The notes under the pieces were generated by a model that saw only the letters and a list, made by a program, of their open reading frames with translations, searched no databases and was not told the DNA's origin. From Lytechinus pictus (lineage: Eukaryota), in contig NC_087250.1 of assembly GCF_037042905.1 (NCBI RefSeq), forward strand, positions 11,224,001 to 11,288,000: a stretch of 64,000 nucleotides of DNA, in the 5' to 3' direction. Of this stretch, positions 1 to 64,000 are shown one piece after another (the stretch's first letter is position 1; every line of letters begins with the position of its first letter). The position numbers and the translations under genes are program-made.

Positions 1-519
1 CTACAAGAAAATGATACACCACTTAAGAAATAAAAGTAAAAAAAACATTTATCTAAAATCACATCCATGCAAATTTACAACACGCAAGTCTATGCGGCGT
101 TTTAAAACGCGTTTTAAAACACGTTTTAAAACACACCGTTTAAAACGTGCCAACCCTGTCTGGATGGGATTAGATACTATTGTTGGGGTTGAAATCGTTC
201 TATCGTTGTGAAAATCTCTCTTTTTGTGTCTTCTTATGTCTACTTTAATTGGAAAACTGTACTTGTTGATTCCCCTAACATCCTTGATCATCATGCTCAT
301 TGTAAACAATATGTATGATGCATTTATGAATGAAATCAATATATTGTATAATCGCATTTCCATAAGCTTGGATATAGAAAAATAGGTTATTTATGATATT
401 TTCTAAAACAAAAGGAGATAAAAAAGAGATAATATTATTGATACCAATAAATTGATTTTGATTGTAAATTTCTATAAAGGTCAATTCATTTAACAGCTCC
501 AGTACTGCCGTATATTTTA

Positions 520-1290
520 ATATTTCTATCGAAACTAGATGCTTTCCAGAATCTTTAAAAATTGCGAAAGTCTTGTCTTTATTTAAAAAAGGAGATAAAT
601 ATTTGTCTACACACTATTGTCCAATTTCAGTTTTATCTCCTTTCTCAAAAATAATAAGAAAAAAGTAAAATAATAAACGTATGTCCTTCATAATCAAGAA
701 TAATGTATTATTTTAACATGCATGGCTCTGTTGCAATTTATTTAAAATCGCAATACAACATTTGAAAACAAAAACATTGGGCTGGGAATATTTCCGGACT
801 TGTCAAAAGCCTTTAAATTCATCAATCACAACTTCTAATGCATAACATTTATCAAAATGAAGAAGCATTTTTTGTTTTAATGGTTTAATAGTTTTTTCAG
901 TAACAGATATCAGTTTGTATCCATTTTTCATATAAATTCTTCATTACTAGAAATAAGCACATGACTGCCGAAGGTTCAATGGGATGATACAAGTTTCTTT
1001 ATATCAGGTCTGACGTATTGTCGAAATAAATCATATCCTTAATGGAAAAATACTTAGGTTTGAAGAGCGGTTTCTTGTAAACAAATCGGCTTTTAATTCT
1101 TCAAAGACAATCTACATGATATTCAAGTCAAAAGAATGAGGAGCTCTTTGACGGTATTAATAAAATTTGCTTAACTCATAAAAGCATATTACAAATTTAT
1201 ACAATCAATTCTCTTGGAATCGCTCTCGATGAAAACCGGTAATGGACTTCTCATGCTAATGTAATTCTACCAAAAATATATTGTGCTTTC
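520..1290 (+). mobile_element. Decayed LINE reverse transcriptase fragment (CR1/L2/Jockey group)
   Basis: Frameshifted remnants FPESLKIAKVLSLFKKGDK..YCPISVLSPFSKI, GIFPDLSKAF and DDTSFFIS. Confidence 0.8.
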
Positions 1291-2091
1291 GGTAAAATAT
1301 TTAACAAATTATATTATACAATTATAATGCATTAATTTTACATTTAATGCTTCTTCCAATTACTCTGTTAATCCTTTCTTATCTCTTCCCTCTGGCGAAG
1401 GAACGATATCTAACATCAATCGGCGAGCCGCCAGGCGAAAGTAAGAGCCCGCTTACGTAACGCGATAAGCCCGCTCGTAAAATCTGAGGTCAGTGATTTT
1501 TTGAAGGTCCCTGCAAGGCTCCGCCGTAAACGACGTTCTTCCACATAACTTCCCTTTGAGCTCTGTTTTTTTTTCAAAATCGAAACACGACTTGCTGTAC
1601 TTCCAACATCCATATCGCTTCGTACGGATTCCTGATGTACGTCTTTGATGTATGGTTGAACTTCTGAGATGATCCCCTTTGCATACATACCAAATACGTT
1701 ACAATCTGATTCGACCCAGCCACGGTACGTACGGAGAAAGTTTGATATTAGTCATTTGGTATGCCTGTCTTTTTTTCAGTTTGTATTGGTTTTCATAAGA
1801 TAACAGTTACAAACAATATAGGCTGACAATAAGTTAAAGACAATTTAAACACATTGACATTAACAAGCTAAATTATCTCAAATTAACTTAATAATCAGCC
1901 ACAAACATCCATCCTCACACCATACCACTCACACATACACAAACCCACACACAGACACGTATGTCTTCCCAATGTTAAAAGCTTGCATAAAGTTGAACTT
2001 TCTTCATACTTTCCTATGTTTAAAAAGAGGACCCTCATTACTGCAAAGCATGTACAAAATAAGTAAAATAATTGAACCAGGATAAATTTCC

Positions 2092-2700
2092 TTAAAACTT
2101 TATGCTCCATTTCTTGAAATGAGCACTCAACTTATTTTTTTTTTGAGCTATCTTATATTCTACATTTTGTTTTGATTTAACCATTGAGATAAAAAGTTCA
2201 AACCTCAGTTCTTTCTCCTGAAATTTACCTGAGTAAATGTAAAATTTCAAATACAAAAATAGAACATGAATAATACAAGAGTCATGTTTACTTCCCGTAT
2301 GTACACCAAACAAATAATTGAATTTTGAGAATACTAATTCCCGGGGAATGTCAGAATTAGTATATATTTCATGTATCAAATTTTCCCAGAGAGGGACTAT
2401 TTTATTACAGTTGCAAAATTAATGATCCAATGTTTCAGGTTCTTCTGAGCAAAAATAACAATTGGGGGAATCTCGTTTCCTTATTTTGAACAAAAGAGCA
2501 TTGAATCTAATAGCATTGTGAAAAATCTTAAAATAAAACAATTTTAGTTGAGCTTCTATTGTACATCTAAAGTTATCCCTGTGTATTATGGACCAGTCTA
2601 TCTCTTTAGGCTGGTGCCCAAAAAGCTCCTCCCACTTACTCTCCCTCTTAGTATTGGAAGTACAATACTTTTTTGTAGCATATCATACGCATGTTTAGGA
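2092..2700 (-). mobile_element. Decayed L1/Tx1-type LINE ORF2 C-terminus (zf-RVT region)
   Basis: The minus strand reads FRCTIEAQLKLFYFKIFHNAI...SPNCYFCSEEPETLDH*FCNC...LWE, then LKFYIY...EYKIAQKKNKLSAHFKKW (ORF 2092..2379). Confidence 0.85.
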
Positions 2701-2879
2701 TGTTTCTTTTGAATCAATAAATTATTAAAGTACACACACAAAGAAAATTCACGAAAGTGATGATTATAGACAAATTATATATGGATGGAAAGGTCTTGTA
2801 TTTTTAGACACAAATATGTCACTAAAATCTTATAGATGTCGTGGAAATGCAAGAAATGAAATTATTAGAGACCCTTCTT

Positions 2880-3320
2880 AGCCCCCCAGACCGACAATCG
2901 CGCACTAGAAAACAGTAAAGAATAATGACGTCACACAATCAACGAGCTCATCATCCCTCTGTGCATCACCTTACTGACCTGTTTAATATCTTCCGAACTT
3001 ACCGTTTTCTTCATGTAATGTGGTATCCGTCTTCTGTTTTCGACAACTTCAGACCAAAAGTGAACCAGAACTGTGTTACTTTGCCCGTTTTTAATAAATT
3101 GGGAACTGCAAAGACCGATTTTGTCGACTGGACAGGCGTCGTTGTGTTGCTCCAGTCAGTGACTGAGAGAGTGAGTGAGTCAGTTAGTGTTTAATGAAAA
3201 ACTCCAAGCTGTAGCGGGCCATTCACTACTTGCCGCTTGTGCACTGCAGGGCAGCCGATGCTGCACGTTTCGCTGTTTGATCCATCCACAAAAGGCATCA
3301 TACCTTAAAGTCAAGGTAAG
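2880..3320. promoter_or_regulatory. Candidate promoter / first-exon region
   Basis: Locally CpG-richer, non-repetitive sequence. Perfect CRE palindrome TGACGTCA at 2926-2933. Plus-strand donor caag|gtaagc at 3316 and minus-strand donor aacg|gtaagt at 3002. Confidence 0.4.
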
Positions 3321-4809
3321 CATGTTTGGAAATTGTACTTGTTCTGGCGTCTGACTGACGATGCATTCAGGTCAGATGACAGATACAGATCTAATATAAT
3401 TTTAGAATCATACATTATTTCATGCTGTACTACCATCCATGAGGCATGACTACGTAAAGTCTTCTTTTTTTATGTTTTTGCGGCAGATTTTTTCTTCAGT
3501 CAGATTTCTAAATAAACTGGCAAGGTAATGGCTTGGCTTGGTTAGACTGAAAAATCTGCCGTTTCAGAGGAATGTTTAATTAAGCTATTTTTATTCTTCT
3601 TTGAATTAGGATGTCATGAAGCCAGACAAAATTTCAGCACTGCAGTGGTACGTGGTTACCCTGATTCCTGACCGAAATTAGAGTCTGGTGTTTCTTTCAA
3701 CAATGAAGATAAATGCAGGGACCTGGGAACGATTTTTTCAGTGGGGGTGCTGAAATCTCTCCTCAAAGGTGGGGGGAGGAGGGACACAATTGAATTTTCC
3801 ATAATTACACACACACCTCTAAGGGCACCACACACACCCTCACACACACATATATATATACAGACATATATATGACAGTCACTTCTTTCTTCTTATAAAA
3901 GAACATAGATATATAATTAGATAACTCGAGCGCGAAGCGCGAGCTATTTTCTCTTTTTTTTTGGGGGGGGGGGAATTTCATGTATTTTGTTCTGAAAAAT
4001 TGTACATTTTGAGCGATGTTTGTGGTCCTGAACAAGATGTATATGTAACAAATAATAATTGCGAATGTGACCAGTGCGAGCAGATATTTTTTGTATACGC
4101 TCTGGTCTGATCGAAAGGGAAGTGTTATAAGGACAGTTTGCAGTTACCCATTAAGACGATACATATATCAACAATCAAATAATGCGAGCGCGAAGCGCGA
4201 GCTGAAAAATTTGACATTCCGACCTAAATACTGGACATTCTAAGCACTTTTCGCAATCATGAACAGGATAGGTATATAACTATACAATTGATGCGAGCGC
4301 GAAGCGCGAGCGGCAACAAAATTGAGATTTCAGACAAAAAAACGAGACATTCTAAGCACTTTTCTAATAATGAAGAGGATAGGTACATAACTATACAATT
4401 GATGCAAGCGCGAAGCGCGAGGGGAAATAGAAATGAGATTTCAGACCTAAAAACGGGACATATTAAGCACTTTTGTAATTATGAACAGGATAGGTATATA
4501 ACTATAAACAATTGATGCGAGCGCGAAGCGCGAGCGGAAATAAAAATGAGATTTCAGACCTAAAAACAAGACATCTTAAGCACTTTTCTAATCATGACTA
4601 ACAGGATAGGTATATAACTATACAATCGATGCGAGCGCAAAGCGCGAGCGGAAACAAATTTGAGATTTCAGACCTATAATTTTATTGGGACATTCTATTC
4701 ATGTTTTGTAAATCAAGAAAATGATGGGTAATTTGATATATTATTACATTAATAATGTGAGCGCGAATCGCGAGCAGAAAATTTTTGATATTCTGATCTG
4801 AAACTCCAC

Positions 4810-5630
4810 ACTGAAGGTAATATGGTTTGAACAGATAAAGATAAATCAGACGAACATAAGAATAAAGATTTGATCAAAATCCTACAAGGAATATCAAAGT
4901 TATTGTATTTTAAAGATTAGCATTATTCCGGTGAAACAGTTTTAAGCTTGTCTTCATTAATATTCAATGAGCAAACTGATGATGTCATATCCCCACTTGT
5001 TCATTTGTATTTTATTATATAAAATTAGGTTTATTTGATATTTTCCCTTCAAGAACCAAAAACAGTTGAATTGACAACTGATTTAGTCTATTAGATATTC
5101 TTTGCTGCAACTTATTTCATTATAAGGGAGACATATCATTCACACTGGTATGAAAAAATGAAACAATTTTGATTCCATGTAATAACACAAGAAACAGGAT
5201 AGTGGGGATGTGACATCTTCAACCCACATGGGCGGAAATCCCAGAGGGGACAGGGGTACGTGTCCCCCTACCAAAAATAGTAGGGGGACACAATATAAAA
5301 TGTCCCCCTACTATTTTTGGTCTTTCATTGTGAAAAATTCATCACTTCACAATCGAAATAATACCTTTTGGACTAAATGACCTTACATTTTGGGTGAAAA
5401 TTTTTTTTCTTCTTTTTTTTGCTTGTCAAATTTTCCAGGCCCTGGTCCCCCTACCTTTGGGGACAGATTTCCACACAAGTCAACCCACCTATTAAATAAT
5501 CATGACGACATGCATATCACCATTTTCATAAAATATTGCTTATCTTTAGAACTAAATAACTTAACTATATGTTATCAGACTTTCATAAAATTGTATTTGA
5601 TATAAATATTTTCAGCCCGGAGTAGCCCCA
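4810..5630 (-). mobile_element. Fragment of another non-autonomous DNA element (Kolobok-like end) interrupting hAT copy 1
   Basis: This sequence is absent from hAT copy 2. It ends ttttcagcccggagtagcccc, the reverse complement of the terminus aaaggggtactccgggct at ~13552. Boundaries are approximate. Confidence 0.55.
5227..5479. mobile_element. hAT-type MITE nested within the 3716-6461 element
   Basis: 8-bp TSD tcaaccca (5219-5226, 5480-5487). Imperfect TIRs catgggcggaaatc / gatttccacacaag. Confidence 0.82.
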
Positions 5631-6498
5631 AAACAAGCTGCGTATCTGAATAAACATGCGTGCGCGTGTTTAAAGTTAGACCTAGTATCCAGTCTGGGCA
5701 TTGTTAATACATTTTGTTATTATAAAAATCAATAATGCGAGCGCGAAGCGCGGGCAGAAAATATTTGATCTGAAAATATTCCGATCTGAAAAAGGGTGAA
5801 TTTAAACACTATTTTAAGTACTGTGTCGGAAAATTCTGAAGGGGGGGGGGTCTAAAAACGTCGTTCTTTTTCATTACATTTCTGTCATTTATCAACTTAC
5901 CACTAGATTTCCAGGAAGTGCTGCCTATGGAAAATAACACATGCAGCACCCCCAAATTTTGGTGGTGCTTCACCCCTAGCACCCCCGCTTCCCAGGGCCA
6001 TGGGGCAGGGCGAAAAAGACTGTGAAATTTGATTTCTATTGTCTGACTTGTAATTGTTAATACAAAACATGGGCGGCCGGGCGCGCGCACACTTGATTCG
6101 ACATAAAACCTGGAAGTATTTTGTCCAACCCAAAGAGATATACATCTCTATGGTCCAACCACACCCATGTCCCTCCCTGCTATCGAGTAGTGTGTAATCA
6201 CGTATCGCGCTCGACCACGTCTGTATCGGAGTGCCGAGCTTGATTGAGTCGCGTTATAGGAGGGATGTTACTGGAATATGTGAAAGACTATGTAAATGAT
6301 TTGTGATTGTCGGATGTGAGAATTATGTACATTATAACTTATATAAACAAATACAAATGGAACCTGATTTCGTGGGGGTGCTGCCTATGGAAAATAATAC
6401 ACGCAGCACCCCTAGGAAAATTTCTGGGGGTGCTTCAGCACCCCCGCTTCCCAGGTCCCTGGATAAATGCACTCTTTGTAATGACCCGGAGAGCACAG

Positions 6499-6617
6499 CT
6501 CAGGTGATGGTCGTGTAGGCTTTACTCCGCTTCACTACGCTACACCTATACCCGGATAGAGTACGTGTAGTGTAGCGGCAGTGAAGTGGAGTGGAGCTTA
6601 CACGAACATCACTTGAG
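6499..6617 (+). other. Long hairpin (38-pair basal stem plus inner stem); small MITE or structured RNA
   Basis: 6499-6536 pairs with 6580-6617: 32 Watson-Crick pairs, 5 G-U and 1 mismatch. Inner stem cgctacac/gtgtagcg. Confidence 0.8.
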
Positions 6618-6985
6618 GTAGAACACTGGTGCTCTGAGTGGAACTTTTCAGTCTAAACCTACTATTATTTGTCGTCGACCGGGAATTATATGCCACTGCA
6701 TCGACTTATTCCTGTATCAGATGATGATGATAATCTCTGCACCAAAACTAGAATATAAACTGATTAAACTCAAACTAAAAATGTCTGGAAGGCTTCCTAC
6801 TAGTGTACATACTTCCTACCGTAGCCTGTAGTATATTTATTAACCAATTTGTTCAACAATATTGTGGCTGTTGCAGACAGTATTTCTTGTAGTCCTTCTT
6901 AATCATCAACATAATAAAATTCATATATACTTTGATTTGATAATTTAGACTATTTCTCTTTTTTCTCTTTCTCTTCCACATACAG

Positions 6986-7313
6986 ATCTGCACTCTTGTT
7001 GACTCTGGTGTCTGCTTACTACTTCAATCTGGGAGATTCTGATATGGACATTTGGCCATTTTTTCTTCACTCTGCTTTCCTGGAGCTACGGTTTGCAAGT
7101 ATTGGACTGATAATGATACAACAGGAAATTTATCTTTATTGATCTTGGAAACATCAATTTAGAGCAGTTTTGGAGAGGACTACAATATTGAATTGGACAG
7201 GAATACTGCTTGTCAAAAATAAGAACACACAATTTAAAACGAAAAAACAATTATAATGTAACTAGGGCATTTTGTGAGAAATTTACTACTCAATCACATG
7301 TCCCAAATCAAGG
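6986..7313 (+). other. Candidate mostly non-coding exon of a plus-strand transcript, possibly ending in ATG TCC CAA ATC AAG G
   Basis: A long polypyrimidine tract and tacag| acceptor at 6985, and a consensus donor aagg|gtaagt at 7314. Confidence 0.5.
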
Positions 7314-7828
7314 GTAAGTCCTTTGATTAAACACAAACATTTAGTTGAATTGCACGTGCAACTCGACCTTATTACGCTTGAATTTGAATTTGAGACTTAC
7401 GCTTTGAACATAAGTTTCTTGCAATGCCCCATAGTTATATTTTGTTAGCAACTCTGTATCAGTTCTATAACATGATGATTGCTGAAAGTTAAGTGTATAT
7501 ATCGTCACAAATCCCATTTTTTTTCTCGAAAGGTATAATTTATCTGTCCTTTTAAACGATATTTGAATATGGGTACGCCTTTTATATGTTTTCCATGATA
7601 TTCATTGCATGTATGAACAAGAGTGAAATATTTATTGTGAAGCACTGTGAATGCTGTTTGCAGTTGTGTGATGGTTCATCATGTTTGTTATAAGACAGTA
7701 AGCCTGGTGGATGTAAAAAAGTGGCCTGGATGAAAGGGAATTGAACATGTGTCTAATTACTGGTTTGCATATTTTAACACAATTTTGTTTCTGGATAAAT
7801 ATCGCTATGCATTTCATGTGAAGAGTAA

Positions 7829-8082
7829 AGGAGAAGTCCACCCAACAAAAATTCATTTGAATTTAAAGAAAAATAATAAAATATTGCAGAAAATTTCATA
7901 AAAACTTTGATTCAAATTTAAATAATAAAATGCCAAAAAAATTTAAATGAATGTGATGTGACATAATCAACTCTATTTTGCATATCATTGTTTTGTGTAT
8001 ATAACTGTTTTTATTAAAAAGAACACACAAAACAGGGCAATTACTCTATTCAAATAATTTTTTGTTGATGTGGACTTGATTT
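7829..8082. mobile_element. Degenerate Kolobok-like MITE
   Basis: gtaa|aggagaagtccacccaacaaaa ... ttttgttgatgtggacttgattt|ttaa: imperfect TIRs with TTAA-like flanks. Confidence 0.6.
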
Positions 8083-8258
8083 TTAATTCATCCTCTACCC
8101 CTCCCTTCCCTGCCTAAATAAGTGTAGAATTTAATCAAGAACTTGAAAATCAAAAGCAGCAATTAAGAAGTAAGATTTAATAAATGCATGTCTGAATAGA
8201 ATCTCACATGAAAGAAAGAGAAAAAAGAGCTGGGTAGGAATATAATAATAAAAAAAAT

Positions 8259-8332
8259 CCCCGTTTCAGAGGTTCGAACCAGGGTCCCCGCACTCATCAA
8301 AACAATGGCATTACAGATTTGGCCACAGACCG
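8259..8332 (-). pseudogene. Degenerate tRNA-like segment (SINE head or tRNA pseudogene)
   Basis: The minus strand reads gtctgTGGCCAAATCTGtaa...cctGGTTCGAACCtctgaaacgggg, with A-box-like and B-box motifs at tRNA spacing. The cloverleaf does not fold cleanly. Confidence 0.5.
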
Positions 8333-9937
8333 TTTGCCTTTCATTTCAGGGTTTTGAATGATATATGAGACTAAGTCCATTCGCCGCTGTTGCCTCATAA
8401 TGCTTCGGCAATTCAACTGCAATTCCAATCATTTCGCGATGGATATTGCCGTGGTTTTTGTGGTTCCTTGACTTTGCTATGTAATGAAATTTCATAATTT
8501 TTGTTCTTTGTGAAGAAGAATGTCTATGCTTTTTATTGATTATAATATCAATGTGACGCAAGTGTGATTTCTAAGTGAAAATATGCTTTGTTTATTCACA
8601 TATATTTCTTGAATTTTTTTTATTTGTTTCTAAACTAAATATCGGTTACCAAAATATGTTAAATGCGCATTTAATTTTACTGTTCAGAAAATTCAAACTT
8701 TTTTCTATATAATAAGACCAATCTTGTGAGGAATAAACAATTCTAAGAGCAAAACACGCTGATTGGAAAGATCGTCTTCAATGGGCTGCTGTCAGCTCAG
8801 CTGCTCTTGGTGTGAAGTCACTCGGCTAGAGCTCGGCGGAGGACCGTTGAAGGCAGAAATATGCCATGAAAAAAGTCATTTTTGAGAGCTGATTTCTGCA
8901 AACTCTAATCACTATTTTAAAAAGTAATATATCTGATTAGTAATACTTCCCCTTTACAATGATGACCACAAAAGTTAATTATAAAATACTTTTGATTCTT
9001 CGGGTGTGTACTTTAACAACCTTCCTAAAATATCTTCATCTGTGTGCATAGCATCATCAAACCAGCTAAGATAGATTCCGTTCATGCCTGTCTTTCTTGC
9101 TTTATTTAAACCCATTTCTAAGCGCTCATGTCTTAAAAATTACAATGAGGGGAAAAACATACTTCAAGGTTAATTTCGATGGTAAGATTATTTGTTCGGT
9201 CTTGTATGCCTTGAATCTACGGGCATTTCTACGTCGATTGATGCATCGTCGAGTATCTTCCGGTGCCACACGTACTCCTATAAGCCTGTTCACGGTTGTA
9301 AACTGCGCACGAGCAGAAAGAGGTCATTGGAGACAACCATGAAGGTGGCTTTTAAATTCACTGACATAGGCATTTGTGATTTGATGATTATTCATGTATT
9401 CCTTTCAAAATATTTATCACATCCAAGCTGAAGAGTATTAAAATAAATAGAGCCTTCATAATCACTGGTATTTGACAGTAGCCTAAACAATAGTCAAATG
9501 TGCCAAAGGCAGACAATAAAACAGATGTCCAAACTTTATCCCTGATGTACTAGTATTCTAGTCACCTGGTCTATACAATGCCTTTTGTTCTTAGAATTTG
9601 AATACTCTACCGGTAAAGCTTACGCAACATCTACATTTGATATTGATAGTGCTTATCCTAATGAAAAATCACAAAGGTCATTGGAGAAAAGTTGATCATG
9701 AGCTAACCGTGAACTGGCTTATTTGTGTAAGTTGAAGGCGAGTGTAATGCTTGAGCTCCGAGCTAGCGCACTCAGCTCATTCACACAGTACAGGCCTCAG
9801 CTCCGGACCGTTTCGGAAAAAAACACTTGAATTAACGCATTTAACATGTTTGAAGAGATAGATCTAGACCTAACTTTCGTTGATTATGATCTGTAAATTT
9901 TATTTATACTAATATTACCCATTGGATCCGAATGAAG

Positions 9938-10495
9938 CCCGGGGGGCCACTTACATTGACGAGTGGATACCATGCGCGACCAACAAAACACGTAAAAAGG
10001 ATGTCTTTTTCAAGATAGGGCACGTTACGTACGTAACGTGATAAGGGTGTCAAAAACACAAAAATAATGAAAAAAAGGGTATCTATTTCGCTCGGAAAGT
10101 TACGTGTTTAGGGTCAAATTTGCGGGGATGATAAAACAAAATTAAAATGTTTTATAAAGGATGTCATTTTTGCCCCAACACTTTAGAGTCCGATTTGCAC
10201 GAGGTGTGGAAGGTTGGGTCGTACTAAACCAAATGATGTGTATTAAAAGGTAAAACCAACGACCGAAGGACCCCTGACAAAATATTCCTGTACTTGTTTA
10301 GGGGTTCATTTTAAGGGAATACTTTCCAAGAGTATCGCTTTGTTTCCAATACTTGTTAAGGGTAGGGTTTCACACGCCAATACGTGTTAAGGGGTGCATT
10401 TTCAGAATATGGAAAATACGTGTTTAGTGTGCTTTTTGAGACCCCATGGTCGCGCATGGTATCCACTCGTCAATGGAAGTGCCCCCCCCCCCGGG
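9938..10495. mobile_element. MITE with CCCGGG termini and a 7-bp TSD (unclassified DNA element)
   Basis: ~45-bp TIR cccggggggccacttacattgacgagtggataccatgcgcgacc / ggtcgcgcatggtatccactcgtcaatggaagtgccccccccccggg. Flanking duplication aatgaag (9931-9937, 10496-10502). Confidence 0.9.
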
Positions 10496-11477
10496 AATGA
10501 AGGCGTTTTAATTTGCATTCGATCAACTTTCTCTATCTGATTTAGGGCTGATTTACGGGCGGCCTGCGCCTGTAAGTGTGAAAGTGCCGTGACGGACCAC
10601 CCTGCTGTGAGGGGATTAGCGGTGCCGTGCATGGGGCAAAGCGTTCGAGAGAGTCAGTCCTCCTTCTGTAATAGCTCTATAATTTATCTAACTGCACAAA
10701 GACCTGGGCTAGCTGCACTCAAACACATTAAATATTTTTTAAAGCATTAAAAGCAATAAGTAACCCCTATCCCAGAACACTTTCTTGACAACTTTTCTAC
10801 GGGTTCAAAGTTCTTAAAATGTGTACATTTACAATTTATACAATTTACAAATGGCTATTTTATGTTTATGTTTGATCACCAGTTGCCTCGTCCCATATTC
10901 AACAAATATCTTAAAATGACTGAAAATGGCCATTTATATTTAAAGACAATCTAGTCAATTTGTTTTTGTTAAACTATGAGTCTTCTAGAAAATGTGTAAA
11001 ATATGTTGGAGTTATGTTATTGAACAAAATGCCTAAATAAATAAAAAGATGTCTATCCCTTGCCTCTGTCAAAAACAGTTATGAAAATACCTTACTAACG
11101 CCAGGAAATTGCCTCATCTTCTTTCTCTTTTTCTTCGATGATTATTATGATTATATTATGGTTTCGGCAGCCCAGCCTTAGAAAGGCCATTGACCTATGC
11201 TCACTCTCCCATATTCACATTTATTCTCTCTTGTTATGTATTTCAATTTTTGTGTCGTTATTTTTATGCAGCGTTTTGAGTGTTTTGCAGTGTTTTGGTT
11301 ACCGGCAGATGATAGAATTATCATCCCTTTGGCAAATATCCGAATGCTTTGTTTTCAACAAGCAGTTTAAATACTCATAAATGGTTATTTTAATTTCCTC
11401 CATTGAATTCAATTAATCAAACATTACAATTAAACGGCCATACTGAACTGAAATTATACTCATCAGTGTCAACTTAC

Positions 11478-11498
11478 CTGATTGAACCGAAGGGACGT
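11478..11498 (-). CDS. 21-nt symmetric (phase 1/1) microexon, (D)VPSVQS
   Basis: tttatctttgtcgtag|ACGTCCCTTCGGTTCAATCAG|gtaagt: near-consensus splice sites, phase matches the preceding exon, length divisible by 3. Confidence 0.68.
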
Positions 11499-11576
11499 CT
11501 ACGACAAAGATAAACACAGATACATGTAATTGTCAAATTCTTTATCAAAATAGGCTTTTCGTGTTACACAAATAAA

Positions 11577-11592
11577 CTATATATATATATAA

Positions 11593-11626
<34 letters not shown>

Positions 11627-11632
11627 ATATAT
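11577..11632. repeat. (TA)n microsatellite
   Basis: Directly visible. Confidence 0.95.
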
Positions 11633-12581
11633 TATGCTAAAGATTATGCCTAACCAACCCCTCAAAACACAAAATCATAATGGTTAGTTGCGTGCATTTG
11701 AGTGTCCGAAAGTCCACACACACAGCTTCAACACAGGGAACGGTGGTTTTCATGAACGTATTATTGCAGAAATCCGGGCATATCTTTATAACTATTAATA
11801 ATCTCACACCAGATTGATAATAGTGTAAACAAATTATCTTATTCCATTAATTTGATGTAAATATTATTACGATTATTTCACTATTTACGTCTTGCTGTTC
11901 ATTTGAAAGTGTCCATGTTCACAACTCTTGCTATAGCAAACGGTCTGAAGACCATATTTTCGAGATACGGGCACCTTTGTTTATCCCACTAAAAAAGGTC
12001 GAGATTGATTGTCATCTCAATGCTAAAAAGATTACCTACAGTTTGATGTATAATACTTTATGACTAGTATAATGGTTACATCTCATTTTTCTCTCAAACT
12101 TTGAAATCGAGCAGGCAGAACGCGGCATATTTCTGTATACAACGTCACGTGGCTAACGTATGATAGTTTCCTTTCCTAGACCCTTTTCATTTGAAACAAT
12201 TAATACAGTCCTAACAAACTTAACAATGTTCTTGTACTATAAAGCTTTGCCTACTGATATTAATAATATAGCTACAGTTTGAAGAAGCAAATATCGAGTA
12301 CGAAATTGATTTTGATTTGCAATAGGGTCTGCGTAAGTATACTATATGCTAGCAGGCTAGGATCGTCTGCTACGTAAACCAAATGAGCGAACATGACCGA
12401 AACTAACCATTATGTGGAGGAAATCACTTCAGAATGTCAGACCACCTAATATGCAATGCGTATTTTCATTGCAAGTCCTACATGTCGAGGAAATAAATGA
12501 GCACGATATTCCAATGGCTTTATAGAACAAACTTCAAAATAGAACTAAGCATATTTTTATGGGTAAAAACTCAAATGTTAC

Positions 12582-12732
12582 CTGTTAAGTTCATGGTAAT
12601 CAGGATCTCCTTTGTTGTGCTTTGTTCCAAAATAAAAGTGACAATCATCTGGTCATCCCTTGCGTTACTGGTATCCACTTTGAACATCACTCTATGGTCT
12701 GTCAAATGGCGTACATCGCTTTTTTCGATAGT
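12582..12732 (-). CDS. Internal coding exon (151 nt, phase 0/1), end of UPA-like region
   Basis: Acceptor tttcccatattttgtag| and donor taacag|gtaaca. Stop-free translation TIEKSDVRHLTDHRVMFKVDTSNARDDQMIVTFILEQSTTKEILITMNLT has a beta-strand-like alternation. Not in the ORF track. Confidence 0.8.
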
Positions 12733-13254
12733 CTACAAAATATGGGAAATACAAAAAAAGTGAACGACGTTTTTGGCGACCCAAGGCCTTGCATTCTCAA
12801 TCGTTAAAAGAGCCAAGTTACAAATTGCTACCGAACTACTCCAAGGGACCCATCAAACATACGAACGAGGTGGATTAGGCAACTTTACTGCAGTTGAGTC
12901 GTTTGTGTTTAAATACATTGACATAAAATTACTTCCACACGGTTCACCTGTTGAACAAGAGTACTCCAGGGTGACCAGAATTGGCAGTCGAAATACGGGA
13001 AACTGTTATGCCTATGGTGTAATAAGCCCGTGACCGAGCAAACTTTTTGACATTCATAGAGATGATAGGTATGTCGATCATTAATAAATCGACCCAAGAA
13101 GAGGACAAATCGTGAGCCCATTTTTTTAATATCAAGATCTTCAAAATTTATATTTTAAGCAGTTCTTGTGATCATAAACACTGTGCATAATATCTTAACA
13201 ATCAATACGAGCCGAAAGCGTCAGCAGAAACTATGCGTATACATGTATAACTGA

Positions 13255-13512
13255 ACGGTGAACCGGCAAATGCTCCGCCGATTTTTGCTTCATCGACATT
13301 TGCTCCGCCGATATTTTCTATGCCGACAATTGCTCCGTCGCTATTTGCTCCACCATTATTTGTTCCACCAACAATTATTTCGCCGATAAATGATCAACCG
13401 ACAATTGCTCCGGGACAATTGCTCCGCCGACATTTGCTCCGCAAAATGCGACAATTCACCAACATTTGACATGTTTGATCCGCATAATGCGTCAATCGCT
13501 CCACCGACATGA
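13255..13512 (+). repeat. Short diverged tandem repeat (gaca(a/t)ttgctccgcc-like), probably the subterminal array of a DNA element
   Basis: ttgctcc(g/a)cc recurs about ten times. Confidence 0.75.
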
Positions 13513-15085
13513 CCAATTAGATTTGGACCTGGAACATCATTGTTATTTATCAAAGGGGTACTCCGGGCTAACTTGTTTATATCAATTTAATATGGAGTAG
13601 ATTAAGGCAAGATTTAAAAAGTTTCTTAAAAATAAAACAAAACGAATCTGAACGAAATAATTCTTTGATTTCTTTTTTTTTAAATTACAAATAAAGACAA
13701 AAAAAAGAAGAAAAACAATATTTTCTAATCTAAACAATTAAAGGTTAAATTTAGTTTGGATTCAAGCAATCTTGAACGTACAGCTTTTGTAATACGCTGT
13801 TTAATATTTTATACAACGCTGTAGTACATATTAAACAACCATGCTCGATTTATTGAAAATTTGAAATGTTGCAACTTTGTTATTTCGGATTTTAAACACT
13901 TTTTAATATTGTTAAAGAAGAGAACTTTCAAGTCAATATATTGAAGTATGTTGTAAATATTATATAAACAAAATCAAATAGCGTTTCTATTGTGTAAATA
14001 TTCATTATTCTTGAACTCAAAATAAACTAAAATCAAATTAACATTTCTATTTTTGATGAACTATAAAACAAAACAACATTATTACTGTTACAACAGGCCT
14101 TAAAATTGTTGCAAGTCGAGATTTTCTCCAAGGTAAATTGAGGATAATGCCTTGAATTTAATAAAACACAGGGAAATATCAATTTAAGGACGTTCAACAG
14201 TTAAAATGAAGTCCATGTCATTTTCACAAAATTTAGCAAAGAGTTACTTTGGTATCTATGCATTATGAAAATGCAAAAAAATAATATAGGTTCATGCGCT
14301 TATTTTTTTTCGACGGGACTTCATAGTCGCCGCATTTGAATGATGTGCAATCTTGCGCAATCAAGATAATTATGCCTCTCTCAGACCTCACGAATTCACC
14401 AAATGAGTTTAAATCTTTACACAGTGGATACCGCATCAAATTTTCAAGATATATAACAAATTGTATACCAAAGTAAGAGAAAGTTTATTAAATGGTAAAA
14501 CTATATCTATTTGGAGACAGCAGCGTCCTCATTTGGCAAGAATGGTGCAAAAACTCGGAAAAAACAAATCTTCAAAGACGTGAATCTACTCAAATATTAA
14601 AAAAGTATTTTGTAAGCTGCACTTTTTTCGAAATCCATATCATTTTCATCAAATTTGGCAAAACTGTAGCGGAATGTATAAGGAAGATGTAGGGAAGTTA
14701 AAACTATAGGGTCCATGTGCTCGTTTTTTAACTAGGCACACAGCTAAACAAGCCATATACAGAGCGGAAGTGCTCTGTATTCATGGTATTCTAACCCCTG
14801 TGGAAATAATTGTTGGCAGGGGCCGGGTGCTGCAATCGTTCATAAACTCTTTCGTCGTCGCATTGGGATGGCCTAGCGCTGGCCTGGTGCTGATAAGAAC
14901 AGCACCAAAATATGCTATTTCAGCCCACGCCAATCATAAACTTTAAAAAATACGACTTAGACTTGGACTGGTCCGGACCAGCGAGCGACTGAACGGGGTA
15001 TAAATTAACTAAACTTAACAATGGGACATTCGTAAGTAAATTGTCATAATCATATATAAATGAGATCTATTCATGCGAAAGTTAC

Positions 15086-15196
15086 CATTGGTGTCTCTCC
15101 TTTGGTGCTTTCCGGACAACAAATCTTCAGACTGCCAGAACTCCACTTAAAGAAGAATTGCTCTCCTTTGAGGGGAGCTATATAACCACGCGCGTC
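15086..15196 (-). CDS. Internal coding exon (111 nt, phase 0/0), UPA-like region
   Basis: Acceptor cacttttttttccccag| and donor ccaatg|gtaact. Translation DARGYIAPLKGEQFFFKWSSGSLKICCPESTKGETPM is in frame with the flanking exons. Confidence 0.82.
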
Positions 15197-16799
15197 CTGG
15201 GGAAAAAAAAGTGTTTGATTTATTATTTTTTGGTGCGTGTGCGTATTTTCATTTTCTTTAAAACAGATAACGGCTATTAAAGCACATCCAATTCCCACAT
15301 GGTCTTAAATTTACAAAAGTGAAAGAAAGAAATAATTACATTCGGTAAAATTTATGAAAACATTTAATAAAGGTCGAACTGTATATGCATGCTTATATTG
15401 TTATCTAATTTATGCATTTAGGGCTGATAGTTTTTTTTTATAACATTTAGCAATAAAGATTTGTTGATACCAAGATGAATAGCCTTCTTTTACGCGTTAT
15501 TACTATATTGTAACAGAGACAGATTTTAGTCTAATCTCTAAAAAATGTAACATGGAGAAAAAAATATATGTCATAAAAAACTTTTTTTTTAGTTACAGAG
15601 ACATTAAAACATGATGTATACATCTAAGCAGCAATGGAAATGCTCACCTGAGATTTGAACTCAAGTCAGGGCCCTGGAAAATATTTTTTTTCAGTGGGAG
15701 TGCTGACATGGGCTAAAATCTCTCCTCAAATGTTGGGGGGGGGGCACAATTCAGTTCTCAAAATAATTTTATATACACACACACATGCAAGGACACTCTC
15801 CACACACACACCCCACATATGTGTGTGTGTGTACATGAGAGTCACTTCTTAGCTTTATTCTTACAAAGGAACATAGATATTTAATTAATTGTGCGAGCGC
15901 GAAGCACAAGCTACACATTTTGGAAATTTATTGCATTTTGTTCTGAAAATTGAACATTTTGAGCAATGTTTGTAATCCTGAACAAGCATGCAAGTATGCA
16001 ACAAATAATTATTGAGAGCGCGATTAGCGCGAGTAGATACTTTTAATATTCGTTCTGGCCTTATCGAAATGAGACCTGTTCATGAATTTTGCAGTTACCA
16101 ATGAATTCCATACATATTTCAACATTCGAATAATGCGAGCTCGAAGCACGAGCAGAAAATGTTGACCTTCTGACCTAAACATTGGACATTATGAGCACTT
16201 TTTTGTAATCATGGACCGGAAAGGTATGTAACGACTTATTATAAACACTCGCATCGCGGGTGGGTTCGTAATCACTCGGGTTTCGGATTTTGGGCGATTT
16301 TTTTTTTATTTCGGTGAAATTTTTTTTCTAACGGTGTCTTCAATGGGACAAACACGCTGGGAAAATAAAATAAAATTGAAATGCGAGCTTCGTTTTACGC
16401 CGGCAAGTGCCTTATATAAAATGTACTCGACTAATGTTTTAACACAACAAACAAGCAAATTAGCCATGTGGCTCAACTAACTTAGAATAGATCCGGACTT
16501 CTACTGTGTCCTATACGAGGGCTCCGAGTCGGAACTTGCCATATCTGCGACATCGATATTACATCGCATCATTCATAATATGCGGATATGCCTGCACGCA
16601 ATGGCCCCAAGGCGGAACCCGACCGCGGTCGGACACGACGTGCATTGGTAGCATGGAGCAAGCTAACGTGAGTCGAGCCGAGGTAGATCCAACATACGTT
16701 ATACAGTGCCAGTCAGTCCGCAGCCCGTCCGAAAGTATTTTATTCAGCGGTATGCATAGCCATCCGTGGTGTAATGCATATACGTAATGATCTGTGAAT

Positions 16800-19351
16800 A
16801 CGATCTTTCCGATCGGCGTTTTAAAATGTTGCTCTTAGAATTGTCAATTTCTCATAAAATTTGTCTAATGTTTTAGATGAAAGGGCCATATCGTGTTTTA
16901 AGTAACTGGAGACCTAAACAATGCCTCACCTAAAATTCTTTCTCTCTCTGTCTCTCCTACCTTCCGAAATTAAAACACTCCCTCGGACACAGTTTAGACG
17001 CAGGACAAATAATGCTCTGACAACCAATCTAACTTCTCATCAGCATCAGTAAAAATGTGAATGGGCCTTTAAATTAATACTAAAACTGATCTAAAATTGA
17101 ACTTAAATCGATTTTGAAATCGATTTTAAAATAAATTTTAAAATCGTTAATTTTACCTGTCCTAATTATTCCATCAACCCCTCTGTTCACTCCTCTTCAA
17201 ACCCACTCTGCCACTTTTAGACAGTTATAATTCTAAAATCGTATCTTAAATTGATTTTAAAAGCTCAAAATTTTTTTAAGACAGTTGGCTAGCCACGCAC
17301 CTTGTCAATCCCTATTATTTTCTCCTAAAAAACATTACAATTCCATAGACGGAGCCCTAAAGGAGGACTAAATAATAAGGATTGACAAGGCGATATCGTG
17401 GCTAGCCAACTGTCTTAGAAATGTTTGAGCTTTTAAAACCAATTTGAAATACGATTTTACAATCGATTGTAAAATTGATTTCAAATCGATTTTATAATCA
17501 ATTTGATATTCATAATCAACTGAATTGTTCCATCAACCCCTCTTTTCCCTTCAAAACCACTCTGCCACTTTCAGACAGTTGGCTAGCAACGATATCGCCT
17601 TGTCAATCCTTATTATTTAGTCCTCCTTTACGGCGCCGTCTATGGGATTTTAATGTTTTTTAATACAGGGAGAGCCCTAAAGGAGGAGTAAGTAATATGG
17701 ATTGAAAGGCGATATCGTGGCTAGCCAACTGTCTTAAATTTACGTTTGAGCTTTTAAAATCGATTTAAAATACGATTTTTTAATCGATTTTAAAATTATA
17801 ACTGTCTAAAAGTGGCAGAGTGGTTTTGAAGAGGACTCAGAGTAATGTTGTAAATCGGATAAAAAGTCAGATCGAAAATCGGATCGGCAGTTAAGCTTCT
17901 AAAATCGAAATTCGAATCGGCGATGTTTAAAAACAAAGGAATAGATCAAAATTTTGTTCGCGGTCGCGCGCATCTTCCTGACAAAGTCACAAAGACGAAT
18001 GCATTGGAATGGAAGTCGCCAACATGTGCGATCGTTTGGAAAATGTTTTAAAGGGGTATTGAGGTGTTTTTAAATAAACAGACTGATTTTTAATAGAAAG
18101 ATAAACGAAAGACGCATCTTCCGAGAAAAGTCGCAAAGGAAAATAAAATCAAAATAAATCTCATAGATTACAGGTTAATGAAAGATCGGCGGGACATCTT
18201 TTATAAGCATTTTTAGGGTGCTAGCGATTTAGAATTATTGGAATGATCTCTTGATCTCGTACGACGCATCATCTTAAAGTCGCAAGTGCAATCAAAATGT
18301 ATAGAAGTCGCAAGCACGCGCGATGATTCGGAACATGTTATTAAAATGCTTTGGGGAGCTAGCGTTTTCAAATCAATTTATTACTATTTTGAGAAATGAA
18401 CTTTTGATATCCAAGAAAAAAATATAAAAGAAGCATCTCCCGATGAAGTTGCAAAGACAAATCTTGAACGATGTAAGAGAGTAACGTTATGAACTCCGTC
18501 AGTAGTACGATCTGTAAAAGTTCACGGTGGGGTCCGCTATCACCACGAGGTTGAAGAGAAGTTGTATATCATCATAAAGGAGGTAAGAGAGTAGCGCAGT
18601 GATGTCCGTCGGTAATACGACCTTTCAAAGTTCACGGCGGCGTCCGCTATCAACACGAGGTTGAAGAGAAGATATCTATCCTCGTAAACATCGCCAGAGA
18701 TACATGTAATACCGCGTCTTTCTCCTTGATTAATGCGACCTCTAAATAGCTAGCACCTCAAAAAAAAGCTTGAAATATGTTTTGAACGATCACGCACTGT
18801 ATCTAGATCTACGCCGATTTTTTCCTTCAAGGGGCGTGATCAAAGATCGGCGGTGATCGCCGATTGTGGTAAAATCGGGAGCCGATTTTAAAATCGGTTA
18901 ATTAGAACAGTACAAATACGATTTTCAAAATCAATTTTAAATCGATCTAAGATCAATTTTAGATCAGTTTTAGTATTATTCTTAAAAGCTCATTCACATT
19001 TTTACTGATGCTGACGAGAAGTTAGTTCGATTGTCAGAGCATTATTTGTCCTGCGTCTAAATAACTGTGTCCGATCGAGGGACTGTTTTGATTTCGGAAA
19101 GGTAGGAGAGACAGACAGAGAGAAAGACTGATCCCGTTCAGCTCAACGTATACGTTTCGCGCGCGAGCACAAAGAAGATTAATCAAGCACATCACCTAAT
19201 GCAATGTATCGAAAATTTAGGTAGGTAATTTTTTAGGTCTCCAGTTACTTAAAACACGATATGGCCATTTTATCTATAAGATAATACACATTTTATGAGA
19301 AATGGACACTAATTAAGAGCAACATATTAAAACGCCTATCGGAAAGATCGT
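16800..19351. repeat. Second long inverted repeat (arms ~350-450 bp) nested in the long-TIR element, containing further palindromes
   Basis: acgatctttccgatcggcgttttaaaatgttgctctta at 16800 mirrors taagagcaacatattaaaacgcctatcggaaagatcgt ending at 19351. An inner inverted pair lies at ~17190-17300 / ~17715-17835. Confidence 0.88.
18472..18675 (+). repeat. Two diverged ~110-bp tandem copies
   Basis: gtaagagagta...aagttcacgg...tccgctatca.cacgaggttgaagagaag occurs at ~18473 and ~18583. Confidence 0.8.
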
Positions 19352-20026
19352 CCTCTTTGCATGCTGAATTCAACTTTTGGGGAATAATAATTACAATTGT
19401 TTCCATGATATTTTCTTTGAATCAAGATTTCCATTATGAACAATTGATACTGATGATTATTATATAGATGGTGTCCAAGAACTTTTGTCATTTATTAACT
19501 TCTCTAATATGAAGTTAGGGGAGAAAACTAATTATTACGATTGTTGAATTTAATTGTACGAATGTGCAAAATTGCAACATCAGCGTGCAGCCGTCTGTTT
19601 CGAGGAGTGTTTTAAAAATTGTATTTCTCTCGTACACAGACGGCTCGCTATCGTGCAGCCACCATCAGGGGGCTAACAATGCAAAATCACCCAGACGGGG
19701 CTCATCGATATTTGTCTTTATTTCATAAAAATATATGAAAAGAACTGTACCAAAATACAGATTATTATTCCGTTTTGTCCTAAAATGCACAAAAAACGGG
19801 GAAAAATAAACTTAAAAGGGGAAAAACAGTGACTAATTACTTCGGCTGTCGCACAGCTTCACTTCCCTGTTTTATTGGAACTTAATATATAAACATAAGG
19901 CCATTGAGTCCCTGTACAGATCGAGCTAGAACTTTGGTCTCTGTATTGGTGAGTGGAGCCAACGGAGTTCAGCGGAACAACGAACATAACAGAGACCGAA
20001 GCTTTTGGTCTATAATTACGTATATA

Positions 20027-20808
20027 CAGTGCGTCCCACAAAAAACGAAACCGAGATTTATCGATGATTTATCATAATAATCACAGATACAATAGACAAA
20101 TAGACAATACAATAGACAAATGACCTACCATTGTAAAGCTTAAACAATTTGAAGAGGGTATACCAAATAGTCATTGGGCGGGCTGTAGGCCTATCTGGGT
20201 TTCAAAAGGGAAACCACATTTTTAAAAAGTTGGCAATATCTGCTCTTTAATTTCATACCTAAATTACAGAAAATGGACAAGAAATAAAGTTCTGGTTATT
20301 TGAAATAAGGCTTGAATTTCAATAATTTCATAAAATGAAGAGGTTCTACAAGCTAGCGTTCAAACTCACTTGACACTCCGTTTTATTGACGATCAGCCAT
20401 GCAATAAGTCTTTTGTTAACCTTGCGATAGCTTCTGTGGGAAACCAGTGAAAACACGTTCATGTAATGAAATTATGGAAATACAAGCATTGATTCGAGAG
20501 AACATAACTTTTTTACTTCTTGACCATTTTGTTGTGATTAAGGTATCAAATAAAAGAGCAGATATTGATCTTTTTAGGCATGTGACTTTCTTTTTGAAAT
20601 TCAGATACCCCCGCCAAATGAGTTTTTTGTATCCTTTCTTCAAACTGATTTTGCTCGCTCATGCGAGAATGAGGAATAATCTTAGTAATATCAGATGAAA
20701 GAGGAGATTCTGAGCTTTACATTGGTAGGTCATTTGTCTATTTTATTTATTATTAAGTTATGATAAATCATCGCTTAATCTCGGTTTCGTTTTTTCTGGG
20801 ACGCACTG
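20027..20808. mobile_element. Tc1/mariner-type MITE
   Basis: TA|cagtgcgtcccacaaaaaacgaaaccgagatt ... aatctcggtttcgttttttctgggacgcactg|TA. It is inserted at the inner edge of the host's right TIR. Confidence 0.92.
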
Positions 20809-23164
20809 TATATATGCATAAAACCACGGATGGCTGGCTATGCATACCGCTGAATAAAATACTTTTGGACGGGCTGCGGACTGACTGGCACTGTATAACG
20901 TACGTTGGATCTACCTCGGCTCGACGTTAGCTTGTTCCATGCTACCGATGCACGTCGTGTCCGACCGCGGCCGGGTCCCGCCTTGGGGCCATTGCGTGCA
21001 GACATATCCGCATATATGAATGATGCGATGTAATATTGATGTGGCAGATATGGCAAGTTCCGACTCGGAGCCCTCGTATAGGACACAGTAGAAGTCCGGA
21101 TCTATTATAAGTTAGTTGAGCCACATGGCTAATTTGCTTGTTTGTTGTGTTAAAACAGTAGTCGATTACATTTTATTTAAGGCACTTGCCGGCGTAAAAC
21201 GAGGCTCGCATTTCATTTTTATTTTATTTTCCCAGCGTGTTTGTCCCATTGAAGACACCGTTATAAAAAAAAATCGCACCGAAATAAAACAAAAAATCCA
21301 AAACCCGAGTGATTACGAACCCACCCGCGACGCGAGCGTTTATAATAAGCCTATGTAACTATTCATATTGAGATTTCAGACCTTAAAACGGGACATTCTA
21401 AGCACTTTTCTTATTAACAGGATATGTATTATACCTTAAAATCGACGCGAACGCGAAGCGCGAGCGGAGACAAAATTGATATTTCAGACCTCAAAACGGA
21501 ACACTCTATTCATGTTTTGTAAATCACGAATAGAATGGGCTATTGGGTATCTTCCTACATTAATAATTTGACCGCGAAGCGTGAGCCTAATTAAGCACGT
21601 TTAAATACAAAAACAAGATGCGTATCGGAAATATTTAGATTTTTACCTAGAATCTGGGCATTTTGAATACATTATTTAATTATGAAAATCAGTAATTCGA
21701 GTTCGAAGCGCGAGCTGAAAATATTTGATATTCCGATCTGAAAACGGATGAATTTAAACACTATTTCAAGCACTGTGTAGGAAAATTCTGAACTGGGGGG
21801 GGGGGGGGGGGGCTACAAGCGTCGTTCATTTTCATTACATTTCTGTCATTCATCATACCTACTATATTTCAAGGGGGTGCTGCTTATGAAAAATAACTCA
21901 CGCATCACCCCTTCCCCCAGCACCCAGCTTCCCAGGGCCATGCCTCAAGTCAGGACACTTAAAGTCACCTGACCAGAAGTCATGTTCGTGTTTTTTTTTT
22001 CGATGTCGGAGAGTACTATATACCTTCTCGTCGAAAGTAATTACGGTAGGGGAGGGTAGTCGCGTATTAGAACAGCCACTTCGTGCCTACTATACGAGTT
22101 GTGTAAGGAGGGGAAAAAATGTATATTGCATTTGGTAATTGAAGGCGGGGGAGAGATCGAGGAGGGGACACACAAACACAAAAGTACCCTTATTTTCTAT
22201 CGGTATATATATCATTGGCGTGCATAATTATATACATACAGTCATACATGCGCACATCGTCTCAGTAGATGATGAATAGGCATATACATAGAAAAAAAAA
22301 CGATAGCTGTTGAAAGTGTAGTTTTATGCTAGGACAAAATAAATATTTTTAAATAATGAAATAACAAAATGCTTTGTGTTGTTTTCCCTTTTTGTTGACC
22401 AAATTTTCATGAATGTGATAATGGTTTTAGGCCCTTTACATAATATACGCTGATTCAGACATCTTATTAAGTGCACAGACAGGCCTACTACTTTTGGGGC
22501 TTGGGAGTGATGTCCTTCTCCTCCAAGTCTCTCATTTTTTAATGTTCTTTTTCGGTGAAAATTTCTGGTGTATTTATCAAGTTAAAAAAATGCATGGTGA
22601 AGAAGACATTGTAGATATTGAAAATGAAATTGTACTTTAAAGGTGATTTAAAACAAAGTAGGCCTCGTTGTCCCTGTATCAGAATAAGCATACATGTATA
22701 TATCCCCTCACACATAATTATGTTACTACGCAGATTCAGCCAATATTGGAAAAAATACATGAGGCGTGTAATCTAAACGCTTCATATAATCCACTGCAAG
22801 TCATGACATAGTATTTTATGGTGACTAGAGGTTATTGTTATTGTATTTCCGTTACTTCAAGTTGAAATGGCACATATAGATTTACATGATTAGATAACAT
22901 ATTGCCTTATCTCATTTGTTTCGTATGTTTCTTTTATTTTTTTGGTTTAGGGGAAGGGTAGTGAGTAATGACAATTAACAAGTAATGGCATGGTTCTGAA
23001 AGGTCACTTGAAGTCATTGTTGCTCATGTTATATCCTTAAAGTTGTGATGGCCATGGATGCTATGGCTAACGTTTGGGGTTTCAACGAGGCGTGTGATTA
23101 TATTCCTTCATAAAATCAATACATGTTCTCGTAGAATGACTTGTGACTTAGAATGACTTTGTTT

Positions 23165-26100
23165 TGTGTTAAGATGGGGTCTTTTTTCCAGACCCGGTTG
23201 TTTCAAAAATTATAATATAAGTCCAAAGTCTTTTTCCAGACCCGGTTGTTTCAAAAACTATAATATAAGTCCAAACTAAGAAACGATGATATTCCAGTGG
23301 AATAAAAATGAGAATCAAGCTTAGTCTTTTCTCCAGACCCAGTTAATTAAGATTGGTGGAATAAATGTATTTGTTGTTGTTTTAACTTATATGGCGCATA
23401 TTGTGAATATATGCGCTAAGAGTAAATTGAGAATCGAGTGTAGTCTTTTCTCCAGACCTGGTTACTTAAAACTAAAAACTAAAACCCTTTACCCACAAAT
23501 GTTTTAAATTTGAAGGGATTTTTGGCGAATCTGATCTAAACTAAAACCCTATAGTAATGCGTTCATAGAGCGCAACGTTACAGTCTTTTTTCTCCAGTCC
23601 CGGTTATATAAAACATTTAAACAATCTTCCAAATAAAGATCCCAAAATTAATTCTTCTCAATGTTGAATAACATAGAAGTTCAGTGTAGTCTTTCATCCA
23701 GACCCAAATATTTCAAATAGCAAATAAAAAATGATAAATAATAATAATAAAAAAACAAAGCCCCACGATCTTATTAATGTTGACCTAAATGTAAATATAG
23801 CATAGTCTTTCCTCCAGACCCAGTTATAAAAAGATCATTAAAAAAACAAAACAACAACAACTACCAAAACAGACCCCGCAATATTTTCAACATTGAATAG
23901 CATTGATATATGGTGTAGTCTTCATTCCAGCCCCGGTTATTTCGAAATAGCAAATCATAAAGAACAATATTAACAAAGACCCCACAATCTTATTGATGCT
24001 GAATAACTTGGAAATATAGCGTAGTCTTTCTTCAAGACCCGGTTATTTTGAAATAACAAATCATAAAAAAGATATACAATAATAAATCAAAGACCCCACA
24101 ATCTTAATGATGATGAATAACATGGAAATATAGCGTAGTCTTCCCTCCATACCTACTTATTTAAAAATTACAAATCATTTTTTAAAGAGTCAAAAAGTAA
24201 CAAAGACCCCCACTTTCTTATTATTGGTTATATTACATGGAAATATAGCGTAGTCTTTCATCCAGACCTAGATCTTTCGAATAACAAATGATGAATAATA
24301 ATAATAAATTAATAATAATAATAAAAACAAACAAAGTCCCGCGATCCTATTTATGTTGAATATCATGGAAATATAGCGTAGTCTTTCTTCCAGACACAGA
24401 TATAAAAATCATTAAAAACACAACAACAACAAAACAAAGATCCTGCAATCTAATCAACATTGAATAGCATGGAAATATTGTGTGGTCTTTGTTCCAGACC
24501 CAGTTATTTCAAAATAGGAAATTTTAAGAAACAATAAAAACAAATAAACATTATTAACAAATAACCCACAATATAATTGATGTGGAATAACGTTGTTGTT
24601 GTTGTTGTTATCTTGGGTTTTAAGGCGCATATCATTCAGATATGAATATTTACCTCTATGATTAATTTGTCGTTTTTGTGGTATGTGTTATCACAAGCTT
24701 TTTATAGTTTGGAAGATGCTGAAGTAAAAGTTTTAAGATTAATGCTTAATTTGTATTTTTAAGATAGCTGGGTGTGGGGTAAAGAGATCACTCTTAACCC
24801 AAGCATTTTAACTAGGTTTAATTTTGAAGATTGGTCTCAGCTTTGATTTTTTTTTCAATATTTGCTTATCTTTAAATAACCGGGTCTAGACGAAAGACTA
24901 AGCATAATGCCCGTATTATTCCACAAGAATAAGAATATGAAAAAGTCTTATGTTTTTAAGATTGTTTAAATCATTTTTTTAATGGCTCGGTCTGGAATAA
25001 AGACAACGCTCTAAACACGTGCTTTTCTGCATGGTCTTAATGTGGTGGATTGTTGGTTCTTAGATTCGTTGTTGGGGGTTGGGTTTAATTGCTTTTTCAT
25101 TCTTGAAATAACTGTGTCTGGAGGAAAGTCTACAATCGATCTTCATGTTATTCCACAGTAATTGGATTATTAAGTATTCGTTTTAGAATATTTGTAAAAA
25201 CTTTTTTTTTCAAATAATAACCAAGTCTGGAGAAAGGATGTTTGCTTTACCCATGCATTATTACCATTTTTTGTAGGGGTCTTAGTATTATTTAAAAAAA
25301 ACTGGGTGTGGGGTAAAGACATATTTTTTTACTTGGTGTAATTTTTGAAGATTGGTCGTAGAATTGAAGTTTTTTTATTCATTTTTTAAATAACCGGGTC
25401 TGGAGGAAAGAACACGTTTTAAAACTCGTGTTATTCCACAAGAATAAGAATATGATAGGGTCTTACGTTAGAAGAATTTTTTGTATTTTTTTTATGATTA
25501 GGTCTGGAATAAATACAACGCTCAAAACCTCTTTTTAAAACAGGTTCTTAGGTTAAAGGATTGTTTGGTCTTAGATTTTGAGTATTTTTATTATTACTAT
25601 TAGCGTTATTAAAAAAAATTACTGGGTCTGGCTGAAAGACTACGCTATATGTCCATGTTATCCGCGTTAATAAGATTATGGACTCTTTATACTGTTTTTG
25701 TTGTTGTTTTATCGTTATTTATAATTTTGGAATAACAGGGTTTGGAGAAGAGACTAATCGCGATTTTCATTTTTATTCCACCGCAATATCATTACAGTAT
25801 CTTAGTTTGGACTTATATTAATATGATAGGGTCTTACGTTAGAAGATTTTTTTTGTAATTTTTTTTATGATTCGGTCTGGAATAAAGACAACGCTCAAAA
25901 CCTCTTTTTAAAATAGGTTCTTAGGTTGAAGGATTGTTTGGTCTTAGATTTTGAGTTTTTTTTATTATTACTATTAGCGTAAAAAAAAAAATAATAACTG
26001 GGTCTGGCTGAAAGACAGGGGTGTTTATACTGTTTTTGTTGTTGTTGTATCGTTATTTATAATTTTGGAATAACAGGGTTTGAAGAAGAGACAAATCTCG

Positions 26101-26575
26101 ATTTTTATTTTTATTCCACCGCAATATCATTACAGTATCTTAGTTTGGAGTTATATTATAATTTTTGAAACAACCGGGTCTGGAAAAAAGACCTTGCCTT
26201 TTGTGCTATATGAACGCATTACTATTTGGTTTTAGTTCTTAGTTTTAAGTAACCGGGTCTGGAGAAAACACTACGCTTGATTTTTAATTTCACTCTTAGT
26301 GCATATATTCACAATGCGCGCCGTATAAGTTAATACAACATCAAATACATATTTATTACATCAGTTTTAAGTAACTTGGTCTGGAGAAAAGACTAAGCTT
26401 GATTCTCATTTTTATTCCACTGGAATATCATCGTATCTTAGTTTGGACTTATATTATAGTTTTTAAAACAACCGGGTCTGGAAAAAAGACTTTGGACTTA
26501 TATCATAATTTTGTAAATAGCCTGGTCTGGAAAAAAGACTTTGCACTTATATTATATTTTTTTAATTAACCGGAT
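23165..26575. repeat. Foldback-like structure: two inverted arrays of diverged ~120-bp tandem units
   Basis: Core agtcttt(t/c)tccagacccggtt on + from ~23178 to ~24505 and its reverse complement from ~24765 to ~26575. The outer parts (23181-23450 vs 26250-26520) are nearly perfect reverse complements. The right arm resumes at 28600-28700. Confidence 0.9.
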
Positions 26576-26578
26576 CTG

Positions 26579-28599
26579 GGGCCCATTTCATAAAGGTATA
26601 GCGTCAGTGTCAAATTTTCACTTGCAGCGTGAAATTTAATATTTGACGCTGCAGCGCATTTCATAAAAAGTTGACGCTCCAATAGGAGCGTCAACTTTTT
26701 ACTGGAAAGTCAAGTATGGTTACTGGAGCGTCAAATAGGGTTAAATATTTGACGCTGGTCATAGGGGAGCGTCAAGTTGACACTGTAAAGGGTTTTTCAT
26801 TGTTAAGAATGGCGTACGTTGTGCTCAGGCATGCCCAAAGGGCTCTTACAAGAGAACGGATATTTAGAGCAATGTCTGTGATAATTAATAATGGTTACAC
26901 TTCGTAATTCCGAAGGTTCGTAATTCCGAAACACGTAAATTGCCTTTACCTCGATGTTCATCAATCAGAAAACGTAGAAGGGTTCGTTAATCCGAACATT
27001 TGTGGCGTTATTCCGAAGGTTCGATAATCTGAAAACGAAATAAGGTTTGTTAATCATTATGTTTTCGGAATCACGAACCTCATTTTGTTTTCGGATTAAC
27101 AAACCTTCGGAATTACAAACCTCACTTTGTTTTCGGACTAACGAACCTTCGGAATAACGAACCCTATTTCGTTTTCGGACTTACGAACTTTCGGAATTAC
27201 GAACCTTCGGAATAATGAACCTTCGGAATATGCAAACCATTGGAATAACGAAGCTTCGGAATTACGAATGTATGCGTTAATAATGCTAATAACATGAATA
27301 AAGAATATATTAAGGGAACGCTTTCTAGTAGAAATGCAGTTTCTTTTTTTTTTGTCCTACCTACCAAAAAAAAAATGTTAAAAAATTCTTCCGAAACAAC
27401 AAATTTTTCAGTTATCACGGGGCAGGCCAAGGAAAAAAAAAGGGAAGTTATAGACAGACTTTAAAAAAAAAAGACAAATGGAGAGGATCTTTTTTCTTGT
27501 AGGAAAAAATAGAGGAAGGTAGATCTATTATGTGGAAGTGTTTAATTTAAAGCCTAAATTAAAAAAGTCCTAGGCCATAATAAAATGATAAAATATTTTT
27601 TTTTCTGTTTCTGACTTTCTCAACAACAAAAAAAGTCGTGGCCATGGCATTGTGGAATCCGTTCACTTTTAAAGTTTAAGTTTACGGTACTGAATGGTTA
27701 TTCGCCGTTGAAACCGATAACTTAAAAATATTTCCATTATGAACAAAAATAATCTTTTAAGGTCATTTTCGATGTTTCATGCATAATTAGAGCCTACAAA
27801 TTTACTTGCTTCAGGGTGATTTTTAATAGCACTGCACCAGCAGTGGCCTGCGCCTGCCTTGTTGTTGATACAACCTTGCATTACCGACACAAATAGTCAA
27901 GTGTGGGACTGGGATGAAAATTGTACGGTAGAAACTTTGTTGAAGGTGAAATTTTGACCGGCAATAATAATAAATTTTCCCCCTTTTTAAAATAATTTTT
28001 TCCCTGGCATAGGGCTAAATTAAATAAATTCTCTGAAAACTTACACAATGGAGAAACAATGCTATGCCATCCTGTGACAAATTTATATTTTCTTCTTACT
28101 CTCTTCTAGAATTGCAAACTATCGCCATAGTCATAGAGCCATCACTCTGCTTCAACTGCTAGTCTTATGCTGCAGACCCTGTTAGCAGCTGCTAAATAAT
28201 AATTTCGCTCCCGAAAAAATTAATAAGCAAAAAAAATATATATATTCTCTTTCAATTTTTGTTCTTCTAATTTTGCTTCTCAAAGGTGGGGGGGGGGGGG
28301 GGAGCACGGGCCGGCTGTGCCCCCCCCCCTGGATCCGCCAGTGCTTTCTACCTAAACTTATGACTTGAATTGAAAACAAAAAAACTGGAGAGAAAAGGGA
28401 TTTCCCCCTAATCAGCCTCGTACATGACTATTCAAATAAATAGCTGGAAAGTCAAGCTGACTTTCCAGCGAATGTGCTTTTATGAAATGCAAAGTTGCTA
28501 TCATAGCCAGTTGCTAGCATAGCAAGCAAAAGCTGCTATTCTACCAGAGTTGCTATGATAGCAACTTGCTATGATAGCAACTCTTTATGAAATGGGCCC
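26579..28599. mobile_element. PIF/Harbinger-type non-autonomous element
   Basis: TIR gggcccatttcataaag / ctttatgaaatgggccc with a 3-bp TSD CTG (26576-26578, 28600-28602). It interrupts a unit of the foldback array. Confidence 0.87.
26890..27277. repeat. Nested element built from inverted arrays of a ~16-bp unit (ttcgtaattccgaagg)
   Basis: The units are on + from 26900 to 27050 and reverse-complemented (ccttcggaattacgaa) from 27060 to 27268. Confidence 0.8.
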
Positions 28600-28687
28600 C
28601 TGGAAAATAGTCTTTGTACTTTTGTGCTATATGAACGCAATACTATAGGATTTTAGTTAAGAACGGATTCGCCAAAACTCCCTTCAA

Positions 28688-28822
28688 ATTTATTACATTT
28701 GTGGGCGATCAAAAATTATTACATTAGTGGGTAAAGTGCATTATTACATTTGTGGGTGAAATTATTACATTCGTGGGTAAAGTGTTATTACATTTGTGGG
28801 TGTTATCACATTTGTGGGTGCA
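28688..28822 (+). repeat. Short tandem repeat of attattacatttgtggg (~20-bp period)
   Basis: About six diverged copies are visible. Confidence 0.8.
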
Positions 28823-28882
28823 ACCCCCCCCCCCCCTAGCACGTTGGTAAGACCATGTTAGAACGCCGATCTGGTGCCTTAA

Positions 28883-28985
28883 CCCTTTGCACGCTGATGT
28901 TGCAATTTTGCACATTCGTACAATGCAGCAATCGTTATACTTATTTTCTCCCCTAACTTCATATTAGAGAAGCTAATAAATGGCA
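28883..28985 (+). mobile_element. piggyBac-like terminal fragment
   Basis: TTAA|ccctttgcacgctgatgttgc. A diverged inverted copy lies at ~19490-19589. The partner terminus was not found. Confidence 0.55.
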
Positions 28986-29116
28986 AACAGACCAGATAAA
29001 TAACTCAAACTTGCTTTGATGATTTATATATATAAACAAATCAATGTTCTAAAACATTTTTTTTAAGGCAATGTCTCATGATAAATTACATTTGAAAGAA
29101 CCCCAAAACAACAAAC

Positions 29117-29358
29117 CTCTTCTTCGTGTTCATTTGCGTCTCTCACTTGAAGAAACAGAACGCTCATGCTATTCTTCAGTGGTCGCACGGGGACATACGG
29201 CGTACAAATAACACGCTTTCCAACGAACACCTCTTCGAGAATAGCCACGATCCAATATTCGGAGAAGTGATTGAAGGAGATATCTAGATCGCTATGTCTT
29301 ACAACACACCTTGGACTAACACCGATGGAAGAAGATATCGCAACAAACTGTTTTGAAG
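29117..29358 (-). CDS. Internal coding exon (242 nt, phase 1/0) with the HFS motif and start of a UPA-like region
   Basis: Acceptor tctccttttatctgacag| and donor gaagag|gtttgt. Translation (A)SKQFVAISSSIGVSPRCVVRHSDLDISFNHFSEYWIVAILEEVFVGKRVICTPYVPVRPLKNSMSVLFLQVRDANEHEEE lies within ORF 29063..29437 and is phase-compatible with the ZU5 exon. Confidence 0.87.
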
Positions 29359-29849
29359 CTGTCAGATAAAAGGAGACAACCAATATAAAATGTAGATAGA
29401 AACATATAAAATTCCTGATATACAGTATCTGTAACATGTCACATTTCTGTTAAAGAAAAGCTGTAAAAACACGGCTAGAAACATTAAGAAGTCTATTGTA
29501 TAATGACAGATTTGCAAGCAAATTTTGTGTTCAAATAATGTTTGCATAAAAAGGGAAGAAGTGCATACAATTTGATAAATAGTTAGAATTTAATAGTTTC
29601 AATTGAATGATTACTCTTTACATACAGGTATTATTATAGTTTGTGTATGTGTCGCGATACTTCAATAATTTCATTTTTTGGTTAATGCATGTTTAAAGAT
29701 GACTAATCAGCCATACCCATTTTTTCAAAGTGAGAACTTGTGCAGACATTTTACTTAGAGTTCACAAATAAGAATTGGGCACATTAAAACATTAGTGATT
29801 CTCTCAAGAAGAGAGGTTATACATATTGTTAACAATATACTATCAAACA

Positions 29850-30290
29850 AGGGTTTGATGGTATTCCAAACTTCCTGCTAAAGAGAATAATCTTGGCTGT
29901 CGTCGATCATTTGATTCATATCTTTAATACTTCTTTGAACACAGGAAGTGCACGCGTTTATTGTTTATTTTTTTGCTGAAAGCCGCCCAAGTAATCATGC
30001 TTTTCCAAATTAAGTTTGATAACCAACTCGTCTCAAATTAACGTCCAATGTCGTTCCTAACCTTTTATAAAAACATATTTGGAGTGAGAACCGTGATCAT
30101 ACACGAACAAGCACCTTCTTAATATGAAAAAAAATGTATATATATTTTCGAACTTCCTTTTGGGCTTCGCCAAAAAATCAGAAAACTTCGGATGCAATTC
30201 TTTTTCTGTTTCATGGATTTCTCCGAGGCATTCGACATCATTAACCACGAATTATTCTTCCGCATAAATTATTTAATTATGGCATTAGGG
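29850..30290 (+). mobile_element. Decayed LINE reverse transcriptase fragment
   Basis: Remnants FDGIPNFLLKRII..VDHLIHIFNTSLNTG and FMDFSEAFDIINHEL. Confidence 0.75.
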
Positions 30291-30396
30291 GGGAAGGCGT
30301 CAATCAGGATAGGTTGTAGGGGGGCTTTGGGGACTAATAAATTGACAATGATTGACCTACTCTCAAATTTTTAATCCAAAATTGTTGCCAGTTTAA

Positions 30397-31061
30397 CCCT
30401 AAAAAACTGGGCTATTTTAAAAGTATTAAAGACTGGGGGCATCATTCCCCCCCCCCCCCCTTCTGATCTCGGCCGCCGTTCGCGGGATCGCGCCGAATTT
30501 CGGCACGCACATTCTTTACTGCATAAAGTACAAGGTAGTATTAAAAAAATAGAAAATAACGATTTTTTTATTATTATGAATAAAATATGCAAATTTATTC
30601 ATGAAAAACATTTTCATATTTTACAGCCTATTTCATTTCAAATTTCCTTCTTTTTTTGCAGAGGTCATCTTTGTAATCTCATATAAAGGGTTTCCAAAAA
30701 AAAATCGCGAAAGCCAACTTTACCTTAACATGTATTTCTTTGTTTTTAAAAATTCTTATGCATTTCTTTGTTTTTTATGTTTTGTTTTTCATTGTTTTTT
30801 CAATGTAAATTATTACAAACCATTCGAAAACTGAATTAAACTCTAAATTATTTAAGCAGACCAATTAAACGAAAAATTATCACCCTTTTATGAATTTCAT
30901 CTCCCTTAAACTTTGTACACAAAAAATTAAAATGAGCCTTTCACCAAAAAAGTTGCGCGAGATAAAAAAAAGTCATAAATTTCTGCCGCGCTATCTTTTT
31001 GCGTTTCTGAAATATCGCGCGAAGGGTTGGGGGGGGGGGTGCTCCCCCAGTCGTCTTAGGG
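30397..31061. mobile_element. piggyBac-type MITE
   Basis: TTAA|ccctaaaaaactggg ... cccagtcgtcttaggg|TTAA. Confidence 0.85.
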
Positions 31062-32544
31062 TTAATTTTTAATCGTACAGACTTACTAATGGGCTCAAAT
31101 ATATTCTCAATTACGCTCATTTAATGATGGACAATGCTGTGCAAAAAAATTACTTATTACGCATGAAACAGACACAAACGGCCATTTTGGAGAAAGTGAT
31201 TTTGTATGATTTGCTCTATAAATCGGTTTAACATAATGCTCAATGAGGGAGTAATAGAGGATGATACAAAAAAATATCTAAGTGGTAAACCTAGCCTTGA
31301 TCTCCTAGTCAGAAAATAATGACATTTAAATATCCAAAATGGAAACCGGCGTCCATTTTGAAGAAAGTGAATTTTGAAATATTATCAAAACTTGAAAGTG
31401 GATATGTATCATGAAATGTTAGCATGATGGTAATCATTTTATATTAATGATTTTTTTTGTACGAGTTTCGTGTAACATGATTATGGACGAAGATCATTTT
31501 GACCGTGTTGTATTATAAATGACATCATACATTTGAAAGTAGATGAATAATTTCATGGAAACTGGACCAATAGGAAATCAAGTATCAGTGAATCTCCTAC
31601 CTGGATATCAGGTCACATAATCAAGGTCAAATGGGAAAGCGTCCATGTACTTACACCATATTGGTGACATCCGCATCGAAACCTTAACGATTTTTTTTAC
31701 ATGCGTCGTGTATCCTAAAGTATGCTAACCTATATCATACAATCTGGACATATGGGTAAATCTCTGATTTCCATGCAAATGTTTCAGGTAACAAAGTTCA
31801 ATGAACTTTGACCAAATTGTAAGGTCAACATTCGAAATTATGATAACGGGCAATCTAACTCAAATAAATAAATAATAACCAAAAAATATTTCAGGGGAAA
31901 AAGAAAAATCAGAAAACAGAATGGTCGATCCGTGAAAATTTGAACAAAATCGGACAAACAACAATAATGATGATGATAATTAATGATAATAATAAAAATA
32001 ATAAGGCATTTTTTGTATAGCGCATATCCGATATCATATAAAGTTACTACGTTTTTCCAAAGGAATTGGATATTACAAAAAAGTCATGAATCTTAGAAAT
32101 GTATAAAAATCGATAATCATTATACCAATGAGACTTCAATATGGCAGCATTTGTGATGTCAGAGTGATGTAAGGCAAATACTACTTTTCCATTTGTTCAA
32201 ATCCATAAAATAGTTTTTTTTTTTTTTCAAAACGTTTAGTTCAAATTACTTTGTCTTTCACGAGGACATGAATCAATACGCTACCTGAATTATTTTTTTT
32301 GTATTACTGTCCCCTGGAAATAGTTACTTAGGAAAAAAACAATGAATTTGTGAGGGCTAAGGTGCCACAATTTTGATTTTAGATATTTATATTTCCGAAA
32401 ACCCTTTCAAGACGGTCATTTTGAAACATCCAATATGGTGGCAATATAGGGGTCGGTGCTCACACCCTAACGTTTACAAAATGTTAGAGATTTTGAAAAC
32501 ATTATAAACTAAGTTATGCTTTGATTCATTCAGGTAAAATACGA

Positions 32545-33062
32545 ATTACGAACAGAAATAAATTTCATCATCTGCGCTTACTGGTTTAAAACGGAGAACA
32601 GTTTCACGTCCGATCCGGCATCATTTTCTTCAGCTCATCTGAACTGGTTGGAAATCGTCGTTGCCGCTTGGAGGCGACGCACAATCGATTGTCGTTGAGA
32701 CGTCGAGGATTTTTTTTCGGATTACAGGGTTGTCATTCCGAGAGAAGCTATGTCGTAATCCCCTCCTATGTTGAGGAAGGGGTTCTCCGCGGTGACGTAG
32801 ACTACTTTGCGGACCCCCTCTCAAACCATTTAGGTTCTTTATTTTGAATGAGCACATTTTGCCTTTGAAATTGTGTTTAGATATGTTTAGGTGTTCCTCG
32901 ACTTCTCAAAGACAATAAAATCGATTGTGCGTCGCCACCAAACAGCAACGACGATTTCCAGCCAGTTCAGACGAGCTGAAGAAGCTTCCCGGATCGGACG
33001 TGAAACTGTTCTCCGTTTTAAACAAGTAAGTCCTGATGATCAGATTTAATTCTATTCGTAGT
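32545..33062. mobile_element. MITE-like inverted repeat, arms ~150 bp
   Basis: tttaaaacggagaacagtttcacgtccgatccgg...gcgacgcacaatcgatt mirrors aatcgattgtgcgtcgc...ccggatcggacgtgaaactgttctccgttttaaa. TSD not resolved. Confidence 0.8.
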
Positions 33063-33633
33063 TAACAGATTTTATATCTGTCAAATAAAAACTGTCCCCA
33101 AATTAGAACATAGTGAGCCAGACTAGATGGGTGGTTCCCACCAATAAATGGGTGATATTTAGTCAGCCCTATTTAGTTTTTGTATTATATTTCATGCATT
33201 AACATAATACAGTTACAGGTAAGGGAAACTTCAGCCAAGCAAAATAAAACCAGTAGAATATTCCAATTACGATAATAATTACAACGTGATATCAAATTAA
33301 TGCGAATTTCGATTGGCAATACTCAATTCAGAATGTTGCTTTTGCTAGGCCCGTTTCCTTCCAGTTGTGGCAAGCCATTTTTGACATCCCTGACAAATAA
33401 AGGTTAGTGTTTGGTTATGCATTAATAACAGAATGACGATTTGGCGTCATCTTATACATAAGTTTTTCCACACAAATAAAATGAAAGTAAACAAATTATC
33501 CATCATAAAGTCTTTAAATTGATTCTCATTGATTCTCTATCATTATATCATATTCTTTACCCCTGAAATGTATTCTGTTTAATATTGGAACGAAATATAA
33601 CATTTGATGTTTATGTTAATAAGAAGTGTTTAC

Positions 33634-33969
33634 CACTTTGTCGATAATATGAAACGATTTCCACCTTCTCTGGCTTTGTGAACCTGCCACAGTGGGGCAT
33701 CGTTATTTCAACAGGGTGTCCAAAGACTGCATCAGAAGGCAACCTTATCTCCAAGCCGACTGTAATTATGGCTTCATTTTCTTTAATCAACAGCTCAGGT
33801 GGGACATCCGTTATTGCGTTGACAATAAAATCCTTTGCACTGTAAGCTTCATTTCTTGGAATTCGAACTTCAATACCATGATTCTCGAGTCGAATTGTGT
33901 CAGGATCATCATTTGATTCTTCGCTGATTTGTAGACTTTTTCGAGTGCTAAACGAACCAACATTTCTTC
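33634..33969 (-). CDS. Internal coding exon (336 nt, phase 1/1) encoding a ZU5 domain; first visible exon of a ZU5-HFS-UPA (UNC5CL/PIDD-like) gene
   Basis: Acceptor ...ctgttttaaaag| and donor agtg|gtaaac. Manual translation is stop-free: (G)RNVGSFSTRKSLQISEESNDDPDTIRLENHGIEVRIPRNEAYSAKDFIVNAITDVPPELLIKENEAIITVGLEIRLPSDAVFGHPVEITMPHCGRFTKPEKVEIVSYYRQS. It shows ZU5 hallmarks L-x3-GI-x-V-x-IP and F-x2-PV-x-I-x2-PHC. Confidence 0.88.
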
Positions 33970-35133
33970 CTTTTAAAACAGAATATTTAATACATTATTT
34001 AGAAGATATAACAAGAATAAAAAAAAGACATTGAGGAATATTTCCAAAAACGTTCTTCGAAACGTACTTGGAACTATTTGTATGGTTTTAGAGGTTGGTC
34101 TGATTTAAAATAAGTAATTTTGGAGAATTAACAAATAAAATTGTTTCATTGTCAGTACACTAAATATCAATGGATTTTTTTCGTACTTAAACTCCGGGTT
34201 AATCAAGGTGACATTACGTTGTATTGAACATATCAAATTTCATGAATATTTTTTTCCATTGATGTATTGAATAGACAGGAATCAAGCTTGATATTGACAT
34301 TCCTCTAAGGAATATTCCAAAGTACATTAAAACATTAATACACGAACGTGTATACTTAATGGCTGTCAAATGAGATAGGTAAAAAATAAACAAAATCAAG
34401 AATATAAACACATTAAAGAACATTTTCGAAAACGTACTTTGAGTCGTACTTAAAACTATTCGTATGGTGTTAGAGGTTGGTCTGATTTTAAATATGTAAT
34501 TTTAGAGAATCGAAAAATATAATTATTATATTGTCATGAGACTTTCAATCAATTAATTTTTGCTTGTACTTATACTGTAGTTAATCAAGGTGACTGTTCG
34601 TCGTGTTTAATATATCTGATATCATGAAGGAATCTTTTTTGTTGATATATTGAATATTCAGAAATCAAGCTTATAGACATTATTTAAAGAATAGTAAAGA
34701 ATATATTAAAATTTAAATGCATTAGGGTGTATATTCACATTATGTCAATTAAGATGAGGAAAAAGAGAAAGAGTTACAAGAATTTAAAGACAGTAAGGAA
34801 TATTTTCAAAACCGAACTTAGAAACGTACTTGGAACTATTCGTATTGTTCTAGAGGTTAGTTAGATTTGAAATAAGTAGATTTTGATGATTGAAAATTAG
34901 AATTATTTTATTATCATTCTATTAAATATCAATTGATCTTTGTTCGTACTTCTACCATGGTTAATCAAGGTGATTGAACGTTGTATTAAACGTATCTGAT
35001 TACATGAAGAAACTTTTTCCGCTGATATATTGAATACACAAAAATCAATCCTATTTAAATTTATCTAAAGAATAGTCGAAAATACATTAACATATAAATG
35101 CATTAAGGTGTATACTCACATGCTGTCATTTAA

Positions 35134-36395
35134 AGATAAATGCCAGTTGTGGTAACGATCTCAAAATGTTCTTTTTACAGAATCTAATATAATGACCACC
35201 CTAGTTTTTGTTAGTATGAATAACAAAAATTGTGCTAAAGGATTTTGAAAGATATTGCGTAATTGCTGAGAAATAAGCAAAATAAGCACGGATTTGGTCA
35301 CTTCCGTCGAGTCTTTATTGTAGCAATAGTAATACACAGTCCCACCTGTGCCTATCTGTGTTGGCGATCTTTAGTGTGATCGTTTTTCAGCTTAGATTTT
35401 ATGATTTCACCAAGTTCAGTTTATAATAATAATAATGGGTATTTAGAGGCGCTAAAAACAAAAAGTACCATAGCGCGTACAATGTAGGAATAACAATTTA
35501 ACATTTGCAATAATTACTACAATATTTAACATAAAAAGGGAAATTAATTATTGAGGAAAAAGGTATGTCTTAAGGGAAGATCTGAAGCCAAGAACACTGG
35601 AAGCATTTCTTATTGAAAGAGGGATAGTATTCCAAGTCTTGGCAGCTGCTACAGCAAACCGTTTTTCGGCAGAGGAGGGTTTTGACAAGGGAATGCAAAG
35701 TCTGCATGTGTCAGTGATTGAAAGAAGATTACGAGAGGGTGTGTATAATTTGATGGTATTATTAGGATATTCAGGTGCTAGATGATTTAGAGTTTTGTAT
35801 ACATATAAACAGACTTTAAACTAAATACGTTGGAATAGAGGTAGCCAGTGGAGTTCCTTAAGTAGGGGTGTAGTGTGAGTTCGGGATCCAAAGCCAAAAA
35901 TTAATCGAGCGGCACGATTCTGAATAACCTCAAGTTTTGTTCTATCTCTAGCTGACAAAACAATATATAAACTATTACAGTAATCTAACCGAGAAAGAAT
36001 AAGTGCTCGCACAGCATGGTGACATGTCTTAAGATCAATGAATCTACGAATCCTCCACAAATTGCTGAGATGATAATTACAATTACGGACAACCTGATTT
36101 ACTTGAGCAGACAGTGTGAACATGTTATCAATGCATACTCCAAGAACAGTAGTTTTAGTGGAGATGGGGATGCATTGACCATTAACATTAAGCTGAATAT
36201 GTGATATTGATTGCAGATGGCGGGCAGAAGAACAGAGAGCTATGAATTCAGTTTTGCTATTATTCAGCTGGAGATAATTAGATGATTTATGTAACTGTAC
36301 CAGATCTAGATCCACGATGATATAGTAATACTAATATTGGTTTTACATACTTTCTCACGAAATCGGTGTTTTACTGCAACTACTTTTATTTAGCT
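35134..36395. mobile_element. Kolobok-like non-autonomous DNA transposon inserted in the satellite
   Basis: It interrupts the monomer motif ctgtca(a/t)TTAAgatgagg. It is flanked by TTAA (35130-35133) and TTAC (36396-36399). Imperfect TIRs: agataaatgccagttgtggtaa / ttactgcaactacttttatttagct. Confidence 0.72.
35425..36285 (-). mobile_element. 5'-truncated L2/CR1-group LINE (ORF2 C-terminus with a premature stop, 3' UTR and (TTA)n tail) nested in the Kolobok-like element
   Basis: ORF 35821..36315 has LQLNNSKTE, LGVCID, LILSRLDYCNSL and LHWLP. The reading continues past the TAG (FKVCLYVYKTL...TWNTIP...LKTYLF). The 3' end has gcgct..agcgc followed by ATT repeats. Possible tttat duplication. Confidence 0.9.
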
Positions 36396-39300
36396 TTACG
36401 ATGAGGAAATTATAAAGAATTACAAGAACATAAAACGAGTAAGGAATAGTTTCGAAACGTACTTTGAACTATTCGTGGGGTTTTAGAGGTTGGTCTGATT
36501 TAAAATAATTAATTTTGGAGAATTAAAAAATAAAATTGTTTCATTGTCAGTACACTAAATATCAATAGAATTGTTTTCGTACTTATACTCCGGGTTAATC
36601 AAGGTGACATTACGTTGTATTGAACATATCAAATTTCATGAATATTTTTTTCCATTGATGAATTGAATAGACAGGATTCAAGCTTAATATTGAAATTCCT
36701 CTAAGGAATATTCCAAAGTACATTAAAACATTAATACATGAACGTGTATACTTACCACCTGTCAAATAAGATAATGAAAAAGAGAAAGAATAACAAGAAT
36801 AAAAAAAAAACATTGAGGAATATTTCCAAAAACGTACTTCGAAATGTACTTGGAACTATTTGTATGGTTTTACAGCTTGGTCTGATTTAAAACAATTAAT
36901 TTTGGAGAATTAAAAAATAAAATTGTTTCATTGTCAGTACACTAAATATCAATAGAATTTGTTTCGTACTTATACTTCAGGTAAAGCAAGGTGACATTAC
37001 GTTGTATTGAACATATCAAATTTCATGAAGATTTTTTTTTTCCGTTGATGTATTAAATAGACAGGATTCAAGCTTTATATTGACATTCCTCTAAGGAATA
37101 TTCCAAAGTACATTAAAACATTAATACATGAACGTGTATACTTACGTGCTGTCAAATAAGAATAAAATCAAGAATATAAACACATTAAAGAACATTTTCG
37201 AAAACGTACTTTGAGTCGTACTTAAAACTATTTCTATGGTGTTAGAGGTTGGCCTTATTTTAAATATGTCATTTTAAAAAAATCGAAAAATAGAATAATT
37301 ATATTGTCATGAGACTTTCTATCAATGAATTTTTGCTTGTACTTATACTGTAGTTAATCAAGGTGACTGTTCGTTCTGTTTAATATATCTGATATCATGA
37401 AGGAATCTTTTTTGTTGATATATTGAATATTCAGAAATCAAGCTTATAGACATTATTTAAAGAATAATAAAAAAATACATTAAAATTAAAATGCATTAGG
37501 GTGTATATTCACATTGTGTCAATTAAGATGAGGAAAAAGAGAAAGAATAAAAAAAAAAAAAAAACATTAAGGAATATTTACAAAAACGTACTTCGAAACG
37601 TACTTTAAACTATTTGTGTGGTTTTAGAGGTAGGTCTGATTTAAAATAAGGAATTTTGGAGAATTAAAAAATAAAATTGTTTTATTGTCAGTACACTAAA
37701 TATCAATAGAATTTTTTTCGTACTTATACTCTGGGTTATCCAAGGTGACATTACGTTGTATTGAACAAATCAAATTTCATTTTTAAAAAATCAATTGATT
37801 TATTGAATAGACAGGATTCAAGCTTTATATTAACATTCCTCTAAGGAATATTCCAAAGTAGATTAAAATATTAATACATGAACGTGTATACTTACGTGCT
37901 GTCATATAAGAATAAAGTCAAGAATATAAACACATTAAAGAACATTTTCGAAAACGTACTTTGAGTCGTACTTAAAACTATTCGTATGGTGTTAGAGGTT
38001 GGCCTGATTTTAAATATGTAATTTTAGAGAATCGAAAAATAGAATTATTATATTTTCATGAGACTTTCTATCAATAAATTTTTGCTTGTACTTATACTGT
38101 AGTTAATCAAGGTGACTGTTCGTTCTGTTTAATATATCTGATATCATGAAGGAATCTTTTTTGTTGATATATTGAATATTCAGAAATCAAGCTTATATAC
38201 ATTATTTAGAGAATAGTAAATAAATACATTAAAATTAAAATGCATTAGGGTATATATTTACATTCTGTCAATTAAGATGAGGAAAAAGAGAAAGAATTAC
38301 AAGAATTGAAAGACAGTAAGGAATATTTTCAAAACCGAACTTCGAAACGTACTTTACACTATTTGTGTGGTTTTAGAGGTAGGTCTGATTTAAAATAAAT
38401 AATTTTGGAGAATTAAAAAATAAAATTGTTTTATTGTCAGTACACAAAATATCAATATAATTTTTTCGTACTTATACTCTGGGTTAATCAAGGTGACATT
38501 ACGTTGTATTGAACAAATCAAATTTCATAAAGATTTTTTTCCATTGATGTATTAAATAGGCAGGAATTAAGCTTTATATTGACATACCTCTAAGGAATAT
38601 TCCAAAGTACATTAAAACATTAATACATGAACGTGTATACTTACGTGCTGTCAAATAAGAATAAAATCAAGAATATAAACACATTAAAGAACATTTTCGA
38701 AAACGTACTTTGGGTCGTATTTAAAACTATTCGTATGGTGTTAGAGGTTGGCCTGATTTTAAATATGTCATTTTAAAAAAAATCGAAAAATAGAATTATG
38801 ATATTGTCATGAGACTTTCTATCAATGAATTTTTGCTTGTACTTATACTGTAGTTAATCAAGGTGACTGTTCGTCGTGTTTAATATATCTAATATCATGA
38901 AGGAATCTTTTTTGTTGATATATTGAATATTCAGAAATCAAGCTTATAGACATTATTTAAAGAATAGTAAAAAAATACATTAAAATTAAAATGCATTAGG
39001 GTGTATATTCACATTGTGTCAATTAAGATGAGGAAAAAGAGAAATAATAAAAAAAATAAAAAAAAACATTAAGGAATACTTCCAAAAACGTACTTCGAAA
39101 CGTACTTTAAACTATTTGTGTGGTTTTAGAGGTAGGTCTGATTTAAAATAAGGAATTTTGGAGAATTAAAGAATAAAATTGTTTTATTGTCAGTACACTA
39201 AATATCAATAGAATTTTTTTCGTACTTATACTCTGGGTTATCCAAGGTGACATTACGTTGTATTGAACAAATCAAATTTCATTTTTAAAAAATCAATTGA

Positions 39301-42300
39301 TTTATTGAATAGACAGGATTCAAGCTTTATATTAACATTCCTCTAAGGAATATTCCAAAGTAGATTAAAATATTAATACATGAACGTGTATACTTACGTG
39401 CTGTCATATAAGAATAAAATCAAGAATATAAACACATTAAAGAACATTTTCGAAAACGTACTTTGAGTCGTACTTAAAACTATTCGTATGGTGTTAGAGG
39501 TTGGCCTGATTTTAAATATGTAATTTTAGAGAATCGAAAAATAGAATTATTATATTTTCATGAGACTTTCTATCAATAAATTTTTGCTTGTACTTATACT
39601 GTAGTTAATCAAGGTGACTGTTCGTTCTATTTAATATATCTGATATCATGAAGGAATCTTTTTTGTTGATATATTGAATATTCAGAAATCAAGCTTATAT
39701 ACATTATTTAGAGAATAGTAAAAAAATACATTAAAATTAAAATGCATTAGGGTGTATATTCACATTCTGTCAATTAAGATGAGGAAAAAGAGAAAGAATT
39801 ACAAGAATTTAAAGACAGTAAGGAATATTTTCAAAACCGAACTTAGAAACGTACTTGGAACTATTCGTATTGTTCTAGAGGTTGGTTAGATTTGAAATAA
39901 GTATTTTTTGGTGATTTAAATTATAATTATTTTATTATTATTCCATTAAATATCAATTGATTTTTGTTCGTACTTCTACCATGGTTAATCAAGGTGAGTG
40001 TACGTTGTATTGAACGTATCTGATTACATGAAGAAAATTTTTCCGCTGATATATTGAATACACAAAAATCAATCCTATTGACATTTCTCTAAAGAATAGT
40101 CCAAAATACATTAACATATAAATGCATTAAAGTGTATACTTACATGTACGTTGTGTTTAATGTATCTGATTACATGAAGAAACTTTTTTCCAATGATATA
40201 TTGAATAGACAGAAATAAAGCTTTTTGAAATTCCTTTAATGAAAATTCCAAACTACATTAAAATATCAATACATGAACGTGTATACTTACTGGCTGTCAA
40301 ATGAGATAACGAAAAGATAAACAATAACAAGAGTATAAACACATTAAAGACCATTTTCGAAAACGTACTTTGAAATGTACTTAAAACTATTCGTATGGTG
40401 TTAGAGGTTGGCCTGATTTTAAATATGTCATTTTAAAAAAATCGAAAAATAGAATTATGATATTGTCATGAGACTTTCTATCAATGAATTTTTGCTTGTA
40501 CTTATACTGTAGTTAATCAAGGTGACTGTTCGTCGTGTTTAATATATCTAATATCATGAAGGAATCTTTTTTGTTGATATATTGAATATTCAGAAATCAA
40601 GCTTATAGACATTATTTAAAGAATAGTAAAAAAATACATTAAAATTAAAATGCATTAGGGTGTATATTCACATTGTGTCAATTAAGATGAGGAAAAAGAG
40701 AAAGAATTACAAGAATTTAAAGACAGTAAGGAATATTTTCAAAACCGAACTTAGAAACGTACTTGGAACTATTCGTATTGTTCTAGAGGTTGGTTAGATT
40801 TCAAATAAGTATTTTTTGGTGATTTAAATTATAATTATTTTATTATTATTCCATTAAATATTTAATTGATTTTTGTTCGTACTTCTACCATGGTTAATCA
40901 AGGTGAGTGTACGTTGTATTGAACGTATCTGATTACATGAAGAACATTTTTCCGCTGATATATTGAATACACAAAAATCAATCCTATTGACATTTCTCTA
41001 AAGAATAGTCCAAAATACATTAACATATAAATGCATTAAAGTGTATACTCACATGTACGTTGTGTTTAATGTATCTGATTACATGAAGAAATTTTTTTCC
41101 AATGATATATTGAATAGACAGAAATAAAGCTTTTTGAAATTCCTTTAATGAATATTCCAAACTACATTAAAAGATTAATACATGGACGTGTATACTTACG
41201 GACTGTCAAACAAGATAACGAAAAGATAAACAATAACAAGAGTATAAACACATTAAAGACCATTTTCGAAAACGTACTTTGAAACGTACTTAAAACTATT
41301 CGTATGGTGTTAGAGGTTGGCCTGATTTTAAATATGTAATTTTAGAGAATCGAAAAATAGAATTATCATATTGTCATGAGACTTTCTATCAATAAATTTT
41401 TGCTTGTACTTATACTGTAGTTAATCAAGGTGACTGTTTGTTGTGTTTAATATATCTGATATCATGAAGGAATCTTTTTTGTTGATATATTGAATATTGA
41501 GAAATCAAGCTTATAGACATTATTTAAAGAATAGTAAAAAAAATACATTAAAATTAAAATGCATTAGGGTGTATTTCACATTGTGTCAATTAAGATGAGG
41601 AAAGAGAAAGAATAACAAAAATAAGAACAAACATTGAGGAATATTTCCAAAAACGTACTTCGAAACGTACTTTGAACTATTTGTGTGGTTTTAGAGGTAG
41701 GTCTGATTTAAAATAAGGAATTTAGGAGAATTAAAAAATAAAATTGTTTTATTGTCAGTACACTTAATATCAATATAATTTTTTCGTACTTATACTCTGG
41801 GTTAATCAAGGTGACATTACGTTATATTGAACAAATCAAATTTCATAAAGATTTTTCTTCCATTGATGTATTGAATAGACAGGATTCAAGCTTCATATTG
41901 ACATTCCTCTAAGGAATATTCCAAAGTACATTAAAATATTAATACATGAACGTGTATACTTACCATCTGTCAAATAAGATAACGAAAAGATAAACAATAA
42001 CAAGAGTATAAACACATTAAAGACCATTTTCGAAAACGTACTTTGAAACGTATTTAAAACTATTCGTATGGTGTTAGAGGTTGGCCTGATTTTAAATATG
42101 TAATTTTAGAGAATCGAAAAATAGAATCATTATATTGTCATGAGACTTTCTATCAATAAATTTTTGCTTGTACTTATACTGTAGTTAATCAAGGTGACTG
42201 TTTGTTGTGTTTAATATATCTGATATCATGAAGGAATCTTTTTTGTTGATATATTGAATATTGAGAAATCAAGCTTATAGACATTATTTAAAGAATAGTA

Positions 42301-45300
42301 AAAAAATACATTAAAATTAAAATGCATTAGGGTGTATACTCACATTCTGTCAATTAAGATGAGGAAACAGAGAAAGAGTTGCAAGAATTTAAAGACAGTA
42401 AGGAATATTTTCAAAACCGAACTTAGAAATGTACTTGGAACTATTTGAGTGGCTTTAGAGGTAGGTCTGATTTAAAAGAAGTAATTTTGGAGAATTAAAA
42501 AATAAAATTGTTTTATTGTCAGTACACTAAATATCAATATAATTTGTTTCGTACTTATACTCCGGGTTAATCAAGGTGACATTACGTTGTATCGAACAAA
42601 TCAAATTTCATGAAGATTTTTTTCCATTGAAATATTGAATAGACAGGATTCAAGCTTTATATTGACATTCCTCTAAGGAATATTCCAAAGTACATTAAAA
42701 TATTAATACATGAACGTGTATACTTACCCTCTGTCAAATAAGATAACGAAAAGATAAACAATAACAAGAGTATAAACACATTATAGACCATTTTCGAAAA
42801 CGTACTTTGAAACGTACTTAAAACTATTCGTATGGTGTTAGAGGTTGGCCTGATTTTAATTATGTAATTTTAGAGAATCGAAAAATAGAATTATTATATT
42901 GTCATGAGACTTTCTATCAATACATTTTTGCTTGTACTTATACTTTAGTTAATCAAGGTGACTGTTTGTTGTGTTTAATATATCTGATATCATGAAGGAA
43001 TCTTTTTTGTTGATATATTGAATATTGAGAAATCAAGCTTATAGACATTATTTAAAGAATAGTAAAAAAAAACATTAACATTAAAATGCATTAGGGTATA
43101 TTTCACATTGTGTCAATTAAGATGAGGAAAGAGAAAGAATAACAAAAATAAGAAAAAACATTGAGGAATATTTCCAAAAACGTACTTCGAAACGTACTTT
43201 GAACTATTTGTGTGGTTTTAGAGGTAGGTCTGATTTAAAATAAGGAATTTTGGAGAATTAGAAAATAAAATTGTTTTATTGTCAGTACACTAAATATCAA
43301 TATAATTTTTTCGTACTTATACTCTGGGTTAATCAAGGTGACATTACGTTATATAGAACAAATCAAATTTCATAAAGATTTTTCTTCCATTGATGTATTG
43401 AATAGACAGGATTCAAGCTTCATATTGACATTCCTCTAAGGAATATTCCAAAGTACATTAAAATATTAATACATGAACGTGTATACTTACCATCTGTCAA
43501 ATAAGATAACGAAAAGATAAACAATAACAAGAGTATAAACACATTAAAGACCATTTTCGAAAACGTACTTTGAAACGTATTTAAAACTATTCGTATGGTG
43601 TTAGAGGTTGGCCTGATTTTAAATATGTAATTTTAGAGAATCGAAAAATAGAATCATTATATTGTCATGAGACTTTCTATCAATAAATTTTTGCTTGTTC
43701 TTATACTGTAGTTAATCAAGGTGACTGTTTGTTGTGTTTAATATATCTGATATCATGAAGGAATCTTTTTTGTTGATATATTGAATATTGAGAAATCAAG
43801 CTTATAGACATTATTTAAAGAATAGTAAAAAAATGCATTAAAATTAAAATGCATTAGGGTGTATACTCACATTCTGTCAATTAAGATGAGGAAACAGAGA
43901 AAGAGTTGCAAGAATTTAAAGACAGTAAGGAATATTTTCAAAACCGAACTTAGAAATGTACTTGGAACTATTTGAGTGGCTTTAGAGGTAGGTCTGATTT
44001 AAAAGAAGTAATTTTGGAGAATTAAAAAATAAAATTGTTTTATTGTCAGTACACTAAATATCAATATAATTTGTTTCGTACTTATACTCCGGGTTAATCA
44101 AGGTGACATTACGTTGTATCGAACAAATCAAATTTCATGAAGATTTTTTTCCATTGAAATATTGAATAGACAGGATTCAAGCTTTATATTGACATTCCTC
44201 TAAGGAATATTCCAAAGTACATTAAAATATTAATACATGAACGTGTATACTTACCCTCTGTCAAATAAGATAACGAAAAGATAAACAATAACAAGAGTAT
44301 AAACACATTATAGACCATTTTCGAAAACGTACTTTGAAACGTACTTAAAACTATTCGTATGGTGTTAGCAGTTGGCCTGATTTTAAATATGTAATTTTAG
44401 AGAATCGAAAAATAGAATTATTATATTGTCATGAGACTTTCTATCAATAAATTTTTGCTTGTACTTATACTGTAGTTAATCAAGGTGACTGTTCGTTCTG
44501 TTTAATATATCTGATATCACGAAGGAATTTTTTTTGTTGATATATTTAATATTCAGAAATCAAGCTTATAGACATTTTTTAAAGAATAGTAAAAAAATGC
44601 ATTAAAATTAAAATGCATTAGGGTGTATATTCACATTCTGTCAACTAAGATGAGGAAAAAGAGAAATAATTACAAGAATTTAAAGACAGTAAGGAATATT
44701 TTTAAAAACCGAACTTAGAAACGTACTTGGAACTATTCGTATTGTTCTAGAGGTTGGTTAGATTTGAAATAAGTAGTTTTTGATGATTGAAATTAGAATT
44801 ATTTTATAATCATTCCATTAAATATCAATTGATTTTTGTTCGTACTTCTACCATGGTTTATCAAGGTGAGTGTACGTTGTATTGAACGTATCTGATTACA
44901 TGAAGAAACTTTTTCCGCTGATATATTGAATGCACAAAAATCAATCCTATTGAAATTTCTCTAAAGAATAGTCGAAAATACATTAACATATAAATGCATT
45001 AAAGTGTATACTCACATGTACGTTGTGTTTAATGTATCTGATTACATGAAGAATTTTTTTTCCAATGATATAATAAATAGACAGAAATAAAGCTTTTTGA
45101 AATTCATTTAAAGAATATTCCAAACTACATTAAAATGTAAATACATGAACGTGTATACTTACGGACTGTCAAATGAGATAACGAAAAGATAAACAATAAC
45201 AAGAGTATAAACACATTAAAGACCATTTTCGAAAACGTACTTTGAAACGTACTTAAAACTATTCGTATGGTGTTAGAGGTTGGCCTGATTTTAAATATGT

Positions 45301-48300
45301 AATTTTAGAGAATCGAAAAATAGAATTATTATATTGTCATGAGACTTTCTATCAATAAATTTTTGCTTGTACTTATACTGTAGTTAATCAAGGTGACTGT
45401 TTGTTGTGTTTAATATATCTGATATCATTAAGGAATCTTTTTTGTTGATATATTGAATATTGAGAAATCAAGCTTATAGACATTATTTAAAGAATAGTAA
45501 AAAATACATTAAAATTAAAATGCATTAGGGTGTATTTCACATTGTGTCAATTAAGATGAGGAAAAAGAGAAAGAATAACAAAAATAAGAAAAAACATTGA
45601 GGAATATTTCCAAAAACGTACTTCGAAACGTACTTTGAACTATTTGTGTGGTTTTAGAGGTAGGTTTTTATTTAAAATAAGGAATTTTGGAGAATCAAAA
45701 AATAAAATTGTTTTATTGTCAGTACACTAAATATCAATATAATTTTTTCGTACTTATACTCTGGGTTAATCAAGGTGACATTACGTTATATTGAACAAAT
45801 CAAATTTCATAAAGATTTTTCTTCCATTGATGTATTGAATAGACAGGATTTAAGCTTCATGTTGACATTCCTCTAAGGAATATTGCAAAGTACATTAAAA
45901 TATTAATACATGAACGTGTATACTTACCATCTGTCAAATAAGATAACGAAAAGATAAACAATAACAAGAGTATAAACACATTAAAGACCATTTTCGAAAA
46001 CGTACTTCGAAACGTACTTGGAACTATTTGTATGGTTTCAGAGGTTGGTCTGATTTGAAATAAGTAATTTAAAAAAATAAAAAAATATAATTGTTTTATT
46101 GTCAGTACACTAAATATCAATGGATTTTTGTTCGTACTTATACTCTAGGTTAATCAAGGCGACCTTGTGTTGTATTGTACATATCTAATTTCATTAAGAT
46201 TCTTTTTTCCATTGGTATATTAAATACACGGAAATCAAGCTTATTGACTTTCCTCTAAAAAATAGTCAAAAGAACATTAAAATATGAATACATAAACGTG
46301 CATACTTACGCGCTGTCAAATAAGATAAGGAAAAGAAAAAGAATAACAAGAATATAAAAACATTAAGGAATATTCTCAAAAACGTACTTTGAAACGTACT
46401 TGAAACTATTTGTATGGTTTCAGAGGTTAGTCTGATTTGAAATCAGTAATTTTAGAGAATCGAAAAATAGAATTTTTTATTGTCATGACACTAAATATCA
46501 ATGGTTTTTTTTAATTTATACTGTGGTTAATCAAGGTGACTGTATGTTGTGTTTAATATATCTGATTTAATAAATTATTTTATTGTCATTACATAGATAT
46601 AATTGGATTTTTTTCATCGTACTTATACTGTGGTTTGATCAAGGTAACCGTACACTGAATTGAACATATTTGATTACATAAAGATTTTTTTTCTATTTAT
46701 ATATTAAATAGACAGAGTCAAGCTTTATATTGACATTCCTTTAAGGAATAATCCAAACTACATTAAATAATAATTTCATTTGGTTGTATACTCAATTCCT
46801 GTCAATTAAGATGAGGAAAAAGGGAAAGAATAACAAGAATATAAAAATATTAAGGAATATTTTCGAAAAAGAACTTCGAAACATACCTGAAACTATTTGT
46901 ATAGTTTCAGAGGTTGGTCTGATTTGAAATAAGTAATTTTAGAAAATCAAAAATTATAATTGTTTTATTGTCAGTACACTAAATATCAATGGATTTTGGC
47001 TCGTACTTAAACTCCGGGTTAATCAAGGCGACATTACGTTGTATTGAACATATCTAATTTCATGAAGATTTTTTTTCCCATTGGTATAATACACAGAAAT
47101 CAAACTTATTGACTTTCTTCTAATGACAGTCAAAAGTACATTAAAATATGAATACATGAACGTGTATACTTACCGACTGTCAATTAAGATGAGGAAAAAG
47201 AGAAAGAATAACAAAAATAAAAAAACAACATTGAGGAATATTTTGGAAAACGTAGTTCGAAACGTTCTTGGAACTATTTGTAAGGTTTCAGAGGTTGGTC
47301 TGATTAAAAAAAGGGTAATTTTGGAGAATCAAAAAATATAATTGTTTTAATGTCAGTACACTAAATATCAATGGATTTTTGTTCGTACTTAATCTCCGGG
47401 TTAATCAAGGCGACATTACGTTGTATTGAACATATCTAATTTAATGAAGATTTTTTTTTCCATTGATATATTAAATAAACAGAAATAAAGCTTATTGACT
47501 TTAATGTAAAGAATAGTCAAAAGTACATTAAAATACAAATACATGAAGGCGTATACTCACCGGCTGTCAAATAAGATAAGGAAAAAGAGAAAGAATAACA
47601 AGAATATAAAAATATTAAGGAATATTCTCGAAAACGTACTTCGAAACGTACTTGGAACTATTTGTATGGTTTCAGAGGTTTGTCTGATTTGAAATAAGTA
47701 ATTTTAAAAAATAAAAAAATATAATTGTTTTATTGTCAGTGCACTAAATATCAATGGATTTTTGTTCGTACTTATACTCTAGGTTAATCAAGGCGACCTT
47801 GTGTTGTATTGTACATATCTAGTTTCATTAAGATTTTTTTTTCCATTGGTATATTAAATACACGGAAATCAAGCTTATTGACTTTCCTCTAAAAAATAGT
47901 CAAAAGAACATTAAAATATGAATACTAAAACGTGCATACTTACGCGCTGTCAAATAAGATAAGGAAAAGAAAAAGAATAACAAGAATATAAAAACATTAA
48001 GGAATATTCTCGAAAACGTACTTTAAAAAGGTACTTGAAACTATTTGTATGGTTTCAGAGGTTAGTCTGATTTGAAATAAGTAATTTTAGAGAATCGAAA
48101 AATAGAATTATTTTATTGTCATGACACTAAATATCATTTTTTTTTAATTTATACTGTGTTTAATCAAGGTGACTGTACGTTGTGTTTAATATATCTGATT
48201 TAATAAATCATTTTATTGTCATTACACTAGATATAATTGGATTTTTTTCATCGTACTTATACTGTGGTTTTATCAAAGTAACCGTACGCTGTATTAAACA

Positions 48301-51300
48301 TATTTGATTACATAAAGATTTTTTTTTCTATTTATATATTAAATAGACAGAGTCAAGCTTTATATTGACATTCCTTTAAGGAATAGTCCAAACTACATTA
48401 AATAATAATTTCATTTGGTTGTATACTCACATCCTGTCAATTAAGATGAGGAAAAAGGGAAAGAATAACAAGAATATAAAAATATTAAGGAATATTTTCG
48501 AAAAAGAACTTGGAAACATACTTGGAACTATTTGTATAGTTTCAGAGGTTGGTCTGATTTGAAATAAGTAATTTTAGAAAATCAAAAATTATAATTGTTT
48601 TATTGTCAGTACACTAAATATCAATGGATTTTGGTTCGTACTTAAACTCCGGGTTAATCAAGGCGACATAACGTTGTATTGAACATATCTAATTTCATGA
48701 AGATTTTTTTTCCCATTGGTACAATACACAGAAATCAAACTTATTGACTTTCTTCTAATTACAGTCAAAAGTACATTAAAATATGAATACATGAACGTGT
48801 ATACTTACGGTCTGTCAATTAAGATGAGGAAAAAGAGAAAGAATAACAAGAATAAAAAAACAACATTGAGGAATATTTTGGAAAACGTAGTTCGAAATGT
48901 TCTTGGAACTATTTGTAAGGTTTCAGAGGTTGGTCTGATTAAAAAAAGGGTAATTTTGGAGAATCAAAAAATATAATTGTTTTAATGTCAGTACACTAAA
49001 TATCAATGGATTTTTGTTCGTACTTAAACTCCGGGTTAATCAAGGCGACATTACGTTGTATTGAACAGATCTAATTTAATGAAGAATTTTTTTTCCATTG
49101 ATATATTAAATAGACAGAGTCAAGCTTTATATTGAAATTCTTTTAAGGAATAGTCCAAACTACATTAAATAATAATTTCATTTGGTTGTATACTCACATC
49201 CTGTCAATTAAGATGAGAAAAAAGGGAAAGAATAACAAGAATATAAAAATATTAAGGAATATTTTCGAAAAAGAACTTGGAAACATACTTGGAACTATTT
49301 GTATAGTTTCAGAGGTTGGTCTGATTTGAAATAAGTAATTTTGGAGAATCAAAAAATATAATTGTTTTAATGTCAGTACACTAAATATCAATGGATTTTT
49401 GTTCGTACTTAAACTCCGGGTTAATCAAGGCGACATTACGTTGTATTGAACAGATCTAATTTAATGAAGATTTTTTTTTCCATTGATATATTAAATAAAC
49501 AGAAATAAAGCTTATTGACTTTTATGTAAAGAATAGTCAAAAGAACATTAAAATACAAATACATGAAGGCGTATACTTACCGACTGTCAAATAAGATAAG
49601 GAAAAAGAGAAAGAATAACAAGAAAATAAAAATATTAAGGAATATTCTCGAAAACGTACTTCGAAACGTACTTGGAACTATTTGTATGGTTTCAGAGGTT
49701 TGTCTGATTTGAAATAAGTAATTTTTAAAAATAAAAAAATATAATTGTTTTATTGTCAGTGCACTAAATATCAATGGATTTTTGTTCGTACTTATACTCT
49801 AGGTTAATCAAGGCGACCTTGTGTTGTATTGAACATATCTAATTTCATGAAGATTTTTTTTCCCATTGGTATAATACACAGAAATCAAACTTATTGACTT
49901 TCTTCTAATGACAGTCAAAAGTACATTAAAATATGAATACATGAACGTGTATACTTACGGTCTGTCAATTAAGATGAGGAAAAAGAGAAAGAATAACAAG
50001 AATAAAAAAACAACATTGAGGAATATTTTGGAAAAAGTAGTTCGAAACGTTCTTGGAACTATTTGTAAGGTTTCAGAGGTTGGTCTGATTAAAAAAAGGG
50101 TAATTTTGGAGAATCAAAAAATATAATTGTTTTAATGTCAGTACACTAAATATCAATGGATTTTTGTTCGTACTTAAACTCCGGGTTAATCAAGGCGACA
50201 TTACGTTGTATTGAACAGATCTAATTTAATGAAGAATTTTTTTTCCATTGATATATAAAATAAACAGAAATAAAGCTTATTGACTTTTATGTAAAGAATA
50301 GTCAAAAGTACATTAAAATACAAATACATGAAGGCGTATACTTACCGACTGTCAAATAAGATAAAGAAAAAGAGAAAGAATAACAAGAATATAAAAATAT
50401 TAAGGAATATTCTCGAAAACGTACTTCGAAACGTACTTGGAACTATTTGTATGGTTTCAGAGATTGGTCTGATTTGAAATAAGTAATTTTAAAAAATAAA
50501 AAAATATAATTGTTTTATTGTCAGTACACTAAATATCAATGGATTTTTGTTCGTACTTATACTCTAGGTTAATCAAGGCGACCTTGTGTTGTATTGAACA
50601 TATCTAATTTCATTAAGATTTTTTTTCCATTGGTATATTAAATACACGGAAATCAAGCTTATTGACTTTCCTCTAAAAAGTAGTCAAAAGAACATTAAAA
50701 TATGAATACATAAACGTGTATACTTACGCGCTGTCAAATAAGATAAGGATAAGAAAAAGAATAACAAGAATATAAAAACATTAAGGAATATTCTCAAAAA
50801 CGTACTTTGAAACGTACTTGAAACTATTTGTATGGTTTCAGAGGTTAGTCTGATTTGAAATAAGTAATTTTAGAGAATCGAAAAATAGAATTATTTTATT
50901 GTCATGACACTAAATATCATTTTTTTTTCATTTATACTGTGTTTAATCAAGGTGACTGTACTTTGTGTTTAATATATCTGATTTAATAAATTATTTTATT
51001 GTCATTACACTAGATATAATTGGATTTTTTTCATCGTACTTATACTGTGGTTTGATCAAAGTAACCGTACGCTGTATTAAACATATTTGATTACATAAAG
51101 ATTTTTTGTTCTATTTATATATTAAATAGACAGAGTCAAGCTTTATATTGACATTCCTTTAAGGAATAGTCCAAACTACATTATATAATAATTTCATTTG
51201 GTTGTATACTCACATCCTGTCAATTAAGATGAGGAAAAAGGGAAAGAATAACAAGAATATAAAAATATTAAGGAATATTTTCGAAAAAGAACTTGGAAAC

Positions 51301-54300
51301 ATACTTGGAACTATTTGTATAGTTTCAGAGGTTGGTCTGATTTGAAATAAGTAATTTTAGAAAATCAAAAATTATAATTGTTTTATTGTCAGTACACTAA
51401 ATATCAATGGATTTTTGGTTCGTACTTAAACTCCGGGTTAATCAAGGCGACATAACGTTGTATTGAACATATCTAATTTCATGAAGATTTTTTTTCCCAT
51501 TGGTATAATACACAGAAATCAAACTTATTGACTTTCTTCTAATTACAGTCAAAAGTACATTAAAATATGAATACATGAACGTGTATACTTACGGTCTGTC
51601 AATTAAGATGAGGAAAAAGAGAAAGAATAACAAGAATAAAAAAACAACATTGAGGAATATTTTGGAAAACGTAGTTCGAAACGTTCTTGGAACTATTTGT
51701 AAGGTTTCAGAGGTTGGTCTGATTAAAAAAAGGGTAATTTTGGAGAATCAAAAAATATAATTGTTTTAATGTCAGTACACTAAATATCAATGGATTTTTG
51801 TTCGTACTTAAACTCCGGGTTAATCAAGGCGACATTACGTTGTATTGAACATATCTAATTTAATGAAGAATTTTTTTTTCCATTGATATATTAAATAGAC
51901 AGAGTCAAGCTTTATATTGACATTAGTTTAAGGAATAGTCCAAACTACATTAAATAATAATTTCATTTGGTTGTATACTCACATACTGTCAATTAAGATG
52001 AGGAAAAAGGGAAAGAATAACAAGAATATAAAAATATTAAGGAATATTTTTGAAAAAGAACTTGGAAACATACTTGGAACTATTTGTATAGTTTCAGAGG
52101 TTGGTCTGATTTGAAATAAGTAATTTTAGAAAATCAAAAATTATAATTGTTTTATTGTCAGTACACTAAATATCAATGGATTTTGGTTCGTACTTAAACT
52201 CCGGGTTAATCAAGGCGACATAACGTTGTATTGAACATATCTAATTTCATGAAGATTTTTTTTCCCATTGGTATAATACACAGAAATCAAACTTATTGAC
52301 TTTCTTCTAATGACAGTCAAAAGTACATTAAAATATGAATACATGAACGTGTATACTTACGGTCTGTCAATTAAGATGAGGAAAAAGAGAAAGAATAACA
52401 AGAATAAAAAAACAACATTGAGGAATATTTTGGAAAACGTAGTTCGAAACGTTCTTGGAACTATTTGTAAGGTTTCAGAGGTTGGTCTGATTAAAAAAAG
52501 GGTAATTTTGGAGAATCAAAAAATATAATTGTTTTAATGTCAGTACACTAAATATCAATGGATTTTTGTTCGTACTTAAACTCCGGGTTAATCAAGGCGA
52601 CATTACGTTGTATTGAACAGATCTAATTTAATGAAGATTTTTTTTTCCATTAATATATTAAATAAACAGAAATAAAGCTTATTGACTTTTATGTAAAGAA
52701 TAGTCAAAAGTACATTAAAATACAAATACATGAAGGCGTATACTTACCGACTGTCAAATAAGATAAGGAAAAAGAGAAAGAATAACAAGAATATAAAAAT
52801 ATTAAGGAATATTCTCGAAAACGTACTTCGAAACGTACTTGGAACTATTTGTATGGTTTCAGAGGTTTGTCTGATTTGAAATAAGTAATTTTTAAAAATA
52901 AAAAAATATAATTGTTTTATTGTCAGTGCACTAAATATCAATGGATTTTTGTTCGTACTTATACTCTAGGTTAATCAAGGCGACCTTGTGTTGTATTGAA
53001 CATATCTAATTTCATGAAGATTTTTTTTCCCATTGGTATAATACACAGAAATCAAACTTATTGACTTTCCTCTAATGACAGTCAAAAGTACATTAAAATA
53101 TGAATACATGAACGTGTATACTTACGGTCTGTCAATTAAGATGAGGAAAAAGAGAAAGGATAACAAGAATAAAAAAACAACATTGAGGAATATTTTGGAA
53201 AACGTAGTTCGAAACGTTCTTGGAACTATTTGTAAGGTTTCAGAGGTTGGTCTGATTAAAAAAAGGGTAATTTTGGAGAATCAAAAAATATAATTGTTTT
53301 AATGTCAGTACACTAAATATCAATGGATTTTTGTTCGTACTTAAACTCCGGGTTAATCAAGGCGACATTACGTTGTATTGAACAGATCTAATTTAATGAA
53401 GATTTTTTTTTTCCATTGGTATATTAAATACACGGAAATCATGCTTATTGACTTTCCTCTAAAAAATAGTCAAAGAACATTAAAATATGAATACATAAAC
53501 GTGCATACTTACGCGCTGTCAAATAAGATAAGGAAAAGAAAAAGAATAACAAGAATATAAAAACATTAAGGAATATTCTCGAAAACGTACTTTGAAACGT
53601 ACTTGAAACTATTTGTATGGTTTCAGAGGTTAGTCTGATTTGAAATAAGTAATTTTAGAGAATCGAAAAATAGAATTATTTTATTGTCATGACACTAAAT
53701 ATCATTTTTTTTTTCATTTATACTGTGTTTAATCAAGGTGACTGTACGTTGTGTTTAATATATCTGATTTAATAAATTATTTTATTGTCATTACACTAGA
53801 TATAATTGGATTTTTTTCATCGTACTTATACTGTGGTTTGATCAAAGTAACCGTACGCTGTATTAAACATATTTGATTACATAAAGATTTTTTTTTCTAT
53901 TTATATATTAAATAGACAGAGTCAAGCTTTATATTGACATTCCTTTAAGGAATAGTCCAAACTACATTATATAATAATTTCATTTGGTTGTATACTCAGA
54001 TCCTGTCAATTAAGATGAGGAAAAAGGGAAAGAATAACAAGAATATAAAAATATTAAGGAATATTTTCGAAAAATAACTTGGAAACATACTTGGAACTAT
54101 TTGTATAGTTTTAGAGGTTGTTCTGATTTGAAATAAGTAATTTTAGAAATTCAAAAATTATAATTGTTTTATTGTCAGTACACTAAATATCAATGGATTT
54201 TGGTTCGTACTTAAACTCCGGGTTAATCAAGGCGACATAACGTTGTATTGAACATATCTAATTTCATGAAGATTTTTTTTCCCATTGGTATAATACACAG

Positions 54301-57059
54301 AAATCAAACTTATTGACTTTCTTCTAATTACAGTCAAAAGTACATTAAAATATGAATACATGAACGTGTATACTTACGGTCTGTCAATTAAGATGAGGAA
54401 AAAGAGAAAGAATAACAAGAATAAAAAAACAACATTGAGGAATATTTTGGAAAACGTAGTTCGAAACGTTCTTGGAACTATTTGTAAGGTTTCAGAGGTT
54501 GGTCTGATTAAAAAAAGGGTAATTTTGGAGAATCAAAAAATATAATTGTTTTAATGTCAGTACACTAAATATCAATGGATTTTTGTTCGTACTTAAACTC
54601 CGGGTTAATCAAGGCGACATTACGTTGTATTGAACAGATCTAATTTAATGAAGATTTTTTTTTCCATTGATATATTAAATAGACAGAGTCAAGCTTTATA
54701 TTGACATTCCTTTAAGGAATAGTCCAAACTACATTAAATAATAATTTCATTTGGTTGTATACTCAGATCCTGTCAATTAAGATGAGGAAAAAGGGAAAGA
54801 ATAACAAGAATATAAAAATATTAAGGAATATTTTCGAAAAAGAACTTGGAAACATACTTGGAACTATTTGTATAGTTTCAGAGGTTGGTCTGATTTGAAA
54901 TAAGTAATTTTAGAAAACCAAAAATTATAATTGTTTTATTGTCAGTACACTAAATATCAATGGATTTTGGTTCGTACTTAAACTCCGGGTTAATCAAGGC
55001 GACATAACGTTGTATTGAACATATCTAATTTCATGAAGATTTTTTTTCCCATTGGTATAATACACAGAAATCAAACTTATTGACTTTCTTCTAATGACAG
55101 TCAAAAGTACATTAAAATATGAATACATAAACGTGCATACTTACGCGCTGTCAAATAAGATAAGGAAAAGAAAAAGAATAACAAGAATATAAAAACATTA
55201 AGGAATATTCTCGAAAACGTACTTTGAAACGTACTTGAAACTATTTGTATGGTTTCAGAGGTTAGTCTGATTTGAAATAAGTAATTTTAGAGAATCGAAA
55301 AAATGGAATTATTTTATTGTCATGGCACTAAATATCATTTTTTTTCATTTATACTGTGTTTAATCAAGGTGATTGTACGTTGTGTTTAATATATCTGATT
55401 TAATAAATTATTTTATTGTCATTACACTAGATATAATTGGATTTTTTTTCATCGTACTTATACTGTGGTTTGATCAAAGTAACCGTACGCTGTATTAAAC
55501 ATATTTGATTACATAAAGATTTTTTTTTCTATTTATATATTAAATAGACAGAGTCAAGCTTTATATTGACATTCCTTTAAGGAATAGTCCAAACTACATT
55601 AAATAATAATTTCATTTGGTTGTATACTCACATCCTGTCAATTAAGATGAGGAAAAAGTGAAAGAATAACAAGAATATAAAAATATTAAGGAATATTCTC
55701 AAAAACGTACTTTGAAACGTACTTGAAACTATTTGTATGGTTTCAGAGGTTAGTCTGATTTGAAATAAGTAATTTTAGAGAATTAAAAGATAGAATTGTT
55801 TTATTGTCAGTACATATCAATGGATTTTTGTTCGTACTTATACTCCAGGTTATTCAAGGTGACCTTACGTTGTATTGAACATACCTAATTTCATGAATAT
55901 TTTTTTTCCCATTGGTATAATACACAGAAATCAAACTTATTGACTTTCTTCTAATGACAGTCAAAAATACATTAAAATATGAATACATGAACGTGTATAC
56001 TTACCGACTGTCAATTAAGATGAGGAAAAAGAGAAAGAATAACAAAAATAAAAAAACAACATTGAGGAATATTTTGGAAAACGTAGTTCGAAACGTTCTT
56101 GGAACTATTTGTAAGGTTTCAGAGGTTGGTCTGATTAAAAAAAGGGTAATTTTGGAGAATCAAAAAATGTAATTGTTTTAATGTCAGTACACTAAATATC
56201 AATGGATTTTTGTTCGTACTTATACTCTAGGTTAATCAAAGGCGACCTTGTGTTGTATTGTACATATCTAATTTCATTAAGATTCTTTTTTCCATTGGTA
56301 TATTAGATACACGGAAATCAAGCTTATTGACTTTCCTCTAAAAAATAGTCAAAAGAACATTAAAATATGAATACATAAACGTGCATACTTACGCGCTGTC
56401 AAATAAGATAAGGAAAAGAAAAAGAATAACAAGAATATAAAAACATTAAGGAATATTCTCAAAAACGTACTTTGAAACGTACTTGAAACTATTTGTATGG
56501 TTTCAGAGGTTAGTCTGATTTGAAATAAGTAATTTTAGAGAATCAAAAGATATAATTGTTTTAATGTCAGTACACTAAATATCAATGGATTTTTGTTTGT
56601 ACTTAAACTCCAGGTTAATCAAGGCGACATTACGTTGTATTGAACATATCTAATTTAATGAAGATTTTTTTTTCCATTGATATATTAAATAAACAGAAAT
56701 AAAGCTTATTGACTTTTATGTAAAGAATAGTCAAAAGTACATTAAAATACAAATACATGAAGGCGTATACTCACCGGCTGTCAAATAAGATAAGGAAAAA
56801 GAGAAAGAATAACAAGAATATAAAAATATTAAGGAATATTCTCGAAAACGTACTTCGAAACGTACTTGGAACTATTTGTATGGTTTCAGAGGTTTGTCTG
56901 ATTTGAAATAAGTAATTTTTAGAAATAAAAAAATATAATTGTTTTATTGTCAGTGCACTAAATATCAATGGATTTTTGTTCGTACTTAAACTCCGGGTTA
57001 ATCAAGGCGACATTACGTTGTATTGAACAGATCTAATTTAATGAAGAATTTTTTTTCCA

Positions 57060-60000
57060 TTGATATATTAAATAAACAGAAATAAAGCTTATTGACTTTT
57101 ATGTAAAGAATAGTCAAAAGTACATTAAAATACAAATACATGAAGGCGTATACTCACCGGCTGTCAAATAAGATAAGGAAAAAGAGAAAGAATAACAAGA
57201 ATATAAAAATATTAAGGAATATTTTCGAAAAAGAACTTGGAAACATACTTGGAACTATTTGTATAGTTTCAGAGGTTGGTCTGATTTGAAATAAGTAATT
57301 TTAGAAAATCAAAAATTATAATTGTTTTATTGTCAGTACACTAAATATCAATGGATTTTGGTTCGTACTTAAACTCCGGGTTAATCAAGGCGACATAACG
57401 TTGTATTGAACATATCTAATTTCATGAAGATTTTTTTTCCCATTGGTATAATACACAGAAATCAAACTTATTGACTTTCTTCTAATGACAGTCAAAAGTA
57501 CATTAAAATATGAATACATAAACGTGCATACTTACGCGCTGTCAAATAAGATAAGGAAAAGAAAAAGAATAACAAGAATATAAAAACATTAAGGAATATT
57601 CTCAAAAACGTACTTTGAAACGTACTTGAAACTATTTGTATGGTTTCAGAGGTTAGTCTGATTTGAAATAAGTAATTTTTAAAAATAAAAAAATATAATT
57701 GTTTTATTGTCAGTGCACTAAATATCAATGGATTTTTGTTCGTACTTATACTCTAGGTTAATCAAGGCGACCTTGTGTTGTATTGTACATATCTAATTTC
57801 ATTAAGATTTTTTTTCCATTGGTATATTAAATACACGGAAATCAAGCTTATTGACTTTCCTCTAAAAAATAGTCAAAAGAACATTAAAATATGAATACAT
57901 AAACGTGCATACTTACGCGCTGTCAAATAAGATAAGGAAAAGAAAAAGAATAACAAGAATATACAAACATTAAGGAATATTCTCAAAAACGTACTTTGAA
58001 ACGTACTTGAAACTATTTGTATGGTTTCAGAGGTTAGTCTGATTTGAAAAAAGTAATTTTAGAGAATCAAAAGATAGAATTTTTTTATTGTCAGTACATA
58101 TCAATGGATTTTTGTTCGTACTTAAACTCCGGGTTAATCAAGGCGACATTACGTTGTATTGAACATATCTAATTTCATGAAGATTTTTTTTCCCATTGGT
58201 ATAATACACAGAAATCAAACTTTTTGACTTTCTTCTAATGACAGTCAAAAGTACATTAAAATATGAATACATGAACGTGTATACTTACGGTCTGTCAATT
58301 AAGATGAGGAAAAAGAGAAAGAATAACAAGAATAAAAAAACAACATTGAGGAATATTTTGGAAAACGTAGTTCGAAACGTTCTTGGAACTATTTGTAAGG
58401 TTTCAGAGGTTGGTCTGATTAAAAAAAGGGTAATTTGGGAGAATCAAAAAATATAATTGTTTTAATGTCAGTACACTAAATATCAATGGATTTTTGTTCG
58501 TACTTAAACTCCGGGTTAATCAAGGCGACATTACGTTGTATTGAACAGATTTAATTTAATGAATAATTTTTTTTCCATTGATATATAAAATAAACAGAAA
58601 TAAAGCTTATTGACTTTTATGTAAAGAATAGTCAAAAGTACATTAAAATACAAATACATGAAGGCGTATACTTACCGACTGTCAAATAAGATAAGGAAAA
58701 AGAGAAAGAATAACAAGAATATAAAAATATTAAGGAATATTCTCGAAAACGTACTTCGAAACGTACTTGGAACTATTTGTATGGTTTCAGAGGTTTGTCT
58801 GATTTGAAATAAGTAATTTTTAAAAATAAAAAAATATAATTGTTTTATTGTCAGTGCACTAAATATCAATGGATTTTTGTTCGTACTTATACTCTAGGTT
58901 AATCAAGGCGACCTTGTGTTGTATTGTACATATCTAATTTCATGAAGATTTTTTTTCCCATTGGTATAATACACAGAAATCAAACTTATTGACTTTCTTC
59001 TAATGACAGTCAAAAGTACATTAAAATATAAATACATGAACGTGTATACTTACGGTCTGTCAATTAAGATGAGGAAAAAGAGAAAGAATAACAAGAATAA
59101 AAAAACAACATTGAGGAATATTTTGGAAAACGTAGTTCGAAACGTTCTTGGAACTATTTGTAAGGTTTCAGAGGTTGGTCTGATTAAAAAAAGGGTAATT
59201 TTGGAGAATCAAAAAATATAATTGTTTTAATGTCAGTACACTAAATATCAATGGATTTTTGTTCGTACTTAAACTCCGGGTTAATCAAGGCGACATTACG
59301 TTGTATTGAACAGATCTAATTTAATGAAGAATTTTTTTTCCATTGATATATTAAATAGACAGAGTCAAGCTTTATATTGACATTCCTTTAAGGAATAGTC
59401 CAAACTACATTAAATAATAATTTCATTTGGTTGTATACTCACATCCTGTCAATTAAGATGAGGAAAAAGGGAAAGAATAACAAGAATATAAAAATATTAA
59501 GGAATATTTTCGAAAAAGAACTTGGAAACATACTTGGAACTATTTGTATAGTTTCAGAGGTTGGTCTGATTTGAAATAAGTAATTTTAGAAAATCAAAAA
59601 TTATAATTGTTTTATTGTCAGTACACTAAATATCAATGGATTTTGGTTCGTACTTAAACTCCGGGTTAATCAAGGCGACATAACGTTGTATTGAACATAT
59701 CTAATTTCATGAAGATTTTTTTTCCCATTGGTATAATACACAGAAATCAAACTTATTGACTTTCTTCTAATGACAGTCAAAAGTACATTAAAATATGAAT
59801 ACATGAACGTGTATACTTACCGACTGTCAATTAAGATGAGGAAAAAGAGAAAGAATAACAAAAATAAAAAAAAAACATTGAGGAAAATTTTGAAAACGTA
59901 GTTCGAAACGTTCTTGGAACTATTTGTAAGGTTTCAGAGGTTGGTCTGATTAAAAAAAGGGTAATTTTGGAGAATCAAAAAATATAATTGTTTTAATGTC

Positions 60001-63000
60001 AGTACACTAAATATCAATGGATTTTTGTTTGTACTTAAACTCCGGGTTAATCAAGGCGACATTACGTTGTATTGAACATATCTAATTTAATGAAGATTTT
60101 TTTTTCCATTGATATATTAAATAAACAGAAATAAAGCTTATTGACTTTTATGTAAAGAATAGTCAAAAGTACATTAAAATACAAATACATGAAGGCGTAT
60201 ACTCACCGGCTGTCAAATAAGATAAGGAAAAAGAGAAAGAATAACAAGAATATAAAAATATTAAGGAATATTTTCGAAAAAGAACTTGGAAACATACTTG
60301 GAACTATTTGTATAGTTTCAGAGGTTGGTCTGATTTGAAATAAGTAATTTTAGAAAATCAAAAATTATAATTGTTTTATTGTCAGTACACTAAATATCAA
60401 TGGATTTTGGTTCGTACTTAAACTCCGGGTTAATCAAGGCGACATAACGTTGTATTGAACATATCTAATTTCATGAAGATTTTTTTTCCCATTGGTATAA
60501 TACACAGAAATCAAACTTATTGACTTTCTTCTAATGACAGTCAAAAGTACATTAAAATATGAATACATAAACGTGCATACTTACGCGCTGTCAAATAAGA
60601 TAAGGAAAAGAAAAAGAATAACAAGAATATAAAAACATTAAGGAATATTCTCAAAAACGTACTTTGAAACGTACTTGAAACTATTTGTATGGTTTCAGAG
60701 GTTAGTCTGATTTGAAATAAGTAATTTTTAAAAATAAAAAAATATAATTGTTTTATTGTCAGTGCACTAAATATCAATGGATTTTTGTTCGTACTTATAC
60801 TCTAGGTTAATCAAGGCGACCTTGTGTTGTATTGTACATATCTAATTTCATTAAGATTTTTTTTCCATTGGTATATTAAATACACGGAAATCAAGCTTAT
60901 TGACTTTCCTCTAAAAAATAGTCAAAAGAACATTAAAATATGAATACATAAACGTGCATACTTACGCGCTGTCAAATAAGATAAGGAAAAGAAAAAGAAT
61001 AACAAGAATATACAAACATTAAGGAATATTCTCAAAAACGTACTTTGAAACGTACTTGAAACTATTTGTATGGTTTCAGAGGTTAGTCTGATTTGAAAAA
61101 AGTAATTTTAGAGAATCAAAAGATAGAATTTTTTTATTGTCAGTACATATCAATGGATTTTTGTTCGTACTTAAACTCCGGGTTAATCAAGGCGACATTA
61201 CGTTGTATTGAACATATCTAATTTCATGAAGATTTTTTTTCCCATTGGTATAATACACAGAAATCAAACTTTTTGACTTTCTTCTAATGACAGTCAAAAG
61301 TACATTAAAATATGAATACATGAACGTGTATACTTACGGTCTGTCAATTAAGATGAGGAAAAAGAGAAAGAATAACAAGAATAAAAAAACAACATTGAGG
61401 AATATTTTGGAAAACGTAGTTCGAAACGTTCTTGGAACTATTTGTAAGGTTTCAGAGGTTGGTCTGATTAAAAAAAGGGTAATTTGGGAGAATCAAAAAA
61501 TATAATTGTTTTAATGTCAGTACACTAAATATCAATGGATTTTTGTTCGTACTTAAACTCCGGGTTAATCAAGGCGACATTACGTTGTATTGAACAGATT
61601 TAATTTAATGAATAATTTTTTTTCCATTGATATATAAAATAAACAGAAATAAAGCTTATTGACTTTTATGTAAAGAATAGTCAAAAGTACATTAAAATAC
61701 AAATACATGAAGGCGTATACTTACCGACTGTCAAATAAGATAAGGAAAAAGAGAAAGAATAACAAGAATATAAAAATATTAAGGAATATTCTCGAAAACG
61801 TACTTCGAAACGTACTTGGAACTATTTGTATGGTTTCAGAGGTTTGTCTGATTTGAAATAAGTAATTTTTAAAAATAAAAAAATATAATTGTTTTATTGT
61901 CAGTGCACTAAATATCAATGGATTTTTGTTCGTACTTATACTCTAGGTTAATCAAGGCGACCTTGTGTTGTATTGTACATATCTAATTTCATGAAGATTT
62001 TTTTTCCCATTGGTATAATACACAGAAATCAAACTTATTGACTTTCTTCTAATGACAGTCAAAAGTACATTAAAATATAAATACATGAACGTGTATACTT
62101 ACGGTCTGTCAATTAAGATGAGGAAAAAGAGAAAGAATAACAAGAATAAAAAAACAACATTGAGGAATATTTTGGAAAACGTAGTTCGAAACGTTCTTGG
62201 AACTATTTGTAAGGTTTCAGAGGTTGGTCTGATTAAAAAAAGGGTAATTTTGGAGAATCAAAAAATATAATTGTTTTAATGTCAGTACACTAAATATCAA
62301 TGGATTTTTGTTCGTACTTAAACTCCGGGTTAATCAAGGCGACATTACGTTGTATTGAACAGATCTAATTTAATGAAGAATTTTTTTTCCATTGATATAT
62401 TAAATAGACAGAGTCAAGCTTTATATTGACATTCCTTTAAGGAATAGTCCAAACTACATTAAATAATAATTTCATTTGGTTGTATACTCACATCCTGTCA
62501 ATTAAGATGAGGAAAAAGGGAAAGAATAACAAGAATATAAAAATATTAAGGAATATTTTCGAAAAAGAACTTGGAAACATACTTGGAACTATTTGTATAG
62601 TTTCAGAGGTTGGTCTGATTTGAAATAAGTAATTTTAGAAAATCAAAAATTATAATTGTTTTATTGTCAGTACACTAAATATCAATGGATTTTGGTTCGT
62701 ACTTAAACTCCGGGTTAATCAAGGCGACATAACGTTGTATTGAACATATCTAATTTCATGAAGATTTTTTTTCCCATTGGTATAATACACAGAAATCAAA
62801 CTTATTGACTTTCTTCTAATGACAGTCAAAAGTACATTAAAATATGAATACATGAACGTGTATACTTACCGACTGTCAATTAAGATGAGGAAAAAGAGAA
62901 AGAATAACAAAAATAAAAAAAAAAACATTGAGGAAAATTTTGAAAACGTAGTTCGAAACGTTCTTGGAACTATTTGTAAGGTTTCAGAGGTTGGTCTGAT

Positions 63001-63320
63001 TAAAAAAAGGGTAATTTTGGAGAATCAAAAAATATAATTGTTTTAATGTCAGTACACTAAATATCAATGGATTTTTGTTTGTACTTAAACTCCGGGTTAA
63101 TCAAGGCGACATTACGTTGTATTGAACATATCTAATTTAATGAAGATTTTTTTTTCCATTGATATATTAAATAAACAGAAATAAAGCTTATTGACTTTTA
63201 TGTAAAGAATAGTCAAAAGTACATTAAAATACAAATACATGAAGGCGTATACTCACCGGCTGTCAAATAAGATAAGGAAAAAGAGAAAGAATAACAAGAA
63301 TATAAAAATATTAAGGAATA
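57060..63320. repeat. Near-identical tandem duplication of an 8-monomer higher-order unit (3049 bp)
   Basis: Four ORF pairs with identical translations are offset by exactly 3049 (57492/60541, 58238/61287, 58672/61721, 59003/62052) and share private variants. Boundaries are approximate. Confidence 0.92.
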
Positions 63321-64000
63321 TTCTCGAAAACGTACTTCGAAACGTACTTGGAACTATTTGTATGGTTTCAGAGGTTTGTCTGATTTGAAATAAGTAATTT
63401 TTAAAAATAAAAAAATATAATTGTTTTATTGTCAGTGCACTAAATATCAATGGATTTTTGTTCGTACTTATACTCTAGGTTAATCAAGGCGACCTTGTGT
63501 TGTATTGTACATATCTAATTTCATTAAGATTTTTTTTTCCATTGGTATATTAAATACACGGAAATCAAGCTTATTGACTTTCCTCTAAAAAATAGTCAAA
63601 AGAACATTAAAATATGAATACATAAACGTGCATACTTACGCGCTGTCAAATAAGATAAGGAAAAGAAAAAGAATAACAAGAATATACAAACATTAAGGAA
63701 TATTCTCAAAAACGTACTTTGAAACGTACTTGAAACTATTTGTATGGTTTCAGAGGTTAGTCTGATTTGAAAAAAGTAATTTTAGAGAATCAAAAGATAG
63801 AATTTTTTTATTGTCAGTACATATCAATGGATTTTTGTTCGTACTTAAACTCCGGGTTAATCAAGGCGACATTACGTTGTATTGAACATATCTAATTTCA
63901 TGAAGATTTTTTTTCCCATTGGTATAATACACAGAAATCAAACTTATTGACTTTCTTCTAATGACAGTCAAAAGTACATTAAAATATGAATACATGAACG

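Follow-up and report, generated by a model that had tools for sequence, protein, structure and literature searches.

The stretch of DNA analysed here (the window, 64,000 nt from Lytechinus pictus) contains, with a probability of about 0.8, the core of an expressed and spliced gene for a ZU5-UPA-death-domain protein, a divergent, dispersed member of a large sea-urchin family. Five exons of this gene lie in the window, all on the minus strand, and in the window sequence each of them is directly preceded by AG and directly followed by GT. Their lengths are 336, 242, 111, 151 and 21 nt (861 nt in sum) and the introns between them measure 4275, 13920, 2353 and 1083 nt, exactly as the initial annotation had proposed without stating the strand. 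Joined and read from the third base, the five exons give 286 whole stop-free codons and one split codon per end; the claimed freedom from stops therefore holds, and the 287 codons originally reported reflect a different way of counting. The exons are as follows.

33634..33969, minus strand: exon 1, 336 nt, N-terminal two thirds of ZU5; AG before, GTAAAC after
29117..29358, minus strand: exon 2, 242 nt, end of ZU5, HFS motif and first UPA strands; acceptor tctgacAG, donor GTTTGT
15086..15196, minus strand: exon 3, 111 nt, UPA; acceptor ttttttttccccAG, donor GTAACT
12582..12732, minus strand: exon 4, 151 nt, end of UPA; acceptor ttttgtAG, donor GTAACA
11478..11498, minus strand: exon 5, 21-nt micro-exon encoding DVPSVQS; acceptor gtcgtAG, donor GTAAGT

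The 3' donor of exon 1 is firm and its 5' edge is uncertain. Exon 3 is colinear with its homologues, and the alignments of six sea-urchin proteins pass uninterrupted over the exon 1/2, 2/3 and 3/4 joins. Exon 5 is missing from all six aligned homologues; as it has phase 1 on both sides, the reading frame is kept if it is skipped.

The joins were compared with assembled contigs from two public runs of two separate studies, X1 and X4, neither of which is on record as RNA. Contigs of both runs contain the joints 11498>12582, 12732>15086 and 15195>29116 (cut +1), which skip exactly 1083, 2353 and 13920 nt, that is introns 4, 3 and 2, at the predicted bases. The skipped segments have CT..AC ends, which correspond to GT..AG on the minus strand. 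A 526-nt contig of X4 consists of exons 5, 4, 3 and 2, and the joint 11498>12582 carries 21 letters on the exon-5 side in the X1 and X4 contigs. For intron 1, the support is of three kinds: the RefSeq model P0001 joins exons 1 and 2, a split at residue 112-113 is found in 12 of the 19 paralogue loci that have exon 2 inside 3.3 kb, and an X1 contig reaches 71 letters beyond the 5' edge of exon 2. The predicted junctions are thus borne out, introns 2 to 4 by the contigs and intron 1 by the RefSeq model and the paralogues. In the part of two raw RNA runs that was read, about 6%, there were no junction reads. Neither exon 1 nor exon 2 has another nearly identical copy in the 812-Mb assembly, where the closest further copies reach 64% and 58% identity, so the joined form is not explained by a retrocopy in the assembly. 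A second form was also seen at the exon-5 donor.

11136..11477, minus strand: read-through of the exon-5 donor, 22 further codons and then TAA

An X4 contig of 372 nt (record 9) runs unbroken over 11136-11500 at a depth of 5.6, versus 12.9 for the spliced contig, and this read-through is possibly an alternative last exon or a retained intron.

Two further predicted exons, 38-40 kb downstream and outside the window, continue the frame to a stop.

C6:11197188-11197290: linker exon, 103 nt
C6:11194888-11195146: last exon, encoding the predicted death domain

Both have fitting phases, and their borders are AG / GTGAGT. These two exons are 67% and 77% identical, respectively, to the Lytechinus variegatus model P0068, which joins equivalent linker and death-domain exons to sequence like that of exons 3 and 4. 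The resulting seven-exon model has 406 codons up to a TAA stop (399 without exon 5), and it is colinear with residues 17-397 of the homologue P0013 at 46.7% identity (E 4e-118). The joins of exon 5 to 6 and of 6 to 7 were not seen in RNA; they are supported by matching phases, by homology and by the 43 letters without placement that one X1 contig carries beyond exon 5. The death-domain exon scored 19.3 bits with Pfam Death, below the cut-off of 22.6, and it was not among the matches listed in the whole-genome Pfam Death scan; it shares 38% identity with the P0013 death domain, which is modelled as a six-helix death domain. No other ZU5 exons near the locus on C6 were among the matches listed. 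Neither terminus had been confidently visible to the initial annotation; the C-terminus is now placed outside the window, as a predicted death domain.

The domain assignments were examined by profile and by fold. Exon 1 alone matches Pfam ZU5 (PF00791) at 22.7 bits (cut-off 21; E 1.2e-4) over profile positions 12-91 of 97, which agrees with the ZU5 assignment first made from the sequence, and Pfam ZU5 matches 68 of 73 relatives at E<=1. Exons 3-5 alone gave zero Pfam matches; Pfam UPA has no match on the window exons and does not appear among the 25 most-matched families of the 73 relatives, because the sequence identity is too low. The fold was taken from P0013, which is 54% identical to the window core over 262 residues and stands in for the window peptide. 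Its AlphaFold2 model, built with 73 sequences, has a mean pLDDT of 89.9 (93-97 over residues 136-270). By way of this homologue, the best match was the ZU5+UPA of UNC5b (Z 20.2, rmsd 3.1 A over 254 residues, model 5-261; Foldseek to 3g5b, E 1.6e-12), followed by ankyrin-B ZU5-ZU5-UPA-DD (Z 17.8 over 318 residues, model 5-368). Residues 5-138 of P0013 match ankyrin ZU5 at Z 10.4-10.9, and over 228-229 residues the model matches the FIINDs of CARD8 (7jn7_B, Z 13.4) and NLRP1 (7crw_A, Z 13.2). An ESM Atlas model gave TM 0.79 to the UNC5 UPA, and the family sequence profile had a single significant match in the PDB, ankyrin-2 4d8o (E 4.8e-6). The modelled fold thus confirms a UPA sandwich directly after ZU5 and packed against it; the UPA assignment stands on the fold of the homologue and not on Pfam.

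Self-cleavage is the key step of vertebrate PIDDosome and NLRP1/CARD8 signalling, and UNC5CL cleaves itself as well. The motif concerned is present here at the ZU5/UPA boundary, as first noticed, at 29269-29261.

29261..29269, minus strand: HFS, codons CAC TTC TCC (His-Phe-Ser), candidate self-cleavage site HF/S

It is located at residue 142 of the 406-aa model. In the P0013 model, HFS (126-128) lies between the strands 119-126 and 129-135, at the border of ZU5 and UPA. Among 12 paralogue exon-2 copies there are 8 HFS, 1 PFS and 3 HFC, so that all 12 have S or C; the 38 close family proteins comprise 35 HFS, 2 HFC and 1 HFF (S or C in 37). According to PMC3210808, the self-cleavage site of PIDD is an HF/S immediately following each ZU5 and that of CARD8 and NLRP1 is SF/S, the serine and a buried Phe are needed for cleavage, and UNC5b, in which Leu replaces the Phe of the motif, is not reported there to cleave. 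Judged from the motif, the family members probably cut themselves at HFS; that HF(S/C) keeps its nucleophile almost throughout the family suggests that self-cleavage is under selection.

We propose the following mode of action. The product would be a cytoplasmic protein in which exons 1-2 encode a ZU5 ending in HFS, exons 2-4 a UPA, exon 5 and the 103-nt exon a Ser/Thr/Pro-rich linker, and the last exon a death domain. By analogy with PIDD1 and with the FIIND of NLRP1 and CARD8, the HFS serine would act as nucleophile on the Phe-Ser bond, and the cut chain would consist of a ZU5 fragment and a fragment of UPA plus death domain, which may stay associated until the N-terminal one is removed. Once free, the UPA-death-domain fragment might oligomerise and recruit death-domain partners. 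An immune or signalling role is what we infer for such a protein.

The five exons had been described as a hidden gene, which is only partly true: exons 1-2 are already joined, with other ends, in LOC129263377 (Lytechinus pictus RefSeq, P0001), which stops after exon 2. Exon 1 is 100% identical to residues 164-274 of P0001. The 5' edge of exon 1 is unsettled, because P0001 stretches this exon to about 33991, at least 22 nt further upstream, where there is no AG. The first exon of P0001, 73.6 kb upstream, is part of an element of which there are at least 28 further copies, and may be a chimeric start. Residues 69-155 of P0001 found no placement in the 84 kb upstream, and P0001 matches zero Pfam families at E<=0.001. 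A start codon or 5' exon was not found, and upstream of exon 1 the frame stays open for 8 codons. The DNA on this side is occupied by a satellite.

34003..64000, no strand assigned: satellite with a unit of ~382 bp; Tandem Repeats Finder periods 380-385

Beginning about 35 nt from exon 1 on its upstream side, the satellite continues to about window coordinate 79650 (~45 kb) and separates exon 1 from any upstream exon; one unit of it has 122 blastn matches between 34003 and 79652.

This neighbourhood raises an alternative which we regard as rather unlikely, namely that the locus is an expressed but decaying copy that lost its own N-terminal exons and promoter as the satellite expanded beside exon 1, and whose transcripts now start in a repeat-derived exon further upstream and make no useful protein. 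Apart from the closeness and length of the satellite, it would accord with the multi-copy first exon and the unplaced residues of P0001, with the end of P0001 after exon 2 and that of the read-through form soon past exon 5, and with introns 1 and 2 (4.3 and 13.9 kb), far longer than the roughly 0.4-1 kb of paralogues. Moreover, the ZU5 part has no close orthologue among those found: in L. variegatus the best match to the ZU5 exon was 63%. Against decay, the seven exons hold an uninterrupted frame of 406 codons and have canonical splice sites, and such a frame would soon be lost without selection, because in this AT-rich DNA about 7% of random codons would be stops (an estimate from composition). 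The near-invariant residues of the family and the HFS are also kept, and splicing is exact in the contigs of two studies.

The family itself is large. In the Lytechinus pictus genome, exon 1 has at least 64 look-alikes, and Pfam ZU5 matches at least 118 times; all named relatives are from sea urchins, where alone the family has so far been seen, and the nearest proteins, at 43-59% identity, are without exception 'uncharacterized' paralogues from sea urchins. The N-terminal parts of the family vary: some members carry ankyrin repeats and are named ankyrin-like, others have a B-box/TRIM-like part, and a distant relative from S. purpuratus falls in a 90%-identity cluster that also holds a protein named NACHT domain-containing by UniRef.

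It is very improbable that the exons encode the cytoplasmic half of a genuine UNC5 netrin receptor, of an ankyrin or of PIDD1, with the remaining exons outside the window. UNC5b and ankyrin-B are indeed the best structural matches, and the ankyrin-like relatives would suit this reading, but the identity to these structures is 10-13%, and the closest proteins are the sea-urchin paralogues. In addition, I-set, Ig, TSP1 and LRR are absent from the 25 listed Pfam families of the 73 relatives, the gene has a single ZU5 versus two in ankyrins and PIDD1, and much stronger Pfam ZU5 matches (83-91 bits) elsewhere in the genome are better candidates for the conserved genes. The numbers of look-alikes, the sea-urchin-only relatives and the lack of Ig or TSP1 all uphold the original view of a divergent, possibly lineage-expanded protein that is not an UNC5 orthologue. 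Chance open frames with GT-AG borders, to which one might appeal since exons 3-5 have no Pfam match of their own and a selection of open frames always finds some, are refuted by the exact spliced contigs, by E values down to 1e-118 across all joins and by the RefSeq model.

On its own, the locus is an ordinary family member; what is new here is its predicted continuation outside the window by the linker and death-domain exons, its partial RefSeq coverage, the satellite next to exon 1 and the large family. The public model covers 2 of at least 7 coding exons, with a doubtful, repeat-derived start and no death domain; with the corrected model, what was an 'uncharacterized protein' can be recognised as a ZU5-UPA-DD protein. 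More tentatively, and with the odds against it, the family might be a set of sea-urchin 'tripwires' on the PIDD/FIIND principle: dozens to more than 100 genes in which a self-cleaving ZU5(HFS)-UPA stands between a death-domain output and N-terminal parts that can be exchanged and act as sensor or bait (ankyrin repeats, TRIM-like B-box/coiled-coil and perhaps NACHT). If so, destruction of the N-terminal piece, for example by a pathogen, would release UPA-DD and lead to a death-domain signalling complex; such a system would parallel, in an invertebrate deuterostome, the functional degradation of NLRP1/CARD8, with a death domain for the CARD, and the gene at this locus would be a divergent, dispersed member of it. 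If self-cleavage is selected, sea urchins would offer a natural library for how such switches diversify.

Among known systems, PIDD1 and UNC5CL share with the predicted product of this gene the order of a ZU5 ending in His-Phe-Ser, a UPA and a death domain, and the position of the serine is conserved across the family. PIDD1 differs in having two tandem ZU5 and LRR, whereas a single ZU5 is present in the 406-aa model and in P0013 and LRR was not found; in comparison with PIDD1 and UNC5CL, no N-terminal membrane anchor is known for this gene and its cleavage is predicted. UNC5b (PDB 3g5b) is the best structural match, its ZU5 and UPA superpose as one rigid unit and the order ZU5-UPA-DD is the one predicted here, but its identity is 10% and it has Leu where the urchin family has the Phe of HFS; the Ig, TSP1 and transmembrane parts of UNC5 receptors were not seen in the urchin family, which is not strictly a statement about this gene. 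The match to the ZU5-ZU5-UPA-DD of ankyrin-B/G (PDB 4d8o, 6m3q) spans all three domains, and ankyrin repeats occur in some urchin family members; ankyrins are, however, conserved cytoskeletal adaptors, while the present gene has one ZU5 and is one of many sea-urchin-confined paralogues. With the FIIND of NLRP1 and CARD8 the gene shares the ZU5-UPA pair and a Phe-Ser site at the boundary, and its urchin relatives likewise have variable N-terminal parts; Pfam FIIND matches 2 of the 73 relatives, weakly (E 0.023). NLRP1 and CARD8 combine SFS with a CARD output, whereas here HFS is combined with a death domain-like output.

The five exons proposed in the initial annotation lie on the minus strand, and this part of the annotation proved to be correct to the base. 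All five have a pyrimidine-rich run before the acceptor AG, and the lengths of introns 1 to 4 are 4275, 13920, 2353 and 1083 nt, respectively.

Exons 1 to 5 of the window gene (window coordinates)
33969-33634, minus strand: exon 1, 336 nt, AG before, donor GTAAAC
29358-29117, minus strand: exon 2, 242 nt, AG before, donor GTTTGT
15196-15086, minus strand: exon 3, 111 nt, AG before, donor GTAACT
12732-12582, minus strand: exon 4, 151 nt, AG before, donor GTAACA
11498-11478, minus strand: exon 5, 21 nt, AG before, donor GTAAGT

Reading the joined exons from base 3 onward gives 286 whole codons without a stop; the stop-free frame was thus as annotated, one codon short of the 287 that had been counted. 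The longest two open frames in 11000-34500 (127 and 128 codons) surround exons 1 and 2. Window positions 9451-29450, with intron 1 outside, were mapped with the contigs of X1 and X4, two runs from separate studies that the database record does not class as RNA, and with two raw RNA runs, X6 and X7. The joints 11498>12582 (skipping 1083 nt), 12732>15086 (2353 nt) and 15195>29116 (cut +1; 13920 nt) are each present in contigs of both X1 and X4, and all three have CT..AC ends, which correspond to GT..AG on the minus strand. One X4 contig of 526 nt consists exactly of exons 5, 4, 3 and 2, and an X1 contig extends 71 letters past the 5' edge of exon 2. No junction reads for the gene were found in the roughly 6% of X6 and X7 that was read. 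A search of the 812-Mb assembly, in which the window occupies C6:11224001-11288000, found neither exon 1 nor exon 2 a second time in near-identical form, the best other copies being 64% and 58% identical, respectively; therefore, a retrocopy in the assembly does not explain the joined form. Intron 1 is supported by the RefSeq model of the gene, P0001, which joins exons 1 and 2, and by the paralogues, which are split at the same residue (112-113). Exon 1 was matched in all 19 paralogue loci and exon 2 within the 3.3-kb stretch covered at each locus in 12 of them, and exons 1 to 4 were all present in the same order in three of the five loci extended to 20 kb; the introns of the window gene are several-fold longer than those of the paralogues. 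The long homologues span the 1/2, 2/3 and 3/4 joins without a break. From three independent lines, namely the family signal, the homologues and the contigs, we concluded that exons 1 to 5 form a gene.

The initial annotation had called this gene hidden. P0001 (XP_063956822.1, 'uncharacterized protein LOC129263377 [Lytechinus pictus]', 358 aa) is 100% identical to exon 1 and contains exons 1 and 2, followed by three other residues to its end; exons 3, 4 and 5 are absent from it, and no L. pictus model holding them was found. The gene is therefore only partly hidden. The first 70 residues of P0001 (MAAST...) map 73.6 kb upstream, to C6:11331579-11331788 on the contig that carries the window (window coordinate 107585-107788), and this first exon recurs at no fewer than 28 other places in the genome with 37-80% identity, several of them with stops. 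Judged from these copies it looks like an exon of a mobile element or of a multi-copy gene, which suggests that P0001 is a chimeric gene model. Residues 69-155 could be placed nowhere in the upstream 84 kb. P0001 also includes IKYSVLK, encoded at 33970-33994 (minus strand) upstream of the annotated AG acceptor, so that its exon 1 would start at about 33991, where there is no AG on the minus strand; this edge reflects either a non-canonical splice or an imprecise model. Upstream of exon 1 the frame ends after 8 codons and has no ATG, so the gene must have one or more further exons on its 5' side. In the same 84 kb, tblastn with 67 family proteins found no exon for an N-terminal domain except the RefSeq first exon.

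About 35 nt upstream of exon 1, at 34003, starts a satellite of about 382 bp per unit, which runs to about window coordinate 79650 (about C6:11303650). This array of about 45.6 kb has a GC content of 0.26-0.28 and a steady positive GC skew; likeness is 81-85% in the inner sub-arrays and 70-74% at the gene-side edge, which is more degenerate. Intron 2 holds a pair of inverted repeats (16289-16577 and 21015-21303; 289 nt, 92% complementary, 4437 nt apart), and since similar open frames occur in both arms, they are probably one mobile element present twice, in opposite orientations. By eye, two adjacent open frames of 108 and 87 codons at 2092-2682 (minus strand) look like the C-terminal part of a reverse-transcriptase ORF from a LINE. 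The stretch 9451-10784 shows very high depth on both strands in all four runs (contig word depth 3000-9800; 19-65 raw reads), with fixed differences and joints that go back 81, and looks like an abundantly transcribed repeat that is not part of the gene. At 21794-21813 and 28285-28302, where short G-runs occur, hundreds of X6 and X7 raw reads end with loose tails of poly-G or poly-C, most likely an artefact of sequencing chemistry rather than biology. An Rfam search of window positions 1-34100 gave no family at gathering score.

A HMMER search with exon 1 against 1.84 billion representatives returned 66 proteins at E<=0.001. Against its own genome, exon 1 gave 64 matches at E<=0.001 among 86 candidates scored, comprising itself, 21 at 53-64% and 42 at 24-43% identity, many of them in tandem clusters (e.g. 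C8:33.57-33.90 Mb and C8:39.9-42.3 Mb). By Pfam, the genome holds at least 118 ZU5 matches among 136 candidates and at least 108 Death matches, both counts being lower bounds. Among 73 relatives, ankyrin repeats stand in front in 9 and a B-box in 2, and Death is detectable in 21. Organism names are carried by 39 of the 40 matches of P0013, a sea-urchin homologue, and all are sea urchins; of ten distant matches, the six with names are all from Strongylocentrotus or Diadema. The window gene itself is a divergent singleton on C6, whose best paralogue shares 64% identity with its exon 1. Over the core, 38 close family proteins ranked by identity are 43-59% identical to it, and a word-based search among 99 candidates found no exon-1 orthologue above 63%. 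These results support the earlier view of a lineage-expanded gene that is not an UNC5 orthologue: the family is multi-copy and its named relatives are all sea urchins. No paper on this sea-urchin ZU5-UPA-DD family was found in the literature searched, which did not extend to the 2006 sea-urchin genome companion papers on apoptosis and immune genes. The protein is of a known kind, and the window gene is a new member that has so far been mis-modelled in part.

Twenty-five codons at 7298-7372 (minus strand) match the N-terminal 25 residues of P0007, a ZU5 family protein of 241 aa, with 80% identity (E 1e-7); they may be a repeat fragment taken as the first exon of the P0007 model, and have no evident link to the window gene. 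P0099, a Strongylocentrotus purpuratus protein of 1656 aa with the UniRef name 'NACHT domain-containing protein', falls in the same 90%-identity cluster as P0037, a distant relative with a Pfam ZU5 match, a sequence grouping that hints at NLRP1-like architectures of NACHT plus putative ZU5 in sea urchins.

Exon 1 alone matched Pfam ZU5 (22.7 bits, cut-off 21), as did 68 of the 73 relatives at E<=1. Exons 2, 3 and 4 gave only chance-level Pfam rows, and Pfam UPA had no match in the window gene and no row among the 25 Pfam families most often matched in the 73 relatives; of the two domain rows expected for the joined peptide, ZU5 was thus obtained and UPA was not. In the PDB, the family profile matched only via the ZU5 and death domain of ankyrin-2 (4d8o, E 4.8e-6). 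P0013, which is 54% identical to the window core over 262 residues, was folded to stand in for the window gene. An AlphaFold2 run with 31 sequences (pLDDT 32-59 in the UPA part) was superseded by one with 73 sequences, which gave a mean pLDDT of 89.9, a pTM of 0.69 and a pLDDT of 93-97 over residues 136-270. Foldseek matched this model to the UNC5b cytoplasmic domain 3g5b (E 1.6e-12, TM 0.56/0.54), the ZU5-ZU5-UPA-DD of ankyrin-B 4d8o (E 5.7e-10) and the FIIND of rat NLRP1 7crw_A (E 2.8e-4). VIA-align gave Z 20.2 with 3g5b (rmsd 3.1 A, 254 residues, model 5-261), 17.8 with 4d8o (318 residues, 5-368), 13.4 with CARD8 7jn7_B and 13.2 with NLRP1 7crw_A; rows of unrelated beta-sandwiches start at Z 8.6. 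The ESM Atlas model of P0013 has TM 0.79 to the UNC5 UPA part over residues 128-263, which was graded a lead. The death-domain part of the AlphaFold2 model of P0013 (pLDDT 86-96) matches the death domains of RAIDD, the PIDD complex and TNFR1. The annotated order of ZU5, HFS and UPA is therefore supported, ZU5 by the Pfam match of exon 1 and UPA by the predicted fold of P0013.

In the 30 kb downstream, tblastn with family proteins detected a death-domain-like exon at C6:11194888-11195146, with the acceptor tcttacAG and then 85 codons up to TAA. Among proteins of at least 150 residues its sole match is P0068 (Lytechinus variegatus LOC121417249, 185 aa; 76% identical), which joins an exon-3-like end, an exon-4-like part, a linker and a death domain. 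A linker exon of 103 nt, 67% identical to the P0068 linker, lies at C6:11197188-11197290, with cttctttttAG before it and GTGAGT after it. Exons 4 and 5 each stop after the first base of a codon (G); the linker exon completes this codon with two bases and itself stops after the second base of the following one, to which the last exon contributes one. Exon 5 cannot be joined directly to the death-domain exon in frame, and this reading was rejected; with the 103-nt exon in between, the frame is restored. The resulting seven-exon model has 406 codons to the stop (399 without the 21-nt exon) and is colinear with P0013 residues 17-397 (46.7% identity, E 4e-118). None of the matches listed by the Pfam Death scan of the whole genome lies near the locus. 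The last exon scores 19.3 bits on Pfam Death, below the cut-off. We predict from phase and homology that the C-terminus, comprising linker and death domain, is joined to the gene from outside the window. An X1 contig has 43 unplaced letters past exon 5, consistent with one more exon beyond the mapped stretch. An X4 contig (depth 5.6 vs 12.9) crosses the exon-5 donor unspliced to 11136, which would add 22 codons and a stop; it represents either an intron that was retained or a short isoform that lacks the death domain. Relative to the six aligned homologues, all of which lack it, exon 5 (DVPSVQS) is an insertion.

The motif His-Phe-Ser is encoded at 29269-29261 on the minus strand. In the P0013 model, the turn that links strand 119-126 to strand 129-135 contains HFS (126-128); here the part matching ankyrin ZU5 (5-138) borders on the part matching beta-sandwiches only (from 143). 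Twelve paralogue copies of exon 2 carry HFS (8), HFC (3) or PFS (1), and among 38 close family proteins there are 35 with HFS, 2 with HFC (isoforms of one gene) and 1 with HFF; both Ser and Cys can act as a nucleophile. In PIDD, according to D'Osualdo et al. (2011, PMC3210808), self-cleavage occurs at HF/S after each ZU5, and in CARD8 and NLRP1 at SF/S; cleavage needs the buried Phe as well as the second Ser, and the fragments remain associated. By analogy with these three proteins, we infer that the protein of the window gene would cut itself between Phe and Ser, the motif being conserved and in the right structural place. The window gene keeps HFS, like the HF/S of PIDD, whereas UNC5b, according to the same paper (PMC3210808), has Leu where Phe stands.

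Follow-up and report, generated by a model that had tools for sequence, protein, structure and literature searches.

How is a coding exon without a start codon of its own joined to the rest of a messenger RNA when a satellite array stands directly in front of it? The question is raised by a ZU5 exon on the minus strand of a Lytechinus pictus contig (NC_087250.1), which lies in a stretch of 64,000 nucleotides, here called the window. An initial annotation of these letters left two answers side by side: a gene with a giant, satellite-filled intron, or a gene decapitated by the array. We extended the window by 100 kb more of the contig and examined 164 kb in all, a sequence that contains no N.

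The ZU5 exon and the satellite in front of it

Exon A, the ZU5 exon, spans 33634..33969 on the minus strand, lies in phase 1 at both ends and is 100% identical to the corresponding residues of P0001, the 358-residue NCBI protein of LOC129263377. The open frame around it (33611..33994, minus strand) matches Pfam ZU5 (PF00791) with an E-value of 1.8e-4 and 22.1 bits, against a gathering cut-off of 21 bits; paralogues score 33.9 and 38.8 bits. The first base of the exon, 33969, is entered in phase 1 from an AG at 33971/33970, and the donor, G|GTAAAC, follows directly after 33634. Ahead of the residues ITMPHCG, the frame of the exon holds no ATG and meets a TAA at 33997-33995. The initial annotation had claimed both a phase-1 acceptor at 33970-33971 and the lack of a start codon, and both are read directly in the bases.

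Two further observations mark this AG (33970..33971, minus strand) as a 3' splice site. Contig record 11 of the sequence run X2 matches up to 33970, and the AG aligns with the inferred acceptor of L024, a paralogue on the same contig (...ttattttggcag|AT ATG). The ATG of L024 lies 2 nt past its acceptor, and a 5-nt gap in the alignment removes that ATG from the gene studied here. Since L024 has an acceptor at the corresponding position, right in front of its own ATG, the acceptor appears to be ancestral to the family. The 31 nt between the AG and the satellite edge (33972..34002, minus strand), which contain the TAA, would then be the tail of an ancestral 5' intron; homology with L024 extends to 33995 and satellite homology ends at 34003. 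In P0001, bases 33970-33993, including the AG, are translated as IKYSVLK.

Downstream lie three further exons. Exon B, the next coding exon (29117..29358, minus strand), was found by tblastn with P0001 and paralogues, and X2 contig record 9 ends at 29358. Two more minus-strand exons, homologous to paralogues, lie outside P0001, at 15092..15184 (tblastn with P0003, 58% identity) and at 12580..12732 (tblastn with P0003, P0006 and P0008, 45-47% identity); both are stop-free. All four exons are without stops in their aligned parts, in agreement with the earlier claim that they carry no disabling changes. Dozens of paralogous exons are clustered on other contigs. With the ZU5-UPA-death-domain proteins of the UNC5, PIDD and ankyrin type, the gene shares the Pfam ZU5 match of exon A. 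Unlike the UNC5/PIDD type, it shows no death domain in the window and has no ATG of its own; Pfam detects no death domain in P0003 or P0006 either. A comparison of the 10 kb upstream of each of four paralogues with the 164 kb returned only dispersed-repeat matches and did not locate the ancestral 5' exon of the family.

The array itself is a 383-bp satellite, which fills the window from 34003 to 64000 with all monomers in one orientation, as delimited by Tandem Repeats Finder and by BLAST with one monomer. Over 34024-64000, Tandem Repeats Finder reports periods of 380-385 (55402-64000, for instance, holds 22.6 copies at 85%), together with short nested rows 109 and 147 apart. The edge at 34003 lies 32 bp from the AG. 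Beyond the window the array continues to 79652 in window numbering, giving a total of 45,650 bp (45.65 kb) in 120 segments; the BLAST segments of the satellite all point the same way (134/134). The initial annotation, which had placed the start at about 34005 and let the satellite run to the window end, is accurate within these bounds. Proximal monomers are diverged, with 74-84% identity to a core monomer, whereas the core is homogenised (up to 99%), and the best-matching copies are spaced ~3,050 bp, or 8 monomers, apart. The array is interrupted at 35140-36396, 73725-75102 and 77361-77758. The first interruption (35140..36396, minus strand), identified from its translation and the segment list, is a 3' fragment of a LINE reverse transcriptase inserted within a monomer, whose positions 219-226 are duplicated on either side; the other two are shortened copies of the same insert. 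Within the array, one simple repeat (74719-74852) is the only place where a 60-nt segment is GC-rich. Rfam at gathering scores gave no match over 33000-64000. The satellite matches listed from the assembly form tandem clusters on one contig, at 10.71-11.36 Mb and 14.10 Mb; these assembly-wide searches score best candidates only and may miss solitary copies.

Arrays of this kind are prone to assembly error, and P0001 includes 24 nt from ahead of the acceptor seen in RNA, so one could ask whether the exon/satellite junction is a misjoin. We consider this scarcely credible. A contig of run X1 (33634-34177) spans the junction at depth 8, unspliced through the acceptor, and shows 0 differences, although X1, a run of unknown kind, may derive from the very animal that was assembled. 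The monomers at the edge are old and diverged, hence unique, the paralogue homology reaches to within 8 bp of the satellite edge, and the 164 kb are free of N.

Intron-like monomers and the three-base exons of P0001

Read on the minus strand, a monomer starts with GTAAGT or GTGAGT and ends with a T/C-rich tract of ~45 nt followed by TTGACAG. Each 383-bp monomer is thus organised in the manner of a short intron. A 3-nt spacer stands between one monomer and the next, giving the motif polypyrimidine-TGACAG|NNN|GT[A/G]AGT, and the spacing between 3' and 5' sites is 3 nt at 85/85 sites. In the first chain found, the acceptor reads TGACAG at 75 of 83 sites and the donor GTAAGT or GTGAGT at 76 of 83. 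Across 100 near-full monomers, the three spacer columns rank 1st, 4th and 5th of 383 by entropy, and the 13-mer immediately upstream of them is the one that varies least in the whole monomer. Other arrays of the satellite family also carry CAG-NNN-GTAAGTATA, and the motif is therefore a trait of the family and not an adaptation to this gene.

The protein record P0001 runs through this array. Upstream exons were sought in the flanking assembly, as the initial annotation had proposed, and the first exon of P0001 is found there, beyond the array and 73.8 kb upstream of the ZU5 exon. It is a foreign exon (107.6-107.8 kb in window numbering, minus strand), the N-terminal piece of a decayed, transposon-riddled copy of the DUF3504 family. 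A second exon of 21 nt with AG/GT borders (79238-79218, minus strand; last base G), hereafter the microexon, sits within one satellite monomer. The array (34003-79652) thus lies between these two exons and the ZU5 exon. What follows the microexon in P0001 is a GC-rich stretch of 81 residues that is spelled exactly by 81 three-base exons, in order and one per monomer. The chain takes 81 of the 85 ACAG|NNN|GTRAGT sites. Within the window, the span 36756..63642 on the minus strand holds 55 of the 81 (first 63642-63640, last 36758-36756), each of the form ...TTGACAG|NNN|GT[A/G]AGTAT, as identified by chain search and enumeration. The earlier statement that no credible exon exists up to the window end holds for ordinary exons and fails for these, since P0001 is reproduced only with them.

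A model rebuilt from the coordinates equals P0001 over 355/358 residues. Of the 82 residues sought in the chain search, the plus strand reached 2, the reversed sequence 1 and six shuffles 1-5. Full enumeration yields 1,296 chains, among them a path that uses the main motif alone. The latter disposes of the idea that weak secondary sites (AAG|CAC|GTTTC, AAG|TAC|GTTTC) betray a transcript of another haplotype. Likewise, we rejected the possibility that the 83 unmatched residues of P0001 stem from bases missing from the assembly, because the 3-nt chain reproduces them. No contiguous coding DNA for the 81-residue stretch was found in the 164 kb, and three back-translated patterns of it gave 0 matches in the whole assembly, in which a positive-control pattern was recovered. 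A protein search with the GC-rich block alone, among proteins of 196-627 aa, returned only P0001 itself, and a second search, for short proteins across the start of the ZU5 exon, gave no candidate.

Other features of the record point to a computed model. P0001 enters the ZU5 exon at 33993, which is preceded by AT and not AG and differs from the acceptor of X2; we know of no process that would account for this entry. It also skips four good motif sites without visible reason. For this reason the model looks computed, and the gene predictor may have been captured by the repeated splice-like motif. The reading frame stays open in every combination tested: without the chain, with the P0001 chain and with all 84 sites.

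RNA-like runs and the proposed removal of the array

Run X2 behaves as RNA. Its depth is 11-18 on exons A and B and 0 in unique intron bins, and its contigs end at 29358 and 33970. Some contigs of X1 and X2 also map to unique monomers in the proximal array (34149-34601 and 34392-34584), but they carry no strand information. Contig record 11 has 272 letters, of which 126 fit 33845-33970; the remaining 146 run on unmatched there and might lie elsewhere on the stretch. If contigs break at repeated 30-mers and X2 represents the reference haplotype, an RNA with all 84 sites above 36 kb and the 33969 acceptor has its nearest repeated 30-mer 147 nt upstream of the exon, which predicts 146 unmatched letters; the P0001 chain predicts 140 and exon 1 plus the microexon alone ~190 or more, and the agreement with the observed 146 is one of length.

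We propose that the array is removed monomer by monomer, leaving 3 nt per monomer in the mRNA, and we give this proposal an even chance of being correct. The array lies in the 5' intron of the ZU5-family gene LOC129263377, an intron apparently ancestral to the family. The gene has lost its own start codon, and in P0001 it is read from the borrowed first exon. Pol II would traverse the array while the spliceosome excises the monomers singly, by a process akin to recursive splicing in which 3 nt are retained at each step. The product would be an mRNA in which up to 84 codons, GC-rich and in frame, stand between the 21-nt satellite-derived exon and the ZU5 exon. What is observed is the array anatomy, the exact match to P0001, one RNA-like run that uses the 33970/33971 acceptor, and frames that stay open in all combinations tested. 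We infer the presence of the 3-nt chain in real mRNAs and a start of transcription on the far side of the array. To our knowledge, 3-nt exons are very rare, and we know of no precedent for 84 in a row. The unspliced passage of the X1 contig across the acceptor also counts against the proposal.

The same RNA end can be read in another way. The microexon (79238-79218) could be spliced to the ZU5 exon across one large intron of 45.2 kb, or across a few pieces, in which case the 3-nt chain would exist in the annotation only. Exon 1, the microexon, the ZU5 exon and exon B, joined in this order, can be read through for 798 nt without a stop, and the microexon ends in G, which fits the X2 contig still matching at 33970. 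Moreover, exons of 3 nt are hard for the spliceosome to define. We nevertheless regard a large intron as unlikely: 84 consensus splice-site pairs, lying in sense orientation in the pre-mRNA, would have to be ignored, and the unmatched part of the X2 contig is too short for it. Removal as ~84 small introns is more likely than removal as one giant intron, given that the array measures 45 kb and not megabases and that its monomers carry consensus splice signals. The satellite-filled intron of the initial annotation thus survives in part. The acceptor aligned with a paralogue, the continuation of the X2 contig past 33970 and the junction of P0001 to an exon beyond the array agree with it, whereas its removal in a single step is the less likely course.

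A more serious challenge is that the gene is a headless paralogue fragment without promoter, 5' exon or ATG. Weak local transcripts, starting in the proximal satellite, the LINE fragment or a nearby element, would then splice into the old acceptor, and the upstream part of the NCBI model would be an artefact. Several observations are in line with this. Relative to L024 the ATG is gone, and the first exon of the annotation comes from a decayed copy of the DUF3504 family. P0001 uses a non-AG acceptor and leaves out two intact downstream exons. The upstream regions of the four paralogues have nothing but dispersed repeats in common with the sequence past the array. X1 coverage extends from exon A across the satellite edge and has faded at ~34.84 kb. 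Expression is zero in two total-RNA runs, X7 and X8: in the ~6% of each that was read, depth is zero on exons, unique introns and proximal monomers alike, which is uninformative either way. No RNA dataset is listed as containing the exon stretch. On the other hand, the four exons are free of stops, the X2 contig has at least 146 letters joined to the exon by splicing at the acceptor, and an in-phase 21-nt exon with AG/GT borders in the satellite is not expected by chance. We therefore hold this explanation to be doubtful, if less so than a single large intron. Of the decapitation considered in the initial annotation, the loss of the ATG and the start in a decayed copy stand; the stop-free exons and the spliced X2 contig speak against it.

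Stepwise removal also admits a bolder version, in which the three-base exons are real and included in variable numbers. The satellite would then be a generator of variable linkers of up to 84 residues fronting an immune-type ZU5 protein, and selection would keep the spacer triplets diverse. Under this reading, array length and higher-order repeats would determine how many codons are present and in which order. We think this version very unlikely.

Relation to known systems and significance

The initial annotation compared the locus with the Y-linked fertility genes of Drosophila. As described by Fingerhut et al. (2019, PMC6508621), kl-3 and kl-5 have gigantic introns containing satellite DNA, and there as here a tandem satellite stands between coding exons of one unit, so that Pol II must cross it to make the mRNA. 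The scale is different: the fly introns extend over hundreds of kb to megabases, whereas here 45.2 kb separate 79217 from 33970 and 73.8 kb separate the ATG from the ZU5 exon. The satellite in the fly introns is a simple repeat. Here, it is a complex 383-bp monomer on a 28.5-Mb sea-urchin contig, and each monomer carries consensus 5' and 3' splice signals, for which reason stepwise removal is to be expected instead of one giant intron. The analogy is thus a loose fit, apt for a satellite between coding exons of one annotated gene and not for the size of the array or the splice signals of its monomers.

Recursive splicing, which proceeds through ratchet points with zero-nucleotide exons in the accounts of Duff et al. 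(bioRxiv 10.1101/006163) and Sibley et al. (2015, via PMC13196383), is closer in mechanism. Like ratchet points, the sites of the array combine a polypyrimidine tract and AG with a strong 5' splice site close behind, an arrangement by which a long stretch could be taken out stepwise. Unlike in ratchet points, where the two sites are juxtaposed (AG|GTAAGT), they are 3 nt apart here and would leave a codon per step. In addition, they recur every 383 bp by virtue of the satellite, while ratchet points are scattered in unique intron sequence.

Introners, transposons that carry their own splice sites and have flanking repeats of 3-9 bp according to Gozashti et al. (2022, PMC9860276), share with the satellite a repeated unit bounded by splice signals and a short variable sequence at the junctions. 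In contrast to introners, which are dispersed through genes, copies of the satellite were seen, among the best candidates, only as tandem arrays on one contig, and no terminal inverted repeats were seen by eye in the unit. We found no published work on Lytechinus pictus satellite DNA and no literature on satellite DNA with microexons or splice sites; among the titles listed on exonization, none deals with satellite monomers as exons or introns, and the listed work on recursive splicing and minisatellites offered nothing relevant.

A satellite array within a gene is commonly regarded as inert filler, which Pol II has to cross. The filler described here is organised like ~85 introns in a row. 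An artefactual chain would mean that 81 residues of a public protein record come from a predictor threaded through a satellite, and other records may share this origin. A real chain would make this the first case known to us of a satellite spliced out unit by unit, with far more tandem 3-nt exons than any gene we know of, and repeat copy number would be written straight into a protein by a simple route. Should the three-base exons in addition be included in variable numbers, the satellite array would be coding DNA in disguise.

The ZU5 exon and its upstream border

Together with the window (C6:11224001-11288000 of an 811.7-Mb assembly), the 100 kb beyond it was fetched; numbering continues past 64000, and contig position equals window position + 11224000. 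The NCBI protein P0001 (358 aa, 'uncharacterized protein LOC129263377 [Lytechinus pictus]') matches the ZU5 exon at 100% identity, and the minus-strand frame 33611..33994 matches the Pfam ZU5 domain (E 1.8e-4, 22.1 bits, cut-off 21). On the minus strand, the acceptor region reads ...TCTGTTTTAAAAG/GAAGAAATG, with the AG at 33971/33970 and the exon starting at 33969 in phase 1; the donor, G/GTAAAC, follows 33634 (-). A TAA stop stands upstream of the acceptor (33997-33995, -), and no in-frame ATG was found ahead of the middle of the ZU5 domain in the exon frame. The phase-1 acceptor at 33970-33971 without a start codon, as proposed in the initial annotation, is thus borne out. Its further claim that the exons carry no disabling changes agrees with three paralogue-homologous downstream exons (29358-29117, 15184-15092 and 12732-12580, all minus strand), which are free of stops. 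An inverted pair of one repeat, with near-identical open frames at 16491-16787 (+) and 20838-21101 (-), lies within an intron of the ZU5 gene.

The nearest C6 paralogues align with the ZU5 exon of the window. Paralogue L024 reads ...ATCTATAAATATTCTTATTTTGGCAG/AT ATG GCA GAA ATC... and the window copy ...ATGTATTAAATATTCTGTTTTAAAAG/GAAGAAAT..., in which the ATG of L024 is absent through a 5-nt gap. In this alignment, homology reaches about 24 nt into the intron, to 33995. Judged from these sequence comparisons, the ZU5 acceptor appears to be of old origin, and an intron would normally precede the ZU5 exon in this family. The satellite probably lies in that family-typical 5' intron, and the window copy would be unable to begin translation by itself. 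The ZU5 family is tandemly expanded, with the window copy as a solitary member. Paralogous ZU5-exon clusters (49-63% protein identity) are located at C8:33.57-33.89 Mb, C16:24.77-25.73 Mb and C19:1.16-1.27 Mb.

A satellite of intron-like units

The satellite had been placed next to the exon, from about 34005; a BLAST search with a single monomer as query confirms this, with 32 bp between the edge (34003) and the acceptor AG, and the array runs on past the window to 79652 (45,650 bp; 120 segments, 100 near full length). Between 34024 and the end of the window, Tandem Repeats Finder detects periods of 380-385, apart from brief nested rows with periods of 109 and 147. The idea that the array edge could supply pyrimidines to the ZU5 acceptor is anatomically right, since the monomer at the 34003 edge is cut off midway through its pyrimidine tract. 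All 134 BLAST segments share one orientation, and the family matches listed, which are the best-scoring candidates, all fall on C6 (10.71-11.36 Mb and 14.10 Mb).

Identity to a core monomer is 74-84% for edge monomers and up to 95-99% for core monomers, the best-matching copies being spaced ~3,050 bp apart (every 8 monomers). A LINE 3' fragment interrupts the array at 35140-36396, with monomer positions 219-226 duplicated on either side. Shortened relatives of this insert stand at 73725-75102 and 77361-77758 (fetched stretches L009/L010), with the same partial-monomer order alongside. This recurrence near the far end makes the array ends look like old duplicates around a younger homogenised core. 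Inside an array insert (L010) there is also a simple repeat of 85% G+C (74719-74852), which reads poly-Arg, poly-Gly or poly-Ala and adjoins a tandem repeat of ~180 nt.

The satellite is composed of intron-like units. On the minus strand, the monomer begins with GTAAGTAT or GTGAGTAT and ends with a T/C-rich tract of ~45 nt, then TCTTAATTGACAG, and 3 bases separate successive units. In an alignment of 100 near-full copies (20 partial segments excluded), entropy averages 0.41 bit per column; the spacer columns, at 1.90, 1.73 and 1.68 bits, rank 1st, 4th and 5th of 383, and the lowest-variability 13-mer of the monomer lies directly upstream of them. The spacer occupies monomer columns 174-176 (e.g. 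window 36756-36758 and 60207-60209), between CAG and GTAAGT. At least 16 distinct triplets occur in it. Their variation includes transversions, for which CpG decay alone is an insufficient explanation. The ACAG-NNN-GT[A/G]AGT motif has 0 occurrences on the array's plus strand and likewise 0 in 76 kb of flanking non-satellite DNA.

A predicted protein containing three-base exons

In the flanking assembly, which the initial annotation suggested inspecting for upstream exons, lie the first two exons of P0001. Residues 1-66 come from exon 1 (107788-107590, ending CTGA/GTAAGT), the front part of a multi-copy intronless unit whose intact-looking C7 copy (L030) runs into a DUF3504 domain. At this locus, 11 kb separate exon 1 from the DUF3504 part (E 3.7e-8) and a further 5 kb separate that part from the tail, with transposons between (pieces at L013:3546-3953 (-), L012:2088-2492 (-) and an ORF at 90969-91454 (-), window numbering). 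As the unit is broken up here, P0001 would have borrowed its first exon from a decayed gene copy. Transposon insertions split this DUF3504-family unit into three, and dozens of weaker copies exist elsewhere. A 21-nt exon at 79238-79218, which sits within a satellite monomer and is flanked by AG 5' and GT 3', encodes RRKFTRS (residues 67-73) and supplies the first base of the codon after it.

The 81 residues that follow are GC-rich (71% G+C in the chain vs ~27% in the array). Among proteins of 196-627 aa, none other than P0001 was found to contain this block, and no contiguous coding DNA for it was found within 164 kb; three back-translated patterns of 10-11 residues gave 0 matches in the whole assembly, whereas a control pattern taken from exon 1 was recovered. 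In a search for ordered exons preceded by AG and followed by GT, the block resolves into three-base exons, one per monomer. Enumeration gives 1,296 possible chains that differ at just 7 residues, one of them built from the monomer motif alone. The same search recovered 2 of 82 residues on the plus strand, 1 with the reversed peptide and 1-5 with six shuffled peptides. Rebuilt as exon 1, the 21-nt exon, 81 three-base exons (78496 to 36756), the ZU5 exon from 33993 and the next coding exon (exon B), P0001 matches at 355 of 358 residues, the final three (SHT) being unmapped. Its 8-residue repeat VGYLDPPP agrees with the ~3,050-bp (8-monomer) spacing of the best-matching monomers.

P0001 uses 81 of the 85 ACAG-NNN-GT[A/G]AGT sites between 79215 and 33900 on the minus strand, skipping 77343, 43873, 42346 and 35122, whose inclusion would introduce no stop into the chain. 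It enters the ZU5 exon at 33993, preceded by the bases AT, takes IKYSVLK from sequence that the sequencing run X2 treats as intron, and lacks two intact downstream exons. In a hypothetical allele, T-to-G at 33994 would give an AG just behind the pyrimidine tract. Given the non-AG entry, the omitted exons and the four sites passed over, the P0001 model is likely to be at least partly computed, not observed. A tentative alternative of modest probability is that the gene is a headless fragment with transcripts of local origin, for which P0001 would be an artefactual model. The array is flanked by exons that P0001 joins, and is apparently part of a transcription unit.

RNA-like coverage and possible removal of the array

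RNA evidence comes from a single stretch, 28500-36400, in X2, which is RNA by guess, and X1, a run of unstated kind. X2 depth is 17.6, 11.6 and 15.6 in the three bins holding most of the two exons, and 0 in bins of unique intron only (29556-30347, 31140-31667, 32196-32459 and 33252-33515). One X2 contig stops at the exon B acceptor (29358). A second, of 272 letters, places its first 126 on 33845-33970, and the remaining 146, known by length only, are unplaced there and may even belong elsewhere on the stretch. Because this contig stops following the genome at 33970, the ZU5 acceptor predicted by the initial annotation is used in this one RNA-like run. The G shared at 33970 implies that the last base of the upstream exon is G. 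This holds for the 21-nt exon and for the last triplet (GTG); the last base of exon 1 is A.

Where X2 contigs meet, they overlap by exactly 30 letters, which suggests breaks at repeated 30-mers. For an RNA using all 84 sites above 36 kb and the 33969 acceptor, the nearest repeated 30-mer lies 147 nt upstream, predicting 146 unplaced letters; the P0001 chain predicts 140. Removal of the array as one or a few large introns, leaving exon 1 and the 21-nt exon alone, would by our own arithmetic give ~190 letters if the C7 copy is co-expressed and otherwise more, against the 146 in X2, and we consider it unlikely. Of the signs that the chain exists in RNA, only the agreement of 146 letters with the parameter-free 'all sites' model is positive, and it is indirect. 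We give about an even chance to the satellite being spliced out unit by unit, a process that would retain 3 nt per unit.

X1 has a depth of 3-9 across exons and introns, and its breaks at the two exon borders fit a mixture of spliced and unspliced forms. Its contig 33634-34177 crosses the exon-satellite junction with 0 differences, which supports the assembly, shows molecules unspliced at the acceptor and makes a misjoin at this junction highly improbable. An X2 contig lies on the unique proximal monomer 34392-34584 with 0 differences, while neighbouring unique intron parts have no depth; some array RNA, sense or antisense, is therefore probably present. In two raw total-RNA runs, sampled at ~6% of each, the exons and unique-intron bins of the gene have no depth. 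Many read pairs in both link 35387-35421 to 36286 with 26-32 other letters between; such pairs come from expressed LINE-fragment relatives with another internal organisation, not from this locus.

The known systems that come closest, each with some defining features that the array has and others that it lacks, are fly Y-chromosome introns filled with satellite (PMC6508621), zero-nucleotide exons used in recursive splicing (10.1101/006163) and introners (PMC9860276). Other arrays of the satellite family have the same frame with different triplets (among them ACG, AAA, AAC and TGC). The strict motif is counted 11, 1 and 0 times in 10-kb samples of three of these arrays (L035, L036 and L038) vs 85 in the 45.65-kb main array, a comparison of few independent cases because arrays homogenise as wholes; L038 carries the variant TTGGCAG-AAC-GTAAGTATA. 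Since the frame is shared, the splice-like motif would be a trait of the satellite family, best preserved in the array within this gene.
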